The position numbers and the translations under genes are program-made. Below are positions 1-64,000 of a stretch of DNA of 64,000 nucleotides, one piece after another. The stretch is from NCBI GenBank assembly GCA_026129095.1, contig JAHCIT010000002.1:62001-126000 (forward strand), given 5' to 3'. Position 1 is the first letter of the stretch, and each line of letters begins with the position of its first letter. The notes beneath the pieces are model-generated. The model saw only the letters and a list, made by a program, of their open reading frames with translations, ran no database searches and had not been told where the DNA came from. Source of the DNA: Deltaproteobacteria bacterium. Lineage in GTDB: Bacteria > JAGRBM01 > JAHCIT01.

Positions 1-3000
1 GGTCAGCTGGTCCATGGACTGCAGCGGCGTCGACGTGCGCGGCACCTGGTTGTTCACGATGAAGGCGTAGTCTTCACGTGCAATCAGGTCGGCAAGGCCG
101 TCGAACAGCGCCGCGTTGACGCCGTTCAGGTTGCCCAGCGTCACCACACCGTCAGCGGCGGTGAAGCCGATGCGGAAGCGGCGGTCGGTGTAGCCGGCGG
201 GCGTGCCAGCCACTTCGGGATCACCACTGGCGCCATCGGTGCAGGCCTCCAGCAGCGATCCGGCGGGGAACCCGGCAGGCGGCGAGCAGTCGAAGACGAT
301 GTTGTCGACTTCAGTGCTCGGGCAGTTGGTCACACAGGCTGCCACAGCGGGATCGTCAAATACCGACATCCACGGCGCGCCGCCGCCGAATGTCGTGTCG
401 AACACACCCGCCAGGGCCGCATCGCCAATGGTGCCGTTGCGGTTCAGGTCGTCAGTGATGAGCGGATCGTACCGGTTCTCGTCATCCTCACGCACAATCC
501 GCGGATTGACCGAGGCCGAACCCGGAATCAGCGCCTGGATGTCGGCGAACAGGGCGTCGGCGATGGTCACGCCGGTCGTGTATTCCTGTCCGCAGAACTC
601 GCGGTCGATGGCACCCGAGCCGCAGCCGGGGGCGTTGCCGAGATCTGTCGGATCGATCGGGCCCGTTCCCGACACCGGATCGTTGTCCAGTGCGTAGAGC
701 TGGGAGCCGATGATGCCGGAGATGAACGGCAGCGCGCCGATAACCTTCGACTCCGCATCGCCAGCGAGCAGGACCGACAGGCTGCTGAACAGATCCTCGC
801 GGAGGATCGGCTGCAGCGGCCGCTCGACCAGCACGCCACGGTCGCGGAAGACCGCCTGCGGGTTGAAGTCGACGCAGGCGTCGTAAGTCACTGCCGCATT
901 GACGCCACGGTCAAAGTCAGCCGTCGCCGTATTACAGTCGGTCGGGTCTTCGATCAGGGTATTGATGAAGTTGCCCACCACGTCGAGGCCGGACCGGTAG
1001 AAGTCACCGGCGCCAGTCGGCGTGTCGATGATGTCGCGCTGGGCGAGACCCACCTGGACCGAGAGGATGTTGTCGATCGTGCGGTCGTGACCGGACGGCG
1101 TTACCACCGTGTCGGTATCGGTCGCAATGTCACGGACGAGCCGAAGCGCCTGGCCCAGGTAGTTCTGGGTGTTGAAGGGGTGTTCAATCCCGTCACGCAC
1201 CGAACCCATCAGGTTCGCCAGCAGATCCTGCATGGCAACCAGCTTGTTGCGGTAGCGTTTGTTGTTCAGCGACTCGGCATTGTCGAACGTCGGCTGCGTG
1301 CTGCTGCCGTCCGTGTAGTCGATCGCCTGCTCGAAGTCGTCCAGAACACCCAGGATCGTGCGGACGAGCGCCTGAGTCGGACCCTCGTAGATGCCGTCGA
1401 CTGCCGTGGCGCCAGCGAGGATCACCCGCTGCTGGCCAGCAGCGTACGTGCCGGGCACGTACGGACGGCTGTCGTAGAGGAGACCGCTCTCATCACCGTT
1501 GTTCGAACGTGCCGAACGGGAGATGATGTTCGCCAGCGCGAGACCGTCGATCTCGAGACCGTGGAGCGTGTTGTTGTCGTCCACGACCGTGCTCTTCGTG
1601 TCACGCGCAGCGGGGGGTACCAGATCGGTCTGCTCGGTGAGGATCTGGATGCCCGGAATGAGCTGCCGGATCAGGTCCGTCTGGATGAACTGCGTCAGGA
1701 CGCTGAACAGGAGCCGCGGATCATCCGAGAACCCTTCGCGCGAGTGGCCCGGGAGCACCGCATTGGCGCCCAGCTCGCCGTCACGTCCGTCGCGGTCACC
1801 CAGCGTGCCGAGCAGTCCGGAGAGCGCCAGGAGCTGGTAGTCAACCGCGTCGTTGATGGCGTTGCCGTCGCAACCGGGGATACCGGTGTTCGAGCAGTCG
1901 GCACCAGCCGGGGTCGGCCAGCCGGACGCATCCACGAAGTTCGGGTAACGGTCGTAACGGTCCTCACGGCCCTGGACAATGAAGTCGTCGAGACCGATCG
2001 CCGCCGGAACCCCGGTAACCGTGATGGTATCGGTACCAGGATCATAGGCCGTCACGTAGGTTGTCACGCCGGTGTTCGCGCCGCTCGTGAAGGTGATGGC
2101 ACGGCCAAGGAGGTCGGTGTCTGCCGGATAGGTGCCGTTGATGCCCGTCACCACAAAGGTGTCGAACGGAGCCGCACCGTCACCCGTCGTGACGGTCTCG
2201 GTTACCGAATCCAGCGTTGGCACACCGGTAGCCGCCGTCAGCCGGGCGAACAGGGTCGTCACCGCCGACAGGGCGCTCCGGGTCGGGCCGTCGTTCAGCA
2301 TCCGCTGGACCGGGCCTTCTTCGGTCTCCTCGAAGCCGTTGGCGCCGAAGATCAGGTTCTCGGCCATCGAGCGGTTGTTCTCGTTGTCCGGGTTCGGCTG
2401 CACCACGAAGGTAATGAGGCCCACCGCACGGTCGAAGAAGCTGTAGTCGGCTTCAGCACCACCGCCCGTATCCACGGCGTTCACGCCACGGTGCAGGTGG
2501 TCCAGCGTGCGGAGCAGCAGGTCCATGCGCGAATCGCGGAAGGGGTTCACCGGCAGCGGCGTCGGGCCGCCGAAGCTGGAGAGCGCGAGGCCAAGGCCCT
2601 CGCCGCCGATCACGTCGCCGCCCACGCAGCCGTTGTAGGGCTCGCGCATCTGGCGCACACGGTACGAGCAGCTCTGGTCGCCGAAGAGACGCACCGAGCC
2701 ACCGGTGGGATCATCGGCCACATCCAGTCCGGTCACCGTGAAGGTGATCGGGCCCGGACCGGCTGTGTTGGCCGTAATGGTCGCCACGTCGCCAGCGGAC
2801 ACCGATACGTCGGTGGAATCCGTGACGAAGACAAGCTGCTGGCCGGCAAACGCATCCACGCCGATGCTGGCAAGCGAGCCGTCGCCGGCGCCAACCACGA
2901 TGGTCACATCCGTGCCGCCAGTCACCGCATAGCGCCGCTGGTTGCAGTTGAGCGCCATGTAGCCCTGGATATTGTCGTAGGCCGTCAGGAACGGTGCCGA

Positions 3001-6000
3001 CACGTCGTTCTGGAACGTCACGCAGTTGCGGAGCGTGCCATCAGCCGCGCAGTCGTTCGTCGCCACGAGATCCGGGGCAGTCGTACCCGGCCGGGCGGTC
3101 AGAGGGGCACAGGCCTCGTCATATCCGCCGGGCTGGTCGGCGCCACGGGTCTCGATGCAGAGGAACGCGCCCGGGCCCACGCCGCCAGCATTGAAGTTGG
3201 TCGTGGAGGGCGGAAGCGCCTCGCTGTAGATGGCGCCCCAGTTGCGGGCCTCGGCCTGGCCCACGTCACCGGCGTTGTCGTCCGATCCGGTGAGGGCAAG
3301 GTCATTGCCCGCCATCAGCACGCCCACGTTCACCGACGAGAGCGTGACCGCGTAGCGGTTGCCGGCAACCGGCGCCGCGGACAGCGCGTCAAAGGTGAAC
3401 AGGTATTCGGTACCCGCCGCCAGCGCGTAGTTGGTGATCCGGCGGGTTTCCCCTGCTGCCGGACCATCCAGGAAGGTGATGAGGCCGCCTGTGTAGAAGC
3501 CCGCCGTGGTGGAGAGCGTCGTCAGGGCCGTATCGCCACGGACCGTCGTGGTCGCGTTGTCGGCGCCCAGAGCCTCCGCTTCCTCGCGGGCCGGATTCTG
3601 GTCCAGCGGGCCGCCCGTGAAGCCGCGGCCGATGCCGTTGACGTCCGGAGTGGCCGGGCAGTAGGCGACGCCGCCTGCACCCTCCGGGGTCTCCGTGACC
3701 AGCGTGCGGTTGGTGCCGTCGTTGTTGCCCGACGCACCACGCGCACCCGAGAAGGCATCCAGGAGGATGAGCGTCAGGTCTTCGCTGGACTTGAGCAGCT
3801 CGCCGCCCTTGATGTCGCGGCCGTTGGCGCCGGGCGCGTCATCCACGCCGCAGGCGCGAACCGCACGCAGCAGGTCGAGGATCTGCTGGGCAAGGCCCGA
3901 TGCGCCGAGCGCCTGGACAACCGGGATGATGTCGTCGATCACGCCATCGGGCGCCGGGTTGCCGTCACCATCCGGATCGGCCAGCGCGCGCGCGGCGGCC
4001 GTCGAACGGGTGATGTCCTGCGGGTCCGGCACGGTCAGCGTGCCGTTGATCGGCTGGATGTCCTCGGCGATCTTCAGCGTGAGGAGGAGGATGTAGTTCA
4101 CCGCGTCGGTGGCCGACATGACGGCGATCTGTTCCAGCGCCTCGCGCACGACGGACTGCTCGAACCGGATCAGGCCGCCGCCCGAACCGATGGCGAACGG
4201 GGCGTCGAGGATCATGGCCAGGTCAATACCGAGCCGCGAAACCGACAGGAGCCGCTCGTCGGTGCCGTTCGGGTAGCCGTTGTTCACGTAGCAGCCGCCC
4301 TTGCGGGTCAGCGTGTCGCCCTGGGCGGGATCACATTCGGCGAAGATCGAGTTGATCCGGTCCTGGCTGTCGTAGCCGAAGCGGAGCGCCGTGTTGATCA
4401 CTTCCGGCAGGATGTCGAGGGCCGCCTGGTCCACGGCAATGCCGTCGCCACCGTTCGGGCCGCGGTTGCCGCCGCAGTTGTACGCACCCACCGGGTTGCC
4501 GGGGTAGTCGTCGATGTCGTCGGCGCCGCCGGGGCCGATGTCATTGGCCTCGAAATACTGCGTGTTCGGATCGTCGAACAGGCCGTCGATCAGCACACGG
4601 ACGTACTGCCGGTTGTCGCCGGGGTTGAACGAGCCGCAGGTGTTGTCGCGGAAGTTCTGGTGGCGCGGATCCTTCGGAGCCGTCTCCACGAGCTGCGCGA
4701 CCACGTTGAGGAGCACCTCGATCGGCGTGCGGCCGGCGAAGTAGGCCTCGCTGCAGGCCTTGGTATTGACCGAGGTGCCGTCAGCCGAGACGTTCTCCTG
4801 GACCGGCGAGGACTTGCCCACGCGGGTCAGCAGCACGTTCAGCGCGTCGGTCGTGTAGTCGAGCGACGTGCGGAACTGGGCCGGGTCGTTGTCCAGGTTC
4901 GGGTCGATGGTGGCGCCGCCCAGCTCGGTGATCACGCGCAGGATCGGCGGGTTCACCGTGTAGGGGTTCGGCGGCTGGTCCGCGAAGCCCGTGTTGCGGA
5001 CGTTGTTCACGTAGTCGAACGCGGTCAGGTCGCTCACGTTCGTGCCCGGGTCGAGGATATCCGCCAGGCGGTCGATCACGTCTTCCAGCCGGTTGTCGCG
5101 GAGCACCAGTTCGATCGCCGGGAGGAGCTTCTCCAGGACCGACTGCTGCACGCCGAAGGTGAACGGCGGGAAGGGGATGCCGCGCGGATTGTCATCCGGG
5201 TCGTCCGAGATCGCATGGAGCAGCGGGAAGACCGCCGTCAGCACGCTGTTGACGGTGGTTGTCGCGCCGTTCTTCAGCGTGATCGTCTGGTTCGGCAGCG
5301 ACACGCCGTTCGGCCCCATGATGTAGGTGGACCGCATCAGCAGGTTCATGCGCGAGTTCTGCCGGTCGTCGGGGCTGGTGAGCAGCTCGTAGTCCGGATT
5401 CGGGATGGCGGCCAGGGGCTCTGCCATCAGGCCGGTGCTGCCAATCTCGTCGCTCAGGAGGTCGCGGGTGATGAAGCTGACAGCTTCCAGCACCGTGGCG
5501 CCACGCGGGGCGAGCGGGTTCGTCGCTTCACGCGGATATTCGCTGATCGCGGCGCGCACGAGGTTCAGCAGGCGGCTGATGAACTCGACGCCGTCGGCCG
5601 GGTTGTCGTTGTCCGACAGTTCGTAGATGAGGTCCATCATGCCCTGGAGGCTCGGCGCATCCTGGATGTCGGCCAGCGTGTTCGGGCAGATACCGGTCGC
5701 CGGGCAGACCAGCGAGTAGCGGTCGGCGGCCGTCGGGTAGGAGCCGACATAGGAGGGATCATTGAAGTCTTCCTGCGGGTTCGCCATGGACTCCTCGATG
5801 AGGTGCATCAGCGACGAGATCACTTCCCGCTCGCCGAAGCGGCCATCGTTGTCGAGGTCCATGAACAGCAGGTGGTCGGCCAGATCGAAGATCGGCTCCA
5901 TCGAGGGACCCTGCGGCGGAACCACGCGGAACGCGCAGCCCGCGCCTTCGCAGCCGCCCACGCTTGTGCAGGCGGTGGAGAGGAGCTGGTTTACGGTGTA

Positions 6001-9000
6001 GGCGTCACCCGCACCGGACACCGCACAGGGACCGGGCACGCAGCCGGCTGCAAAGGTAAACTCACCGGTCACATCGTCGAAGGACGTCACGGTAGCGGTC
6101 TGGAGGACGTTCACTCCGCTCAGGATCCGTAGCGTCTGGCCGGTGTAGAGGGCCGGGTCATGGCCAATCGTCGTCGAGTCTTCCAGTGTCGTTGCGGTGA
6201 TGCCGCCGTCTTCCGTTGACGTGTACACGCCGCGGAAGGGCTCGGTCTGGATCTGCGTGTCACTGTTGACAACCGTCACGCGGGCACGGCCGCCGGCGCA
6301 GGCTCCGGTGACGATCTCGATGTAGTCACCCGGCTGTGTATTGATGAAGGAGTCTTCCTCGCCGGGGTTCGACACCGGGAGGAATCCGCCCGTGGCCGAA
6401 TCACACACGCTTTCGCCGGCCACCGGCACCGGGTTGATGATGAGGTCGATGCCCGACACCCGCGCATTGAGCGTGTTCGTGTCGGCAACGGTCACGTCGG
6501 TCGCCCGCATGCGGAGCGACTGCTTGCTGTCGAGGGCGTTCTTCACCATCGGCAGCGTGTTCTTCACGGTGCCCGGATCGTCGTAGCAGTTGTACTGGTT
6601 CACGCCCACGTTGCATGGCGTGGCGGCCTCGGCCGGGTCACGCATGATCTCCTCGAGGAAGATCGAGGAAAGCGTTGCATCGCCCGGATCGGTACGCGGA
6701 CCAGCCGGGAAGTTCTCGCGTGCACGCGGATTGATGATCGCCTGATCGTCCAGCAGCGGCAGGAGGTCGTCCAGCACGCCGTTGTCGAGCAGGATGCGTC
6801 CCACGTTCGCCAGGATCACGACCGTCGAATCGGACGGACCGGTTCCGTCCACATCCTGCAGCAGGGTGCCGAGGACGATGGCGAAGTCGGTGCGGGAATC
6901 CAGGTAGAACGCCTGCCGCGGGTTCGAGGCGACGGTATCATTCGGCGCGCCGAGCAGCAGCGAGGTGTGGAAGTTCAGGTTGTACAGCACGCCTGAGTTG
7001 GAGAGCTGGTCCAGCGTCAGGGTGCGAAGTTCGGTCGGGTCGCTGATGAGGCTCACCACGGCCGGGTTGGACGAGATGATGCCCAGGGCGCCCGAGAGCA
7101 GGCGGTCAACCGCCGACTCGACGATGTTGAACTGGACCGCCGCCACGGAGCTGCGGCCCACGCGGTCGTTGGCGGCCACTTCAACACGGTAGGCCATGTC
7201 CTGGCCGGGACGGCACTGGTCGTCGCCGTCGGCGTGGTTGTCACCGCACGAGAGGTCAACATCCAGCGGCCGGGCCGGGACATCGCCGGTGAGCAGCGCC
7301 GCCTGGGCCTGGCCGAGGCTGGTCTGCGTGGCCAGAAGCGACTGCGCCGCGCCAGCGGTGTTCTCGCTGTTGCCGGTCAGCCGGTCGGCGAAGATCCGGT
7401 AGTCGCCGCGCTGGTGGGCGGTAACGTTGTCCTCGTCTTCGCCGTTGTTGTCCAGGCGGGTCACCGCGATGAACGAGCGGTGCTGCGCCGGCAGCGTGGA
7501 CGAGGAGCCGAGGAACAGGGTCTGGTCGGTCATGAACACGATCGGGTTGGCCGCGACCGAATCCTGGTTGTTCACGACGCCCTGGATCACGATCGCCGGC
7601 GGGAGCGTGTCGCGGATGACGGCGAACGGCACCACGGTCTGGTTGCCCGACAGCGGGTCGTTCGGGTCGCTCAGCACCGAGTCAATGGCGATGAACAGGT
7701 AGCTGTTGATGCCCTCGACCGGCACGGAGAGGCTCGGTGCGCTCCACACATAGGCGGACTGCACGAACATGCCCAGCGCATCGGCCGGGAGCGGCTTGTC
7801 GAGGGTCAGGTCGAACGGGGCAAGACCTTCGCAGAAGGTGCCCGTCACGTCCAGCGCCTCGCAGGCGGTAATGCGGAACAGGCCGACGTTCGGGGACTGG
7901 CTGCCCTGCAGCGACGAGAGCGAGATGAAGTCGCCCGGCCGCAGGTTGTCGGTCACGAACACGTCGTCGGCGATCGAGATCACCGAGCTGCCGTTGCCGC
8001 CGGCGACTGCCAGCGTCAGGAAATCACGCGCCGGGTTGCCCGTACCGTTGCCGTCAGCCGGCATCAGGTCGCCCGAAACCTTCACGATCGTCGGGTCGGC
8101 GCCCAGGTATACGGTCGGGGGCAGCGCATCCAGCGAGAGCGTGCGGCCCTGCAGGAAGATGCGGTCGCTGCGCACCGTGCGGAAGTCGAGCTGCGGCATC
8201 ACGCCGGCGCCCAGCGTGTCGAGCGCGCCCACCGAACGGTAGTTGCGGCCGTCGCCGTGGCGCAGGACGAGCTGCGCGTCGGTATCGAGGTCGCAGGCCG
8301 CGGCTGTCGTCGTCACACTGAACAGGCCGGTAGCGGCAACATAGTCAGTGACCGTGAGCACAAGACCTACCGCGCAGGTGCCCGTCGCGCCGGCGTCTTC
8401 CACCGTCAGCGTTCCGCCCACGTAGGCGTCATCCACCGTGGAGAGCCCGGCGACAGCGCCGGTATCAACGTCAACCGGGTTGGTCGGGACGGTCGAAAGC
8501 GCATCCAGCGTGTCAACCATCGTCGCCGTGCCCGTGGCAGCGTCATAGTGGCCGAAGCTGGCCAGCGTGAAGATGTCACCCGGAGCTGGGGCCGGGCTGA
8601 ATGCCGGAGTCACGGTGAAGGTGGAGGTACCGGCATTGTAGGCCGTTACCGTGCGTGTCTGGCCGACGGCAAGGCCGTCGGTGAAGGTGATGAGATCACC
8701 CACATGGAAGAAGTCCGACGCCGTGCTGATGGAAACCGAAGCCGGGCCCTCCACGGCCCCGGCACCTGTGCCCGCTCCGGACACGAGGCCGGTCGTCACG
8801 GTCGGTCCCTGCTCACCCACGAAGTCGCCGAAGCGGCCGCCGGGGTTGGCGCTGTTGTTCATGTCGAGCGAGCGCACGACGATCGGGGTGTTCGGGTTCG
8901 ACGAGTTGGCGTCGTTCTCGCACATGATCGCACGCGGCGGTGTGTTGCCGTCAGCCGTGGCGCTCGTGACGAGAGCGGGGGTGTCTTCCACCACGCAGTC

Positions 9001-12000
9001 AATGGCGAAGTGCGGGGGCGTATTGATATTGCCCTCGAACTGCCGGACCGAGAAGCTGAAGGAGGTCGTGTTGCCCGCCTGGTCCCAGGCCGTCACGGTG
9101 AAGTTCGTGAGCGCGCCTGTGCGGAGCGAGATGTTCCCATAGCGGAAGAAGCCGTTGTCCACGCCGGCATCGCCGTCGGTATAGGGGACGGGGTTTCCGT
9201 GCTCATCGAGGCTTCCCGCACCCGGGCTGGCGAACGAGTCGTAGTTGTTGTCCGACTGGACGCGGACCAGCGTGCGGCCGGCCGCTTCCGTGTCGAACGC
9301 GGTGGTGGTCGAGGTGTAGTCGATCACATGGCCGCCCACCGACACTGTCGGGCTGAAGCTCGTGAAGCTTCCGCCGCCGGCAGGGGCGTCGGCCGGGAGC
9401 ACGAACACGGGCCGGCTGCAGAAGTTGCCCGGCGGCGGAGCCGTGCAGTCAATGCTGGCGGCCGCCTCGTAGCGGGTGGTGTCATAGGCCGGATCCTGCG
9501 AATCGGCGATCAGGATCGGCGGCGTCACGTCGCGCACCACTTGCAAATTGGCCGTGGCGGCGCCGTCAACAATTTCGCAGCGGTCGGGCGTCGTGTCGCC
9601 CGGCACGATGGCCGAGCAGGCCAGCGGATTTCCGAGGAGGGCCGTCTGGGCGATGTCGCTGGTCAGGTTGCCCGAGCCATCGGTCGCCTGGATGTCGAAT
9701 ACCGTGCCGCCCTCGGCGATCGGTATGGTCGCCGTAAAGCAGAGCGAGGAGTGGCCGCTCATCACGAGGTCCGTGAAGGAGGGATTGCACTCGCCGCCGC
9801 TGTACTGGCCGACAACGATGTTGGCGTTGCTGGACTTGATGCGTCCCACGAAACCCAGCAGCGCGCTCGGATCCGAGCCGCCGAAGGTAAAGACCGGGCC
9901 CAGGGCCCCGGCCGTGAGATCATAGGCGCCCGTGCCGGTGGAGCCGGCGTCGTGCATCGCCTTGAAGAAGGCCGAGCGGCCCGACTGGCCGGCCATCGCC
10001 ACCGGAACACCGTCGTTCGCGGGCTCGAAGAGCCGCTGGCCGTCGTTGGTGTTGACCAGGGTGAACTGGTCGGCCACCGAGATGTCGTTCGTGAAACCGG
10101 GCGACACCACGATCGTCCGGGTGGCCGCCGTGTAGCTGATGATCTGGCGGGTCTCGCCGGCGTTCGCGCCGGTCGTGAAGGTGACCGTGCCGGCGGTGTA
10201 GAACTGGTTCAGCGTGTTGTTCAGCGTCGTGGCATCGAACGTCGTCCGGGGGTTGGCGCCGACGGCGGCAACCGGTTCGACCAGAGTCGTTGGGCCCGCG
10301 GCGAGCGAGGCGCGCACGAAGAGCTGCGCGACCGGGTGGGTGTTGACGAGGCTCACCACCTCGGCGGCGCGGAGCGTGGTTCCACCGGTGCCACGGTTGA
10401 TAATGACCGTGACATTCACCGGGTTGACGCCAACCTGGGTCACCGTGACGCCCGGAGTGGCGCCATCAAGAATCTGGGTCGAAACCGCGTAGCCGGTGGC
10501 CGCGTCGCTGCCGCTCAGCACGTTTTCGAACAGGATGTCGTTGCGTCCGCCAGCGCCGTCGGCCGAATTGACCTGCCGGCTTCCGCGGGAGCCCTCGTTC
10601 ACGAACTCGACGATCTCGTCCGCCGTCGTTCCGGCGGGGGCCTCGATCGTGAGGTTCACGCCGTCATCGGCGGTCACATCAAGCGCAACGCCGTCCTGGA
10701 TGTCAATTTCAACGCCGTTGGCCGCGGCACCGGCGGTGCGGGCGTAGAACCGGATCGCCGTATTGGCTACCGGAACACCCGTGCCGTCAATGTCTTCATA
10801 GACGGCCGTCGCCAGGGTCGGGTCTATCGCCGACTGGCTGCGGGTGATGACCGCCGAACGGGTCTGGATGGCGCCGGTCACCTGGTTCACGCCGCGGACG
10901 GTGATCTGGGCAATGTCGCTGCCGATACCCGGAATGAGCGCGCCCTCGGTAGCCGGATTCAGGGGGAGCGAGCCGGGAGGCGGAGGATTGATCAGGCCGT
11001 CAACGGCCGCCGTCACAGCGGCGAGCCCACCGAACGGGATCGCCTGCACGAACCGGCGGGCCACCGGGTGGCTCGCCACGGCCGCCGCCACAGCAAGCTG
11101 CGTGGTGGTGCCGGCATCGTAGTTGATGTTGATAATCAGGTCGTTGTCGTCACCAGCTGCCGGGGCATCCGGGCCGCCGATGTAGTTGGCCGGCCACTCG
11201 GCAATCGTCACGCCGAGGGTGCCGGTGTCGGTAAACTGGATGCGGATCCGGTTGGAGGCCGCACCCGACTGGGCGGTCACGAACGCCAGATCGTCGTTCA
11301 GGTTGAACGGAATGCTGTCAGCGCCGGTGAAGATGATCACCGCCGGACGGCCTTCTTCGATCGTGCCGGTGACGACGGCCGAGTTGGCCGAGGCGAACCG
11401 GACATCCTCGATCACCACGTTGCCGCCGGTCTCGCGCGGGCGAAGCGCCTGCACGTCGGCGTGGGCAATCAGGTACTGGGCGGCCGACGAATCGGCCGGA
11501 ACGGACGCGGTGAGACCCAGAAGACTCGGCGAGACCGCCGCGCCACCCTGCCGGATCAGCAGCGTGTCGCCAGCGGCAACAGCGGCCGGGAACGCCGGGG
11601 AAACGGTCAGGGTTCCCAGTGTCGTGTCCGAGGCGACGATCGTGCGCGTGACGCCAACGTTGGCAGCCGTGCCGGTCTGCCCCGTCACCGTGCCGCCGAC
11701 GAGGATGCCGTCGGAAGGCATGCTGGAGAGCAGTGTATCGGCATCCACGATCACCGTGGCGCTGGAACCCACATCGGCCTCAACGGACTTCTCGACAGAC
11801 ACGCCCGCGATCACGCGCGTGCGGCCGTTGTTGCCATCCGACAGGAACGTGATGAGGTCATTGCCCTGCACGTTGCGGGAGACGAAGTTCTGGCTGCCGG
11901 CCGTCACCACCGGGAGACCGGAGGTGGTGCTCAGGTCGTCGAAGTTCTGAAGGTAGCCGATCGGGCCGTAGGGGAGCTGCCGCGGAATGCCGCCCGTGAC

Positions 12001-13443
12001 GAGCGGACCCACCGTGGCAGGACCGTCAGTGCCGCCTTCGAGGTTCGTTCCGCCGCCGCCGATGACATACGTCACTTCGTTCGCGTCGGCAGTCGCAAGA
12101 TTGACCGCGTTACCAGCCGTGCCGCGCTCCGTCGCGGTAACCGTGATCACGCCGCCGACCTGGTGGGCGATCACGCCGCCCAGCACCGGGTGGCGGTTGA
12201 TGAGGTCCACGAATCCCTGGGCGTTGACGTCGGTATCGTTCACTGCCGTGTCGCCGTCAGCATCAATGTATTCGAAATCGGTCAGCGGGTCGGCGATCAC
12301 GCCACCCACTTCGACCACGTTGAAGGTCGTTCCGTTGATGGTGATCGAGGAGGCGACATCGGCGCCCACGGTCACGTCGCCGCCGCCACCGGTCGCCAGC
12401 GTGATCGTGTTGCTGGCGCGGGTGTAGGAGCTGGCGTTGATGTGCGGCGGGAGGGCGTCAAAGGTGAACGGGAAGTCGTTCACGCCGGTGACGTTGGCCT
12501 GCAGCGTGAGGCTGGGATCGAAGCAGCCGCCCACGCAGGCCGGGGCCGGCAGCGTCGTGGCCAGGAGCGGCGCCGTGGCGTTGGAGTTGCCGCCAAAGAA
12601 CTCGAACCGGAAGGTCACCCAGAAGTCCGAACCGTTCAGGAGAACCGGGTAGTTGGTGAGCGTGCTCCAGCCGCGGTCGCTGCCGGAGGCGGTGATGCGG
12701 ACCGGAACGACCGCTTCACAGATACCGGTAGTGGCAGCCGTATCGGCATTGGAGTTCGCGGGGATCACGCCGTTGGTGGGCTGCGCGTTCCCGCGCACGC
12801 CGCTGGCGGCATGGTTGATGAAACCGGTCACGCCGTCATAGGTGGGAGTCAGTGCACCGCCCACCGTGACGCCCAGGTTGAGGCAGTTGGCGCTGGCCGT
12901 TTCGCCGCAGACCGAAACGCCGTCCTCAAAACGGCCAAGGCCCGCGATATCCGGGTCCACAGCGTTATCGGTGGTAAAGCCGGTGTCGATCACCAGCGTG
13001 TCCGCGAAGGCGCAGGTGACCGTGTTGTCGGTGCCGTTGCTGTCCAGCGTGGTTCCCCACGGAACCCGGTCGGCGAACACCAGCATGCGGTTGACGCGGT
13101 TCGGAACCGGAGTGGCACTGGTCCCGAGCGGCTGGGGCGAACTGGTGGCTGCAAGATTGAACTTGCCCTGCATGGCAACCGACAGGGAGGTCTGCCGGTT
13201 GGGCACCACGGTGCCGTTCAGCACCTGATATTGCGGATTGCTGATCTGCGCGATCTCGGTGCTGGTGGCACCGAGCTTGATCGACACCGCAGAACCGCCC
13301 GCATCGGGGTCCGGGCTTCCCGGATTCCGTACAAACTGGTCCAGCGGAACCGCCGCCGTTTCAGACTGCCGGCTGCATCCGCCAAGCGTAAGGCCCGCGG
13401 CCGCCACGATCATCACCATCCAACGCATCATTCCGTACTTCAT
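1..13443 (-). CDS. Giant lipoprotein paralog A (>4481 aa; 3' end beyond the left edge; absent from the ORF track)
   Basis: Translated by hand in sampled segments. ATG at 13443 follows SD GGAGGAG and gives MKYGMMRWMVMIVAAAGLTLGGC (lipobox LGGC). The same frame at positions 1-190 reads DRRFRIGFTAADGVVTLGNLNGVNAALFDGLADLIAREDYAFIVNNQVPRTSTPLQSMDQLT, matching the near-C-termini of the other two giants. Internal segments are in the same frame. An internal stop would have produced a track ORF, and none is listed. In-register antisense shadows lie at 1087..6132 and 7234..13578. Confidence 0.93.
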   Translation of the reverse strand, partial: MKYGMMRWMVMIVAAAGLTLGGCSRQSETAAVPLDQFVRNPGSPDPDAGGSAVSIKLGATSTEIAQISNPQYQVLNGTVVPNRQTSLSVAMQGKFNLAATSSPQPLGTSATPVPNRVNRMLVFADRVPWGTTLDSNGTDNTVTCAFADTLVIDTGFTTDNAVDPDIAGLGRFEDGVSVCGETASANCLNLGVTVGGALTPTYDGVTGFINHAASGVRGNAQPTNGVIPANSNADTAATTGICEAVVPVRITASGSDRGWSTLTNYPVLLNGSDFWVTFRFEFFGGNSNATAPLLATTLPAPACVGGCFDPSLTLQANVTGVNDFPFTFDALPPHINASSYTRASNTITLATGGGGDVTVGADVASSITINGTTFNVVEVGGVIADPLTDFEYIDADGDTAVNDTDVNAQGFVDLINRHPVLGGVIAHQVGGVITVTATERGTAGNAVNLATADANEVTYVIGGGGTNLEGGTDGPATVGPLVTGGIPRQLPYGPIGYLQNFDDLSTTSGLPVVTAGSQNFVSRNVQGNDLITFLSDGNNGRTRVIAGVSVEKSVEADVGSSATVIVDADTLLSSMPSDGILVGGTVTGQTGTAANVGVTRTIVASDTTLGTLTVSPAFPAAVAAGDTLLIRQGGAAVSPSLLGLTASVPADSSAAQYLIAHADVQALRPRETGGNVVIEDVRFASANSAVVTGTIEEGRPAVIIFTGADSIPFNLNDDLAFVTAQSGAASNRIRIQFTDTGTLGVTIAEWPANYIGGPDAPAAGDDNDLIININYDAGTTTQLAVAAAVASHPVARRFVQAIPFGGLAAVTAAVDGLINPPPPGSLPLNPATEGALIPGIGSDIAQITVRGVNQVTGAIQTRSAVITRSQSAIDPTLATAVYEDIDGTGVPVANTAIRFYARTAGAAANGVEIDIQDGVALDVTADDGVNLTIEAPAGTTADEIVEFVNEGSRGSRQVNSADGAGGRNDILFENVLSGSDAATGYAVSTQILDGATPGVTVTQVGVNPVNVTVIINRGTGGTTLRAAEVVSLVNTHPVAQLFVRASLAAGPTTLVEPVAAVGANPRTTFDATTLNNTLNQFYTAGTVTFTTGANAGETRQIISYTAATRTIVVSPGFTNDISVADQFTLVNTNDGQRLFEPANDGVPVAMAGQSGRSAFFKAMHDAGSTGTGAYDLTAGALGPVFTFGGSDPSALLGFVGRIKSSNANIVVGQYSGGECNPSFTDLVMSGHSSLCFTATIPIAEGGTVFDIQATDGSGNLTSDIAQTALLGNPLACSAIVPGDTTPDRCEIVDGAATANLQVVRDVTPPILIADSQDPAYDTTRYEAAASIDCTAPPPGNFCSRPVFVLPADAPAGGGSFTSFSPTVSVGGHVIDYTSTTTAFDTEAAGRTLVRVQSDNNYDSFASPGAGSLDEHGNPVPYTDGDAGVDNGFFRYGNISLRTGALTNFTVTAWDQAGNTTSFSFSVRQFEGNINTPPHFAIDCVVEDTPALVTSATADGNTPPRAIMCENDANSSNPNTPIVVRSLDMNNSANPGGRFGDFVGEQGPTVTTGLVSGAGTGAGAVEGPASVSISTASDFFHVGDLITFTDGLAVGQTRTVTAYNAGTSTFTVTPAFSPAPAPGDIFTLASFGHYDAATGTATMVDTLDALSTVPTNPVDVDTGAVAGLSTVDDAYVGGTLTVEDAGATGTCAVGLVLTVTDYVAATGLFSVTTTAAACDLDTDAQLVLRHGDGRNYRSVGALDTLGAGVMPQLDFRTVRSDRIFLQGRTLSLDALPPTVYLGADPTIVKVSGDLMPADGNGTGNPARDFLTLAVAGGNGSSVISIADDVFVTDNLRPGDFISLSSLQGSQSPNVGLFRITACEALDVTGTFCEGLAPFDLTLDKPLPADALGMFVQSAYVWSAPSLSVPVEGINSYLFIAIDSVLSDPNDPLSGNQTVVPFAVIRDTLPPAIVIQGVVNNQDSVAANPIVFMTDQTLFLGSSSTLPAQHRSFIAVTRLDNNGEDEDNVTAHQRGDYRIFADRLTGNSENTAGAAQSLLATQTSLGQAQAALLTGDVPARPLDVDLSCGDNHADGDDQCRPGQDMAYRVEVAANDRVGRSSVAAVQFNIVESAVDRLLSGALGIISSNPAVVSLISDPTELRTLTLDQLSNSGVLYNLNFHTSLLLGAPNDTVASNPRQAFYLDSRTDFAIVLGTLLQDVDGTGPSDSTVVILANVGRILLDNGVLDDLLPLLDDQAIINPRARENFPAGPRTDPGDATLSSIFLEEIMRDPAEAATPCNVGVNQYNCYDDPGTVKNTLPMVKNALDSKQSLRMRATDVTVADTNTLNARVSGIDLIINPVPVAGESVCDSATGGFLPVSNPGEEDSFINTQPGDYIEIVTGACAGGRARVTVVNSDTQIQTEPFRGVYTSTEDGGITATTLEDSTTIGHDPALYTGQTLRILSGVNVLQTATVTSFDDVTGEFTFAAGCVPGPCAVSGAGDAYTVNQLLSTACTSVGGCEGAGCAFRVVPPQGPSMEPIFDLADHLLFMDLDNDGRFGEREVISSLMHLIEESMANPQEDFNDPSYVGSYPTAADRYSLVCPATGICPNTLADIQDAPSLQGMMDLIYELSDNDNPADGVEFISRLLNLVRAAISEYPREATNPLAPRGATVLEAVSFITRDLLSDEIGSTGLMAEPLAAIPNPDYELLTSPDDRQNSRMNLLMRSTYIMGPNGVSLPNQTITLKNGATTTVNSVLTAVFPLLHAISDDPDDNPRGIPFPPFTFGVQQSVLEKLLPAIELVLRDNRLEDVIDRLADILDPGTNVSDLTAFDYVNNVRNTGFADQPPNPYTVNPPILRVITELGGATIDPNLDNDPAQFRTSLDYTTDALNVLLTRVGKSSPVQENVSADGTSVNTKACSEAYFAGRTPIEVLLNVVAQLVETAPKDPRHQNFRDNTCGSFNPGDNRQYVRVLIDGLFDDPNTQYFEANDIGPGGADDIDDYPGNPVGAYNCGGNRGPNGGDGIAVDQAALDILPEVINTALRFGYDSQDRINSIFAECDPAQGDTLTRKGGCYVNNGYPNGTDERLLSVSRLGIDLAMILDAPFAIGSGGGLIRFEQSVVREALEQIAVMSATDAVNYILLLTLKIAEDIQPINGTLTVPDPQDITRSTAAARALADPDGDGNPAPDGVIDDIIPVVQALGASGLAQQILDLLRAVRACGVDDAPGANGRDIKGGELLKSSEDLTLILLDAFSGARGASGNNDGTNRTLVTETPEGAGGVAYCPATPDVNGIGRGFTGGPLDQNPAREEAEALGADNATTTVRGDTALTTLSTTAGFYTGGLITFLDGPAAGETRRITNYALAAGTEYLFTFDALSAAPVAGNRYAVTLSSVNVGVLMAGNDLALTGSDDNAGDVGQAEARNWGAIYSEALPPSTTNFNAGGVGPGAFLCIETRGADQPGGYDEACAPLTARPGTTAPDLVATNDCAADGTLRNCVTFQNDVSAPFLTAYDNIQGYMALNCNQRRYAVTGGTDVTIVVGAGDGSLASIGVDAFAGQQLVFVTDSTDVSVSAGDVATITANTAGPGPITFTVTGLDVADDPTGGSVRLFGDQSCSYRVRQMREPYNGCVGGDVIGGEGLGLALSSFGGPTPLPVNPFRDSRMDLLLRTLDHLHRGVNAVDTGGGAEADYSFFDRAVGLITFVVQPNPDNENNRSMAENLIFGANGFEETEEGPVQRMLNDGPTRSALSAVTTLFARLTAATGVPTLDSVTETVTTGDGAAPFDTFVVTGINGTYPADTDLLGRAITFTSGANTGVTTYVTAYDPGTDTITVTGVPAAIGLDDFIVQGREDRYDRYPNFVDASGWPTPAGADCSNTGIPGCDGNAINDAVDYQLLALSGLLGTLGDRDGRDGELGANAVLPGHSREGFSDDPRLLFSVLTQFIQTDLIRQLIPGIQILTEQTDLVPPAARDTKSTVVDDNNTLHGLEIDGLALANIISRSARSNNGDESGLLYDSRPYVPGTYAAGQQRVILAGATAVDGIYEGPTQALVRTILGVLDDFEQAIDYTDGSSTQPTFDNAESLNNKRYRNKLVAMQDLLANLMGSVRDGIEHPFNTQNYLGQALRLVRDIATDTDTVVTPSGHDRTIDNILSVQVGLAQRDIIDTPTGAGDFYRSGLDVVGNFINTLIEDPTDCNTATADFDRGVNAAVTYDACVDFNPQAVFRDRGVLVERPLQPILREDLFSSLSVLLAGDAESKVIGALPFISGIIGSQLYALDNDPVSGTGPIDPTDLGNAPGCGSGAIDREFCGQEYTTGVTIADALFADIQALIPGSASVNPRIVREDDENRYDPLITDDLNRNGTIGDAALAGVFDTTFGGGAPWMSVFDDPAVAACVTNCPSTEVDNIVFDCSPPAGFPAGSLLEACTDGASGDPEVAGTPAGYTDRRFRIGFTAADGVVTLGNLNGVNAALFDGLADLIAREDYAFIVNNQVPRTSTPLQSMDQLT

Positions 13444-13849
13444 TGTCGCCACTCCTCCAGTTCCGCTTCCGGTCTCCGGCTGCATTCCGCTTCCGGCTGC
13501 CTTCGCGGCAATTGGTATCTTTTGTCTTTCCCGCCGTCCCGGCTTCTCCCGCCGGGCGGCGCTCTTCAACGCTATTGACGGATATGGCATCCCTCTCCCC
13601 TGATTGGGAGAGATCCGCCTGATCCGCATCACATCGGCTTTCGTTCCGGAGACGAGAGGCTTTACGCCCGCGTCCCCGCGGTGTGCCGACAGTCACCTTT
13701 CTATTGGTGGTCCTAAAATGGCAGGTCACCATTCATTCCGGCAAGTTAACGGTTGTAAATCCCTTGTTCATATTCCTCTACATCTTCACCTTGGGTGCTC
13801 GCGTCAAAATTCGGTATCACAAAAACTGCTGCGTCCATCATGCACTGCG

Positions 13850-16800
13850 TTAAAAATTGGTATTCAGCAACAGTTCGCCAAGGCCCTCCAGCAGGAGCAG
13901 CAGATCGCCCGATACCGGCCCCCCTGCCGACAGCACCCGCTGGGTGTACTGGTCGATTTCCCTGTTTTCCGCCGAAAAACGGCGCACCGAATAGGTCCGC
14001 GGGAGCTGGTTGTTTACTGACCGTCCAAGGTGCCCGGAGGCGATCAGGTCCGCGAAACCATCCAGCGTGGCGGCATTCAGCCCCTGGATATTGCCCATCG
14101 TGACCACGCCATCGGCCGCCGTAAACCCGATCCGGAACCGGCGGTCCGGATAGCCGCCGCCAGCCGCCAGCGGAGCGCCGGTGACATTCGTGCAATGCAC
14201 GAGCGGGTCCGATCCGGCCGCACCCGGCGGCGGCGAGCAGTCGTAAACAATGTTGTCATTCAGGTTGACGAGCTTCCCGGCAACAATGGCGTAGTTCTGC
14301 TCGGACTCCTGGAGGTTCCCCACCAGGCCGAAATCATCGAAAACCGAGTAGCGGGCGGGCGTGAGGGCGCTGCGCCCGGTGCCCTGCAGCCCCGTATCGG
14401 AAACCTGTCCGTTCCGGTTGATGTCGTCGCTCAGGATGGGATCGAGCCGGTCCTCGGCGGCGTCCGGGATCAGGTATTTGATGTCGGAGAACAGGGCATC
14501 AATGATCGCGACCCCCTTCGTGTATTCGATGAACTCGAAACCGTCGCGGTCCACGATTGGCCGGGACGAATCAGCGACCACCCGAGCCAGGAACGGCAGC
14601 CCCAGTTCCAGGTTGGTATCGGCAGGACCGGCGATGAGGGGCCGGAGCCGCTCGAACAGCTGCTGATGCAGCGCATAGTCGAGCATCCGCTCGCTCTGGC
14701 TGGTCACAGTGGGCTGGTCGTCGTCGTCGAAGATGGCGTCGTAGCTGCCCGCCACGCAGCCCACCCGGCCCGCCTGGAACACCCCGCGCTGGGTGCCGAG
14801 CGACGCGCCGGCCGGATCGGCCTGGTCCGCACGGTCACAATCGGTGGGGTCTTCGAGCCACAGGGCCACAAGATCGGCGCCGGTGTCATTCGGCGAGCGG
14901 TTGTTGCCCGGCTGGTAGGCTTCGCGATTCACGGCGAGCACCGGGGCGATGATATCCAGATTGCGGTCATGCCCGGCCGTGGCGATGTCGTGATCCTCGG
15001 TAATGTACCGGACCAGCGTGAGCGCCCTTGCCAGCGTGTTGTCCCGGGGAGTCGGCCCCACACCGAGCAGATGCGCGGCAATCCGCTCGGTCGAGACCAC
15101 GCGGCTCCGCCGCTTGCCGACCCCGGCGTGCCATTCATCCAGCGCGAGCTTGGCCGTCCTCGCCAGCACCTGGACAGCCCCTTCGCTCACGTCCGGTGCA
15201 TCAGTGGCCCCGTAGGTGACGGCGCTCTGGCCGGTGGGAACCGTGGCGGTGGTCTCGGTGCCGTCCGGATACGAAGCGGGCGGCCAGATGGAACCGGTTT
15301 CGTCGCCATTGACGGAGGCCGACACCCGGCGGCTCACGGCAGCGAGCACATCCGAATTGAATCGCGGGTTGTTGTTGTCCACCACGAGCGATTCCAGGTC
15401 GCGCACCCGGTTCACCAGGGTGCTGTCGAACTGCGGCACCGAGTCAAAGGTTTCAGCGGCAATCTGGATACCGGGCAGCAGCCGCTGCGGGAACCCGCCA
15501 TCAATGAGCAGCGCCGTCAGCTCGAAAAGCACGGCCGGATCGTCGGTAAACCTGAACAGTGACGAGGCGGGGTTATTGTTCGCCCGCGGGATACCATCCT
15601 GTCCATTGCGGGTTCCAAGCACCCGGAGCAGGCCTTCAGCCGCCAGCAGGGCGAAATCGGTGCCGTCGTTGACGGCGTTGCCCTCGAACGGCCGCGTCCA
15701 GTCGGTCTGCGAGAAGTCGCAATCCGGCCCCTGGTTGCAGGGATAGGAGTCCCGTCCGTCCTGGACGAGGCCCGGTACCGGATCGTTGGCCGAAAGCGTC
15801 GACAGGCCCTGGATCTGAAGCAGGTTGCCGATGGCCTGACGGGCATTTTCATCATTGAGCAGCGCCTGAACGGGCGTCTCCCCCACGAAATCGAACGCCT
15901 CGCCGCCCAGCAGGAGCTTGGTGGCAAAGGCCGGCTGGCCGCTTTCGTCCTGCGTGATGGAAAGGTAGAGAAGCTGCTCGATCCGGTCCATGGCGGAGTA
16001 GCAGTTCTGCTCGTCGGCCACGGTAAAGCCCGGCGTATTCAGGCCGGCACAGGCCCCGGCGGCGAGATCGACCTGGTTCAAACCTGCACCCAGATCGGCC
16101 ATCGACCGGAGCATCAGGTCCAGAAGGCCGTCGCGCCAGGTGTTCGGGAACAGTACCGGCCGGTTGACGACAACCGTGTCGCCCGCCCCCGGCGGCACGG
16201 CAAACGGCGCCGTCGTGAACGTCCGTGTCGCCGCGGCATAGCCGGTAATTGGCTGCACCTCGTTGCCGAACCGCATCGTGCCGCCGGTATAGGCGCCATC
16301 GTTCAGGGCCGAGAAGTTCCGGTCGCCGGCAAACGAGCCCGGGCCGCCTGACGATTCCACCGTTCCCCGGACCTCGAGCGCGATGGGTGAGAATGCCCCG
16401 AGCGTCATCCCCAGTCCCGCGCCGAACCCGAGCGCCGGTGACGGCCCCACCCGGTCACCGGCGAGACAGCCATTGAACGGCTCCCTGAGCTGGCGGATCC
16501 GGAAGGAACATTCGTCCGTGGGCAGGTTCGTCTGGTCGCACCGGGCAGCCATGAAAGCGGTCAGGCCCACAAGGTCATTGAACTCGACTTCGCCCGACCG
16601 TGGCAGCGGACGCCCCACAATGCCGGCGCAGGATTCAAGGTATCCGCCCGGTTCGTCGGCATGACGTATCACCACGCAAAGGGAAGCGCCCGGCCCCACG
16701 CCGAGATCACGCAGGTCGGCGTTGGGGCCCGTGATCAGGAACCCGTCACCCGGAGCCGGAGCTGCTCCAAACACCGGGCTCACATTGATCGTGGGAGCGC

Positions 16801-19800
16801 TGAAACCCGAGATCACGCTCGTCTGGCCGGCAAGAACGCCCGTCGTAAATGTGACCAGCGACCCTGTCAGGTCGCCCGACAGGCCGGTTCCGTCGAACTG
16901 CCCGGCCAGCGGCGCTCCCGCAACGGTCGAGGCAAACGTGGACGCCCAGTTACCGGCGAACGCCCGGCCAGTACCGGTCAGCCGGAGCCGGTCGCCAGCA
17001 GCCGCCACACCCGCATTCACCGGCGAGCGCGGCTGGATACCCGGTGCACTCTCGTCGGAATCTTCCAGAACGAGAGGGTTGGAATCGAGCGCGCCGCCCC
17101 GGTTTCCGCGTCCATCCAGACCGGCGGCCTCGGCCGGGCAGAGACCGCTTTCCGCGCCGCTCTGCGGATCCAGCAATGAAAGGATCAGGTCTTCCTGCGC
17201 GTACAGCAGCTCGCCGCCGCGGATGTCCTTCAACTGGTGCAGGATGCTCTCTTCCGGCTCGACGATGCCGCACCCGCGGACCGCCCTGAGAATATCGACC
17301 AGCTGGTCCGTTGCGCCGGTGGCCGACAACGCCTGGGCGAGCGGGATCAGGTCGCCCAGCAGTCCATCTGGCAGCGGGTCGCCGTCGTTATCCGGATCGG
17401 CAAACACCCGTGCGGCGGCGGCTCCCTTGGCGATATCCTCAGGCGTCAGCGCAGTAGTCGAACCATTGATCGGTTCGATATCGTCGCTGATCCGGGAGAC
17501 AAGCAGCACGATGTAATCGATCGCCTCGCGCTTCGACATCCGGGCAATTGTCTTGAGGGCCTCGCGGAGCAGCGACTGCTCGAACCGCAGGATGCCGGTA
17601 ACGCCGGAACCTACCTGGAACGGCCCGTCGAACTGGAACGCGATGTCGTTCAGGCGCCGGAGATTCGAGAGCAGGCGTTCCTGGGCAAACGGGAACGGAT
17701 AGCCCTTGTTCTTCGGGCATCCCGCATCCACATCCGTGCAGTAGGCGAAAATGCTCATCAGACGGTCGTTCTCGTCGAAGCCGAACCGGGCCATCACGTT
17801 GAGGGCTTCCGGCAACTGGTCGAGGGTCCGGCGGCTCACGGCGAGGCCATCGCCACCGTTCGCGCCACGGTTGCCTTCCACCGGATCCGGGAACGGATCG
17901 GCCGGGTAAGAGAGCAGCTGGAGCGGATTCGCGGGATAGTCGTCGATATCGTCCGGAAGGGAGGGCTCATCCACATCCGGATCGTCAAAAAGGGCATCCA
18001 GAATGATGCGGACCTGCGACCGGTTGATGTTCCCCGGTACCGGATCCGATGTCGTGACGTGATCGTGAATCGATTTTTCGCGGGGATCGATGGTGACCGG
18101 TCCAAGCATCGGCGCAAGACGGGTCAGGATCAGTTCTATCGGCGCATCCCCGTTGAAGTAGCTTTCATTGCAGGCATTGGTGTGCACGACTCCATGAACA
18201 GGATCCAGATTGTTGTCCAGCAGCGGATCGTTCAGTTCCAGCCGCACGCCAATATGGCGGAACAGCGCATTCAGGGCCCCGGCGGCGGCGTCCATCGCGG
18301 TCTGGTCACCGGCATCGATTCTTTCGTTGCGGTTGGCATCCAGCCGCATGGCTGAAACCTGCGTCAGGACCCGGATAAGGGGAGGCGTGCTGACATATGG
18401 ATTGGCCTGTTCGGGCACCGTAAAGGGATACGTGTATACGCAGTCGTTACCCGCACAAGCCGCCGCCCGGCCGAGATCCCGGCCGCCATTGTCGGCGAAT
18501 GCGGTCAGGTCGCTCACTCCGGTTCCGGGATCAAGCAGGTCCGCCAGCGCCAGCAGCAGATCTTCCAGGCGGTCATCGCGGAGAATAAGGGAGAGCGGCC
18601 CCATCAGCTTCTCGCCGGGGCTGCGTTCGGGAAATGTGCCCGGAGCGAAGCCGATGCCGCGGGCATTGTCATCCGGATCGTCGGCGATCTGCCAGAGGAC
18701 CGGTATCAGCGCCGGCACTGCGCTGAACAACACGGCCTCCGGCGTTCCGTCGCGGGGCGTGTAATCGTATGTCGCGGCGAAATTCATCGGCTGGGAGAGG
18801 AACCATCCACTGCGAAGCAGCAGGTTCAGCCGGGTGTTCTGCCGGCGGGAGCCGGATACCAGCGGCCCGTCCCCCGCAGCCCAGGGATTCGGCGAACGGG
18901 TCAGCACCGGTTCGGCGAGCATTCCCCCCGTTGACGGCGCATTATCCAGGAGATCCCGGGCGAGGAACAGCAGGGCCTGGGCACGGGTCGTCCCTTCGGG
19001 GACCATCGGGTTAATGGCCTCGCGGTCATAATCCCCAAGCATGAACCGGGCGAGTTCCAGCGCCTGCGGGACGAACTCCACGCCGTTGTCCTGGTTCTCG
19101 TCGTCAGACAGCTGATACAAGAGGTCATTCAGCGCCTGGAACGAGGCACTGTCGGCGAATGCCTCCCGGTGAGCCGGATTTTCCGGATCGTTCGGACAGG
19201 TAATACCCTCGTCGCAGATAACCGACAGGTCGCCAGCGGCAACGAGGAACTGCTCCTCAGCCAGATGCAGAACTGCCTGGAGAAGATCGTTTTCGCCGCC
19301 TGTCAGCACACCATCCGAGATTGACGACGCACCGAGCGCATCGCGTCCATCCTTGTTGGCGTAGGAAAGCAGATCAGCCAGTTCCAGTACCGGGACAAAC
19401 GCCCGCGCAGGAGGCGGTGTAATGGCAAACGCACAACCCGCACCGCCACAGGCCGAAGCCGCCGCGCAGTCCACGTTGAAGGGTGCATTTCCATCCGGCC
19501 AGATGAACGTGTCGGGATCGATAATTCCCGGCGGGACCGGAGGGTATGGCGCGCAGGAGGTTTCGAGGGTCTGACTGTCAATGACCTCCAGAACCGCCCG
19601 CGAGGTGCCTGTGCAGGCGCCTGAAAGTACCGTCACCCGGTCACCCGGCTGGACATTGGATTCCGAACCCACAATGGGCGACGGCTGGAATCCGTCCGGA
19701 ACCGATGTCGTGAGGGTGCAGTGGTCGGCAGCACTGATCACCAGATCGGTTCCTGAAATCCGGTTGTCTGTCCGCCGGGGATCCAGCGGGTTCACCGTAT

Positions 19801-22800
19801 CCATCCGGATGCGGAACGAATCCTGAAAGTCGAGCAGTTCGCCGAGCAGCGGGAAGACGCGGGATATCTCGCCGGGGGTAATACGGTAGCCGCCGGTAAC
19901 TTCCCTGGTTGCCAGCAGTTCGGACAGGAACCGGGACACCCGGGAGGGATCGCCCTCGACCACCGGGCCGCCAGCACCGAAGTTGGCGCGGCTGTATGTC
20001 TGCTGAAGATCAGGGGTGTTCAGCGTCGTCAGCAGGTCATCGCCTGCCCCGTAATCCAGAAGAATCCGGACAACATCCAGTATCCCGGCAACAATCGATT
20101 CAGACGGCCGGTTCGGGTCCGGTCCCCGCAAAAGGTCCGAGACAAAGAGCGCGAATTTCGTCCGGGCGGGATTGAGTGCGAAGACGAGCGGATTGGATTG
20201 CGGCGTATCGTTGGGCCGTCCGAGCAGTTCCGCCAGATGCAGGTTCTGGTTGTACAGGACTCCGGAAACCGCGAGCTGATCCAGAAGCATTGTGTTCAGT
20301 TCAGTCGGATCGGACAAAAGCAGGGATAGCACCGGATTCTGGTTGATCAGGCCCAGCGCGCCCTGGGTTATCCGGCCTTCTGGCGTCTGGACAATGGTGA
20401 AATCCACTGCAAGCTGCGAATGGAGCCCCACCCGGTCATGGGCCGAGGCTGACAGGCGGTATGTGACCGGCTCGCCGGCATCGCACTGTCCGGAACCGTC
20501 GCCGGCGTTATCGTTGCAGGCGAAATCGCATCGGACCGGGATTGCCGGCTGGATGGCACCACTGCCGTCGAGGTATGCCGCCTGGATCAGGCCGATGTTG
20601 GTCGTGGAGCGGACACGGAACTGATCCAGCCCCGGCAACGACGCATTGCAGAGATAGGCCGCACCCGGAGCGTCGTCTGCGTCGTCCAGATTGGCCGATC
20701 GGTCGGCCCCAGCCACAACCGTATCGAAGGGGGCGGTGTCGTTACCGTAATAAACGACAAACTGCTCTCGTGCGGGCTCGTCCGGCGGAACCGGCCCACC
20801 CTCTCCGCTTTCATCAAGCCGCTGGAATGCAACGGTCGTCGCGGGAACCGTCGGCAGGCCGCCCACCAGTCCGCCAAAGAACATGGACTGGTCGGTAAAC
20901 AGGACTGCTGGTGAGGCATGGAAGGTTTCGAATCCGGAAAGCACCCCATTCACCACGATTGCCGGCGGGCGGGTATCGCGGAGAACGGAGTAGGCCCGCT
21001 GGGTGTTGACACCATCATCGTCAACAACGGTGAAATGGTATGTATTGAGCCCTTCCTGGGGTACCGGCAGCGGCTCCGACTGCCAGCGATATCCGAGAAT
21101 CGCCGTCATCCCCGCCGCGTCAGCCGGAAGCACCCTGTCGAGCGCGACGTTCGTGCCGGTACAGATGGCTGGATCGGCAAGATCCGGCGGCACAGGCGGC
21201 GGGACCGGGAAGGTGTCGCAGGATACCACCCGGAACAGCCCGACGTTGGCCGCCTGGCTGGGACTCAGGCTGGATAGCGTAACAGCATCGCCCACCCGGA
21301 GATCCGTTTCGGGAACAGGCAGCGGATCAAGATGAATGATATTGCTGCCATTTCCGCCGGAGGGGCTCACCAGGAACGCATCTCCACTGCCCACCTGCAC
21401 ACCCAGGATACGCACCTGCGAGATATCACCGTTGATGGAGATCGCCGGCGGCAGCGCCTTGCGGGTGATCGCCCTGCCCTCGAAGGTCACGGTCGCCGCC
21501 CCCACCAGCCGCCGCTCAAGGGCCAGGTCCGCCGCAGTGATCACGGCGCCGGAAGGAATCGCGCCGAAGTTACTGGTCTGGCCTGCGTTATTGTATTCGC
21601 CCGCATCACCGAAACGGGGGCCGCGGGCTCCGGCCGCCGCATATGCGTTGCCGCGCAGGTTCACCGGCGAGTTCGGATTGTTCGAGAACTCATCGTCCCC
21701 GCACCGGATATCACGCGGGCCGTACGGCACCACGGCCGGTACCGGAGCGCCGCTGGCGTCCAGCGGACGGTTGTCCACGAAGCAGTCAATGGTGAAATAG
21801 GGCGGAAGCGGCTGCGGCGTCTGCACGAACAGGGTCACCTGCGCGGGATTTCCCGCCAGGTCAACAGCCCGGATGACGAGCCGGCTCTCGCCCGGCGGCA
21901 GGTTGAAACTCATGGAGAAAGCGCCTGTGCCCGGCAGTCCCAGCCCGGTGGGGCCCATGAAAATATCCACCGGAACCCCGTCAATGGTGACATCCATATC
22001 GCGGATGCCGACGCCCAGGGGACCATCATCGGCAAAGCCCCGCAACTCGAATCCCTGCTGGTTCAGCGACAGGTGGCCGATGCCATTCACGTCCAGCGCC
22101 ACCGGAATTCCGCCTCCCGGCAGGTTGCAGGGGTTCTGCGAGTTGAGAGGTGCGCCGCTCGTCGGCACGCACAGTCCGTATATCGCCGGCGGCCTGGGGT
22201 CATAGTGAATCAGGGATCGCTGGTTTTCAGGCAGGTTCTGGAGATGAAGCCGTGATTCGGCCCGGACATACAGGGTATTCAGGCCTTCGGTCAGTTCGAT
22301 CGCATTCAGAACGAACGATCCGTCGGGGAACTGGAACGCCTGCTTGCCGCCTACCGTGATACCGGTGGTGTTCACATCGCCGGAAAACACGTCGGCAACC
22401 ACGAAGGCGGCCGGGTCCGAAACAAAGCCGGACATTGACGTTGAGGGATAGGTGGTGACCAGCTTGCGCGCTGGTCCGGGAAACGAATTGGCCAGCACCG
22501 CAAACGAGACATTACTCTGCGGCTGGATGGCGCTTCCGTCGGAGGTTCGTATCTGAAGCACTCCCGGCGAACCGATGGACGCCTCGGCAGTCACCACGAA
22601 CATCTTGCCGTCGTTGGCGCCGGGCGCGCCCTGGTACTCGCCGGTCACGATCAGGTCGTTGGCACTGACGCGAACATCCTCGAAACCGCCGAACCCGGCC
22701 GGCTCCACGTCCACGGCGAAACGCAGGGACGCTGAAGCGAGCGTGCCGGTCGAGGCCCCTGCCCAGTTCGGAACGATGATACCGTCGCTCCCGTCGAACC

Positions 22801-25800
22801 AGACCGGATTGCGGAGACGGACAAACGGCCTCGTGGTCACCAGCGGAATACCAACACCATCCACATCGAATGCGCCGGCCAGGTTGTTCCGGAATGCAAG
22901 ATACGAGATATCGATGATTTTCAGCGGGTCGACGGCACCCAGGAAATGGTAGACACTGAACTGGTTCCAGTTCCGGTCGAGCAGCGCCGGAACCGTTCCG
23001 TGAACAACGTAACTGTTGTCGCCCGGCGTAGGGAGCAGAAGATTGCGTTCGACGAGGGCGACCCGCGCTCCCGGCGGCGGTACCGATGCGACCGTGATGG
23101 TGCTGGCTCCGTTGAAACCTGTCAGCACAACCGCCGTCCCGGCCCCGATGCCGTCGAAAACATACAGGAACGAGGGATTGGCCGGCCTCGTTGCTGTCGT
23201 ATGAACGAGTGAAGCGTAAGTCGGCTCCAGGAACGTGACATCCATAGTTCCGGGGACAATACCGGGACGGAAATTTCCGGCCGCACCGACCGTGCCGATC
23301 GCAATGATCCGGCCTGCATGATCCACATCGTCGCCAATGGTGCCGGAGACAAACAGCCCGGTCCCGAGCACTCCATCACGAATCACACCATCGTCGAGAT
23401 CAATATCCACGAGCGACTGGGTGGATGGCAGGCGGGTCACGGTGACGTTGGCCAGTACGGCCCGCCCGTTCTGGTCAAGGGCGACGGCCTGGATGACATT
23501 TTCGCCGATATCGACCGGCAGCTCACGCAGAACGAACCGGCCCGTCTTGTCGACCTGGACGGCCCGGCCATTCACCACGACTTTCAGGGTTTCCGTATTG
23601 CGGAGCAAACGCCCCGTGACATCCACCACTGCTCCGGCAGTCACGTAGCCATCTGGCGGCGAGACGATTTCGATTCCTGTCCGGCTGGGGGAGAGCACCC
23701 GGAAGTTCCGGCGCAGCCCCGATTCGGTACGGCGTGGGTCCAGGAACAGCGGCACCGGCTGGGCGGTCGGGACCATCACGCCGCTACCCGCGGAACCGGC
23801 AGGAAGGGCGGACCGGAACAGCCGCGAAGCCTGAGTATGCGCCCGCACAGCCGCGACGAGCTCCGCCGCGGTCGTCACCACTTCCCCTGTCGCATCGGTT
23901 GCCAGGCTCACGGTAAGCTGGTTCACCAGCTGATTGACACCGAGCGGCGATGACGGCACGGCAGGAGCCATCAGGAACACAGACAGCGGCAGGCCCGACA
24001 CGCCTTCAGCGACGGACGAGAAGTCCACCGCGGCATTGGCAGACCGAAGCACCAGCGTATCGCCATTGGCAGGGGCGGCCGGAAGCGGAGGATGAACCGT
24101 GAGAATCTGGGCCGCGCCGTCATAGTCCACCACGACGCGTGTCTGCCCGCTATTCGCTCCCGTACTGAATGTGACCCGTGCATCCACGTAGAAGTCATCA
24201 ATCGCCGAAACCGGTCCCGTCACCGAGAACGCCGCCGCGGTTGGCGCGACTGTGCTGTTCACCGACAGTCCACCAATTTCGATCACATCACCAACCCGTG
24301 CCGAGGCGAACCGTTCCGTGCCGGTGCCTGAACTGCCGTGACCGCCGGTGACATTCACGTTGACCGGCTCAGCGCCCGGCTGGGACAGGCGGGCAACGGC
24401 GAGAGCGCCCTGGGTTGCACGCGAATGGCATCCCGCCGACCCGGGACAAATGAATGCATTGGCTCCGTCCACGAGCGGCTGCGGCCCAATGGCCAGCACC
24501 GCGCCAAGGCCGCTGTTCGACGAGCCCACGCCGGCATGGGTATCCGGAGCCGTGAGCGTTGCCACAACCAGCGCGGATGCCGCAGCCGACCTGTTCACTG
24601 CCCGTACGATATCGCGGGCCGTCGAGGTAATGACGCTGGCACCGTTGGTTACCGGTGCCACCGAGATATCCGAGCCCGTGACCGTGACCTGAATGGACGG
24701 ATTCGACGGGCCAGGGTTTGTGATCGCAAAGGTGATGGGCGACGCGGGTAATCCCGGCTGGCGGGCGACAAGCGTCAGCTTGTTCCCTGCACCAGGGCCA
24801 CCACCCGGATCCACATCCAGCCGGACCGGAAGCGCTGGAGCAAGCTGGCTGATCTCGCCCGCTGCATTGGTCACCAGATCGCTGACGACGAAACCCAGGT
24901 TCCGGTCGATCCGGAGCTCAAAGGCCGGAAAGTCGATCACTGCCGTTCCCTTCGGCGGCCGGACGCCATCCATCAGGAACGAATTGGAGACGTAGTCGAT
25001 ATCCCGTATCTGGCCCGTGACCGGAGCATCGAACAGGAACGAGGCGACCGTTACCTGATCCCCCCGGCGGACCGGATATCCGTCACGGGGGTTTGACAGG
25101 TCCACTCCATACACCGTGATACGGCCGGATGTGTCGATGACCAGCCTCGAAGCGGCGTCGGTCACGGAAAGCGGACATCTTCCGGCCGCCGCAGCAGCGC
25201 AGATGACACCTTCGGTTATGAATCCGAGCGGTGCGGCCAGCCGCACAGCAGTCTGGCCGGCCGAGCAGATCGTCGAGGGACTTGCTTCCACGGCCATCAC
25301 GCGGCGGCGCTCGGCCAGAACATCATCACCCACGCAGTAAGGATCGGCCGGGGCGGGATGGACCGGAAGCAGCGAGGCTCGAACCAGCACCGAAGCCTGT
25401 GCATGGAAGCTGATCGCCTGAACCACGTCCCGGACCGTGGACACGATACTCCCCGCCGCGTTCGAGCCGAGCGTCACCGAAACGAGCGTTCCGAACACGG
25501 AAACCGTCAGCGGGATATTCGCGCCCGGGGGGTCCAGGATTTCCAGCGACAGTGTGTTTCCGACTGCGCCCGGCTGCATGGCGGTCACGAGAAGTCCGTT
25601 ATCGGGACCGGGAAGATCCACCTCCAGCCGGGCGGACCGGCCCGGTGCTCCGCCGCTGAGGCTGGCCGCCGTGAGAGCAGCAGCCAGCCCGTCGCCGGTG
25701 TTCCGGCCGGTGTTGCAGGACGGATCGCCAAGGATGGTGATCAGGTTCTCGCGGAGCGTCTCCGTGGCGCGGAGTTCAGGGTACACTCCTTCCCGGGTAC

Positions 25801-27421
25801 CGGGGAGGCAAATCGTGTCGGCAAATTCGGGATACGGCGCCAGAAACCGGGATGCGCCCGCCGGAGCTGATACGGGCCGGCCATCCGGAGACACTTCATA
25901 AAGGCGGGCTTCAAAACCCGGGAGCGGCGGCGCCGGAAGATTCAGGTTTCGCGGCACGTTGACCGGCGTAAACGGCTGGCTCTCCCCGCTGATGAGCCGC
26001 ACCGGCACCGGCGGAGACAGTCGCCCCAGGCTCAGTTCCGGGAGCACGAATTCGGACACCTTGAACGTGTGACCTTCCCCCGGCGTCAGGACGGCCAGAG
26101 AAACATCCGCGTGGAATGAATCGGGGAGTTTCAGCCGGACCATCGGCTGCGTCACATTGCCCGCCGGATCCTGGATTCGGATCGAAACCGAGTTGGTGCC
26201 GGAGCTATACGGGACAGGCCGGCCAAATCTGTCGTTGAACGGCGGGATGGAGAAGCTGCCGTCAGTGTCGACGAAGAAGCTCTGATCCGGAAGCCCCGTA
26301 TCCACGTAGGTAGCCCGCACCACCGAGCCGGGCGTGGTAAAGCCCTTGATCTCTTCCAGGGGATTACCGACCGGAGCGTCGAAAGCCCCATCGAAAAAGT
26401 TCCGTGTGGCTGCCGGCGAAACCAGCCCGAATACCGGCTTCTTCGTGAGCACCTCGAAGTTCAGGATCGAGCGCGTCACGTTGCCGGCCCGGTCGGTGAA
26501 CAGGATATCCAGCGAATGCACACCCTCGGTAAAGGAAAAGTTGGGCATGCTGAACAGCTGGCCGCGGTTCAGGAACCGGACGTTGGCTCCGGTTTCCGGA
26601 TCGATGTAGGCGATCGTGTTGAACGGCTCGTCCGACGTTCCGAACACGTTCACGATCGGAGTGTTCAGGATCTTGTCATGAACCGTGCTGAAGTAGGTGA
26701 TGACCGGAGACCGGGTGTCGAAGACAAACTCCACCTCGGCGGCAGTCGTAAATCCCTCGCTGTTTGAGGCCTCCAGCGTGACCGTGTTCGTCCCCTCGTT
26801 GAACGGGACATCGGGGAAACTGAACCGGCCGATCTCGTCAGCCACAGCCGTCCGGATCACCGAACTGTTGCTCACGCGCAACGTCACCTCCAGGCCTGGC
26901 TCCGTGAAACCCTCGACCGGAAGCTTCCCGTCGTCCGGAGCCGAACCGGACCGGTCGTTGACGCGGTTGCTGGTTTCCAGGGAGAACGCGACGCCCTGAC
27001 GATCAACCGGTATTCCGGTCAGGCGGTAGAAGCCGCTGTCCTCGCGGGAACGCACGCTCCGCTCCCCTCCGGCGAAAGCGATCCGGACGTCCACATCCCC
27101 CAGTGTGTTGCCGCTCATGTTGACGAGTGTCGAAGCGCGGACCTGCACCGCGCGGTCTTCGGGAAAATCAAACCGGAACGGGCTGGTGAGCGTGAGGGGC
27201 ACAACGGTCGTCGGAGCCAGAGAGGCGGACCCGATCTCGGTCGCCGTGCAGGAGAGCATGGCCGTCGCGAGGCACAACACCGCCGTCCGCAGGAAAATGC
27301 GGAAGCCACCGGTTCCGCCTGTGCGGACCGGACAGACGCGCCCCCGGCGAGCGTGTGTCTTAATGCGAATCACGTCGCTGTTTCGTTCGTTCCAGGCCCG
27401 CACGGCCGTCCGGAAAACCAC
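13850..27421 (-). CDS. Giant lipoprotein paralog B (~4500 aa) with Ig-like repeats at the N-terminus; true start uncertain (possibly GTG near 27373)
   Basis: 4523-aa ORF. Hydrophobic stretch with lipobox AMLSC. Ig-like motifs EGTNTVTLEASN, EGVHSLDILFTDRAGN and GESRLVIRAVDLAGN. C-terminal ~2600 aa are collinear with paralogs A and C. Confidence 0.93.
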   Translation of the reverse strand: MVFRTAVRAWNERNSDVIRIKTHARRGRVCPVRTGGTGGFRIFLRTAVLCLATAMLSCTATEIGSASLAPTTVVPLTLTSPFRFDFPEDRAVQVRASTLVNMSGNTLGDVDVRIAFAGGERSVRSREDSGFYRLTGIPVDRQGVAFSLETSNRVNDRSGSAPDDGKLPVEGFTEPGLEVTLRVSNSSVIRTAVADEIGRFSFPDVPFNEGTNTVTLEASNSEGFTTAAEVEFVFDTRSPVITYFSTVHDKILNTPIVNVFGTSDEPFNTIAYIDPETGANVRFLNRGQLFSMPNFSFTEGVHSLDILFTDRAGNVTRSILNFEVLTKKPVFGLVSPAATRNFFDGAFDAPVGNPLEEIKGFTTPGSVVRATYVDTGLPDQSFFVDTDGSFSIPPFNDRFGRPVPYSSGTNSVSIRIQDPAGNVTQPMVRLKLPDSFHADVSLAVLTPGEGHTFKVSEFVLPELSLGRLSPPVPVRLISGESQPFTPVNVPRNLNLPAPPLPGFEARLYEVSPDGRPVSAPAGASRFLAPYPEFADTICLPGTREGVYPELRATETLRENLITILGDPSCNTGRNTGDGLAAALTAASLSGGAPGRSARLEVDLPGPDNGLLVTAMQPGAVGNTLSLEILDPPGANIPLTVSVFGTLVSVTLGSNAAGSIVSTVRDVVQAISFHAQASVLVRASLLPVHPAPADPYCVGDDVLAERRRVMAVEASPSTICSAGQTAVRLAAPLGFITEGVICAAAAAGRCPLSVTDAASRLVIDTSGRITVYGVDLSNPRDGYPVRRGDQVTVASFLFDAPVTGQIRDIDYVSNSFLMDGVRPPKGTAVIDFPAFELRIDRNLGFVVSDLVTNAAGEISQLAPALPVRLDVDPGGGPGAGNKLTLVARQPGLPASPITFAITNPGPSNPSIQVTVTGSDISVAPVTNGASVITSTARDIVRAVNRSAAASALVVATLTAPDTHAGVGSSNSGLGAVLAIGPQPLVDGANAFICPGSAGCHSRATQGALAVARLSQPGAEPVNVNVTGGHGSSGTGTERFASARVGDVIEIGGLSVNSTVAPTAAAFSVTGPVSAIDDFYVDARVTFSTGANSGQTRVVVDYDGAAQILTVHPPLPAAPANGDTLVLRSANAAVDFSSVAEGVSGLPLSVFLMAPAVPSSPLGVNQLVNQLTVSLATDATGEVVTTAAELVAAVRAHTQASRLFRSALPAGSAGSGVMVPTAQPVPLFLDPRRTESGLRRNFRVLSPSRTGIEIVSPPDGYVTAGAVVDVTGRLLRNTETLKVVVNGRAVQVDKTGRFVLRELPVDIGENVIQAVALDQNGRAVLANVTVTRLPSTQSLVDIDLDDGVIRDGVLGTGLFVSGTIGDDVDHAGRIIAIGTVGAAGNFRPGIVPGTMDVTFLEPTYASLVHTTATRPANPSFLYVFDGIGAGTAVVLTGFNGASTITVASVPPPGARVALVERNLLLPTPGDNSYVVHGTVPALLDRNWNQFSVYHFLGAVDPLKIIDISYLAFRNNLAGAFDVDGVGIPLVTTRPFVRLRNPVWFDGSDGIIVPNWAGASTGTLASASLRFAVDVEPAGFGGFEDVRVSANDLIVTGEYQGAPGANDGKMFVVTAEASIGSPGVLQIRTSDGSAIQPQSNVSFAVLANSFPGPARKLVTTYPSTSMSGFVSDPAAFVVADVFSGDVNTTGITVGGKQAFQFPDGSFVLNAIELTEGLNTLYVRAESRLHLQNLPENQRSLIHYDPRPPAIYGLCVPTSGAPLNSQNPCNLPGGGIPVALDVNGIGHLSLNQQGFELRGFADDGPLGVGIRDMDVTIDGVPVDIFMGPTGLGLPGTGAFSMSFNLPPGESRLVIRAVDLAGNPAQVTLFVQTPQPLPPYFTIDCFVDNRPLDASGAPVPAVVPYGPRDIRCGDDEFSNNPNSPVNLRGNAYAAAGARGPRFGDAGEYNNAGQTSNFGAIPSGAVITAADLALERRLVGAATVTFEGRAITRKALPPAISINGDISQVRILGVQVGSGDAFLVSPSGGNGSNIIHLDPLPVPETDLRVGDAVTLSSLSPSQAANVGLFRVVSCDTFPVPPPVPPDLADPAICTGTNVALDRVLPADAAGMTAILGYRWQSEPLPVPQEGLNTYHFTVVDDDGVNTQRAYSVLRDTRPPAIVVNGVLSGFETFHASPAVLFTDQSMFFGGLVGGLPTVPATTVAFQRLDESGEGGPVPPDEPAREQFVVYYGNDTAPFDTVVAGADRSANLDDADDAPGAAYLCNASLPGLDQFRVRSTTNIGLIQAAYLDGSGAIQPAIPVRCDFACNDNAGDGSGQCDAGEPVTYRLSASAHDRVGLHSQLAVDFTIVQTPEGRITQGALGLINQNPVLSLLLSDPTELNTMLLDQLAVSGVLYNQNLHLAELLGRPNDTPQSNPLVFALNPARTKFALFVSDLLRGPDPNRPSESIVAGILDVVRILLDYGAGDDLLTTLNTPDLQQTYSRANFGAGGPVVEGDPSRVSRFLSELLATREVTGGYRITPGEISRVFPLLGELLDFQDSFRIRMDTVNPLDPRRTDNRISGTDLVISAADHCTLTTSVPDGFQPSPIVGSESNVQPGDRVTVLSGACTGTSRAVLEVIDSQTLETSCAPYPPVPPGIIDPDTFIWPDGNAPFNVDCAAASACGGAGCAFAITPPPARAFVPVLELADLLSYANKDGRDALGASSISDGVLTGGENDLLQAVLHLAEEQFLVAAGDLSVICDEGITCPNDPENPAHREAFADSASFQALNDLLYQLSDDENQDNGVEFVPQALELARFMLGDYDREAINPMVPEGTTRAQALLFLARDLLDNAPSTGGMLAEPVLTRSPNPWAAGDGPLVSGSRRQNTRLNLLLRSGWFLSQPMNFAATYDYTPRDGTPEAVLFSAVPALIPVLWQIADDPDDNARGIGFAPGTFPERSPGEKLMGPLSLILRDDRLEDLLLALADLLDPGTGVSDLTAFADNGGRDLGRAAACAGNDCVYTYPFTVPEQANPYVSTPPLIRVLTQVSAMRLDANRNERIDAGDQTAMDAAAGALNALFRHIGVRLELNDPLLDNNLDPVHGVVHTNACNESYFNGDAPIELILTRLAPMLGPVTIDPREKSIHDHVTTSDPVPGNINRSQVRIILDALFDDPDVDEPSLPDDIDDYPANPLQLLSYPADPFPDPVEGNRGANGGDGLAVSRRTLDQLPEALNVMARFGFDENDRLMSIFAYCTDVDAGCPKNKGYPFPFAQERLLSNLRRLNDIAFQFDGPFQVGSGVTGILRFEQSLLREALKTIARMSKREAIDYIVLLVSRISDDIEPINGSTTALTPEDIAKGAAAARVFADPDNDGDPLPDGLLGDLIPLAQALSATGATDQLVDILRAVRGCGIVEPEESILHQLKDIRGGELLYAQEDLILSLLDPQSGAESGLCPAEAAGLDGRGNRGGALDSNPLVLEDSDESAPGIQPRSPVNAGVAAAGDRLRLTGTGRAFAGNWASTFASTVAGAPLAGQFDGTGLSGDLTGSLVTFTTGVLAGQTSVISGFSAPTINVSPVFGAAPAPGDGFLITGPNADLRDLGVGPGASLCVVIRHADEPGGYLESCAGIVGRPLPRSGEVEFNDLVGLTAFMAARCDQTNLPTDECSFRIRQLREPFNGCLAGDRVGPSPALGFGAGLGMTLGAFSPIALEVRGTVESSGGPGSFAGDRNFSALNDGAYTGGTMRFGNEVQPITGYAAATRTFTTAPFAVPPGAGDTVVVNRPVLFPNTWRDGLLDLMLRSMADLGAGLNQVDLAAGACAGLNTPGFTVADEQNCYSAMDRIEQLLYLSITQDESGQPAFATKLLLGGEAFDFVGETPVQALLNDENARQAIGNLLQIQGLSTLSANDPVPGLVQDGRDSYPCNQGPDCDFSQTDWTRPFEGNAVNDGTDFALLAAEGLLRVLGTRNGQDGIPRANNNPASSLFRFTDDPAVLFELTALLIDGGFPQRLLPGIQIAAETFDSVPQFDSTLVNRVRDLESLVVDNNNPRFNSDVLAAVSRRVSASVNGDETGSIWPPASYPDGTETTATVPTGQSAVTYGATDAPDVSEGAVQVLARTAKLALDEWHAGVGKRRSRVVSTERIAAHLLGVGPTPRDNTLARALTLVRYITEDHDIATAGHDRNLDIIAPVLAVNREAYQPGNNRSPNDTGADLVALWLEDPTDCDRADQADPAGASLGTQRGVFQAGRVGCVAGSYDAIFDDDDQPTVTSQSERMLDYALHQQLFERLRPLIAGPADTNLELGLPFLARVVADSSRPIVDRDGFEFIEYTKGVAIIDALFSDIKYLIPDAAEDRLDPILSDDINRNGQVSDTGLQGTGRSALTPARYSVFDDFGLVGNLQESEQNYAIVAGKLVNLNDNIVYDCSPPPGAAGSDPLVHCTNVTGAPLAAGGGYPDRRFRIGFTAADGVVTMGNIQGLNAATLDGFADLIASGHLGRSVNNQLPRTYSVRRFSAENREIDQYTQRVLSAGGPVSGDLLLLLEGLGELLLNTNF

Positions 27422-27581
27422 TTCAGCCCGGCAAACAGGGCGGGAAACGGACCGTTGAATCCGTCACCACGCCACACGCTCGCCCGGCTACAAGCAGCCG
27501 CACGGTCTTGCGGGTCTTGCAGGCTAGAATACCCTGAAACTCCGGGGGTTTGGGCAACCGGAAGGACACACTTAACCAAGT

Positions 27582-27622
27582 TTTACGGGCCGCCAGCCGC
27601 TATCCGGCTGACGGCCCGCAAA
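27582..27622 (-). terminator. Strong ~18-bp hairpin between giant genes C and B (terminator/attenuator or mRNA stabiliser)
   Basis: Minus strand reads TTTGCGGGCCGTCAGCCG-GATAG-CGGCTGGCGGCCCGTAAA. Both mismatches are G-U pairs in the sense transcript. It lies ~28 nt after the gene C stop and has no clear U-tract. Confidence 0.55.
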
Positions 27623-27649
27623 TGGCCATTACAGTGATGACGCGATGCG

Positions 27650-30600
27650 CTACTGGTTGCTTTGCAGCAGTAGGTCGCCCAGCGCCGTGATCATGTCGTT
27701 AAACGCCGGATCCACCGACTTCACACCCAAAGCCCGGGCCGTATAGTGGTCCATAGTCTGGCCGGTGTTGGTCCGGGGGAGCTGGTTGTTGACGATCCGC
27801 GTGTAGTCCTCAAGCGCGATCAGGTCGGCCAGGACGTCAAAGAAGGCCGCATTGATGCCGTTCACGTTTCCGATCGTCACCCCTCCGTCGGCAGCCGTAA
27901 AGCCGATCTGGAGACGGCGGTCGGCAAAGTTGGCATTCGGTACTCCGTTGGCCAGCGGAGTTCCGTTGGCGGCCGTGCAGTTCTGCAACACCGTTCCGTT
28001 CGGAGTGCCCTGCCGGGGCGAGCAGTCGAAGGCGATGTTATCAACCTCGATGTGCGGACAAACGCCCGGACTCGCAATGATACAGGCCGCCACCGCTGCC
28101 TGATCGAAAATCGACATCCAGGGGCCTGCCGCCGATGAGCCAAAGCCGGCCAGCGTCACGCTGGCTCCATCGAGCCGGCCGTTCCGGTTCATGTCATCGG
28201 TGAGCAGCGGGTCGTACCGGTTCTCGTCCTCATCCGGGATCAGATCCTGGATGTCGGCGAACAGGGCGTCAGCCATCAGCACGCCGGCCGAGTATTCGAT
28301 ACCCCGGTAAACCACCGTTGCCGTTCCGGTGGGCGGCTTGTTCTGGATCTCCTTGGTGTACGAATCGCGCACCAGGGCAGCCAGGAACGGCAGCGCACCG
28401 GTGATCTTCGAGTTGTCGCCACCGGCAAACAGTTGCGACAGGCTGGTAAAGGCCGTTGGATCCAGGATCGGCTGGATGGGCCGCTCAACGAGCGGTCCCA
28501 CGTCGCGGAACACCGCGTTCGGGTTGGCCACGTGGTTGGCGCTTCCGATATCGCACTGGGGCAGGGTGCTGGTCCCGCTTCCGCGCTGGAACCCGTTGGT
28601 GACAGCATCGCAATCGGTCGGGTCTTCCACCAGCGTGTTGATGAAGTCGGCCACCACGTCGAGCGCCGACTTGTTGGTATTCAGGGGATCAACCACCCCG
28701 CGCTGTGCGAGGCCTACCTGAACCGACAGGATCTTGTTGATGCTGCGGTCGACAGTGGGGCCAGCGGATGTATCCAGCACGATGTCATAGAGGATGGAGA
28801 GCGCCTTGTTCAGGTGCTTCGGACCTCCTGTGGCGCCGGTCAGCGTGCCAACGAGATCCTCGATCGCCACGAAGCGGCTCCGCTCCATGCGGTTATTGAG
28901 ACTCGAACTGGCCGTCGCACCGAACGGCGGCTGAACACCGGCTGTCGAATCGTAATCGCGGTTCGACTCCCACTGGTCCAGAATGCCGAAAACCGTCTTC
29001 ACGAGGCCCTGTATGGGGCCTTCATAGACGCCGTTGGGCGCCGCACCGAGGTTGGCCAATATGCCGCCCTGTGCGGCAGGGAACGAAGCAGCCGGCCAGT
29101 TACACTCGCCGCACACGCCCTCCTCGCCGCCGTTGACCGACTTGGCGGTCCGGCGGGTAATGCGCGACAGCGCCTTCGCCTCGATCTTGTTGCTGATCAG
29201 CGGGGCGTTGGCGGCTTCCGGATTGGCCCGGACGTCCATGGCGCTCATCGGCACCGCGGTCGTCGCCTCGGAAATGATCTGAAGCCCCGGCACCAGATTG
29301 CTGATGTATTTCTCCTGCAACATCTGCGAAACGCCGCGGAAGAGCACCCCCGGGTCATCGGACCATCCTTGCCTCGCCGCGCTGGCGGTGCCGTTGATGC
29401 CGGAAATGTTGTCCGCGCCGTCCTGGTCGCCCAGTATGGCCAGCAGCCCCTGAACCGCGAGCAACTGGTAGTCCACCGCGTCGTGGATGCCGTTGCCATC
29501 GCAGGTGGTGGCGCTGTTGATACAGTTCGCCCCGGCCGGCTCGGCCCAGCCTGATGCCGCAATGAAGTTCGGGAAGCGGTCCAGCGGATCCTCGCCGCTC
29601 ACGCCCGGAACGGCCACGGCAGCCGCTGTCTGCGAGAACAGGTTCAGCGTCCCGGCGAGCGCGCTACGCGCCGCCGAATCGTTCAGGAGCGCCTGCAGGG
29701 GGCCGGTCTCGCCGGAGGACGGACCCGCCACGCCGAACATGAACGTGGACAGAATCGACGGCTTGGCCAGCAGGGTATCGGGCGTCCCGATCGTATTGAT
29801 CAGGTTGCTCAGACGGCGGCTGAAGGATGACGTGGTCAGGTTCACTTCGTTGCCACCGTCGGCAAGGAAGTTGAGCTGCCGGAGCATCAGGTCCAGCCGC
29901 GAATCCCGGAAGCTGTTGGTCTGGATCGGATCCAGGCCGCCAGAGGACGACAGCCGTACGCCGAAACCGGTACCGCCGAAGGCGACACCTCCGACGCAGC
30001 CGTTGTAGGGCTCGCGCATCTGGCGGATGCGGTAGGAACATTTGCCGCCGCTGGTAAAGCCTGCCGGGTTGCGCTGGTCGCAACCGCCCATGGCAAGCGC
30101 GACCACGTTGCCCAGGTTTCCGGATGTCGTGTTGTTGAACCGTAGATATCCGCCGGTCGTGCTGGGAGTGCCATTGTGATAGGGCGCTGTCCCGGCTGTG
30201 TCACTCGACAGAATCACACCGCACGCTTCGTCATAAGGCGTGAAGGTCTGCACCACGCAGACAAAGCCGTTGACACCGACACCCAGCTGACCGAACCGGC
30301 GGCTCGGCGCGACAATGGTAAAGGTCACGCCAGCGGCTGGAACTGCCGAGAACGGAGGCGTTACCGTCAGCGTCGTCCCGTTATAGGCCGTAACGACCCG
30401 GGAACGGTTGATGAGAGCTCCGGAGGTGATTGTCAGCAGGGAGCCAACGTAGTCGCCCGCGACTCCGCTTAGCCCGCTGCCAGCGAACACGCTTGCCGTT
30501 GGCGCAGGTGCGGCTCCGACAGTACTGTTCACCGCGCTGGCCCAGTTGCCCGCGAATACGCGGAAGTTGTTGGCAACACCGCCGATGCCACCTTCGTTAT

Positions 30601-33600
30601 CTTCGACGAACACACGCAGGTCGTCACCAGCAGTAATGACACCGCGATTCACCGGATAGCTCGCGCTGGTGGCGCCGTTCGGATTGCTGTCCAGAATGCC
30701 GCCAGCGAGACCCGGGCCGCCTGGGGCAGGCCCTTCCTGCGGGCAGAGGCCGGCACCATCGGTACTGGGTGCCGTGCCACCGGCAAGCGTGGGATCGGAA
30801 GGCGTATAGCCGCCAAGGGCCGTGTCCTTGAGGGCGCCCGAGAACGCGTCCAGCATCGTCAGGGTGACGTCCTCGGCCTGGAGCAGCAGCTCGCCGCCAC
30901 GGACATCCTTTTCGCCGGAGGGGATATCCACACCGCAGGCCCGCACCGCACGGAGCAGATCCAGCACCTGCTGGGTCATGCCGGCCGCCGAAATCGCCTG
31001 GATGAGCGGAACGAGGTCGTCCACGATGCCGTCAGGCAGCGGGTCCCCGTCCCCGTCCGGATCGGCCAGCGCCCGGATCAGCGAGGTTGACCGGGTGACA
31101 TCCTCGGGATTCGGGATCTTCAGGGTGCCGGTCACCGGAGCGATACTCTCGGTCATCCGGTCGAACAGCAGCACCACCTGGTTCACAGCCTGGGTCGAAG
31201 TCAGGTTGGCGATGGCCTCGATGAATTCGCGGGTGAGCGACTGCTCGAAGCTCACGATACCGGTCGTGCCGCCACCGATCTGGATCGGCTGGTCCATGAT
31301 GAGCCCAAGGTCGATCATCATCCGCTGGCCGGAGAGCCAGCGCTGGGTGCCCGTCGGGTAGCCGTTGTTCTTCTCGCAGGCCGCGCCAACGCAGTTGGCG
31401 AAGATCGAGGTGAGCTGGTCGCTGTTGTTGAACCCGTAGCGGGTCAGCGTGTTGAGAATCTCCGGCAAAATGTCCAGCGTGCGCTGCGGCACGGCAAGGC
31501 CGTCACCCGCGTTCGCCTTCCGGGTTCCGGACGGGGCAGCGCCCGAGCAGGAACCGGTCGTGATATTGTTGTGGAACGCCCGGTTTCCGGCACGGTAACC
31601 GGCTGTAACGCCGGGAGTCACGTCGTCCCAGCCATTCACGTTGCTGGCGTCACCGCCTGCAATCGAGAACGCATTGGGCGCAACGACGCTGTTCGTTGCC
31701 GCTGTGGAGTTGTCATCGTCGGTATCCGGATCATCCGTAAGCGCGTCCAGGATGATGCGGATATAGGTCCGGTTGTCGGACTTGGGATCGCCTTCAGCCA
31801 CGGTCGCATGGCAATCCGGCAGCGTCCGGTTCCGGTAGTCGTAATCCTTGGGATCCTTGGTCGCCGGCTGCGCGAGCTGCGCGACGATATCCAGCAGGAG
31901 TTCCATGGGCGTGCGGCCCTGGAACCACGCCTCGCGGCAGACGTCGGTATTCACCGACAGGAGCACCGGATCGAAATCCTCGCCGCCAGTGTCCGTGCCG
32001 ATCGGCGTCAGGAGGACGTTCAGCGCGTCCACGGTCACGTCTACCGGCGTCTTTTCGCCGGTATCGAAGGTGCCGTTCAGGTTGCCGTCGATCCGCGACT
32101 TGCTGAACTCCATCAGCACGCGCAGGAGCGGCGGGTTCACCGTGTACGGATTCGGGCTGAGCGTGGTCGTGAAGGGCTGCTCGGAGATGTTCCCGGTGTA
32201 CTGGAAGGCCGTGAAGTCCGAGATGCCGGACCCGGGATCCAGAACCGAGCTGAGGTTCAGCAGCAGGGTCGGGAACCGGGAATCCTGCAGGAGCGTGTCC
32301 AGCGGGGTTTCCAGCTTGTCGATGATCGACTTCTGCTCGTTGGATCCGGGAGGGACAAGCACACCACAGGCCGGGTTTCCGCAGCCGCGCGGATTGTCGT
32401 CCGGGTCGTTCGCAAGCGTATGAATCAGCGACAGCGTCGCCTCGATCGCGTTGTCGGCGGTCGGGTTCGACGGGCTGCCGAAATTGATCGTCACCGGCGT
32501 CCGGTCGTAGGACAGCGCCGCGATGGAGCGGAGCAGAAGGTTCAGCCGCGTGTTCTGGCGGGTGGTCGGCGAGGTCATGCTCACCAGGTTCGGGTTGGTG
32601 AAGCTCGGCTCCTGGAGCAGGTTCTGGAACATGTCCTTGGCGATGAAGCTCTTGGCCTCGATGTTCGTGGCGCCCTTGGGAGGACCGCCCGGATCGCCCG
32701 CATCGTTGTGTTCCTGCAGGAGGAAGTTGACGAGGTTCAGCACCTGCGAGACGAACTCGGTACCGTCATTGGCATCGTTGTTGTCGGCCAGCTCGGCAAA
32801 CAGGTCCAGCGAGCCCTGGATGTTCCGGCCCCGCGTGAAGTTCAGCATCTGGGCGGCCGTCGTGGCGGTTGCGGCGCACGGATCAGCTACGCCGTCGTTG
32901 GCCGGACAGAGCAGCGAAATACGGTCGTAGGTCGTTTCCGCGCCGTTGGAAATGTTCCGCATACCCTCTTCAATAAGGTGCAGGATCCCCTGGATCGCCT
33001 CGCGCTCGCCGCCGCGGCCGTCGGCGTCAAGGTCGGCGAACAGCATGATGTCGGCCAGCTCGATCACGGCGTTGAGCGCCGGACCTGCCGGAGGAGTGAT
33101 CCTGAACTCGCAACCGCCGCCACAGTCGGTCACGCAGTTGGCTGACCAGTTCGTCGTCACCAGCACCGTGTTGCTGGTGATCGACACCACTTCAGCCGTC
33201 GATGTGTTGCAGGAACTTCCCGTCTGCGTGATCGTCACGATGTCGCCGGGCTGCACGTTCACGACCGACGTCGGAACCGCACCGACCGGCTGGAAGCTGC
33301 CGGTCGCGGAGGTCACCGTCGTCGCTGTCAGCACGGCATTGGTGCCGGAAACGCGCGGCCGGGTGGAGGCGTTCTTCATCCGCAGCGAATCGCCGTAGTC
33401 CAGTGTCGCCTTGATGGCGTCAAAGGTTTCCTTGACCGGGCCCGCGTTGGCGAAGCAGGTGTATGCTTCCTGGGCATGGGGACCCACATTGCAGGCGGCA
33501 CCTGTTTCGTTGGGATCCCGGAGCAGTTTCTCCATGAAGTCCGACATCTTGCTGGCATCACCCTGATCCGGTCCGCTCGGGAAGTTGGTCCGGGCCTTGG

Positions 33601-36600
33601 GGTCCAGAATCCGCGTGTCGTCCAGAATCGGGAGGACATCGTCAAATACGCCGTTATCCAGAAGGATGCGGACTACGTTGGCCAGCGTGACGGCCGTGGA
33701 CTGGGCCGAGCCGGAACCGTCCGGATCGGTCAGCACCGTGCCGAGCAGGCTGCCGAACTTGTCGCGGGAATCCAGATAGAAATTCGCGCGCGTGTTCACC
33801 GTCGCACTGATCGGCTGGTTCGGATCACCCAGCAGCGTCGCCATCCGGTAGTTCAGGTTGTAGAGCACACCGGACGTCGAAACCTGGTCCAGCGCCAGGG
33901 TACGCAGGCCGGTTGAGTCACTGAGCGCGCTCACCAGCGCCGGGTTGGTCGACAGCACTCCAAGCGCGCCGCCAAGAAGGGCGCCGGCCGTGGATTCAAC
34001 CAGCGAGAACGAGGCCTGCGCCGTGCTGCTCCGGTTGCCGCGGTCCACGGCGAAGGAGACAATTTCGTAGGTCAGCGGGCTGCCAGGAGTGCACTGGTTG
34101 TTGGGATTCCCGTCCTTGTTGGTGCAGGAGAAGTCGCAGGTCAGCGGCTGGACGCCCAAGGGTGCCGCCCGCGTCGCCGCGGTCGCCTGCCCGAGCGCGT
34201 TGACGCCGCTCAGGGCCGATCCGGCCGTGCAGCTATAGCCCACACCGGCGGTGTTGTCGGCGTTGTCCAGGCTGGAGGCCCGGTTGGCGCCCTCGGCCAC
34301 GCCGCTGCCCGTGTATGCAAAGTGTTCGGTCGCCGGGACGATCACGAACGTATCGCCGACGAGAACGTTCTGCGGATAGGCGGGGTTGACGGTAATCTGG
34401 CCGCCGACGGTCGAGGCCGTGATAGAGCGGGTCACACCCAGGTTCTGGGCGGAACCGCCGCCGGTCGTGAGGAACCGGACTTCACGCCCGACACACTCGT
34501 TGACCGCCCTGCGGCAGGCGTTGGTCGCCGTCGTGCTGGTGAATACCGTCGGACTTGCGCCAGTGGTGACCGAGTAGACAAGACCTTCACCGTTGGAATC
34601 GCTCCGCTTGACACTGATGTAGGACCGCGGGTTCGACACCGACGTACCGAAGAACATGGACGAGTCGGTGATGAAGACGATCGGATTGACCGACTGCATT
34701 TCCACCGGGTCGAGCGACGACGGATCCACGAAGATGCCCTGGATCACGATCGCGGGCGGCTGCGTGTCGCGCAGCACCGGAATGGAGTAGTTCCGCTCAT
34801 TGCCGAGCGCATCGGTGGCCTTGAACGAGAAGGTGTTGACGCCTTCGGCAGGCACAACGAGGTTGTTCGCCATCCAGATCCAGGCGGCCTGATAGAACAT
34901 GCCCGTCGCGCTCTGCGACAGCACCCGGTTCAGTGTCAGGCCGGTGCCCGTGCAGGCTCCGGCGGCATTGGTCGTGCAGCCCTCGATCTGGTACAGGCCC
35001 ACGTTGGAGCTCTGGTTCGGATCGAGGGAGGAAAGCGAGAGGGCATCGCCCGGCCGCAGGTTCAGGTTCGTGACCGCCGTGCCGGTGACGATCTGGTTCG
35101 TGCCGCCGCCGCCCGAAGCCACCGTGCCCAGCACGTCGCTGGAACCGGCCGAATCGCGCGGCATGATGTCGAAGTTCGTGAACACGCCGCCGCTGCCGTT
35201 GACCAGCACCGTGGGCGGCAGGCCCTCCAGCGTCAGGTAACGGCCCGAGAAGGATACCCGGTCGGCCGAGACGATCGTCTGGCTGAGCGGCGGAATGGTC
35301 CCCGTGGGCAGGCCGGAGAAGGTCAGCGCGGAGGTCTGCTCGCTCGGAGCACCGCAGTCGCCGAAGCGTCCGTTGGCGCTCGGATCGTTTTCACACGGAT
35401 CACCCGTGGCACCGCCAATTTCAGGAGCCTGCGTGCGGATCACGATGGGCGAGTTCGTGTTCGGCGTGAAGTCGTCCATTTCGCAGGCGAGGATCTGGGT
35501 GCCTCCAGCGTTGCGCGGGACGTTATCCACGATGCAGTCCAGCGCGAACGCCGGGGGCGTCGTCGTGGCCGCCTCGAAGTGCTGGACCGTGAAGCTGTGG
35601 GTGGCCGAATTGCCCGCCTGGTCCCATCCGGTGACCGTGAAGCTGGTAATACCGCCCGGCCGGAGCGGCACATTGTCGTAGTGATAGTAACCGCGGTCGG
35701 CGGTAGAGGGCGCCGTCACATCCGCGTCGGTCGCCGGGATCGGGCTGCCACGGGCATCGGTACCGCCCGAAATGGCGAAGGAGTCGTAACCCAGGTAGTC
35801 GGACTGCACACGCACGTAGGTGCGCCCCGAATCCCGCGAGGTCGTATCGTCCACGGTGATGGTGCCGGGGACAAAATCCTTCACAAGGCCGCGGATCGCC
35901 ACCGTTGAGGCGAATGTCTGGTAGGCACCCGCACCGGGATTTGTGGCGCCCTGGGCCCATACCTTCTGGCTCTCGAAACCGGTGGCCGCCAGCGTGCCGT
36001 TTCCGTACTGCGACAGAAGCTGCGGCGGAGTACGGTCCACGATGAGGTTGGTCGTCGCCGGGTAGTGGCAAAGATCGGTGGCGCCCGCCGAGGTGCAGGA
36101 GCTTCCGTCGCGGGTGGCGTTGCCAGTAGCGTCGTTCGCCCGGACCTCGAAGACGGTGTTGCCTTCGGTGAGATCCAGCACGGCCGTGTAGCAGATGGCG
36201 GCAAAGGAAGTGCCAATGCTTTCGTGGTTCAGCGTCACGTTGCTCGGGTTACAGTTGCCGCCCCAGTAGGGCGCCACGATGATCTTGGGGTTGCTGGAAA
36301 CGAGCGCGCCGGTCGCCGCCGCGCCGCGCATGACCGCCGCGGCGGGCGTCGCCGCCACGGTGGGGATACCCGCGCCGGTATCGCCACGGGCAGTCATCGC
36401 CTTCAGCCAGCCATTCCAGGCAGTGCCGCCAGCCAGATTGGTCGCCGCAAACGCCGAGACGTTGGAGGCGCCCGTCGTGCCACGGGCAACGCTGGCATAG
36501 ACCCACTGGGAGGCATCGGTGCTGGTATTGATCATGTTCGCCACAGCAGTGGCCGTGGTGCCCGGAATGGGCGTATTCACCGTCACCACGATATTCGGCG

Positions 36601-39091
36601 CGGTTCCCGACACGACGACGCTGGGGGTGGCATTGTTGACGTACGCAACCTGGATGCTGTTTCCGTCGGTCCCGGCCGCCCTCGCCCGGACCCGGACCCG
36701 GCCGTTGGCATCAGCACCGGCCGTGAACAGGGTCGCGTAGTTTCCGTTGTTGACCGCATCGATAATTTCCTCGGCGGTCGAACGGGCCGTGGCACCCGAC
36801 GTGCGCTCCAGGTTCACCGTGACCGTTCCGGGCGTTCCCGCCACAGTAATGCTCTGGCGCGTAAAATCTGCTCCGGGAAGCACGTACGAAACCGTCGCAC
36901 CATTGCGTGTCGTGTCGCCCGCCGGACCATGGAACCGGATCGCATCGTCCGTGACGCCGGAATCGTCCACGACGATCTGCGTGGGAGTACCCACCGTGCC
37001 GCTCCGCGAGATCATGGTCGTGGTCTCGCTCGTGACCGATGTCTGCGTGTTGGTGGACTTGACTGTCACGCTGGTGACGTTCGATCCCCTGCCGCCGGTA
37101 AAGCTGGCCAGGGCGACGCCGCCGCTGACGGCGTTGCCCGCGCAAGGCTGGATCGAGCACTGGGCGGTCACCAGGTTGCGGGCGCCCGGATGGTTGTTGA
37201 TGAGGTTCACCACTGTCTGGGCAGGTGTGGCATCGGGGAAGGTCACCGTGATGTCGAGATTGTTTGCGCCCCCGATCGTGACGGCGGCCGCGCCGACGGT
37301 CTTGGTCACGGTAAGCTGGTTGCCCCATGCCCCCGGTGCATTGGCCCGGAGCAGCACGTCATCTGCACCACCAGCCGCGCCATTCGTGATTTCGCGTGTC
37401 GCCGCGCCCTGCGGCGGTGCGACAGACGTGCCATCCCAGATCACGCCGGAAACGGTCGCCTGATTCACGAAGCCATGATTGCGCTCCGCGAAGCTCTGGC
37501 CCTTGGTGGTGGTTCCGGACGTCTGGAACCGGAGTTGCTGGACGTCGGCGTGATAAATACCGTACGACACCCCCGTTCCCGCAGCGGTCAGGGGGTGGGA
37601 GAGGTTCATCGTGCTCAAGGGAGCGCCGGCCCTCGGCAGCGCCGGCACGATACGGCGGACATCGCCGCCGTTCACTCCGCTCTGGATCACGAGCAGGTCG
37701 TTCTGGGCCACGTTGAGGGCGGCGAAGTTCTTCTTGGTCGAGGAGGCCGTCGTGCCGCCCGCGCTCACGTCCAGATCGGCAAAATGCTGGATGTAGCCCA
37801 CCGGTCCGAACGGAAGCTGCGTCGGGAAATCGCCCACCATCAGCGGCGAAGCGATGGATGTGCCGTCCGCTCCGCCGGTAAGATTGCGCACATCGCCCGA
37901 CGGGTTAGTGAATCCGCAGCCCGTCAGGTTGTTGGTCACGCCGCTGCTTTCATCCTGCACTGTAATGGCATTGCCGGCCGCGCCACGCACGAGCGACCAG
38001 ACACGGAAAACCGTGCTGCCTCCGGTAAAACTGGTGACGGCGCTGCCGTTATTGGCGAACTGGTCGGCATTGACCGCCGCCACGATCCGCTGCGCCACCA
38101 GTTCCTGGTTCGCCGCGTTGTTGGGCGATGCATCCTGGAAGTGGGTGCCGACAGTGTAGGTGCGGCCTGCGATGACGAAACTCTCGCCTGCATTGAAGAC
38201 GGAGTTCGCCACGGTGATGTCGCAGAAGGCGCGCGTGAAGGCGGTGTTCAGGACATGCGGCGGGATCGAATCGCGCGTTACCAGCAGGTCGCCCACATCA
38301 GGACTTGCCGGCGCGGCGAACGGAAGGTCGCAGTTGCCCGCGCAGTAGTTCAGTGTCGTGCCAATCCGGACTTCCGAACCCAGCGTACACGCCGAGTTTG
38401 CACAACGGAAAAACTCCACGCGGATCACGTGAAGCGTATCCCCGGACACCGCCGGATCAACTGTCAGGTCGACGGCTGGAGAGGCGTTCCACTGGCGCTG
38501 TCCGGAAGCGGCGAGAATCCGTGAGCCTCGGCAGTTGGCGAGAGCAGCATTCAGGTCGGCGGGATCACCGCCGACACCCAGCGCGCCAGCCGATGAAGCC
38601 GGAACCGTCGCCAACGCCGGACACGCCAGGACGCCGGTATAAACGCCGTCAGTAGTATCATTCTGATAGGTATTGCCTGTATCGAAGATGCGGCGGTCCT
38701 CGGTGCCGAATGATCCGCCCGTGGTGTTGTTGTACGGCGGACGGTCCAGCCAGGCGATCACACGGATGGCATTCGCGAGATGCGGATTGCCCGCCGACTG
38801 AACGGCAGCGCCCGTCATGGCACCACCCACTGTCAGCGTGTCGAACACGGTATTCAGCGGAATGACATTGCCGCTGGATACGTTGTACTGGGGTTCGCTG
38901 ATCGTGCCGATGGTGTCGCTGCCGTTCTTGATGTCGATCGCGCTTCCCGCCGTCTCCGGTGCCCGGGTAACGAGCTGCGCCTCGTCCTGCGCGTCATGCT
39001 CACCCTGCTGCCCCATGCCGCAGGCGGCGGCTCCCAATGCCAGCACCATCGCCAGCGCGCTGTTTCTGATTGCCCCGATGATCGTCCGCAT
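27650..39091 (-). CDS. Giant lipoprotein paralog C (~3813 aa; alternative in-frame start at 39190)
   Basis: Track ORF 27650..39322. ATG at 39091 follows AGGAG and gives MRTIIGAIRNSALAMVLALGAAAC (lipobox). The mature N-terminus (GSAIDIK..ISEPQYNV) resembles paralog A (GSAVSIK..ISNPQYQV). The core is shared with A and B. Confidence 0.93.
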   Translation of the reverse strand: MRTIIGAIRNSALAMVLALGAAACGMGQQGEHDAQDEAQLVTRAPETAGSAIDIKNGSDTIGTISEPQYNVSSGNVIPLNTVFDTLTVGGAMTGAAVQSAGNPHLANAIRVIAWLDRPPYNNTTGGSFGTEDRRIFDTGNTYQNDTTDGVYTGVLACPALATVPASSAGALGVGGDPADLNAALANCRGSRILAASGQRQWNASPAVDLTVDPAVSGDTLHVIRVEFFRCANSACTLGSEVRIGTTLNYCAGNCDLPFAAPASPDVGDLLVTRDSIPPHVLNTAFTRAFCDITVANSVFNAGESFVIAGRTYTVGTHFQDASPNNAANQELVAQRIVAAVNADQFANNGSAVTSFTGGSTVFRVWSLVRGAAGNAITVQDESSGVTNNLTGCGFTNPSGDVRNLTGGADGTSIASPLMVGDFPTQLPFGPVGYIQHFADLDVSAGGTTASSTKKNFAALNVAQNDLLVIQSGVNGGDVRRIVPALPRAGAPLSTMNLSHPLTAAGTGVSYGIYHADVQQLRFQTSGTTTKGQSFAERNHGFVNQATVSGVIWDGTSVAPPQGAATREITNGAAGGADDVLLRANAPGAWGNQLTVTKTVGAAAVTIGGANNLDITVTFPDATPAQTVVNLINNHPGARNLVTAQCSIQPCAGNAVSGGVALASFTGGRGSNVTSVTVKSTNTQTSVTSETTTMISRSGTVGTPTQIVVDDSGVTDDAIRFHGPAGDTTRNGATVSYVLPGADFTRQSITVAGTPGTVTVNLERTSGATARSTAEEIIDAVNNGNYATLFTAGADANGRVRVRARAAGTDGNSIQVAYVNNATPSVVVSGTAPNIVVTVNTPIPGTTATAVANMINTSTDASQWVYASVARGTTGASNVSAFAATNLAGGTAWNGWLKAMTARGDTGAGIPTVAATPAAAVMRGAAATGALVSSNPKIIVAPYWGGNCNPSNVTLNHESIGTSFAAICYTAVLDLTEGNTVFEVRANDATGNATRDGSSCTSAGATDLCHYPATTNLIVDRTPPQLLSQYGNGTLAATGFESQKVWAQGATNPGAGAYQTFASTVAIRGLVKDFVPGTITVDDTTSRDSGRTYVRVQSDYLGYDSFAISGGTDARGSPIPATDADVTAPSTADRGYYHYDNVPLRPGGITSFTVTGWDQAGNSATHSFTVQHFEAATTTPPAFALDCIVDNVPRNAGGTQILACEMDDFTPNTNSPIVIRTQAPEIGGATGDPCENDPSANGRFGDCGAPSEQTSALTFSGLPTGTIPPLSQTIVSADRVSFSGRYLTLEGLPPTVLVNGSGGVFTNFDIMPRDSAGSSDVLGTVASGGGGTNQIVTGTAVTNLNLRPGDALSLSSLDPNQSSNVGLYQIEGCTTNAAGACTGTGLTLNRVLSQSATGMFYQAAWIWMANNLVVPAEGVNTFSFKATDALGNERNYSIPVLRDTQPPAIVIQGIFVDPSSLDPVEMQSVNPIVFITDSSMFFGTSVSNPRSYISVKRSDSNGEGLVYSVTTGASPTVFTSTTATNACRRAVNECVGREVRFLTTGGGSAQNLGVTRSITASTVGGQITVNPAYPQNVLVGDTFVIVPATEHFAYTGSGVAEGANRASSLDNADNTAGVGYSCTAGSALSGVNALGQATAATRAAPLGVQPLTCDFSCTNKDGNPNNQCTPGSPLTYEIVSFAVDRGNRSSTAQASFSLVESTAGALLGGALGVLSTNPALVSALSDSTGLRTLALDQVSTSGVLYNLNYRMATLLGDPNQPISATVNTRANFYLDSRDKFGSLLGTVLTDPDGSGSAQSTAVTLANVVRILLDNGVFDDVLPILDDTRILDPKARTNFPSGPDQGDASKMSDFMEKLLRDPNETGAACNVGPHAQEAYTCFANAGPVKETFDAIKATLDYGDSLRMKNASTRPRVSGTNAVLTATTVTSATGSFQPVGAVPTSVVNVQPGDIVTITQTGSSCNTSTAEVVSITSNTVLVTTNWSANCVTDCGGGCEFRITPPAGPALNAVIELADIMLFADLDADGRGGEREAIQGILHLIEEGMRNISNGAETTYDRISLLCPANDGVADPCAATATTAAQMLNFTRGRNIQGSLDLFAELADNNDANDGTEFVSQVLNLVNFLLQEHNDAGDPGGPPKGATNIEAKSFIAKDMFQNLLQEPSFTNPNLVSMTSPTTRQNTRLNLLLRSIAALSYDRTPVTINFGSPSNPTADNAIEATLSLIHTLANDPDDNPRGCGNPACGVLVPPGSNEQKSIIDKLETPLDTLLQDSRFPTLLLNLSSVLDPGSGISDFTAFQYTGNISEQPFTTTLSPNPYTVNPPLLRVLMEFSKSRIDGNLNGTFDTGEKTPVDVTVDALNVLLTPIGTDTGGEDFDPVLLSVNTDVCREAWFQGRTPMELLLDIVAQLAQPATKDPKDYDYRNRTLPDCHATVAEGDPKSDNRTYIRIILDALTDDPDTDDDNSTAATNSVVAPNAFSIAGGDASNVNGWDDVTPGVTAGYRAGNRAFHNNITTGSCSGAAPSGTRKANAGDGLAVPQRTLDILPEILNTLTRYGFNNSDQLTSIFANCVGAACEKNNGYPTGTQRWLSGQRMMIDLGLIMDQPIQIGGGTTGIVSFEQSLTREFIEAIANLTSTQAVNQVVLLFDRMTESIAPVTGTLKIPNPEDVTRSTSLIRALADPDGDGDPLPDGIVDDLVPLIQAISAAGMTQQVLDLLRAVRACGVDIPSGEKDVRGGELLLQAEDVTLTMLDAFSGALKDTALGGYTPSDPTLAGGTAPSTDGAGLCPQEGPAPGGPGLAGGILDSNPNGATSASYPVNRGVITAGDDLRVFVEDNEGGIGGVANNFRVFAGNWASAVNSTVGAAPAPTASVFAGSGLSGVAGDYVGSLLTITSGALINRSRVVTAYNGTTLTVTPPFSAVPAAGVTFTIVAPSRRFGQLGVGVNGFVCVVQTFTPYDEACGVILSSDTAGTAPYHNGTPSTTGGYLRFNNTTSGNLGNVVALAMGGCDQRNPAGFTSGGKCSYRIRQMREPYNGCVGGVAFGGTGFGVRLSSSGGLDPIQTNSFRDSRLDLMLRQLNFLADGGNEVNLTTSSFSRRLSNLINTIGTPDTLLAKPSILSTFMFGVAGPSSGETGPLQALLNDSAARSALAGTLNLFSQTAAAVAVPGVSGEDPLDRFPNFIAASGWAEPAGANCINSATTCDGNGIHDAVDYQLLAVQGLLAILGDQDGADNISGINGTASAARQGWSDDPGVLFRGVSQMLQEKYISNLVPGLQIISEATTAVPMSAMDVRANPEAANAPLISNKIEAKALSRITRRTAKSVNGGEEGVCGECNWPAASFPAAQGGILANLGAAPNGVYEGPIQGLVKTVFGILDQWESNRDYDSTAGVQPPFGATASSSLNNRMERSRFVAIEDLVGTLTGATGGPKHLNKALSILYDIVLDTSAGPTVDRSINKILSVQVGLAQRGVVDPLNTNKSALDVVADFINTLVEDPTDCDAVTNGFQRGSGTSTLPQCDIGSANHVANPNAVFRDVGPLVERPIQPILDPTAFTSLSQLFAGGDNSKITGALPFLAALVRDSYTKEIQNKPPTGTATVVYRGIEYSAGVLMADALFADIQDLIPDEDENRYDPLLTDDMNRNGRLDGASVTLAGFGSSAAGPWMSIFDQAAVAACIIASPGVCPHIEVDNIAFDCSPRQGTPNGTVLQNCTAANGTPLANGVPNANFADRRLQIGFTAADGGVTIGNVNGINAAFFDVLADLIALEDYTRIVNNQLPRTNTGQTMDHYTARALGVKSVDPAFNDMITALGDLLLQSNQ

Positions 39092-39575
39092 AGTCGCTCC
39101 TGATTTCACCCGCACGAAGCAGGTCCGCGCTCCATCTGCGCCGGTTCCGCATCCACTGTGCTGTCCGGCTGTTCTGTTCTTCGCGTCCATGTTCGTGCTC
39201 CTTAAAACGGCTTCCGTATTCGCACACATGCCGGCACGGTTACCATTTAAGGCACCATCGCCGGGGAAGTCCCGCCTCGGTCCAGTCGCAAACAGGGCTG
39301 TGCTTGTTGCAGAACAAAACACAGACCTTCGGCTGACTTATTAAAAGGAATTATAAGGAGGGAACATCAACGATGCAAAGGATTTAACCGTCCGTAACTG
39401 CCCGGCTTTACGATTGTTTTCAACGTGATGCGCCTCATTCGGGTGAGGCGTGTCCGGGCGGGCGGACACGCCAGACAGCGCATCGCGTTATAGCCGCGCA
39501 ATACCTCGACCAACTACCCGGAACTCCAGCGGACTTCCAGGCTCACTGTTGATGCAAAACGTGACAAGGCACTTA

Positions 39576-39625
39576 TTATCCAAAATCCGTGATTCGGCAT
39601 CGAGTAGCCAATAAAGTTATCCACA
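39576..39625 (+). promoter_or_regulatory. Two DnaA-box-like 9-mers
   Basis: TTATCCACA (perfect, 39617-39625) and TTATCCAAA (1 mismatch, 39576-39584) in the same orientation in an AT-richer intergenic region. Confidence 0.4.
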
Positions 39626-39656
39626 TTCATCTGACGCATTCCGTCAGATGCCCGTT

Positions 39657-40796
39657 TCAGTCCCAAACGGCGGCCACCGGCGTGAAAAGCGAGAGCGATT
39701 TCCCCAAATGTGTGGCCGAGACGAGCCCCACGAGCGATCCGTCAAGCGAGATGACCGGGCCTCCCGAATCCCCCGGACGCACACGCTGGTTGAGCACAAA
39801 AAAGGGAATTGCGTCCTGGGCACCGGACCGTCCGATCACTGTTCCTACCACCGGAACGTATACCCAGGCGTCGGTGGCGCTCATGCACTCACCCTGGGCC
39901 TGCGGCGGGCGGCGGCACATGTGAACGGCAAAATGAACCTGATCGAACTCAGCAGGTGACCGGACAGCGCCGGGACGGGCATCTTCAAGAAGCCGGTGGG
40001 CCGCAGCTTCCGGAGAAATCCGCGGAGCGCCGGTCCCCGACTCCCGGGTGGCCGAGATTTCCAGGCACCGCGAGGGAAGCCCGCCCCGCACCAGTTCATA
40101 GCCGGCCAGATCCAGAACCCCTTCCCTGCCACCCAGACGTCCTGCCGGATTCTCCAGCCCGTCTCTCCGGCAAACCGTATGTTCGAACACGACCAGCGCC
40201 GGCGCCTGCTCCGGCACCAGCAGGGCGTTCAGGGGATCGTACCGGTAGCGAACCAGATGAACCCATCCCTCACCTTTCAGTTCGGCCACGCAGTGTCCGG
40301 CCGTATAGAGGCGAACGTCGTCACCGCGGCGGACAAGATAGCCCGTGCAGCGGCTGACACGTTCATTCCGGCCGTGAACGATGATGAGCGACACCAGCCC
40401 ACGTGCCAGGTTGTCCAGTGGCGCAGCCGCACCGGCACCAGCTGTCTCCAGGAAACCCTCGAAAATGGACTGGGCCAGGGCGAGCTGCCTGCGCAGCTTC
40501 TGCTCGGTCGCCTGCCCGTCGTCGATGCAGCCCGAAACGCCCTGCACGAGCGTCTCCCGGTCGCGGTAGCACCGTTCCAGCGCCGCCTCCACCTCGCCCA
40601 GCCGCGATTCCGCCGGCTGTGAAGCGGCCTGAACGGGCATTTCGGGCGTCAGGCGGCGCGGCGAACCACTGCTCCGTCCCCAAATTGCGAACAGGCTCAA
40701 ACCCGCAACCAGTCCAACAGCAAACGCCATCCACGTGCGAAACCCCGCCTTTCCGTCCGGCCTCCCTGTGTCTCCGTTTGCCTTGGCTCGCTCCAT
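39657..40796 (-). CDS. Membrane-anchored trypsin-like (S1) serine protease
   Basis: Triad motifs TAGHC (His), LDLA (Asp) and GDSGGP (Ser). N-terminal TM segment WMAFAVGLVAGLSLFAIW followed by a coiled-coil-like stretch. Start trimmed to ATG 40796 to avoid overlap with the divergent gene. Confidence 0.85.
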   Translation of the reverse strand: MERAKANGDTGRPDGKAGFRTWMAFAVGLVAGLSLFAIWGRSSGSPRRLTPEMPVQAASQPAESRLGEVEAALERCYRDRETLVQGVSGCIDDGQATEQKLRRQLALAQSIFEGFLETAGAGAAAPLDNLARGLVSLIIVHGRNERVSRCTGYLVRRGDDVRLYTAGHCVAELKGEGWVHLVRYRYDPLNALLVPEQAPALVVFEHTVCRRDGLENPAGRLGGREGVLDLAGYELVRGGLPSRCLEISATRESGTGAPRISPEAAAHRLLEDARPGAVRSPAEFDQVHFAVHMCRRPPQAQGECMSATDAWVYVPVVGTVIGRSGAQDAIPFFVLNQRVRPGDSGGPVISLDGSLVGLVSATHLGKSLSLFTPVAAVWD

Positions 40797-40815
40797 CGGG
40801 TTCCCTTGCGCAAGC

Positions 40816-42126
40816 ATGACCTCTCCGGCCACAACTTCCCACCCGTCCGATTCGCCTCCCCCCTCCCGGCTTGCCTGGCGGGTCACGCCGGCAGGCCTCG
40901 CCCTGATCACTACGCTGGTCTACTTCGGAGTGCTGTCGGGCCTGTGGACCCTGTTCCGGCGGGATACTTTCCAGAACTACTTTGACGGATACGTGCGGGC
41001 CTCAAGCGAAACCGTCCGCCGCCGTTACCGCGCCAAGTTCCAGCAGTCTGCGCCACACGACTCGGACGGCCGCCTGCTGGCGATCCTTGAGGCGCCGGAC
41101 TCGACGCAGGCGGAACGCCTCGCCGCCACCGAGCTTCTGGGCCGAAGCGGGGCCACTGATATCCTGCCGGTGCTCATCCGGCTGGAGCAGCAGTCGCAGG
41201 AGCCCCAGATCCGGCTTGCCTCCATCATGGCAATGGGCTCGGTGCCGTCGCATGAAGCCCGTGCGGAACTGGCCCGTTTGCTCGCCTCGGAAGACAGGGA
41301 AAGCCGGATTGCCGCCCTGAAAGCAATCCGCATGCACCGGCGTCAGGATCTGGGCGATTCCCTGCGCGAACGACTGACTGCCCCAACCGCTGACGAGCGC
41401 CTGGCGGCGGTGGCTGCGGCATCAGTTACCGGCGGCCTTGAATCCAGGCTTCTCGGTGTTTTCCGGTACGATCCGGACCCGGCAGTCCGGCTGGCCGCCG
41501 CCGGCAGCCTGCGGGAACTGCCCCGGCACGGGGTTATCCAGACACTGGCCGCCGCCGGTGACGGCTGGGTCCCAGTCCAGCCGGATCTGCCCCGGCGGCG
41601 GGTGAACCACATCCAGCGGATGCTGGAGGGTTCGTTCCTGTTCAGCATCGAGGACGCACTGTCGCAGCTCCAGGAAGGCGATCCTGATCTCGATTGCGAG
41701 GCGGAAGCCTGCCGGGCCGAGCGGGATTTCTACCGCGATCTGCTCCGGCGGCGGTCATCAGCCCGGATGGATATCATCGGCTTCCAGAAGGGGCGCCAGT
41801 CTCTCTACTTTGTGACCGGAACCTGGCTTACGGGGAACGTGAACCGGTACGCGGTGCTCGCGATGGTGCATGGCGCAGGCGAGCGGGACGCGGCATTCAC
41901 GATCCGGGAAACACCGATTGGCATGCTTGGCCGCGGCGGACCGGCACCGGGAAACAGGCCAGCGCTGGGACAGGTGCTTTCGGTAACCGGCACCCTGCGC
42001 GACGACAGCATCCGCGTGGAGATACTTGAACCGGACGGACGGCTGGCAACCTATTCGTTCCGTAACGGCGTATTTCACAACGTGGCCGCCGATCCCCCGG
42101 CCAATGGCGGAACGACTGTCCCCTGA
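40816..42126 (+). CDS. HEAT-repeat protein with N-terminal TM helix
   Basis: Repeats ERLAATELLG, IRLASIMAMG, SRIAALKAI, ERLAAVAAA and VRLAAAGSL. TM segment GLALITTLVYFGVLSGLWTLF. Start at ATG 40816 is inferred. Confidence 0.8.
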   Translation: MTSPATTSHPSDSPPPSRLAWRVTPAGLALITTLVYFGVLSGLWTLFRRDTFQNYFDGYVRASSETVRRRYRAKFQQSAPHDSDGRLLAILEAPDSTQAERLAATELLGRSGATDILPVLIRLEQQSQEPQIRLASIMAMGSVPSHEARAELARLLASEDRESRIAALKAIRMHRRQDLGDSLRERLTAPTADERLAAVAAASVTGGLESRLLGVFRYDPDPAVRLAAAGSLRELPRHGVIQTLAAAGDGWVPVQPDLPRRRVNHIQRMLEGSFLFSIEDALSQLQEGDPDLDCEAEACRAERDFYRDLLRRRSSARMDIIGFQKGRQSLYFVTGTWLTGNVNRYAVLAMVHGAGERDAAFTIRETPIGMLGRGGPAPGNRPALGQVLSVTGTLRDDSIRVEILEPDGRLATYSFRNGVFHNVAADPPANGGTTVP

Positions 42127-42135
42127 AGCAAAAGC

Positions 42136-42513
42136 CTACGCGTAGCAGAGCGTTGAGTTACCGAAGAACGCCTCAAGGCCCTGCCGGTCAACCAGGGGAC
42201 TGTCGCTTTCGGTCAGGTCAACGCCGATTCGCTCATGGCCGGTAATGATCACACCCCGCCGCTGCATGTGCTGGAGAATGCTGACTGCACCGGCGTCCAC
42301 GAAGCTGGCAAGGGTGAGGTCTATCTCCAGACCTTCGGCGTCGTCGACAATCTCGTCGGCAAGAAACTTGAGGGCGGCGGCGGACTCCTGGACCAGTGAG
42401 CCCTCAACTTTCCAGACGCGGATATCACGCCGGTCACGGCGGGGCACCTGGCGCACGGCAACTTCCGCTGGACAGGACAAATAAAGGATCGAATGCATGC
42501 TGGTCCCCTCCAA
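42136..42513 (-). CDS. Small STAS-like domain protein
   Basis: KVEGSL...LEIDLTLASFVDAGAVSIL matches the STAS pattern. The usual phospho-Ser position reads Ala. Confidence 0.6.
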   Translation of the reverse strand: MEGTSMHSILYLSCPAEVAVRQVPRRDRRDIRVWKVEGSLVQESAAALKFLADEIVDDAEGLEIDLTLASFVDAGAVSILQHMQRRGVIITGHERIGVDLTESDSPLVDRQGLEAFFGNSTLCYA

Positions 42514-42840
42514 ATTCGTGCAGGGCTGGCCGGCCTCTGGGGCTCACCTCTGCACTTGGGGACTAACAAGAACCGTGCCGTCTGACGGGAGATGCTGCGG
42601 GTATGCAGAAATGCGGACTGACGAGCATTTTCAGAACCTAAACGGCCCCAAACCGCCCGTCTGCAGTGAACCCTCACCGCAATAGTCAGGTTCAGTGACG
42701 CCTTTTGCGAACAGTCCAGTACAAGTCACGCATCCCTTGCGTGATATTTGTCGCATCCGGCGGGGAAATATTCATCATGGCGAAGAGATATCTGCGCCAG
42801 ACTGTTTAATTGTGGAATGGTCCCGAAGAGAGCCGCGTCA

Positions 42841-44433
42841 CTATTTTCTGGCTGCGTAAAAATCGGTCCACAGCGATTCCGACTTGCGGATCCACTGGGG
42901 CGGCGGCTTGTTGCGGTCAAAAATGAGCTTCTGGTCGGGCTCCTTGGAGGCGATGATATGGTAGCTGTAGTGACCGCCCGGCTTCAGTCCTTCAGCAGGG
43001 TGGTTGAGCTGGGCCTGCATTTCGGGGGGCAGATTGATCCGTTCGATCGTGTAACTCGTCTGGTTGGTCACGGCGATCAGCACGGTCGAGCGCTGCTGAT
43101 GCTCATCGATATAATGCAGCGTCAGCTGGTATCTGTTGGCGTCCTCGAACTTGTCCCACTCGATCGTGGGCCGGAGATCCACGTTTCTCTGGCCGTTAAC
43201 CGGGTACTTCGGCTTGACCGAGGAAACGATCTGGATGTCGGGCAGTACCGCCTTCTGGCCCGCAATCACCTCGTAAATGGCGGAAGGCGCACCGGGGATC
43301 AGGATCGCTCCGCCCTGCATGACGTCGAGGATCGTGTCCCCCGGCTGGGGCTGCATCTCGATGACCGAATAGACCCCTTCCTCCAGCGGTATCTCGAAGT
43401 TGCCATCTTCGTCGGTCTTCGATTCGAGATAGGGGAACGTCTTGCGCTGCCCGGACTGCCGCTCCACCCTGTCGATGGTGATCCTGAAGGTCACGCTCTT
43501 CACCGGAAGTCCGCTCTTGGTGATACGTCCCGCCAACACCCCCATTTTCCGGTTCAGCTCCATCATGGTCGCGGCTTCCCGGGCCTTCACAGCCAGAATC
43601 GCCTGTTCGGTATTGGAAACACTGAAGCTGACCGGCTTTGACGTGGTCTTCAGCGAGCCGTCCTCGTTGAATACCATCAGCGTCCAGCGGTACACGCCGC
43701 CCGGATTGAGGGAGCGTGTCGGATGCTGCGGATTCAGGGCGCGGAACGCCTCCGTGCCGAGGGGGCGGCCATACGCATCTGCGAAAGCAAATTCCCACTC
43801 GCTCGCTTCGGCCTCCAGATACAAGGTGGCCGTCGCCGCCCTTGAGCCGGTCTCGAAATAGGCCAGATCGATCACGTACCGGCTGGCGTTGGGATATGGC
43901 ACCCACTGGAACTTTTCGTCCGGCATGATGATGGAGCCTTCCAGCGGACCCAGTATGCGGCCCGCCCGGCCCACCCGCACAGCCTTCATGTCAAGCAGGC
44001 TGTCGGCCACCACCAGGTCACGCCCCACAGGCGAGTCCTTGCGGATGATTTCCAGGCTGTCGTTTCCTACCTTGAGAAACTGGGGGTCTTCTGCCGCGTT
44101 GACCAGACGATAGGTACCCGGCCGGAGCATGATCTTGTAGTACCCCTGGGCATCGGTTTCGAGCAGATCCCGGACGACCCGGCCGTCCTTGTCCTGCACC
44201 TGAAGGTGCACTTTTGTCCGCCGGACCACCTCATTGTTGATCATCACCTGGCCATACAAACCGCCTTTAGGCCGCGTCAGTGTCCAGACCGACACAGCCA
44301 CAGCCACCAGGGCAGTGAGCGCCAGCAGGATGGCAAGCGGACGGCGGTTTCCACCAGGAGCACTGACCTGCCGGGAGAGCTCGGGGGCATCGGGAGGTAT
44401 TTCACCGGGTTGTTTCTGGTCTTTATCTGTCAC
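42841..44433 (-). CDS. Membrane-anchored exported protein with two tandem [carboxypeptidase-regulatory-like + FN3/Ig-like] units
   Basis: Single TM LAILLALTALVAVAVSVW. Internal duplication: ETDAQGYYKIMLRPGTY vs KTDEDGNFEIPLEEGVY, WVPYPNASRY vs WDKFEDANRY, LNPGGVYRW vs LKPGGHYSY. Confidence 0.75.
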   Translation of the reverse strand: MTDKDQKQPGEIPPDAPELSRQVSAPGGNRRPLAILLALTALVAVAVSVWTLTRPKGGLYGQVMINNEVVRRTKVHLQVQDKDGRVVRDLLETDAQGYYKIMLRPGTYRLVNAAEDPQFLKVGNDSLEIIRKDSPVGRDLVVADSLLDMKAVRVGRAGRILGPLEGSIIMPDEKFQWVPYPNASRYVIDLAYFETGSRAATATLYLEAEASEWEFAFADAYGRPLGTEAFRALNPQHPTRSLNPGGVYRWTLMVFNEDGSLKTTSKPVSFSVSNTEQAILAVKAREAATMMELNRKMGVLAGRITKSGLPVKSVTFRITIDRVERQSGQRKTFPYLESKTDEDGNFEIPLEEGVYSVIEMQPQPGDTILDVMQGGAILIPGAPSAIYEVIAGQKAVLPDIQIVSSVKPKYPVNGQRNVDLRPTIEWDKFEDANRYQLTLHYIDEHQQRSTVLIAVTNQTSYTIERINLPPEMQAQLNHPAEGLKPGGHYSYHIIASKEPDQKLIFDRNKPPPQWIRKSESLWTDFYAARK

Positions 44434-44596
44434 GAAAATGATTTTCCTTCACGGCCGGACGGGAAGCCGGCGTCCATTGAGCAGACACCTTGCGGCGGCA
44501 GACACGAGCCGCCGCCTCTCACAGCCACTGGCCAACTCTCTAACCGGGCGATTATGGGGAGCACTGTCGAAACCGGTCAAGACACCCATCAATGAA

Positions 44597-46123
44597 TCAA
44601 TCTTCATTCTGGTTCCGTATGCGGATATCCACCGGCTCGGCCACCTCAATAAGTTCCCGCACCGCCGGTTCAGTCCGGGCAAGATCATTGACCGCCGGTG
44701 TCCGGGCGGCTGGCTTCGCGGCAGCAGTCGCTGGTGCCTGACGTCTGTCACCTCCATCGCGAACCGTACTGTTTGCCTGACGCTCTGGCGGAGATGCACG
44801 GACCGGTGCAGGAGCAGGCACAGCAGGACGCCGGGAGGCATTCCCGTTTGACCAGCGGTTAAGGATCTCCGCGCCGGGGATGTTCGCAGATGCCGTCGCC
44901 GGGGGGCGGCCGCCTGCCTCACGCGCCGGTGACGGTGTGCTGTTGTGTGACTGCTGGCCTGGAACTCCGGCAGCAGGCGGCCCGCCAGAAACCAGTCCCG
45001 CCAGTTCAGAGGAAGCAAGAGCTTCCGGCAGCTCGGCCATCCGCACCAGAGTGACCTCCAGAACGGCCCGGGGATGGCTGGTCCGGGCGAGGGTGTCTTC
45101 CGCCCGCTGGCAGATCTGGAACAGGTGATCGAGATGCTGGAGCGAGTGGTTCTCTGTCAGTTCCCGCAGGCGTTCGATCTCATCGGTCGTCAGGTCCAGC
45201 ACATCGCCGGGCATTTTCACCGACTTTACGACGATGGCGTTGCGGAGCATCCACAGAAGGCGTGAGTGAAAATCCTTCACGTCGAGCCCATAGGAGTAGA
45301 CCGTTTCGACAACCTCCAGGATCTGCGCCGAACTGCGTGTCAGCACCCCGTTGACTGTTCGCCAGAGCAGATCCCGGTCGGCAAGCCCCAGAAGTGCCGT
45401 TACCTCATCTGCTGTTACCGCCCCTGCGGAATCCTTCCGGGATGAGGCAATGAGATCCACCAGAGCGAGCGAGTCCCGCATGCCGCCCTGCGATTCGCGG
45501 GCGATCACCTTGAGCGCTTCGGCGTCGAACCTGAGGCCTTCCGCCCCTGTTACCCTGGCAAGCTGATCTACCTGGACCTGCACCGGAAGACGCCGGAACT
45601 GGAACCGCTGGCAGCGGGACCGGATGGTTTCGAGCATCTTGTGGGGCTCGGTCGTTGCGAACATGAAAATGACATGGGGCGGCGGTTCCTCAAGCACCTT
45701 GAGCAGCGCATTCGACGCCTCGTTAGTCAGCATGTGCGCCTCGTCGATCACGAAAATCTTGTATTTTCCCCGGGCCGGGGCGAAACGGGCGGCTTCACGA
45801 AGCTGCTCAGCGTCTTCCTTGCCGCGATTGGAGGCGGCATCCAGCTCGATCACATCAACCCCGGTGGAGCGGGTGATCTCGACACAGGACTCGCAGCGAT
45901 TGCAGGGAATACCGTTGCTGTTTTCGAGGCAGTTGAGCGCTTTCGCGAAGATGCGGGCGATGGATGTTTTCCCGGTGCCGCGCGATCCCGAGAACATGTA
46001 GGCATGGGCTACGCGCCCGAGCTGGATGGCGCTTTGAAGCGTATTCGTAATGTGTTCCTGCCCGACGATCTCCTCGAACGTCTGGGGCCGGTATTTCCGT
46101 GCCAGTACCAGATAGGATGACAT
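44597..46123 (-). CDS. dnaX: DNA polymerase III subunit gamma/tau
   Basis: MSSYLVLARKYRPQTFEEIVGQ, Walker A GSRGTGKT, CNRCESC zinc motif, IDEAHML and SRC motif. Start set at ATG 46123. Confidence 0.97.
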   Translation of the reverse strand: MSSYLVLARKYRPQTFEEIVGQEHITNTLQSAIQLGRVAHAYMFSGSRGTGKTSIARIFAKALNCLENSNGIPCNRCESCVEITRSTGVDVIELDAASNRGKEDAEQLREAARFAPARGKYKIFVIDEAHMLTNEASNALLKVLEEPPPHVIFMFATTEPHKMLETIRSRCQRFQFRRLPVQVQVDQLARVTGAEGLRFDAEALKVIARESQGGMRDSLALVDLIASSRKDSAGAVTADEVTALLGLADRDLLWRTVNGVLTRSSAQILEVVETVYSYGLDVKDFHSRLLWMLRNAIVVKSVKMPGDVLDLTTDEIERLRELTENHSLQHLDHLFQICQRAEDTLARTSHPRAVLEVTLVRMAELPEALASSELAGLVSGGPPAAGVPGQQSHNSTPSPAREAGGRPPATASANIPGAEILNRWSNGNASRRPAVPAPAPVRASPPERQANSTVRDGGDRRQAPATAAAKPAARTPAVNDLARTEPAVRELIEVAEPVDIRIRNQNED

Positions 46124-46182
46124 CGGGTCAGTTCTCTCCGTTGCTATGCGGGCAGGAATGCCGCCGCCAGACCACCCCCGAA

Positions 46183-46277
46183 GGCCGGGCCACTGCAACA
46201 CACAGGAGGCTCGAGTGCCGTTGCTTCCTTCCGGACCTGGCGGGGTTCGTCGGCTCGCTGTTGTGCAGGGTCCGGCC
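46183..46277 (-). ncRNA. ffs: Signal recognition particle RNA (4.5S-type core)
   Basis: Minus strand contains GAACCCCGCCAGGTCCGGAAGGAAGCAACGG (conserved SRP domain IV) inside a long hairpin closed by GGCCGG/CCGGCC. It sits directly upstream of dnaX, a common arrangement. Confidence 0.93.
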
Positions 46278-46367
46278 ATCGCGGGAGGCCGGGCGGCAGG
46301 GGTTCCATAGCATCCGGAACCACCGGGGGCGAGAGTGATTTTTCCCCGCGGATTAACCGTCAGCGAA

Positions 46368-46919
46368 TCAGCTTTCCGCCATCTTGCGGAAAACCTGTGT
46401 CTGGGCCCAGTCCCCGTTCATGGTCAGCTCAAGCGTGTCCTCGCCAGCCAGATTGCACACCACATCATTTTTATCAGTCAGGAGCCGGAGAAACCGGTCA
46501 CAAAAACCGTCTTCAAACCAGACGAACCCGACCCTGCTGCTCCGTTCCACATGCCGGCGCACCTGCTCCCGGACGCTCTGGATGGCGCGTTCGCTCTGGT
46601 GCAGGACATACACCCGCGCCGTTGAATACCTCCGCGTCACCTTGTCCAGCTTGCGGGCACTGGTATTGCCCACCTCTATCCAGGCGTGGACCGTTCCATC
46701 CAGCCGCTGCACCACGAGATCCGGGCGGTAGTCGGGATCGACGTCCTGCTTCTCAACCGACAGGTTTTCATGGTGGAAAAGACACCAGGCCAAAAACTTG
46801 AGCAGTATGTGGAGGTCGCTCTCCTCGGGCGCGCTCCGCCCCAGCACCACCTTGCCCCGGAAAACCACCTGGTAATCATGAGTCAGTTCGAGCTGGAAAT
46901 TGAACGTGGAAATGGCCAT
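46368..46919 (-). CDS. yaeQ: YaeQ family protein
   Basis: PEESDLHILLKFLAWCLF, PDLV..LDG..HAWIEVG, ARKLDK; 183 aa. Confidence 0.8.
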   Translation of the reverse strand: MAISTFNFQLELTHDYQVVFRGKVVLGRSAPEESDLHILLKFLAWCLFHHENLSVEKQDVDPDYRPDLVVQRLDGTVHAWIEVGNTSARKLDKVTRRYSTARVYVLHQSERAIQSVREQVRRHVERSSRVGFVWFEDGFCDRFLRLLTDKNDVVCNLAGEDTLELTMNGDWAQTQVFRKMAES

Positions 46920-47058
46920 TTAAAAGACACCCGGGACAGTAAAAGCGGCCTTACCCTGCCCGCTTGTGGCGAATCAATTCCTTATGAGATACATCATTCC
47001 GGTCCGCGACGGATTCCGGATATGTAATTCGCCGGACGCGCAAGGAGCATAAACCGTC

Positions 47059-47553
47059 ATGAGCACTTTCACGCCGAAGCAGGTTCTGGTTCCGGTCGAT
47101 TTTTCCGACTTTTCCGCCTACCTCCGGGATGTCGCCATGGATTTCGCCGAAGAATGGGGATCCGACCTCACCTTCCTCCACATCGTTGAACCCGTCTCTG
47201 GCTACACGCTGGCAATGGCCGGGCTGTCGGCCGGGGATGATATTCTGGAGCGGGTCGAAGAGGGCTCCCGGACCGAGATGGAGAAATTTCTCAAACCGGT
47301 TGCCGCCCGGGCCAAGAAGTCGGGGATCAAGGTCCAGGGCCGGGTCGTGCCGGGATTGCCCGTCCAGGAGATCCGGCGAATAGCCGAGAAGATCAAGGCG
47401 GACCTGATCGTCACCACCACCCACGGACGCACGGGACTTGCCCATGCGCTGATCGGTTCGGTAGCCGAACGGCTCGTGCGCGAGTCGCCCATCCATGTGC
47501 TCGTGCTCCGGGCACCGCTGCTATTGTCCAAGCAGCCAAAGAAGAGAAAGTAG
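47059..47553 (+). CDS. Universal stress protein (UspA family)
   Basis: VLVPVDFS and ADLIVTTTHGRTGLAHALIGSVAERLVRESP; SD AAGGAG upstream. Confidence 0.95.
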   Translation: MSTFTPKQVLVPVDFSDFSAYLRDVAMDFAEEWGSDLTFLHIVEPVSGYTLAMAGLSAGDDILERVEEGSRTEMEKFLKPVAARAKKSGIKVQGRVVPGLPVQEIRRIAEKIKADLIVTTTHGRTGLAHALIGSVAERLVRESPIHVLVLRAPLLLSKQPKKRK

Positions 47554-47568
47554 CCGGCGAATCCGGGG

Positions 47569-49854
47569 TTATACCGCCGCGCCGCCAGGCCGGGCGCCTC
47601 CGCGCCCGCGTCCTCCGCGGCGGCCACCGCGCCGCCGGGGCCGGCCGCCAGCAGCCTGCTTTACGGCCGAATCCAGCGCCCGGTTGACGGCATCCTCATC
47701 TTCCTCGTCGTCGGCGAGATCCCCGTCATCGCCCGCTTCGGCTTCTCCTGTAACGGAACCGCTCCCGCCTTCGCTGTCCGGCGAGCCGGCTGATCCCCCG
47801 TCTGAACCGTTGCCCCCGGCTGCCGCAGCGTCTTCGGGATAACTTTCATCACCAATCGGGACCGCTTCCTCGTCATCGGTGGCAAAACGGTCATCATCAA
47901 ATGCCGGACGGACGGCCTCCACGATCTCGCGGGGCGTCACGCTTTCCCGCGCTGGCTCCCGCGGCGGTTCGCCGTGGCGGCGGACCGGCTCCGAAGGAAA
48001 CGGATCGTATATCGAATCGCTGGCTTCCCCGGCTGCATAGGATGAGATCATGCGGCTCTCCCGCTCGCGCCGTTCGCGGCGCCGTTTCTCGCGGGCGGTT
48101 TCCGTGCGCCCGCGGCCCGGCTCCCGATGCTGCCTTGCACCCCTTGGCTCCCGTTGATCACGGGGGCCAAGGTCATCCGTTCCACCCTGCCGTCCGGATC
48201 GGGGCGGGGCCTGCGGCGGTGCCTCGTCCTCTATCGCTTCTTCTTCCTCGTCGCCTTCCTCACTGGCAACCGCAAGGGCATCCTTCAGGGTCACCGCACC
48301 CTCCGCCCCTCCCGGGCGGACCTGCTGGCGGGTGACCACCTCTTCAGGATGATCCTCGAAACGGAATGCCTCCGAAGTACGCTGGACCGAGAGCTCTTTC
48401 ACATGCGCCGGTTCAATGACGATTTTCACCCGGCCTTCAATTTCCAGCTTCCGTATTTCGTAACGCTTCTCGTTCAGAAGATAGATTGCCGCATCGTGCG
48501 GAACCTTCGCATCAATCAGCGTTCCTTCCTTCGATGACGCCACTTCCAGTGCCAGCGCCCGCAGCACAGCCATCGCCTCGCGGACCGGATTGCGGACCCG
48601 GCCCACGCCGCCGCAGGCGGCACAGGGTGTCCAGCCGGCGGTGCCGCCAGCCGTGCGCATGCGCTGGCGAAGCAGCTCGATCGTGCCGAACTGTCCGATC
48701 CGGCCGAGCGTAATCTGCGCCTTGTCCGTTGAGAGCGCCTTCGACAGTGCGCCCTGCACTTTCATGCGATTCTTGCGGTCCCGCATGTCTATAAAGTCGC
48801 AGACAATGATGCCGCCCATGTTTCTCAGGCGAAGCTGGCGGGCGATCTCGCCGGCGGCCTCCAGATTGGTCTTGAGCGCCGTGTCCTCAATGGTCCGCTC
48901 CTGGCGGGTCCGGCCGGAGTTTACGTCGATGGCCACCAGCGCTTCCGTCTGGTCGATCACGATTGATCCGCCCGAAACCAGCGGCACCTGCCGTGTCATC
49001 GTGTTCTCGATCTGTTCCTCGACATGGTACCGGGTGAAAAGCGGAACCCGCCCATCGTAGAACTTCACGCGGTCAACGAACTTCGGCAGGGTCAGCTCGA
49101 AGAATGCCTGAACCGCCGTATAGGTCTCCTGCTCATCGACCCACACTTCCTCAATGTCGTCGTGGAAGTAGTCGCGGACCATCCGGAGCGCCACACCTTC
49201 CTCACGGTACAGGAGCCCCGGACCCTTCTTGCCGGCATAGGCCTTCTGGATGGCCTTGAACAGCCGCTCCAGATTCTTGAACTCTCGCTTGAGCTCTGCC
49301 GTGGTCCGCTCCAGCCCCGCTGTGCGTACGATCACCGAGGTGTCGGGTGGAAGGTTTAAACCGGCTATCTTCTCCTTCATCCGGTTACGCTCGCCTGAAT
49401 CCTCGATCCGGCGCGAAATGCCTCCACTGCCCTCGGTTTGCGGCAGATAAACAAGAAACTGGCCTGGCAGCGCGATGTAAGAAGTCAGTGCGGCACCCTT
49501 CTGTCCGATCGGATCACGGGTCACCTGCACCAGCAGTTCCATCTTGGGCTTGACGCCCTCATCACCGAGCGGCTGAAGCGCGCTCGCCTTCTTGCTCCGG
49601 CCCTGCCTGGGCACCGCGACAAGCGCTCGCGGGTTGACCTCATCAAGCGGGAGGAAGCCATTGCGGTCACCGCCATAGGTGACGAAAGCCGCCTGTATGG
49701 CCGGTTCGATATTCACGACCTGGGCCCGGTATATATTTCCCTTGATCGAGTTCCCTTCGCCGACCTCGATATCCAGGTCTTCCAGACGGTCCTCGTCGAG
49801 AATGGCGACCCGGACTTCTTCGGTCTCGGCCGCGTTAATCAGCATGCGTTTCAT
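47569..49854 (-). CDS. rne: Ribonuclease E/G family endoribonuclease with disordered C-terminal tail
   Basis: MKRMLINA..EEVRVA, S1 region KGNIYRA, IDVNSGR, DFIDM, Zn-link CAACGG, acidic and Arg/Gly-rich tail. ATG at 49854 follows GAAAGG. Confidence 0.93.
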   Translation of the reverse strand: MKRMLINAAETEEVRVAILDEDRLEDLDIEVGEGNSIKGNIYRAQVVNIEPAIQAAFVTYGGDRNGFLPLDEVNPRALVAVPRQGRSKKASALQPLGDEGVKPKMELLVQVTRDPIGQKGAALTSYIALPGQFLVYLPQTEGSGGISRRIEDSGERNRMKEKIAGLNLPPDTSVIVRTAGLERTTAELKREFKNLERLFKAIQKAYAGKKGPGLLYREEGVALRMVRDYFHDDIEEVWVDEQETYTAVQAFFELTLPKFVDRVKFYDGRVPLFTRYHVEEQIENTMTRQVPLVSGGSIVIDQTEALVAIDVNSGRTRQERTIEDTALKTNLEAAGEIARQLRLRNMGGIIVCDFIDMRDRKNRMKVQGALSKALSTDKAQITLGRIGQFGTIELLRQRMRTAGGTAGWTPCAACGGVGRVRNPVREAMAVLRALALEVASSKEGTLIDAKVPHDAAIYLLNEKRYEIRKLEIEGRVKIVIEPAHVKELSVQRTSEAFRFEDHPEEVVTRQQVRPGGAEGAVTLKDALAVASEEGDEEEEAIEDEAPPQAPPRSGRQGGTDDLGPRDQREPRGARQHREPGRGRTETAREKRRRERRERESRMISSYAAGEASDSIYDPFPSEPVRRHGEPPREPARESVTPREIVEAVRPAFDDDRFATDDEEAVPIGDESYPEDAAAAGGNGSDGGSAGSPDSEGGSGSVTGEAEAGDDGDLADDEEDEDAVNRALDSAVKQAAGGRPRRRGGRRGGRGRGGARPGGAAV

Positions 49855-49897
49855 GATGTTCCTTTCTGTGTGTGCATCCCGCCGGAACCGGACCGTC

Positions 49898-51019
49898 TCA
49901 ATCGTTCGGTTCGCAGTTCCAGCGTGTGCGCTCGAACCGGCAGCGGTCCAATACCGCGCCAGCCGTGTCTTTGGATTCCATGACCGCACCGTTGTCAGAC
50001 AACTGGACGGTCACGAAACCGAGGGTTTCGAATATGGTCCGGCCCACCACGTCGGGAGGCCGTTCCCTTTGGCCCGAATGCCAGTCACTGCCGGCGTGGC
50101 CGGCAGTGACGTAAAGGATTTCGGGTTCAGTCAGCTTGAGATTGCGCTCATAAAGATGGCTATGCCCGGCAAGGACGAGCCTCACCCCTGCCCGCCGGAG
50201 CCGGGGCAGCAGAACCGACGCAGCCGGCTCATGCGGCCCCCACTGCCCGGCCCACGTGACAACCGGACGGTGAAGCATGAGGATCCGGAACTCGCGCAGC
50301 GGCCGCCCAAGCACCTCATCGAGCCAGGTCAGCTGAGGCGAACCGTCGTCCAGCCATTCGTCGGTAGCAACCACGATGATCTCCGCAGGCCCGCGCACCA
50401 TGCGGAACCATCGCTCGTTGCCGGGTAACTCAAAAAAGTCGTGAAACTCCTCGGCAGCGTCTTCGTGATTGCCCATCGCCGGGACAACCTCCGCTTGCAT
50501 CAGCAGCGGGGCCAGGGGACCGAAAAAGGCCGTGGCGAACAGTGAGCGATCACCCGGATAGTTCACCAGGTCGCCGGTATGCAGAATCAGGTCGAAACGC
50601 TCCTGGGACGCCGCCCGGGCCACGCTGCGGGCCCGATCGGCATAACGGCGGCTGTCGCCGAGCACGAGCACCTGGAGAGTCTCGGTCGCTTCGGGAACCG
50701 GACGAACGGTCGCGGTAACCACCGAAGCAGTCGTATCGACTGCCTGGGGCTCGATCCGCACCGTATACCGCTGACCGGGCTCCAGACCGGACAGTTCCAG
50801 ATGCCGCAGACCTGGTGTAGCAGCGAGGTCGCCCGTAACTTCGGCGGCCGGATCGACGGTTATTTTCACCGGGACCGGCTGGCGCGTCTTGAACCGCAGG
50901 ATGGCCTTGTCGCCTTCGACCTGCTGCCAGTAGGGCGGAATCACAAAACCGGGCCAAGGATCGGGCGCGAGCACTGTCCCCAGCGCGACAGCCCCAGATA
51001 GCGCCACCAGTGACACCAC
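49898..51019 (-). CDS. Exported metallophosphoesterase (purple acid phosphatase-like, FN3-type N-domain); start uncertain
   Basis: Motifs LGDSR, HTGDLV, GNHE, MLHRP and GHSHLYER; hydrophobic N-terminus. Confidence 0.88.
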   Translation of the reverse strand: MVSLVALSGAVALGTVLAPDPWPGFVIPPYWQQVEGDKAILRFKTRQPVPVKITVDPAAEVTGDLAATPGLRHLELSGLEPGQRYTVRIEPQAVDTTASVVTATVRPVPEATETLQVLVLGDSRRYADRARSVARAASQERFDLILHTGDLVNYPGDRSLFATAFFGPLAPLLMQAEVVPAMGNHEDAAEEFHDFFELPGNERWFRMVRGPAEIIVVATDEWLDDGSPQLTWLDEVLGRPLREFRILMLHRPVVTWAGQWGPHEPAASVLLPRLRRAGVRLVLAGHSHLYERNLKLTEPEILYVTAGHAGSDWHSGQRERPPDVVGRTIFETLGFVTVQLSDNGAVMESKDTAGAVLDRCRFERTRWNCEPND

Positions 51020-51427
51020 CAGAACCAGAAGCTGGGTAACGCCGTACGATTTCAGAAGCGAATCTCTTTCCGTACGGCTTTCTATTTATACCCGGTGCTT
51101 CAGGAAGGGGGCCGCCGGTCCGGGCTTCACGTCAGCCGGGGCGCGGGAACGCACTTCATGAACGGTATTCGGTACCGGGATATCCGCCGCACGCCTTCGT
51201 CCGGGCATTCCCTCCTGCACCCAAACTGTCGCAGGAGTCCCGGCCGGAGCCATCCAGAACCATCAAACCCGAAACTTCGTTGACGGTTCGGGGGGCCTGT
51301 GATAACCAGCCTTCCCGAGGGTCACATCCGGTTCGGATGCACATAGACCCTTGGAAACGCTTGCGTTTTCACGGCGCCCATCGCCCGAGTGTCTACCACC
51401 CCCAGTCTCCGGAGGCAACTAGGTCCC

Positions 51428-53698
51428 ATGGCGAACACTTATTCCAAGGAAAACTACCAGAATCATCAGAAGAAAACCGAACGCGATGCCGTCAAGCGGA
51501 TTGGCAAGGACAAGGTCCAGGAACTGCCGCCGCATGCACTGATCGGCGAAAAGGCGATTTCCAAACCTGAGTTCTTCAACCTTGCAACGACCGAGAGCGG
51601 GCTTTTGGCCGTCAAGGGCGGGCTCTATCTCGGTTTTGTCATTTCGATGGTGTTTTTCATCAAGGGGTTCTGGGCGATGATTTCCCGGTGGCGGAAAGCC
51701 AGCGGGAAGTTTGACCTGAGTGACATCGGCCAGCGGGTGAAGGACTTCCTGGTATACGGCATGCTCCAGAAGCGCGTATCCGAGCGCCGGCTGGCCGGGA
51801 TCATGCACCAGATGATCTTCTACGGCTTCATCGTGCTGTTCATCGGAACCACGATCGTCGCCATCGAGTACGATATCACCCGCAAGCTGGACGAGCACTT
51901 CGGCACCAGCCTCGCCTTCTGGCATGGTGATTTTTATCTCGGCTACTCGTTTTTCCTCGATGTGATGGGACTAGTATTCATCCTCGGTCTCGGTATCGCC
52001 CTGTACCGCCGGTTCATCAAGAAACCAAAGCATCTGGAAACTTCCGTTGATGACCTACGGATCATCGGCATGTTCGGCGCCATTGCCGTCACCGGCTACC
52101 TGCTCGAAGGTGCCCGCATCGCCCTCGTGGACGAACCGTTCCGGGCCTGGTCGCCCGTTGGAAGCTGGACCGGCTACCTGCTGACCGCCATCTTCGGCGA
52201 ACCCGGCACGCCAACCGGCTTCCGCGCATGGGACCAGGCCCCTTACTGGTTCAACGGACTGGGTTATTTCCACAATTCAATCTGGTGGATCCACATGGTC
52301 CTTGTGTTCGGATTCATCGCCTATATCCCGTACGGAAAACTCGCCCACATCATCACCTCGCCGCTCAACATCTTCCTCCGCACCCACAAGCCGACGGGCA
52401 AGATGGTGACACCGTTCCAACTGTTCAACTGGAAAAAGGACGCCGACGGCAACGAAGAGTTCGAAATGCGCGAGGATATGGAGGAGTCGGAGTTTTTCGC
52501 CGGTTCATTCGGCAAGATCGAGGATCTGTCGTGGAAGCAACTCCTTTCCGTGGACGCCTGCACCAAGTGTGCCCGTTGCACGACCGAGTGCCCGGCCACG
52601 GCCGCCGGGCGGGATCTCTCACCCATGCATTTCGTATGGAACGTGGCGGGTTATTCGGCCAAGTACATGAATACACCCCTCGACCAGCGCCCCTCGCTGG
52701 TTTCCGATGACGCCATTCATCCGGAAACAGTCTGGTCCTGCACGACCTGCAACGCCTGCGTCACCGCCTGCCCGGTCTTCATTGAGCATGTAGACATGTA
52801 CATGGGCATGCGCCGCCACATGGCGAATGAGGGCAACCAGTCGCCCCACATGATCGAGACCATGAAGAAGATGGAGAACAACAAGAACCCCTGGGGCATG
52901 GCCCGCGGCGACCGCATGGCCTGGGTCAGCGACTCGCCGGTGAAGCCCGTTACGGTCGAGCAGCAGCCCGAGTTCGACGTTCTCTACTGGATCGGCTGCG
53001 CCGGAAACTACGACTCCCGCAATACGGAAGTTACCAAGTCGGTCCTGAAGCTCCTCGAAATGGCTGGCGTGAAATACGCTGTGCTGGGCAAGGAAGAGGG
53101 CTGCACCGGCGACACGGCCCGGCGGCTCGGAAACGAGGGGCTGTTCCAGCAGCTCGCCATCGAGAACATCATGATGTTCAAGATGACCGGCGTGAAGAAG
53201 ATCCTCACCCAGTGTCCCCACTGCTTCAACACGTTCAAGAACGAGTATCCCGATCTTGGCCTCGAAAATGTTGAGGTGGTTCACCACTCGGAATTCCTCG
53301 ACGAACTCGTCAAGGGCGGCAAACTCCGGCCCAAGAAGAAGATCGAGGAAAAAATCACCTACCACGACTCCTGCTACCTGGGCCGCCACAACGATAACTA
53401 CGACCACCCCCGTTCGGTGCTGGAGGCTTCCGGTGCGGAGCTGGTGGAGATGAAGCGGTCGGGAGAGCGCGGCTTCTGCTGCGGCGCCGGCGGGGCGAAC
53501 ATGTGGTACGAGGTGAAGGAAGAAGAGAAGATCAACCGCATCCGCGTGAATGAAGCGGCTGAAACCGGCGCCCAAACCGCGGCGACCGCCTGCCCGTTCT
53601 GCATGGTCATGTTCCAGGACGGCATCAAGACCACCGACCGGGAAGAAAACTTCAAGCTGAAGGATATCTCGGAGATCCTGCTCGACGCCTGCAGCTGA
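51428..53698 (+). CDS. Membrane Fe-S oxidoreductase, FadF/heterodisulfide-reductase-related (TM domain + 2x[4Fe-4S] + CCG domains)
   Basis: Several TM helices with His residues; CTKCARCTTECP, CTTCNACVTACP, YHDSCYLGR, FCCGAGG and ACPFC. ATG at 51428 follows GGAGG. Confidence 0.92.
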   Translation: MANTYSKENYQNHQKKTERDAVKRIGKDKVQELPPHALIGEKAISKPEFFNLATTESGLLAVKGGLYLGFVISMVFFIKGFWAMISRWRKASGKFDLSDIGQRVKDFLVYGMLQKRVSERRLAGIMHQMIFYGFIVLFIGTTIVAIEYDITRKLDEHFGTSLAFWHGDFYLGYSFFLDVMGLVFILGLGIALYRRFIKKPKHLETSVDDLRIIGMFGAIAVTGYLLEGARIALVDEPFRAWSPVGSWTGYLLTAIFGEPGTPTGFRAWDQAPYWFNGLGYFHNSIWWIHMVLVFGFIAYIPYGKLAHIITSPLNIFLRTHKPTGKMVTPFQLFNWKKDADGNEEFEMREDMEESEFFAGSFGKIEDLSWKQLLSVDACTKCARCTTECPATAAGRDLSPMHFVWNVAGYSAKYMNTPLDQRPSLVSDDAIHPETVWSCTTCNACVTACPVFIEHVDMYMGMRRHMANEGNQSPHMIETMKKMENNKNPWGMARGDRMAWVSDSPVKPVTVEQQPEFDVLYWIGCAGNYDSRNTEVTKSVLKLLEMAGVKYAVLGKEEGCTGDTARRLGNEGLFQQLAIENIMMFKMTGVKKILTQCPHCFNTFKNEYPDLGLENVEVVHHSEFLDELVKGGKLRPKKKIEEKITYHDSCYLGRHNDNYDHPRSVLEASGAELVEMKRSGERGFCCGAGGANMWYEVKEEEKINRIRVNEAAETGAQTAATACPFCMVMFQDGIKTTDREENFKLKDISEILLDACS

Positions 53699-53793
53699 GG
53701 GGATAGGCCCGTCTTGCCTTCCATTGGTCCCTGTGACTACACAGGAGGCATACTGAATGAACAATCATTCAGTTTCGGAAGGGGCGACGACCG

Positions 53794-55146
53794 ATGATCC
53801 GCAAGCTGCTGGTGGCCAACCGGGGTGAAATCGCATGCCGCGTGATCCGAACGGCAAAAAAGCTCGGGATCAAGACCGTCGCAGTCCATTCGGAAGCCGA
53901 CGCCAAGGCACCCCATGTGGAGATGGCTGACGAAAGCGTGCTGATCGGACCGCCCCCTCCGCCACAAAGCTACCTGAACACAGCCGCAATCCTGGAGGCC
54001 GCAAGGAGGACCGGTGCCGATGGTGTGCACCCAGGGTATGGTTTCCTCTCGGAAAACGGCGACTTTGTCCACGCCGTTCGTGGCGCCGGTCTTGTCTTCG
54101 TTGGTCCCGAAGCCGATGCCATGCACCAGATGGGAGACAAGGGCGTCGCCCGCCGGATCGTGCAGGCGGCAGGAGTGCCCACCGTGCCGGGTTCGGCCGG
54201 AATCGTCCAGACCGCTGACGATGCAAAGCTGGAAGCCGACCGGATCGGCTATCCCGTCCTGCTCAAGGCAGCGGCAGGGGGCGGCGGCATCGGCATGACG
54301 CTGGTGAAGTCAGGAGATGAAATCGTCAAGGCGTTTGAAAGCTCTTCTTCCCGCGCCCAGAAGGCATTTGGCGATGGCAGCCTCTATATCGAGAAATTCA
54401 TCGAAAATCCCCACCATATCGAGGTGCAGGTTTTCGGCGATACGCATGGCAGCGTGATCCACCTCTTTGAGCGTGAATGCTCGGTCCAGCGCCGTCACCA
54501 GAAGATCATCGAGGAAACACCCGCCCCGCTGCTCATAGGCCGGAACGACGTGCTCGGGAAAATCTTTGACGCGGCGGTACTGGCGGCGAAGGCGGTCAAC
54601 TACACGAATGCCGGAACCATCGAGTTCATCGCTGACGAGAAGGGCAACTTCTACTTCATTGAAATGAATACCCGACTCCAGGTCGAACACCCTGTTACCG
54701 AGGCCGTGACCGGGCTTGATCTCGTGGAGTGGCAGCTCCGCGTGGCTGTCGGAGAAAGACTCCCCCTCGCGCAGAGCGAGGTGAAACGTTCCGGCGCGGC
54801 GGTCGAATGCCGCATCTGTGCCGAAAACCCCGCGAAAAACTTTTTCCCGGCCCCCGGCAAGATCGATGAGCTGGTCTGGGGCGATGGCATGCGCGTGGAT
54901 ACCGGTGTCCGGGCAGGATCGGAGATCACGCCCTTCTACGATCCGATGGTCGCGAAGGTCATTGGCCACGGAGCGACACGGAGCGAGGCGATAGACCGGC
55001 TGTCCGCCGCCCTGGACAAAACGGTGATCAAACCGCTTCAGACGAACCTGAACCTCCACCGGCATGTGCTGAGGGAGGATCGGTTCCGCGCCGGGAAATA
55101 CGACACCAACTATCTCGCCACCCTGGACCTGAAACAGCTCGCCTGA
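53794..55146 (+). CDS. Biotin carboxylase (stand-alone, no biotin-carrier domain)
   Basis: LVANRGEIA, HPGYGFLSEN, ECSVQRRHQK, EMNTRLQVEHPVTE, YDPMVAK. Confidence 0.95.
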   Translation: MIRKLLVANRGEIACRVIRTAKKLGIKTVAVHSEADAKAPHVEMADESVLIGPPPPPQSYLNTAAILEAARRTGADGVHPGYGFLSENGDFVHAVRGAGLVFVGPEADAMHQMGDKGVARRIVQAAGVPTVPGSAGIVQTADDAKLEADRIGYPVLLKAAAGGGGIGMTLVKSGDEIVKAFESSSSRAQKAFGDGSLYIEKFIENPHHIEVQVFGDTHGSVIHLFERECSVQRRHQKIIEETPAPLLIGRNDVLGKIFDAAVLAAKAVNYTNAGTIEFIADEKGNFYFIEMNTRLQVEHPVTEAVTGLDLVEWQLRVAVGERLPLAQSEVKRSGAAVECRICAENPAKNFFPAPGKIDELVWGDGMRVDTGVRAGSEITPFYDPMVAKVIGHGATRSEAIDRLSAALDKTVIKPLQTNLNLHRHVLREDRFRAGKYDTNYLATLDLKQLA

Positions 55147-55158
55147 GAGGGATTTTTC

Positions 55159-55935
55159 ATGCCGAACTTTACGTCGCTCCTGTATGAAGTGGACGGGCAC
55201 ATCTGCACGATCACGCTGAACCGCCCCGAAAAGAAGAACGCCCTGTCCCAAGCCCTTACGAACGAGATCATCTTTGCGCTGGAAACGGCCCGGGACGATT
55301 CCAGTGTCCGGGTGATCGTCCTGACCGGTTCGGGCGGCGTGTTCTGTTCAGGCGCGGATTTGGGAGGCATGGCCGATTCCCAGAAGTCTGACATCCCGCA
55401 TCGCGGGTCGTTTCCCGAACTGCTGATTGCCCAGCGGACCTGCGGAAAGCCGATCATCGCCAAGGTCCGCAAATACGCCCTGGCGGGCGGGCTGGGGCTC
55501 ATGATGGGCTGCCAGTTCGCACTGGCCGAGGACACCGCACAGTTCAGCACCCCGGAAATTGACCGTGGCATCTGGCCCATGATGATCATGGCCAATATCT
55601 TCCGGCATGTGCCGCGCCGCAAGGGACTCGAAATGTGTCTTTTTGGTGAACGGATAGACGCCAAACAGGCCGAGAACTGGGGTGTTATCAACAAGGCCGT
55701 GCCGGCGGACCAGCTTGATGCTGAAGTGGCGTCCTGGGCCCAGAGGCTGGCCGAGAAATCGCCCATCGCCATGAAGTTGGGGCTCAACGCCTTCTACAAG
55801 CAGGAGGCGATGGAGTTTGATGCGGCGGTAAAATATCTCTCAGGTGAACTTGCCAAGGTGATCAACACGGAGGACGCCCGCGAAGGAATCGCCGCGTTCC
55901 TCCAGAAGCGCAAGCCGAACTTCAAGGGGAAATAG
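55159..55935 (+). CDS. Enoyl-CoA hydratase/isomerase (crotonase) family protein
   Basis: ITLNRPEKKNAL, FCSGADL, ALAGG, TPEIDRG, EDAREGIAAFLQKRKP. Confidence 0.93.
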   Translation: MPNFTSLLYEVDGHICTITLNRPEKKNALSQALTNEIIFALETARDDSSVRVIVLTGSGGVFCSGADLGGMADSQKSDIPHRGSFPELLIAQRTCGKPIIAKVRKYALAGGLGLMMGCQFALAEDTAQFSTPEIDRGIWPMMIMANIFRHVPRRKGLEMCLFGERIDAKQAENWGVINKAVPADQLDAEVASWAQRLAEKSPIAMKLGLNAFYKQEAMEFDAAVKYLSGELAKVINTEDAREGIAAFLQKRKPNFKGK

Positions 55936-56910
55936 CTACCGGTCCGGAAAAAGTACTTTTGCAAGCGCCGGGGAATCGGCCAGAACCTTCAGGGCCGCCT
56001 CATAGGGATTCAGCGCTCCGGCGCGCACCTCGGACGCAAGCTGGCCGAGTACCCCTCCAGCGCCCGTGGCGGCTTTCAGCCGGTTTTCCATTTCATCCCG
56101 GACAATTTCCACGAACTGGGCGAGCCGCTGCTCGGCACGCTTCTGCTCGCGGGCGGGCGTGTCGCGGGTCTTCTCCAGATGCTGCCCGAATGCACCGGCG
56201 ATCTCATCCACACCCTGGTCGAGCGACGCCGCCGCGAGCAGCACCGGAACCGTCCAGTCGGGATTGTCAGACAGATGGACCATCAGTTCCAGTTCCACCT
56301 TGATCCGCTCGGCCCCGTCGCGGTCGCACTTGTTCACCACGAAGATGTCCGCGATCTCCATCAGCCCGGCCTTCATCGTCTGGATGGTGTCGCCAGCCTC
56401 GGGCACCAGAACCACGACCGTCGTGTCGGCCAGCTCCATGATATCCAGCTCCGTCTGGCCGACGCCGACGGTTTCAATCACTATCAGGCCGTAACCGGCC
56501 GCGTCGAAAACCCGCACAACGTCGCGGGTGGCCCGTGACAGCCCGCCATGCGCGCCACGGGTACCGAAACTCCGGATGAAAACACCTTCGTCCAGCGAAT
56601 GGCTCTGCATCCGCACCCGGTCGCCCAGAATGGCCCCGCCCGTGAACGGGCTTGACGGGTCGATGGCGATAACGGCCACCTTTTCACCGTGGCGGCGAAA
56701 ACGCGCAACCAGCCGGTCGGTAAGCGTGCTTTTGCCAGCACCGGGCGGACCGGTAATACCCAGCACTTTCGCCCCGCGGCTGCGGCGATAGATCTCCGCC
56801 AGCAGCTCGCCGGAACCCTCCGACCGGTTTTCCACCAGCGAGATCAGCCGGGCCAACGCCCGCCGGTCTCCAGCCAGCATGGGATCGAGAAGCGGATGGG
56901 CCACGAGCAC
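55936..56910 (-). CDS. meaB: Methylmalonyl-CoA mutase-associated GTPase MeaB/ArgK
   Basis: ALARLISLVEN, GPPGAGKST, DPSSPFTGGAILGDRVRM, IETVGVGQ, NKCD. Confidence 0.95.
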   Translation of the reverse strand: MLVAHPLLDPMLAGDRRALARLISLVENRSEGSGELLAEIYRRSRGAKVLGITGPPGAGKSTLTDRLVARFRRHGEKVAVIAIDPSSPFTGGAILGDRVRMQSHSLDEGVFIRSFGTRGAHGGLSRATRDVVRVFDAAGYGLIVIETVGVGQTELDIMELADTTVVVLVPEAGDTIQTMKAGLMEIADIFVVNKCDRDGAERIKVELELMVHLSDNPDWTVPVLLAAASLDQGVDEIAGAFGQHLEKTRDTPAREQKRAEQRLAQFVEIVRDEMENRLKAATGAGGVLGQLASEVRAGALNPYEAALKVLADSPALAKVLFPDR

Positions 56911-56942
56911 TCTTTCAGCCCCGGCAGCCGTCAGGGTGCCGC

Positions 56943-59552
56943 ATGGCGAGCCTGAACCCTAGCATACGCCACGTCCGGTCAACCTTGCCGGACCCGTTTC
57001 TCCGTGCATACTCGCCCGTAGTGTCCCCAGTTCCCGATCCACCCTGGACTCCTTCCGCACAAAAGTCGCTCCGCGCCGAGATCGCGGCCAGCGGCGGCAA
57101 TGAAGTCTATTTTCTTGCCCGCATGGATGAAGCCGGCCGTATTTTCTGGGCAGAGCCGATGGCCAGAGGCGGCCCCGATTCAGTGCCGGCGCCCCAGCTC
57201 CGTCCGCAATCGGGCGAAGCCGTCGTGCACAATCATCCTGGCGGGAACCTCCAGCCATCGGAACCTGACCTTGAAATTGCATCCCAGCTGGGCGCACGGG
57301 GGGTCGGGTTTTTTATTATCGATAGCGAAGTCACCCGTATCTACCGGGTTGTGGAGCCGTTCCAGGAGGCAGACGCCCCGCCACCTGATATTGAGGCATT
57401 GCGCGGCACTTTTTCCCCGGGTGGCGGACTGGCCAGGGCATTCAGCGGTTTTGAGCCCCGCGAGGAACAGGGACGCATGGCCGAGATGCTGACGAATACC
57501 TTTGAATTGAAAGGTATCGCCGTCGTTGAGGCCGGAACCGGTGTCGGCAAGTCACTCGCCTATCTGGTCCCGGCCCTCGACTGGGCGCGCCGCCATGGGA
57601 AGCGTGTCGCCATCTCCACAGCCACGCATACGCTTCAGCAGCAGCTCGTGGAGAACGACATCCCCCTGCTGGAAAAGGCGACCGGAGCACCCGTGCGGGC
57701 GGCGACGCTGATGGGGCGGTCAAACTACGTCTGCAAGCGCAAGGCTGCAGAACTGTCCCGGCAGGAAACGCTGGAACTGGATGATGAGGCGTCCGATGCC
57801 GTCCGGGAACTGGCGCGATGGGCGTCGGCAACTCCTACCGGCGAACGGCGGGACTTCGGCTCCAGCGTCAGCGAAACGGTCTGGGAAAAAGTCGCCTCCA
57901 TGACGGACCAGACGCTGCGGACGAAATGCCCTTTCTACAACGAATGCTTTTACTATCAGGCCCGGCGGAAGGCCGCTTCATCCGAGCTCCTCATTGTCAA
58001 CCATCATCTCCTGCTTTCAGACCTGGCGCTCAAGACCGAGCTGGACCAGTTTTCTGATGCGGCCGTCCTCCCGCCGTTTGAGGCCGTCGTGATCGACGAG
58101 GCCCATCACCTGCCTGATACCGGAACGACGGCGGCCTCAACGACGCTTTCCGCCACGCGGATGGCCAAGGTCTGCCAGAGACTCGTCTCCTCGAAAGACC
58201 CGTTGAAAGGGCTGCTCGCGCAGTTTGAAACCCGGATAAACCGGTCCAGTGAACCCGGCGAACCGAGGGTGGCCTTGCTCAAGGCGGCCGGCGAAGTCCG
58301 CGGCCAAGTCATCCGCGTCCGCGATACCGGGCGCAAGGTGTTCGACCAGTGGTTCGACACATTCGACGGCATGCTTCCCTCCGGAGAACGCGGCGGACGG
58401 TACCGCAAGCTCCGGATCACCCGGCGTGAGCGCAGCCTCCCCAGCTACGGGGAATCGGTCGAAACCCCCGCACGGGAGCTGATGACCGAGCTGGTGCGGC
58501 TTGCCGGACTGCTGGAAGCCCTCACCCGGAGCGTGAAAGGCGACAGTCCTCTTGGCAAAGAGACGGAGGCAAATCTTGTCGAAATGCGTTCGCTGCAGGG
58601 AAGGCTGGAACTGGCCGCCGAAGACCTGGCCATACTGCTTACTGACGACGACGAATACTGCACCTGGGTAGATCTCGATGCCGACAACCACCGGGTGACA
58701 CTGCATCGTGCACCAGTCGATCCTGGTCCCTTTCTGGACAAGGCCATATTCAGCCAGCCATCCGTCGAAGCAGTCGCACTGACCAGTGCTACCCTCGCCG
58801 TGGCCGGGAAATTCGCCAATTTTGAACGGCAGTCTGGGCTCATCCGGAGCAGGCAACCTGAACGACGGACCGAACTGCTGCTCACCAGTCCGTTCGATTT
58901 CGCCCGTCAGGCAATGCTGGCGACACCGGGCGACATTCCCGATCCCAAGTCGGACCTGTTCGCACTGAAACTCGCCAACTGGCTGCGGGAGCTTCTTCTC
59001 GCTTCCCGGGGTCATGCCTTTGTGCTGTTCACGTCCTACCAGCTCCTGGAGCGGACATTCCGGGAACTGGAACCGGTGCTTTCGGCGGCAGGCCTGACGG
59101 CCCTCCGGCAGGAAGCCGGCCGCAAGGGCCGGCTGGCCGATCAGTTCCGAAACTCGGCAAAACCGGTCCTTTTTGCGACGGCAAGCTTCTGGGAAGGCGT
59201 GGATATTCCCGGCGACCAGCTCCGGCACGTCATCATCACCCGGCTGCCGTTTACCGTGCCGTCGGAGCCAATTCAGGTCGCCCGCGCCGAACGGATCAGG
59301 AAGGAGGGCCGCTCGGACTTTGACGAAATGTCGGTCCCTCAGGCGGTGATCCGGTTCCGGCAGGGGTTTGGTCGCCTGATCCGCTCAAAAACCGACAGGG
59401 GCGTGGTGACGGTCCTGGACTCACGGATAGTCACCAAGCGTTTCGGAAGGGTTTTTACCGATTCGCTCCCGCCCGTCCGCCGGTCCAGCGGAAAATGGGA
59501 ACAGGTGATTTCCGACGTCAGGGATTTTTTCAGGACGTTCCCGGACGAGTGA
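56943..59552 (+). CDS. DinG/YoaA-family helicase with N-terminal JAB/MPN domain (start probably slightly downstream, ~57021)
   Basis: JAB: GNEVYF and HNHPGGNLQPSEPD. Helicase: EAGTGVGKS, DEAHH, TSATL, FWEGVD, QGFGRLIRSKTDRG. Confidence 0.92.
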   Translation: MASLNPSIRHVRSTLPDPFLRAYSPVVSPVPDPPWTPSAQKSLRAEIAASGGNEVYFLARMDEAGRIFWAEPMARGGPDSVPAPQLRPQSGEAVVHNHPGGNLQPSEPDLEIASQLGARGVGFFIIDSEVTRIYRVVEPFQEADAPPPDIEALRGTFSPGGGLARAFSGFEPREEQGRMAEMLTNTFELKGIAVVEAGTGVGKSLAYLVPALDWARRHGKRVAISTATHTLQQQLVENDIPLLEKATGAPVRAATLMGRSNYVCKRKAAELSRQETLELDDEASDAVRELARWASATPTGERRDFGSSVSETVWEKVASMTDQTLRTKCPFYNECFYYQARRKAASSELLIVNHHLLLSDLALKTELDQFSDAAVLPPFEAVVIDEAHHLPDTGTTAASTTLSATRMAKVCQRLVSSKDPLKGLLAQFETRINRSSEPGEPRVALLKAAGEVRGQVIRVRDTGRKVFDQWFDTFDGMLPSGERGGRYRKLRITRRERSLPSYGESVETPARELMTELVRLAGLLEALTRSVKGDSPLGKETEANLVEMRSLQGRLELAAEDLAILLTDDDEYCTWVDLDADNHRVTLHRAPVDPGPFLDKAIFSQPSVEAVALTSATLAVAGKFANFERQSGLIRSRQPERRTELLLTSPFDFARQAMLATPGDIPDPKSDLFALKLANWLRELLLASRGHAFVLFTSYQLLERTFRELEPVLSAAGLTALRQEAGRKGRLADQFRNSAKPVLFATASFWEGVDIPGDQLRHVIITRLPFTVPSEPIQVARAERIRKEGRSDFDEMSVPQAVIRFRQGFGRLIRSKTDRGVVTVLDSRIVTKRFGRVFTDSLPPVRRSSGKWEQVISDVRDFFRTFPDE

Positions 59553-59566
59553 CTATACTCTGCCGG

Positions 59567-59878
59567 ATGGCCGTACAGGTTGGCATACTGACCGTCTGGC
59601 TCCGGCTGCACGGCGCCGGTTCACTCAAGGACAAGCGCAAGGTCGTGCGGTCCATCCTTGACCAGACACGGCGGGCGTTCCGCTGTTCGGCGTCAGAAAC
59701 CGATCTCCACGACCATCATACACAGGCGGAGCTGACTTTCGCCGTGGTCGGCGGCGACGCGCTTGCCTTGCGGGCATTGCTCGACCGGATGCTCGAATAT
59801 GTGGAGGCCCGCTGCATCCGGCATGGAGCGGAACTGACCGACCAGGCCTCCGACGTCGACCGGTGGCAGAACGCCTAG
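59567..59878 (+). CDS. DUF503 (YlxP-like) protein
   Basis: VGILTVWLRL..SLKDKRKVVRS..SASETDLHD. Start set at ATG 59567. Confidence 0.88.
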   Translation: MAVQVGILTVWLRLHGAGSLKDKRKVVRSILDQTRRAFRCSASETDLHDHHTQAELTFAVVGGDALALRALLDRMLEYVEARCIRHGAELTDQASDVDRWQNA

Positions 59879-59880
59879 CG

Positions 59881-60450
59881 TCATTTCACCAGTTTCGAGA
59901 CTGCCCTGAACTCGTCCGTGCCGGCCCTGCCAAGGAGCTGGAACACGGCGCTTTCGGCCGTCGTCACAACGGCTCCAGCCCGGTCGCACTGGCGCAGCCC
60001 CGTCTTCCAGTTGAGCTTGCGCCGGGAGAGACACGCATCGGCAATGACATGGACCAGATAACCCTTTTCCAGCAGTTTCAGGGCGGTCTGATAGACACAA
60101 ATATGGGTCTCCATGCCTGCAAGAAGGACGGTGGGCCTCCTCAATCCTTCCAGCACATGCATGAATTCGGCATTGTCCGGGCAGGCAAACTCGGTCTTTT
60201 CAATTGCCTTGAGTGTAGGGAAGGCCTCTACCACTTCCGGAATGGTGCGGCCGAGCCCCTTGGGATACTGCTCGGTTGCCACCACTGGAATGGAAAGCAC
60301 CCGGGCCGCCTCCAGCAGGATACGCACATTCTGGAGTGCCCGTTCCCGATGGGCGGTATCCATGACAGCAAACAGACGCTCCTGATAGTCAACCACCGAC
60401 AGCACCGTCCGGGAGCGGTCCAGTTGCAGAGACTCAATAACACTGGGCAT
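59881..60450 (-). CDS. Isochorismatase-family hydrolase
   Basis: VVDYQERL, TEQYPKGLG, AGMETHICVYQTA. Confidence 0.92.
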   Translation of the reverse strand: MPSVIESLQLDRSRTVLSVVDYQERLFAVMDTAHRERALQNVRILLEAARVLSIPVVATEQYPKGLGRTIPEVVEAFPTLKAIEKTEFACPDNAEFMHVLEGLRRPTVLLAGMETHICVYQTALKLLEKGYLVHVIADACLSRRKLNWKTGLRQCDRAGAVVTTAESAVFQLLGRAGTDEFRAVSKLVK

Positions 60451-60479
60451 CGGGAAGCATTACCTCTCTCGACGGGGAA

Positions 60480-60809
60480 TCAGTGATGATGCGGAATGCA
60501 TTCGGCGCACTGGCAGTCCCGGCGGAGCGCATCCATCGTGTAAATGGCGTCGTACCCGTCCGACCAGCTCACCATCATCCGTCCGTCGGCTACCTTCACC
60601 TTGAGTGGCCACGGTTTGGCCTGACCAGCTCCGGCCAGCGGTGACTTCTGGCTCGGACGGTCAAAGGGCGGCGGCTGAAGCACCCGCAGCTGGTCATAGG
60701 TAAAGATCGAATGGTGCCCGTCGTCCCAGTGAACATCGAGCGCGTAGTTGCCAAGCCCCTGACAGGTCCTGATCTTGAACGGGTTTGAAATCTGCACCAG
60801 CTCGGCCAT
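60480..60809 (-). CDS. Tandem DUF971 (GBBH-N-like) domain protein
   Basis: Two copies of W(D/S)DG..I(F/Y)..D.LR; only the second ends in CQCAEC. Confidence 0.75.
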   Translation of the reverse strand: MAELVQISNPFKIRTCQGLGNYALDVHWDDGHHSIFTYDQLRVLQPPPFDRPSQKSPLAGAGQAKPWPLKVKVADGRMMVSWSDGYDAIYTMDALRRDCQCAECIPHHH

Positions 60810-60893
60810 GGGCGCGCTCCAGTTGAGACGGCTTTACCCGCTCTCCGGCGGGGGAGAATACCCGTCGGAACCGGCGGGACAAGTCTGCGACCC

Positions 60894-62372
60894 TTATTCC
60901 TCGGCCGGTACCGAATCATCAGGGAAATCGCCCTTGGCGCGGTTGGTGAACTTCGTGATCTCCTTGAGGTAGGTCAGGTTCACGTCATCCGTGGGGCCGT
61001 GCCGGTTCTTGGCGACGATGATCTTGGCAAGGCCAAGCCACTTCTTCTCCTTGGCAACTTCATACGGCACAAACATTTCGGGGCGATGGATCAGCAGCAC
61101 GACATCCGCATCCTGCTCGATGGCACCTGATTCGCGCAGGTCCGAAAGCTGGGGTTTCTGATCGTTTCGCTCGGTGGATTTCCGGTTCAGCTGCGAGAGC
61201 GCCACCACCGGCCACTGGAGTTCCTTGGCCAGCATCTTCAGGTCGCGGGAAATCTGGCCGACGATGTCATTGCGGCTGGCGTTCCGCGAGGTTCCCGGCG
61301 GACCATCCATGAGCTGCAGGTAATCTATCACCACCATGCCAATCTTGTGGTACCTGCCAGACTTCTCGACCTCGCGCTTGATCCGGCGGGCGCGGGCGCG
61401 GATGTCGAGCGTCGACACCCGGCCGTTGTCGTCCACCCAGACCGGAGACTGGGAAATCACATCGGCGGACGAAACCAGGCGCCGGTATTCGGTTTCATGC
61501 AGCCCTCCCCGGCGCGTCAGGTTCTTGGTTGACATCCCGGTCGAGGACGACAGCATCCGGAGCATCAGTTCGTTGGAACTCATTTCGAGCGAAAAGACGA
61601 CGACAGGATGCGGCTTTATCTGCTGGTAATCCGGCCGTTCGGGGTCCAGCCCCCTGGAGGCCGCATGGGCGACCGCGTTCATCACGAATGACGTCTTGCC
61701 CGATCCGGGCCGTCCGGCAACGACAACAAAGGCTCCGGGCTGTAGGTTCGACAGGATTTCATCCAGATCGCTGAAACCCGTGGCGACTCCGGACTCTTCG
61801 TTCCGGTCCCAGCGGGCCGTGATCTCCTCGAAGAGGCCCTTGAACAGGCCTCCCACGTGCGGGACGTTTTCCTTGGTGCGCTGCTGGCGGATATGGAGGA
61901 TGTTCTCCTCCGCCTCGTCAAGGAGCTGTCCGGCATCCGAGTCGGGCTGATAGGCGCGCTCCCGGATCTCGCCACTCACCTGGGCCACTGTTCGCTTGAT
62001 CGAGTTATCCCGGATCAGGCTGGCGTGATAGCGGATATCGACGATCGTAACGGCCCGCTCGGCCATCGACTGGAGATGCAGCCGCCCGCCCACCTGCTGC
62101 AGGACGCCGAGCGCTTCGAGCCGGGTGGCGAGCGATACAAGGTCGATCGGGGACTTGTCCCTTTCGAGCTGCCGCATCGCCTCGAATATCTGCCGGTTGA
62201 AGGTTGAGTAGAAATCGCCGGGTTCCAGGAAATCGATCTGGTCGAGCGCGGCATTGTCGAGCAGCACCGCACCCAGCACCGCTTCCTCGGCCTCGGGATT
62301 CGCCGGGGCCTGCAACGGAGCACCCGCCTCCCGAGCACCCTGACGATTGGTAACCAGTCTCAGTTCGTCCAT
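60894..62372 (-). CDS. dnaB: Replicative DNA helicase
   Basis: EAEEAVLGAVL, GRPGSGKT, FSLEM, IDYLQLM, SQLNR, DLRESGAIEQDAD, KNRHGP. No intein visible. Start set at ATG 62372. Confidence 0.97.
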   Translation of the reverse strand: MDELRLVTNRQGAREAGAPLQAPANPEAEEAVLGAVLLDNAALDQIDFLEPGDFYSTFNRQIFEAMRQLERDKSPIDLVSLATRLEALGVLQQVGGRLHLQSMAERAVTIVDIRYHASLIRDNSIKRTVAQVSGEIRERAYQPDSDAGQLLDEAEENILHIRQQRTKENVPHVGGLFKGLFEEITARWDRNEESGVATGFSDLDEILSNLQPGAFVVVAGRPGSGKTSFVMNAVAHAASRGLDPERPDYQQIKPHPVVVFSLEMSSNELMLRMLSSSTGMSTKNLTRRGGLHETEYRRLVSSADVISQSPVWVDDNGRVSTLDIRARARRIKREVEKSGRYHKIGMVVIDYLQLMDGPPGTSRNASRNDIVGQISRDLKMLAKELQWPVVALSQLNRKSTERNDQKPQLSDLRESGAIEQDADVVLLIHRPEMFVPYEVAKEKKWLGLAKIIVAKNRHGPTDDVNLTYLKEITKFTNRAKGDFPDDSVPAEE

Positions 62373-62595
62373 GACAATTCCTGCTGATCCCTGTTTGAAC
62401 GGGTATCCGTCTGCTGCCCGCTGACGAGAGCCCTGCTTATACTCCAACTGTCCGGATGCGGTTGCAGACAAGGTTGTGGATGGGGTGTGAGCAAGCAGAT
62501 TTTTTCACGGAATAACTCCCGGAAAACCCCACCTGCCATCAGGTTACACCAGGCATATGTCAGGGCGTGACATACGTATAACGCACATAAACGCG

Positions 62596-62620
62596 AAAAG
62601 GCGGCCTTATGGCCGCCTCT
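62596..62620 (-). terminator. Intrinsic terminator after rplI
   Basis: Minus strand AGGCGGCC-ATAA-GGCCGCCT running into TTTT, ~25 nt after the rplI stop. Confidence 0.7.
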
Positions 62621-62644
62621 CCATCCGTAAATCCGGTTTCCGGC

Positions 62645-63106
62645 TCAGGCGTCCGGAGTTTCTTCCGGCGCCACCGTGACGAGAATTTCGACCGAAAGTT
62701 CGTGGTGGACCCTCACTGGCACCCGGAAATCGCCGAGCTGCTTGATCGGCGAGGCGACCTTGATGTCGCGGCGGTCAATGACGGCAAAGCCCTTCTTGTG
62801 AACCGCTTCGGCAATATCGGCAGCGCCGACCGAACCGAACAGCTTGCCGCCCTCGCCGGCCTTGGCGCGGATTTCGACATGCAAATCCTTGAGTTGCTTG
62901 GCGAGCAGTTCCGCCGAGGCCCGGACCTTGCGAGCCTTGTCCTCCGCGACCTTCAGTTCGTGCTTCATCTGGGCGACCTTGCCTTCGTCGGCCACCACGG
63001 CGAGACCCCGCGGTATGAGGAAGTTACGGGCATAACCCGGCCGTACATCCACGACCTTGCCGATCTGGCCCAACGTTTCGATGTTGTCTTTCAGAATCAC
63101 TCGCAT
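62645..63106 (-). CDS. rplI: 50S ribosomal protein L9
   Basis: MRVIL..LG..G.VVDVRPGYARNFLIP and GKLFGSV; SD GGAG upstream. Confidence 0.98.
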   Translation of the reverse strand: MRVILKDNIETLGQIGKVVDVRPGYARNFLIPRGLAVVADEGKVAQMKHELKVAEDKARKVRASAELLAKQLKDLHVEIRAKAGEGGKLFGSVGAADIAEAVHKKGFAVIDRRDIKVASPIKQLGDFRVPVRVHHELSVEILVTVAPEETPDA

Positions 63107-63172
63107 GAGTACTGCTCTCCACCCTAAAACCGCCCGGCTCCGCAGACAGCGGCCACCAAACGGAAGGCGGAC

Positions 63173-63225
63173 CTTGTAGCTGCCGCCGGGTCCGGCGTCA
63201 AATCTATTGTAATATCAACTGGTTA
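63173..63225 (-). promoter_or_regulatory. Candidate sigma70 promoter for rplI with upstream IHF consensus site
   Basis: Minus strand TTGACG-17 nt-TACAAG (63201-63173; imperfect -10). Plus strand TATCAACTGGTTA (63213-63225) fits the IHF consensus WATCAANNNNTTR. Confidence 0.4.
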
Positions 63226-63228
63226 TTC

Positions 63229-64000
63229 TCACTCTTGGCCGGTCTTGGAACGGCCACCGGACAGCCTTTTCCGGTAGTCGGCCCACAGGTCCGTTACCCC
63301 CACTCCCAGGACCACCGGAAAGAGGGTTACCAGGACCAGCCATGACAGCCAGCCGGGAATTCGGACCGACCGGAAGAAAACGGCCACGACCACCATCCCC
63401 TGCGCGACATATAACACTGCAAATCCATAGAGAAACCCCAGTGCGACGTAATACTCCTGCCAGTAGCCGTCCAGCAGCCCCAGCACGCCGGTAACGGCGG
63501 CCAGCAGCAGTGCCGGAACCATCAGCCAATCCGGCCACCGAAAGGCGCGGAGCGTTTCCTCTGACCAGACGCCGCTGTACCGGGCGAACTGGGCCATGTA
63601 GGTAACCTGCCATGCGGCACATCCGGACATGAACAGTCCCGGCATGAGCAGCGTCCGGACATGAAGCTGGTCCCCCTGCTGAAGGCGGAACTCCCGCGCC
63701 TGGTCTTCGGTGAGAGTTCCCTGGAGCATCTGGAACCGGATTGCTTCCTCGATGGCGGACTCCAGTATCTGCCGGAGTGCCGGGTAGAATTCATCGCCCG
63801 CTTTCAGCGCAAAGGCCGCGACCAGTACACCAGCCGGCAAAATCGTAATGGCGAGTGTCCTGCATGCGAACGGGACGAGAAGCCGGCCTGTCCGGGCCTG
63901 TTCCCCCGCCATGACGCCGAAGAGGAATACGGTTCCGGCGGCCATCATGCCGCCAATTTCTCTCAGATCACCCGGAAACAGAAGGCCACCGGCCAGCCCG
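63229..64000 (-). CDS. DUF2232/YybS-family membrane protein (5'-partial)
   Basis: Multi-TM protein with LYVAQGMVVV and LGVGVTDLWADYRKRL, lying upstream of rplI. The frame stays open to the window end. Confidence 0.8.
   Translation of the reverse strand, partial: GLAGGLLFPGDLREIGGMMAAGTVFLFGVMAGEQARTGRLLVPFACRTLAITILPAGVLVAAFALKAGDEFYPALRQILESAIEEAIRFQMLQGTLTEDQAREFRLQQGDQLHVRTLLMPGLFMSGCAAWQVTYMAQFARYSGVWSEETLRAFRWPDWLMVPALLLAAVTGVLGLLDGYWQEYYVALGFLYGFAVLYVAQGMVVVAVFFRSVRIPGWLSWLVLVTLFPVVLGVGVTDLWADYRKRLSGGRSKTGQE

Follow-up and report, generated by a model that had tools for sequence, protein, structure and literature searches.

A tandem array of giant putative lipoproteins with a conserved helical core: a possible surface coat in a bacterial phylum that appears to lack LPS

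Described surface systems and the array

Most S-layers are built from one protein (PMC12337289). The archaeon Pyrobaculum arsenaticum has a stalked S-layer protein of 292 kDa with 19 Ig domains (10.64898/2026.08.21.746120), and PS2 of Corynebacterium glutamicum forms a helical-bundle S-layer on an LPS-free outer membrane (PMC12337289). The mycobacterial Mce1 system is an elongated envelope assembly, encoded by tandem paralogous genes in an LPS-free diderm (PMC9882608). The giant proteins of Omnitrophota exceed 30,000 aa and contain many TM regions besides SecA-DEAD, peptidase and hydrolase domains; the term 'lipoprotein' is absent from the text on them (10.1101/2023.11.21.568195).

Here we analyse three giant genes (A, B and C) in a window, meaning the whole stretch of 64,000 nucleotides under study (G000:C12:62001-126000, where G000 is the window's genome of 3.67 Mb, 96.65% complete), together with a fourth gene (D) just outside it. 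By architecture only, the products of A, B and C resemble the P. arsenaticum protein in being very large and multidomain, with an Ig stalk and a separate part that is lattice-forming in Pyrobaculum (10.64898/2026.08.21.746120); they differ in being predicted bacterial lipoproteins of about 390-470 kDa with a helical core, encoded in a three- to four-gene array. The likeness to PS2 is again one of architecture only, namely a helical protein and an apparently LPS-less outer membrane (PMC12337289), whereas PS2 is small, single and anchored by a C-terminal TM helix, and A, B and C are putatively lipid-anchored at the N-terminus and lack any strongly hydrophobic segment. Tandem paralogous genes are also the point of resemblance to Mce1, but that system has MCE domains and an ABC transporter as its defining features (PMC9882608), neither of which is found in or beside the array. 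With the Omnitrophota giants the array proteins share their size, predicted secretion, multidomain build and origin in uncultured bacteria (10.1101/2023.11.21.568195), but not the many TM regions, SecA-DEAD or hydrolase domains.

Another likeness concerns modules of 60-80 aa that resemble the phage/GTA baseplate hub BR0599 (PF09356, TIGR02218, phrog_778) and tail sheath domain II (PF17481), present at 2-7 and 3 per protein, respectively. Unlike in phage or GTA proteins, these accessory modules alone match, mostly below the curated cut-off, and no phage homologue of the core was found. The array proteins also differ from RTX or type I-secreted giant adhesins (no RTX family match, and an N-terminal SPII-type signal is present), from SLH-anchored S-layer proteins (no SLH domain at Pfam E <=0.01) and from autotransporter or two-partner adhesins (no C-terminal beta-barrel or N-terminal TPS match in Pfam and NCBIfam). 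Together with the lack of a T9SS domain match in the same two databases, this bears out the initial annotation, which had recognised none of these five systems.

Gene array, conserved core and stalk

The initial annotation had described three adjacent same-strand giant genes, and these are real: A, B and C are unbroken ORFs, all on the minus strand inside the window (Table 1). Its suspicion that the array continues past the left edge was also correct, since C ends just outside the window and D follows on the same strand after a gap of 643 nt. The gaps between array genes measure 158-643 nt, and GC3 of the giant genes is 0.75-0.86. In total A-D are kept intact in G000 over about 58 kb, or 1.6% of the genome. 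Start codons are uncertain (39190 or 39091 for A, 27421 or 27373 for B, 13443 for C). Long plus-strand ORFs over the giant genes (e.g. 1087-6132 and 7234-13578) were rejected as antisense shadows of GC-rich codons. The gene for a trypsin-like protease directly upstream of A takes the same position in G000, G001 and G002; among the other relatives' genomes the protease query gave no match in G003 or G004 and only a weak match elsewhere in G005. Any functional link between protease and array is putative.

Table 1. Coordinates of the array genes, their neighbours and similar lipoprotein genes; positions without prefix refer to the window.
Feature	Position	Strand	Remarks
Gene A ORF	27650-39322	-	uninterrupted
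Gene B ORF	13850-27421	-	uninterrupted
Gene C ORF	1-13632	-	uninterrupted, open at left window edge
Gene A, predicted giant lipoprotein	27650..39190	-	3813 aa (ATG 39091) or 3846 aa (ATG 39190)
Gene B, predicted giant lipoprotein	13850..27421	-	about 4507 aa from conserved GTG at 27373
Gene C, predicted giant lipoprotein	1..13443	-	4515 aa; end 104 nt beyond left edge (G000:C12:61896)
Gene D, divergent giant protein, outside window	G000:C12:43194-61253	-	6017 aa
Conserved helical core of A	27650..34000	-	residues about 1775-3890 of P0001
Sigma-70-like promoter match upstream of A, TTTGCA-18-TATAAT	39350..39379	-	10/12; by consensus alone, with 0.3 matches expected in shuffles
Membrane-anchored trypsin-like serine protease gene, directly upstream of A	39657..40910	-	domain search; AGHC and GDSGG motifs
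SRP RNA	46180-46277		Rfam; sole Rfam match, unrelated to array
Smaller Ig-plus-helical lipoprotein (predicted)	C18:118863-123155		related to C22 protein
Smaller Ig-plus-helical lipoprotein (predicted)	C22:141706-146415		related to C18 protein
Helical lipoprotein (predicted) of similar style	G000:C6:20532-27350		directly before only FadL-like porin gene found

The collinear C-terminal half that had been noted as common to A, B and C is well supported: paralogue-to-paralogue BLASTP segments reach E values of 1e-137 to 0 and identities lie at 39-46% (in the core 39.0% for A/B, 45.7% for A/C and 40.7% for B/C, over 2241-2343 aligned columns). Of twelve shared motifs that were tested, 11 occur in all three proteins and in the same order; the remaining one, GGELL..ED, had been given with two wildcards and needs three to match A, B and C. 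The N-terminal comparison stands as well, A and C having a common region (28% over 555 columns, BLASTP E 1e-20) and B carrying Ig-like domains there (Glucodextran_B and Big_13 in Pfam).

The core is Leu/Asp-rich and helical, spans about 2100-2400 aa and is interrupted by variable loops; in A it consists of amphipathic helices with variable loops between them, paired Cys and DxDxDG-type motifs. In the core 22 Cys are near-invariant (kept in at least 10 of 12 sequences). The DxDxDG-type motifs number five in A against a shuffle maximum of four and are not enriched in B or C. A hydropathy scan of the array proteins gave no strongly hydrophobic 19-residue segment and no TM segment in the core (19-residue Kyte-Doolittle maximum mean 1.53-1.76, the top value being the signal peptide of B).

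By inspection, 12/12 family members examined start with a hydrophobic stretch ending in Cys and followed by G, T or S, and a lipobox regular expression matches 10 of these 12. The lipobox previously assigned to each of the three genes is therefore upheld, as a signal peptide that ends in Cys (GAAA-C in A, MLS-C in B, LGG-C in C); D has a Sec-type N-terminus without the lipobox Cys. In each protein the order is the same: putative lipid anchor, a beta-rich half of 1700-2300 aa, a last Ig-like domain and the helical core. Counted with HMMs seeded with the array proteins' own modules, BR0599-like barrels number 2 in A, 4 in B, 7 in C and 5 in D, and sheath-domain-II-like modules 3 in each of A, B and C and 2 in D. 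One barrel of A precedes the core and the other lies inside it; several barrels sit inside core loops and their count varies among orthologues, and two B-type members of the other family have neither module. The barrel in C matches at Pfam E 1.8e-13. In the model of A, the barrel compares with phage tail or baseplate accessory barrels and with other small beta-barrels at Z about 5-6 and rmsd about 3 over ~70 residues; as judged from this predicted model, the likeness to the phage barrels is one of common arrangement only.

Conservation is unevenly distributed along the chain. Against its G002 orthologue A shows 41-48% identity over the first 1000 aa and 62-70% beyond, and across families the anchor-proximal part reaches 26-27% against 38-45% for the distal part. 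The first 1000 residues of A find matches in 2/5 relatives, both of the same family. In A and C the distal core has changed more slowly than the anchor-proximal half, and the first 500 aa of B are as conserved as the B core. Anchor, variable stalk and conserved distal core can all be read from the sequence, and a role of the core in assembly is putative. The proposal of a constant scaffold with a variable display region needs correcting: it is the variable half that is anchor-proximal and the conserved core that is distal. A stalk bearing an assembly domain consequently fits better than a scaffold bearing a variable tip.

Searches for described relatives of the core returned no Pfam, NCBIfam, PHROG or PDB match, only the accessory modules matching. 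This agrees with the initial annotation, according to which the proteins would be exported lipoproteins of an undescribed family; the signal peptide and Cys point the same way. In the array proteins no catalytic, toxin, hydrolase or lectin domain was matched (Pfam, NCBIfam, PHROGs), no pilin family (Pfam, NCBIfam) and, in A-D, no MlaD/MCE domain (Pfam). In the PDB sequence searches for the core, query A1 gave 0 matches; the hits of queries A2 and A3 to designed armadillo or TPR proteins were short and generic and were discarded as amphipathic-helix noise. The AlphaFold model of the A core is unusable (pLDDT 42), and Foldseek and VIA searches with this low-confidence model returned nothing for the helical parts. 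Complex prediction with the best-conserved block of A, B and C scored 0.00, which gives no answer either way. The ESM Atlas held no usable match for the A core or the C18 helical domain (see below), a result that shows neither novelty nor absence. No published description of the family or the lineage was found in the literature searched, which excludes most subscription journals and supplements; giant-protein tables at bioRxiv could list these sequences.

Distribution, related lipoproteins and envelope context

The phylum is represented by six genomes (G000 and its relatives G001-G005), all of one order and two families; five are at least 90% complete, and G003 is 83% complete and fragmented. 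At NCBI the relatives carry labels such as 'Chrysiogenetes bacterium' and 'Bdellovibrionota bacterium'. Among 41 genomes searched, the core occurs in 6/6 of the phylum and in 0/35 others, and D is likewise matched in all six. Three paralogues (two A/C-type and one B-type) are present in 5/6 genomes, G003 being too fragmented to count. The question whether homologues recur as tandem arrays can be answered positively: the order A-B-C-D is kept in G000 and G001, A-B-C runs up to the contig end in G002, and in G004 (of the other family) one contig holds an A/C-type end followed by B and another an A/C-type end followed by D. B-types form a single clade across both families (FastTree support 0.95, unrooted, 12 sequences), so the split between B and A/C predates these families; the two A/C-types of G005 are sisters, and the duplication there may thus be independent.

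A 1046-position profile searched against 1.84 billion protein representatives yielded nine clusters, all at E <1e-150, with no weaker or more distant match beyond them. Seven clusters are proteins of the six phylum genomes, and the remaining pair, P0006 and P0011, adds to the A- and B-type members. No relative was found in JGI metagenome contigs, viral contigs, phages or plasmids, where the pattern scans are insensitive. Near-identical DNA is present in soil, sludge, wastewater, bioreactor and biofilm studies. Contigs from the RNA library of run X4 cover most of A at >=99%, and one of their loose ends matches C at 2656-2685; positions 39342-40675 are uncovered and the 5' part of B is thin, but such contigs cannot rank genes and the hole proves nothing. 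Run X8 is even over genes and spacer, like DNA, and runs X18 and X19 consist of short scattered pieces. As RNA libraries can hold DNA, the X4 contigs suggest expression of the array only weakly.

Two smaller predicted lipoproteins of G000, on contigs C18 and C22, are built like the array proteins, with a lipobox, an Ig stalk, a last Ig and then a helical domain. Their family occurs in 6/6 phylum genomes, and its profile matches 6/401 genomes, all of this phylum. In hhalign a stretch of D aligns with the helical domain at probability 66-81% and E 1e-5 to 6e-5, scoring above 10/10 block-shuffled controls, and the profile of the family matches the G003 orthologue of D at E 6e-5; on these sequence comparisons we regard the two as homologous. 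D in turn aligns with the start of the A/B/C core, both lying just after the last Ig, at E 0.0046 and probability 8% (score 35.2; the highest of 14 controls reached 30.7), which is a weak alignment. Compared directly, C18/C22 and the A/B/C core gave no significant match (E 0.11; 0.079 for the reversed control). Given this weak alignment and the non-significant link, descent of all helical cores from one ancestor is plausible without being established. The 880-residue helical domain of C18 is confidently predicted to be almost all-alpha (pLDDT 76, pTM 0.71). Its model gave no Foldseek match at E <=0.001 and no clear PDB match; the best Z is 5.0 (rmsd 10.1, 114/881 aligned), and with a query as long as 881 residues a match to one domain may escape detection. 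The predicted helical lipoprotein of similar style on contig C6 has no clear match to the A/B/C core or to the C18/C22 and D families (best E 0.018).

LpxC, LpxB, WaaA and LptF/G were each found in 0/6 phylum genomes and were recovered from control genomes, the LptFG search being positive also in the LPS-poor controls Thermus, Deinococcus and Thermotoga. LptD and TamB were not found in G000 (0/1 each). This genome does contain BamA-family proteins, LolA, a FadL-like porin and OmpA-family proteins, as well as two secretins, one of them beside a T2SS ATPase. Squalene-hopene cyclase is encoded in 6/6 genomes (with a DCDD motif in the G000 copy), and so are MlaD/MCE proteins, at 3-4 per genome and on contigs other than that of the array. 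Beside the array no ABC transporter or inner-membrane partner gene was found. Flagellin was not found in G000; further giant secreted proteins and a PilY1 are encoded. Judged from its gene content, the phylum looks like a diderm lineage that has neither LPS nor the Lpt bridge. Since the six genomes are closely related members of one order, the link between array and LPS loss amounts to a single evolutionary event and not to a statistical association.

Possible roles of the array

Our leading interpretation, to which we assign slightly less than an even chance, is that A, B, C and D together build a stalked protein coat of several subunits on an LPS-less outer membrane. For the array proteins we infer lipidation, export route, localisation, co-assembly, lattice and function as follows. 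After Sec export, A, B and C would receive a lipid at the conserved Cys and form disulfide bonds in the periplasm; from there they would pass to the outer membrane and probably reach its outer face, for which the type II secretion system of the genome is a candidate route. The beta-rich N-terminal half of 1700-2300 aa would act as a variable stalk or spacer, and in each genome the helical cores at the distal end, two of A/C-type and one of B-type, would pack into a canopy or lattice, decorated by the phage-type beta-barrel modules set in its loops. D would be a fourth, non-lipidated partner. The resulting layer would give mechanical and barrier support to the LPS-less outer membrane. We base this interpretation on the constancy of paralogue set and gene order, the expense of maintaining 58 kb intact and the conserved distal helical half, and also on the paired cysteines, the lack of a matched catalytic domain and, carrying the most weight, the LPS-less envelope context. 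Nonetheless, against the single protein of most S-layers, three or four subunits of 400-600 kDa are very costly; the start of B is no more variable than its core; the core model is unusable; and gaps of 158-643 nt leave room for independent control of the genes, an arrangement that would fit alternative variants too.

Ig domains and repeated small beta-barrels are equally typical of adhesins, and the proteins might instead form a lipid-anchored adhesion or contact apparatus (for floc, biofilm, kin or prey), in which discrete complexes use helical heads and phage-type modules to bind surfaces or cells. We consider this unlikely, though a serious contender. The Ig stalks, BR0599-like barrels and sheath-domain-II-like modules would fit it, as would a module number that varies between orthologues, the other giant secreted proteins and PilY1 of the genome, the near-identical DNA in sludge, biofilm and soil studies and the 'Bdellovibrionota bacterium' label of one relative. 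In most adhesins, however, the distal part is not the most conserved one, the reverse of what is seen here, and gene order and paralogue number are stable, neither expanded nor shuffled. No hydrolase, toxin or lectin domain was matched, and A-D are without the many TM segments and SecA-DEAD of the giant predation proteins of Omnitrophota. Less probable still is a lipid conduit or carrier across the envelope in place of the Lpt bridge, the amphipathic cores of several paralogues enclosing a hopanoid or other outer-leaflet lipid in the manner of the six Mce paralogues in the Mce1 needle. Such a conduit would account for the missing LptFG (0/6, with LPS-poor controls positive) and TamB (0/1), the hopanoid cyclase in all six genomes, the amphipathic core helices without TM segment and the C6 lipoprotein gene directly before the only FadL-like porin gene found. 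Yet MlaD/MCE proteins are already there in every genome, the array has no ABC transporter or inner-membrane partner beside it, A-D have no MCE domain, the large variable insertions would crowd the periplasm and the C6 protein has no detectable relation to the core.

In Bacteroidota, type V pili arise from lipoprotein precursors that are released by a protease and polymerise into filaments, and the membrane-anchored trypsin-like gene (AGHC, GDSGG) upstream of A in three genomes might suggest the same for the array. We regard this as very improbable: the protease was not found beside the array outside family f1, no pilin family was matched, and the subunits are about ten times the size of a pilin and have a helical C-terminus.

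Returning to the protein coat, the array is probably a new protein family that does a coat-like job. A wider proposal, which we hold to be doubtful, is that the phylum lost lipid A synthesis and the whole Lpt bridge, and that its own superfamily of lipid-anchored helical proteins of new fold (the A/B/C/D hetero-assembly and the smaller Ig-plus-helical lipoproteins) builds or supplies the outer surface. If true, this would be a new outer-membrane solution, in which a protein canopy or lipid conduit replaces LPS and Lpt. Only in a few lineages has it been studied how an outer membrane keeps its stiffness and tightness when LPS is missing, and the question is open. The giant lipoprotein family offers a candidate, amenable to testing, for the envelope component that is missing, and the related 880-residue helical domain is small enough to express and solve. 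Even if the array should turn out to encode an adhesin, it would still provide a new family of giant surface proteins and a marker for the phylum.

Gene D, other helical proteins and further giant ORFs

Two smaller lipoproteins encoded on contigs C18 and C22 (1400-1570 aa) each combine an Ig stalk with a roughly 880-aa domain that is all-alpha. Their distribution is restricted to the phylum, and the domain yields a confident AlphaFold model with no clear match in the PDB. They are promising targets for structure work. The helical region of gene D, the giant gene left of the window, is related to this family; it occupies the middle of the protein, which lacks a lipobox and ends in a long, beta-rich C-terminal third. 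Two matches to this region occur in the related genome G001, one each on its contigs C35 and C44. Five other giant ORFs (3256-9976 aa) are unrelated to the conserved core of A, B and C.

A further helical lipoprotein (C6; 2272 aa) has six DxDxDG-type motifs, and its C-terminal part is found in all six phylum genomes. The only FadL/OmpP1-like gene found in this genome directly follows it, and a Pfam search with the 670-aa ORF of the locus gave no match. Possibly, the locus is a lipid-uptake module.

Features in the window and elsewhere in its genome (G000; C, contig; L, extracted locus)
Feature	Position	Strand	Remarks
C18 lipoprotein (L053)	G000:C18:118863-123155		Ig stalk, all-alpha domain
C22 lipoprotein (L054)	G000:C22:141706-146415		Ig stalk, all-alpha domain
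C6 locus (L052, L055)	G000:C6:20532-30621		helical lipoprotein, then FadL/OmpP1-like gene, 670-aa ORF
Gene D, fourth giant array gene	G000:C12:43194-61253 (L001:1194-19253)	minus	6017 aa
Giant ORF	G000:C20:41686-71616		internal repeats
Giant ORF	G000:C1:12132-28748		internal repeats
Giant ORF	G000:C9:8233-21114		internal repeats
Giant ORF	G000:C12:277627-288126		internal repeats
Giant ORF	G000:C7:17805-27575		internal repeats
Trypsin-like protease	window 39657-40910	minus	membrane-anchored; upstream of A
530-aa protein	window 42841-44433	minus	membrane-anchored; carboxypeptidase-regulatory-like beta domains
Bacterial small SRP RNA	window 46180-46277	minus	Rfam RF00169; at dnaX gene start

Starts and upstream neighbours of the array

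An MDAKN-like upstream start is common to the A orthologues (window 39091-39190), and the n-region of B is long and basic (window 27373), which suggests extended signal peptides. The protease gene lies upstream of A in three genomes, all of family f1, and synteny of the 530-aa protein gene is kept in G001 and G002.

Envelope genes of the phylum

LpxC, LpxB, WaaA and LptFG were found in none of the six phylum genomes; squalene-hopene cyclase and MlaD are present in all of them. The phylum is apparently diderm without LPS and Lpt, and as such merits separate study.
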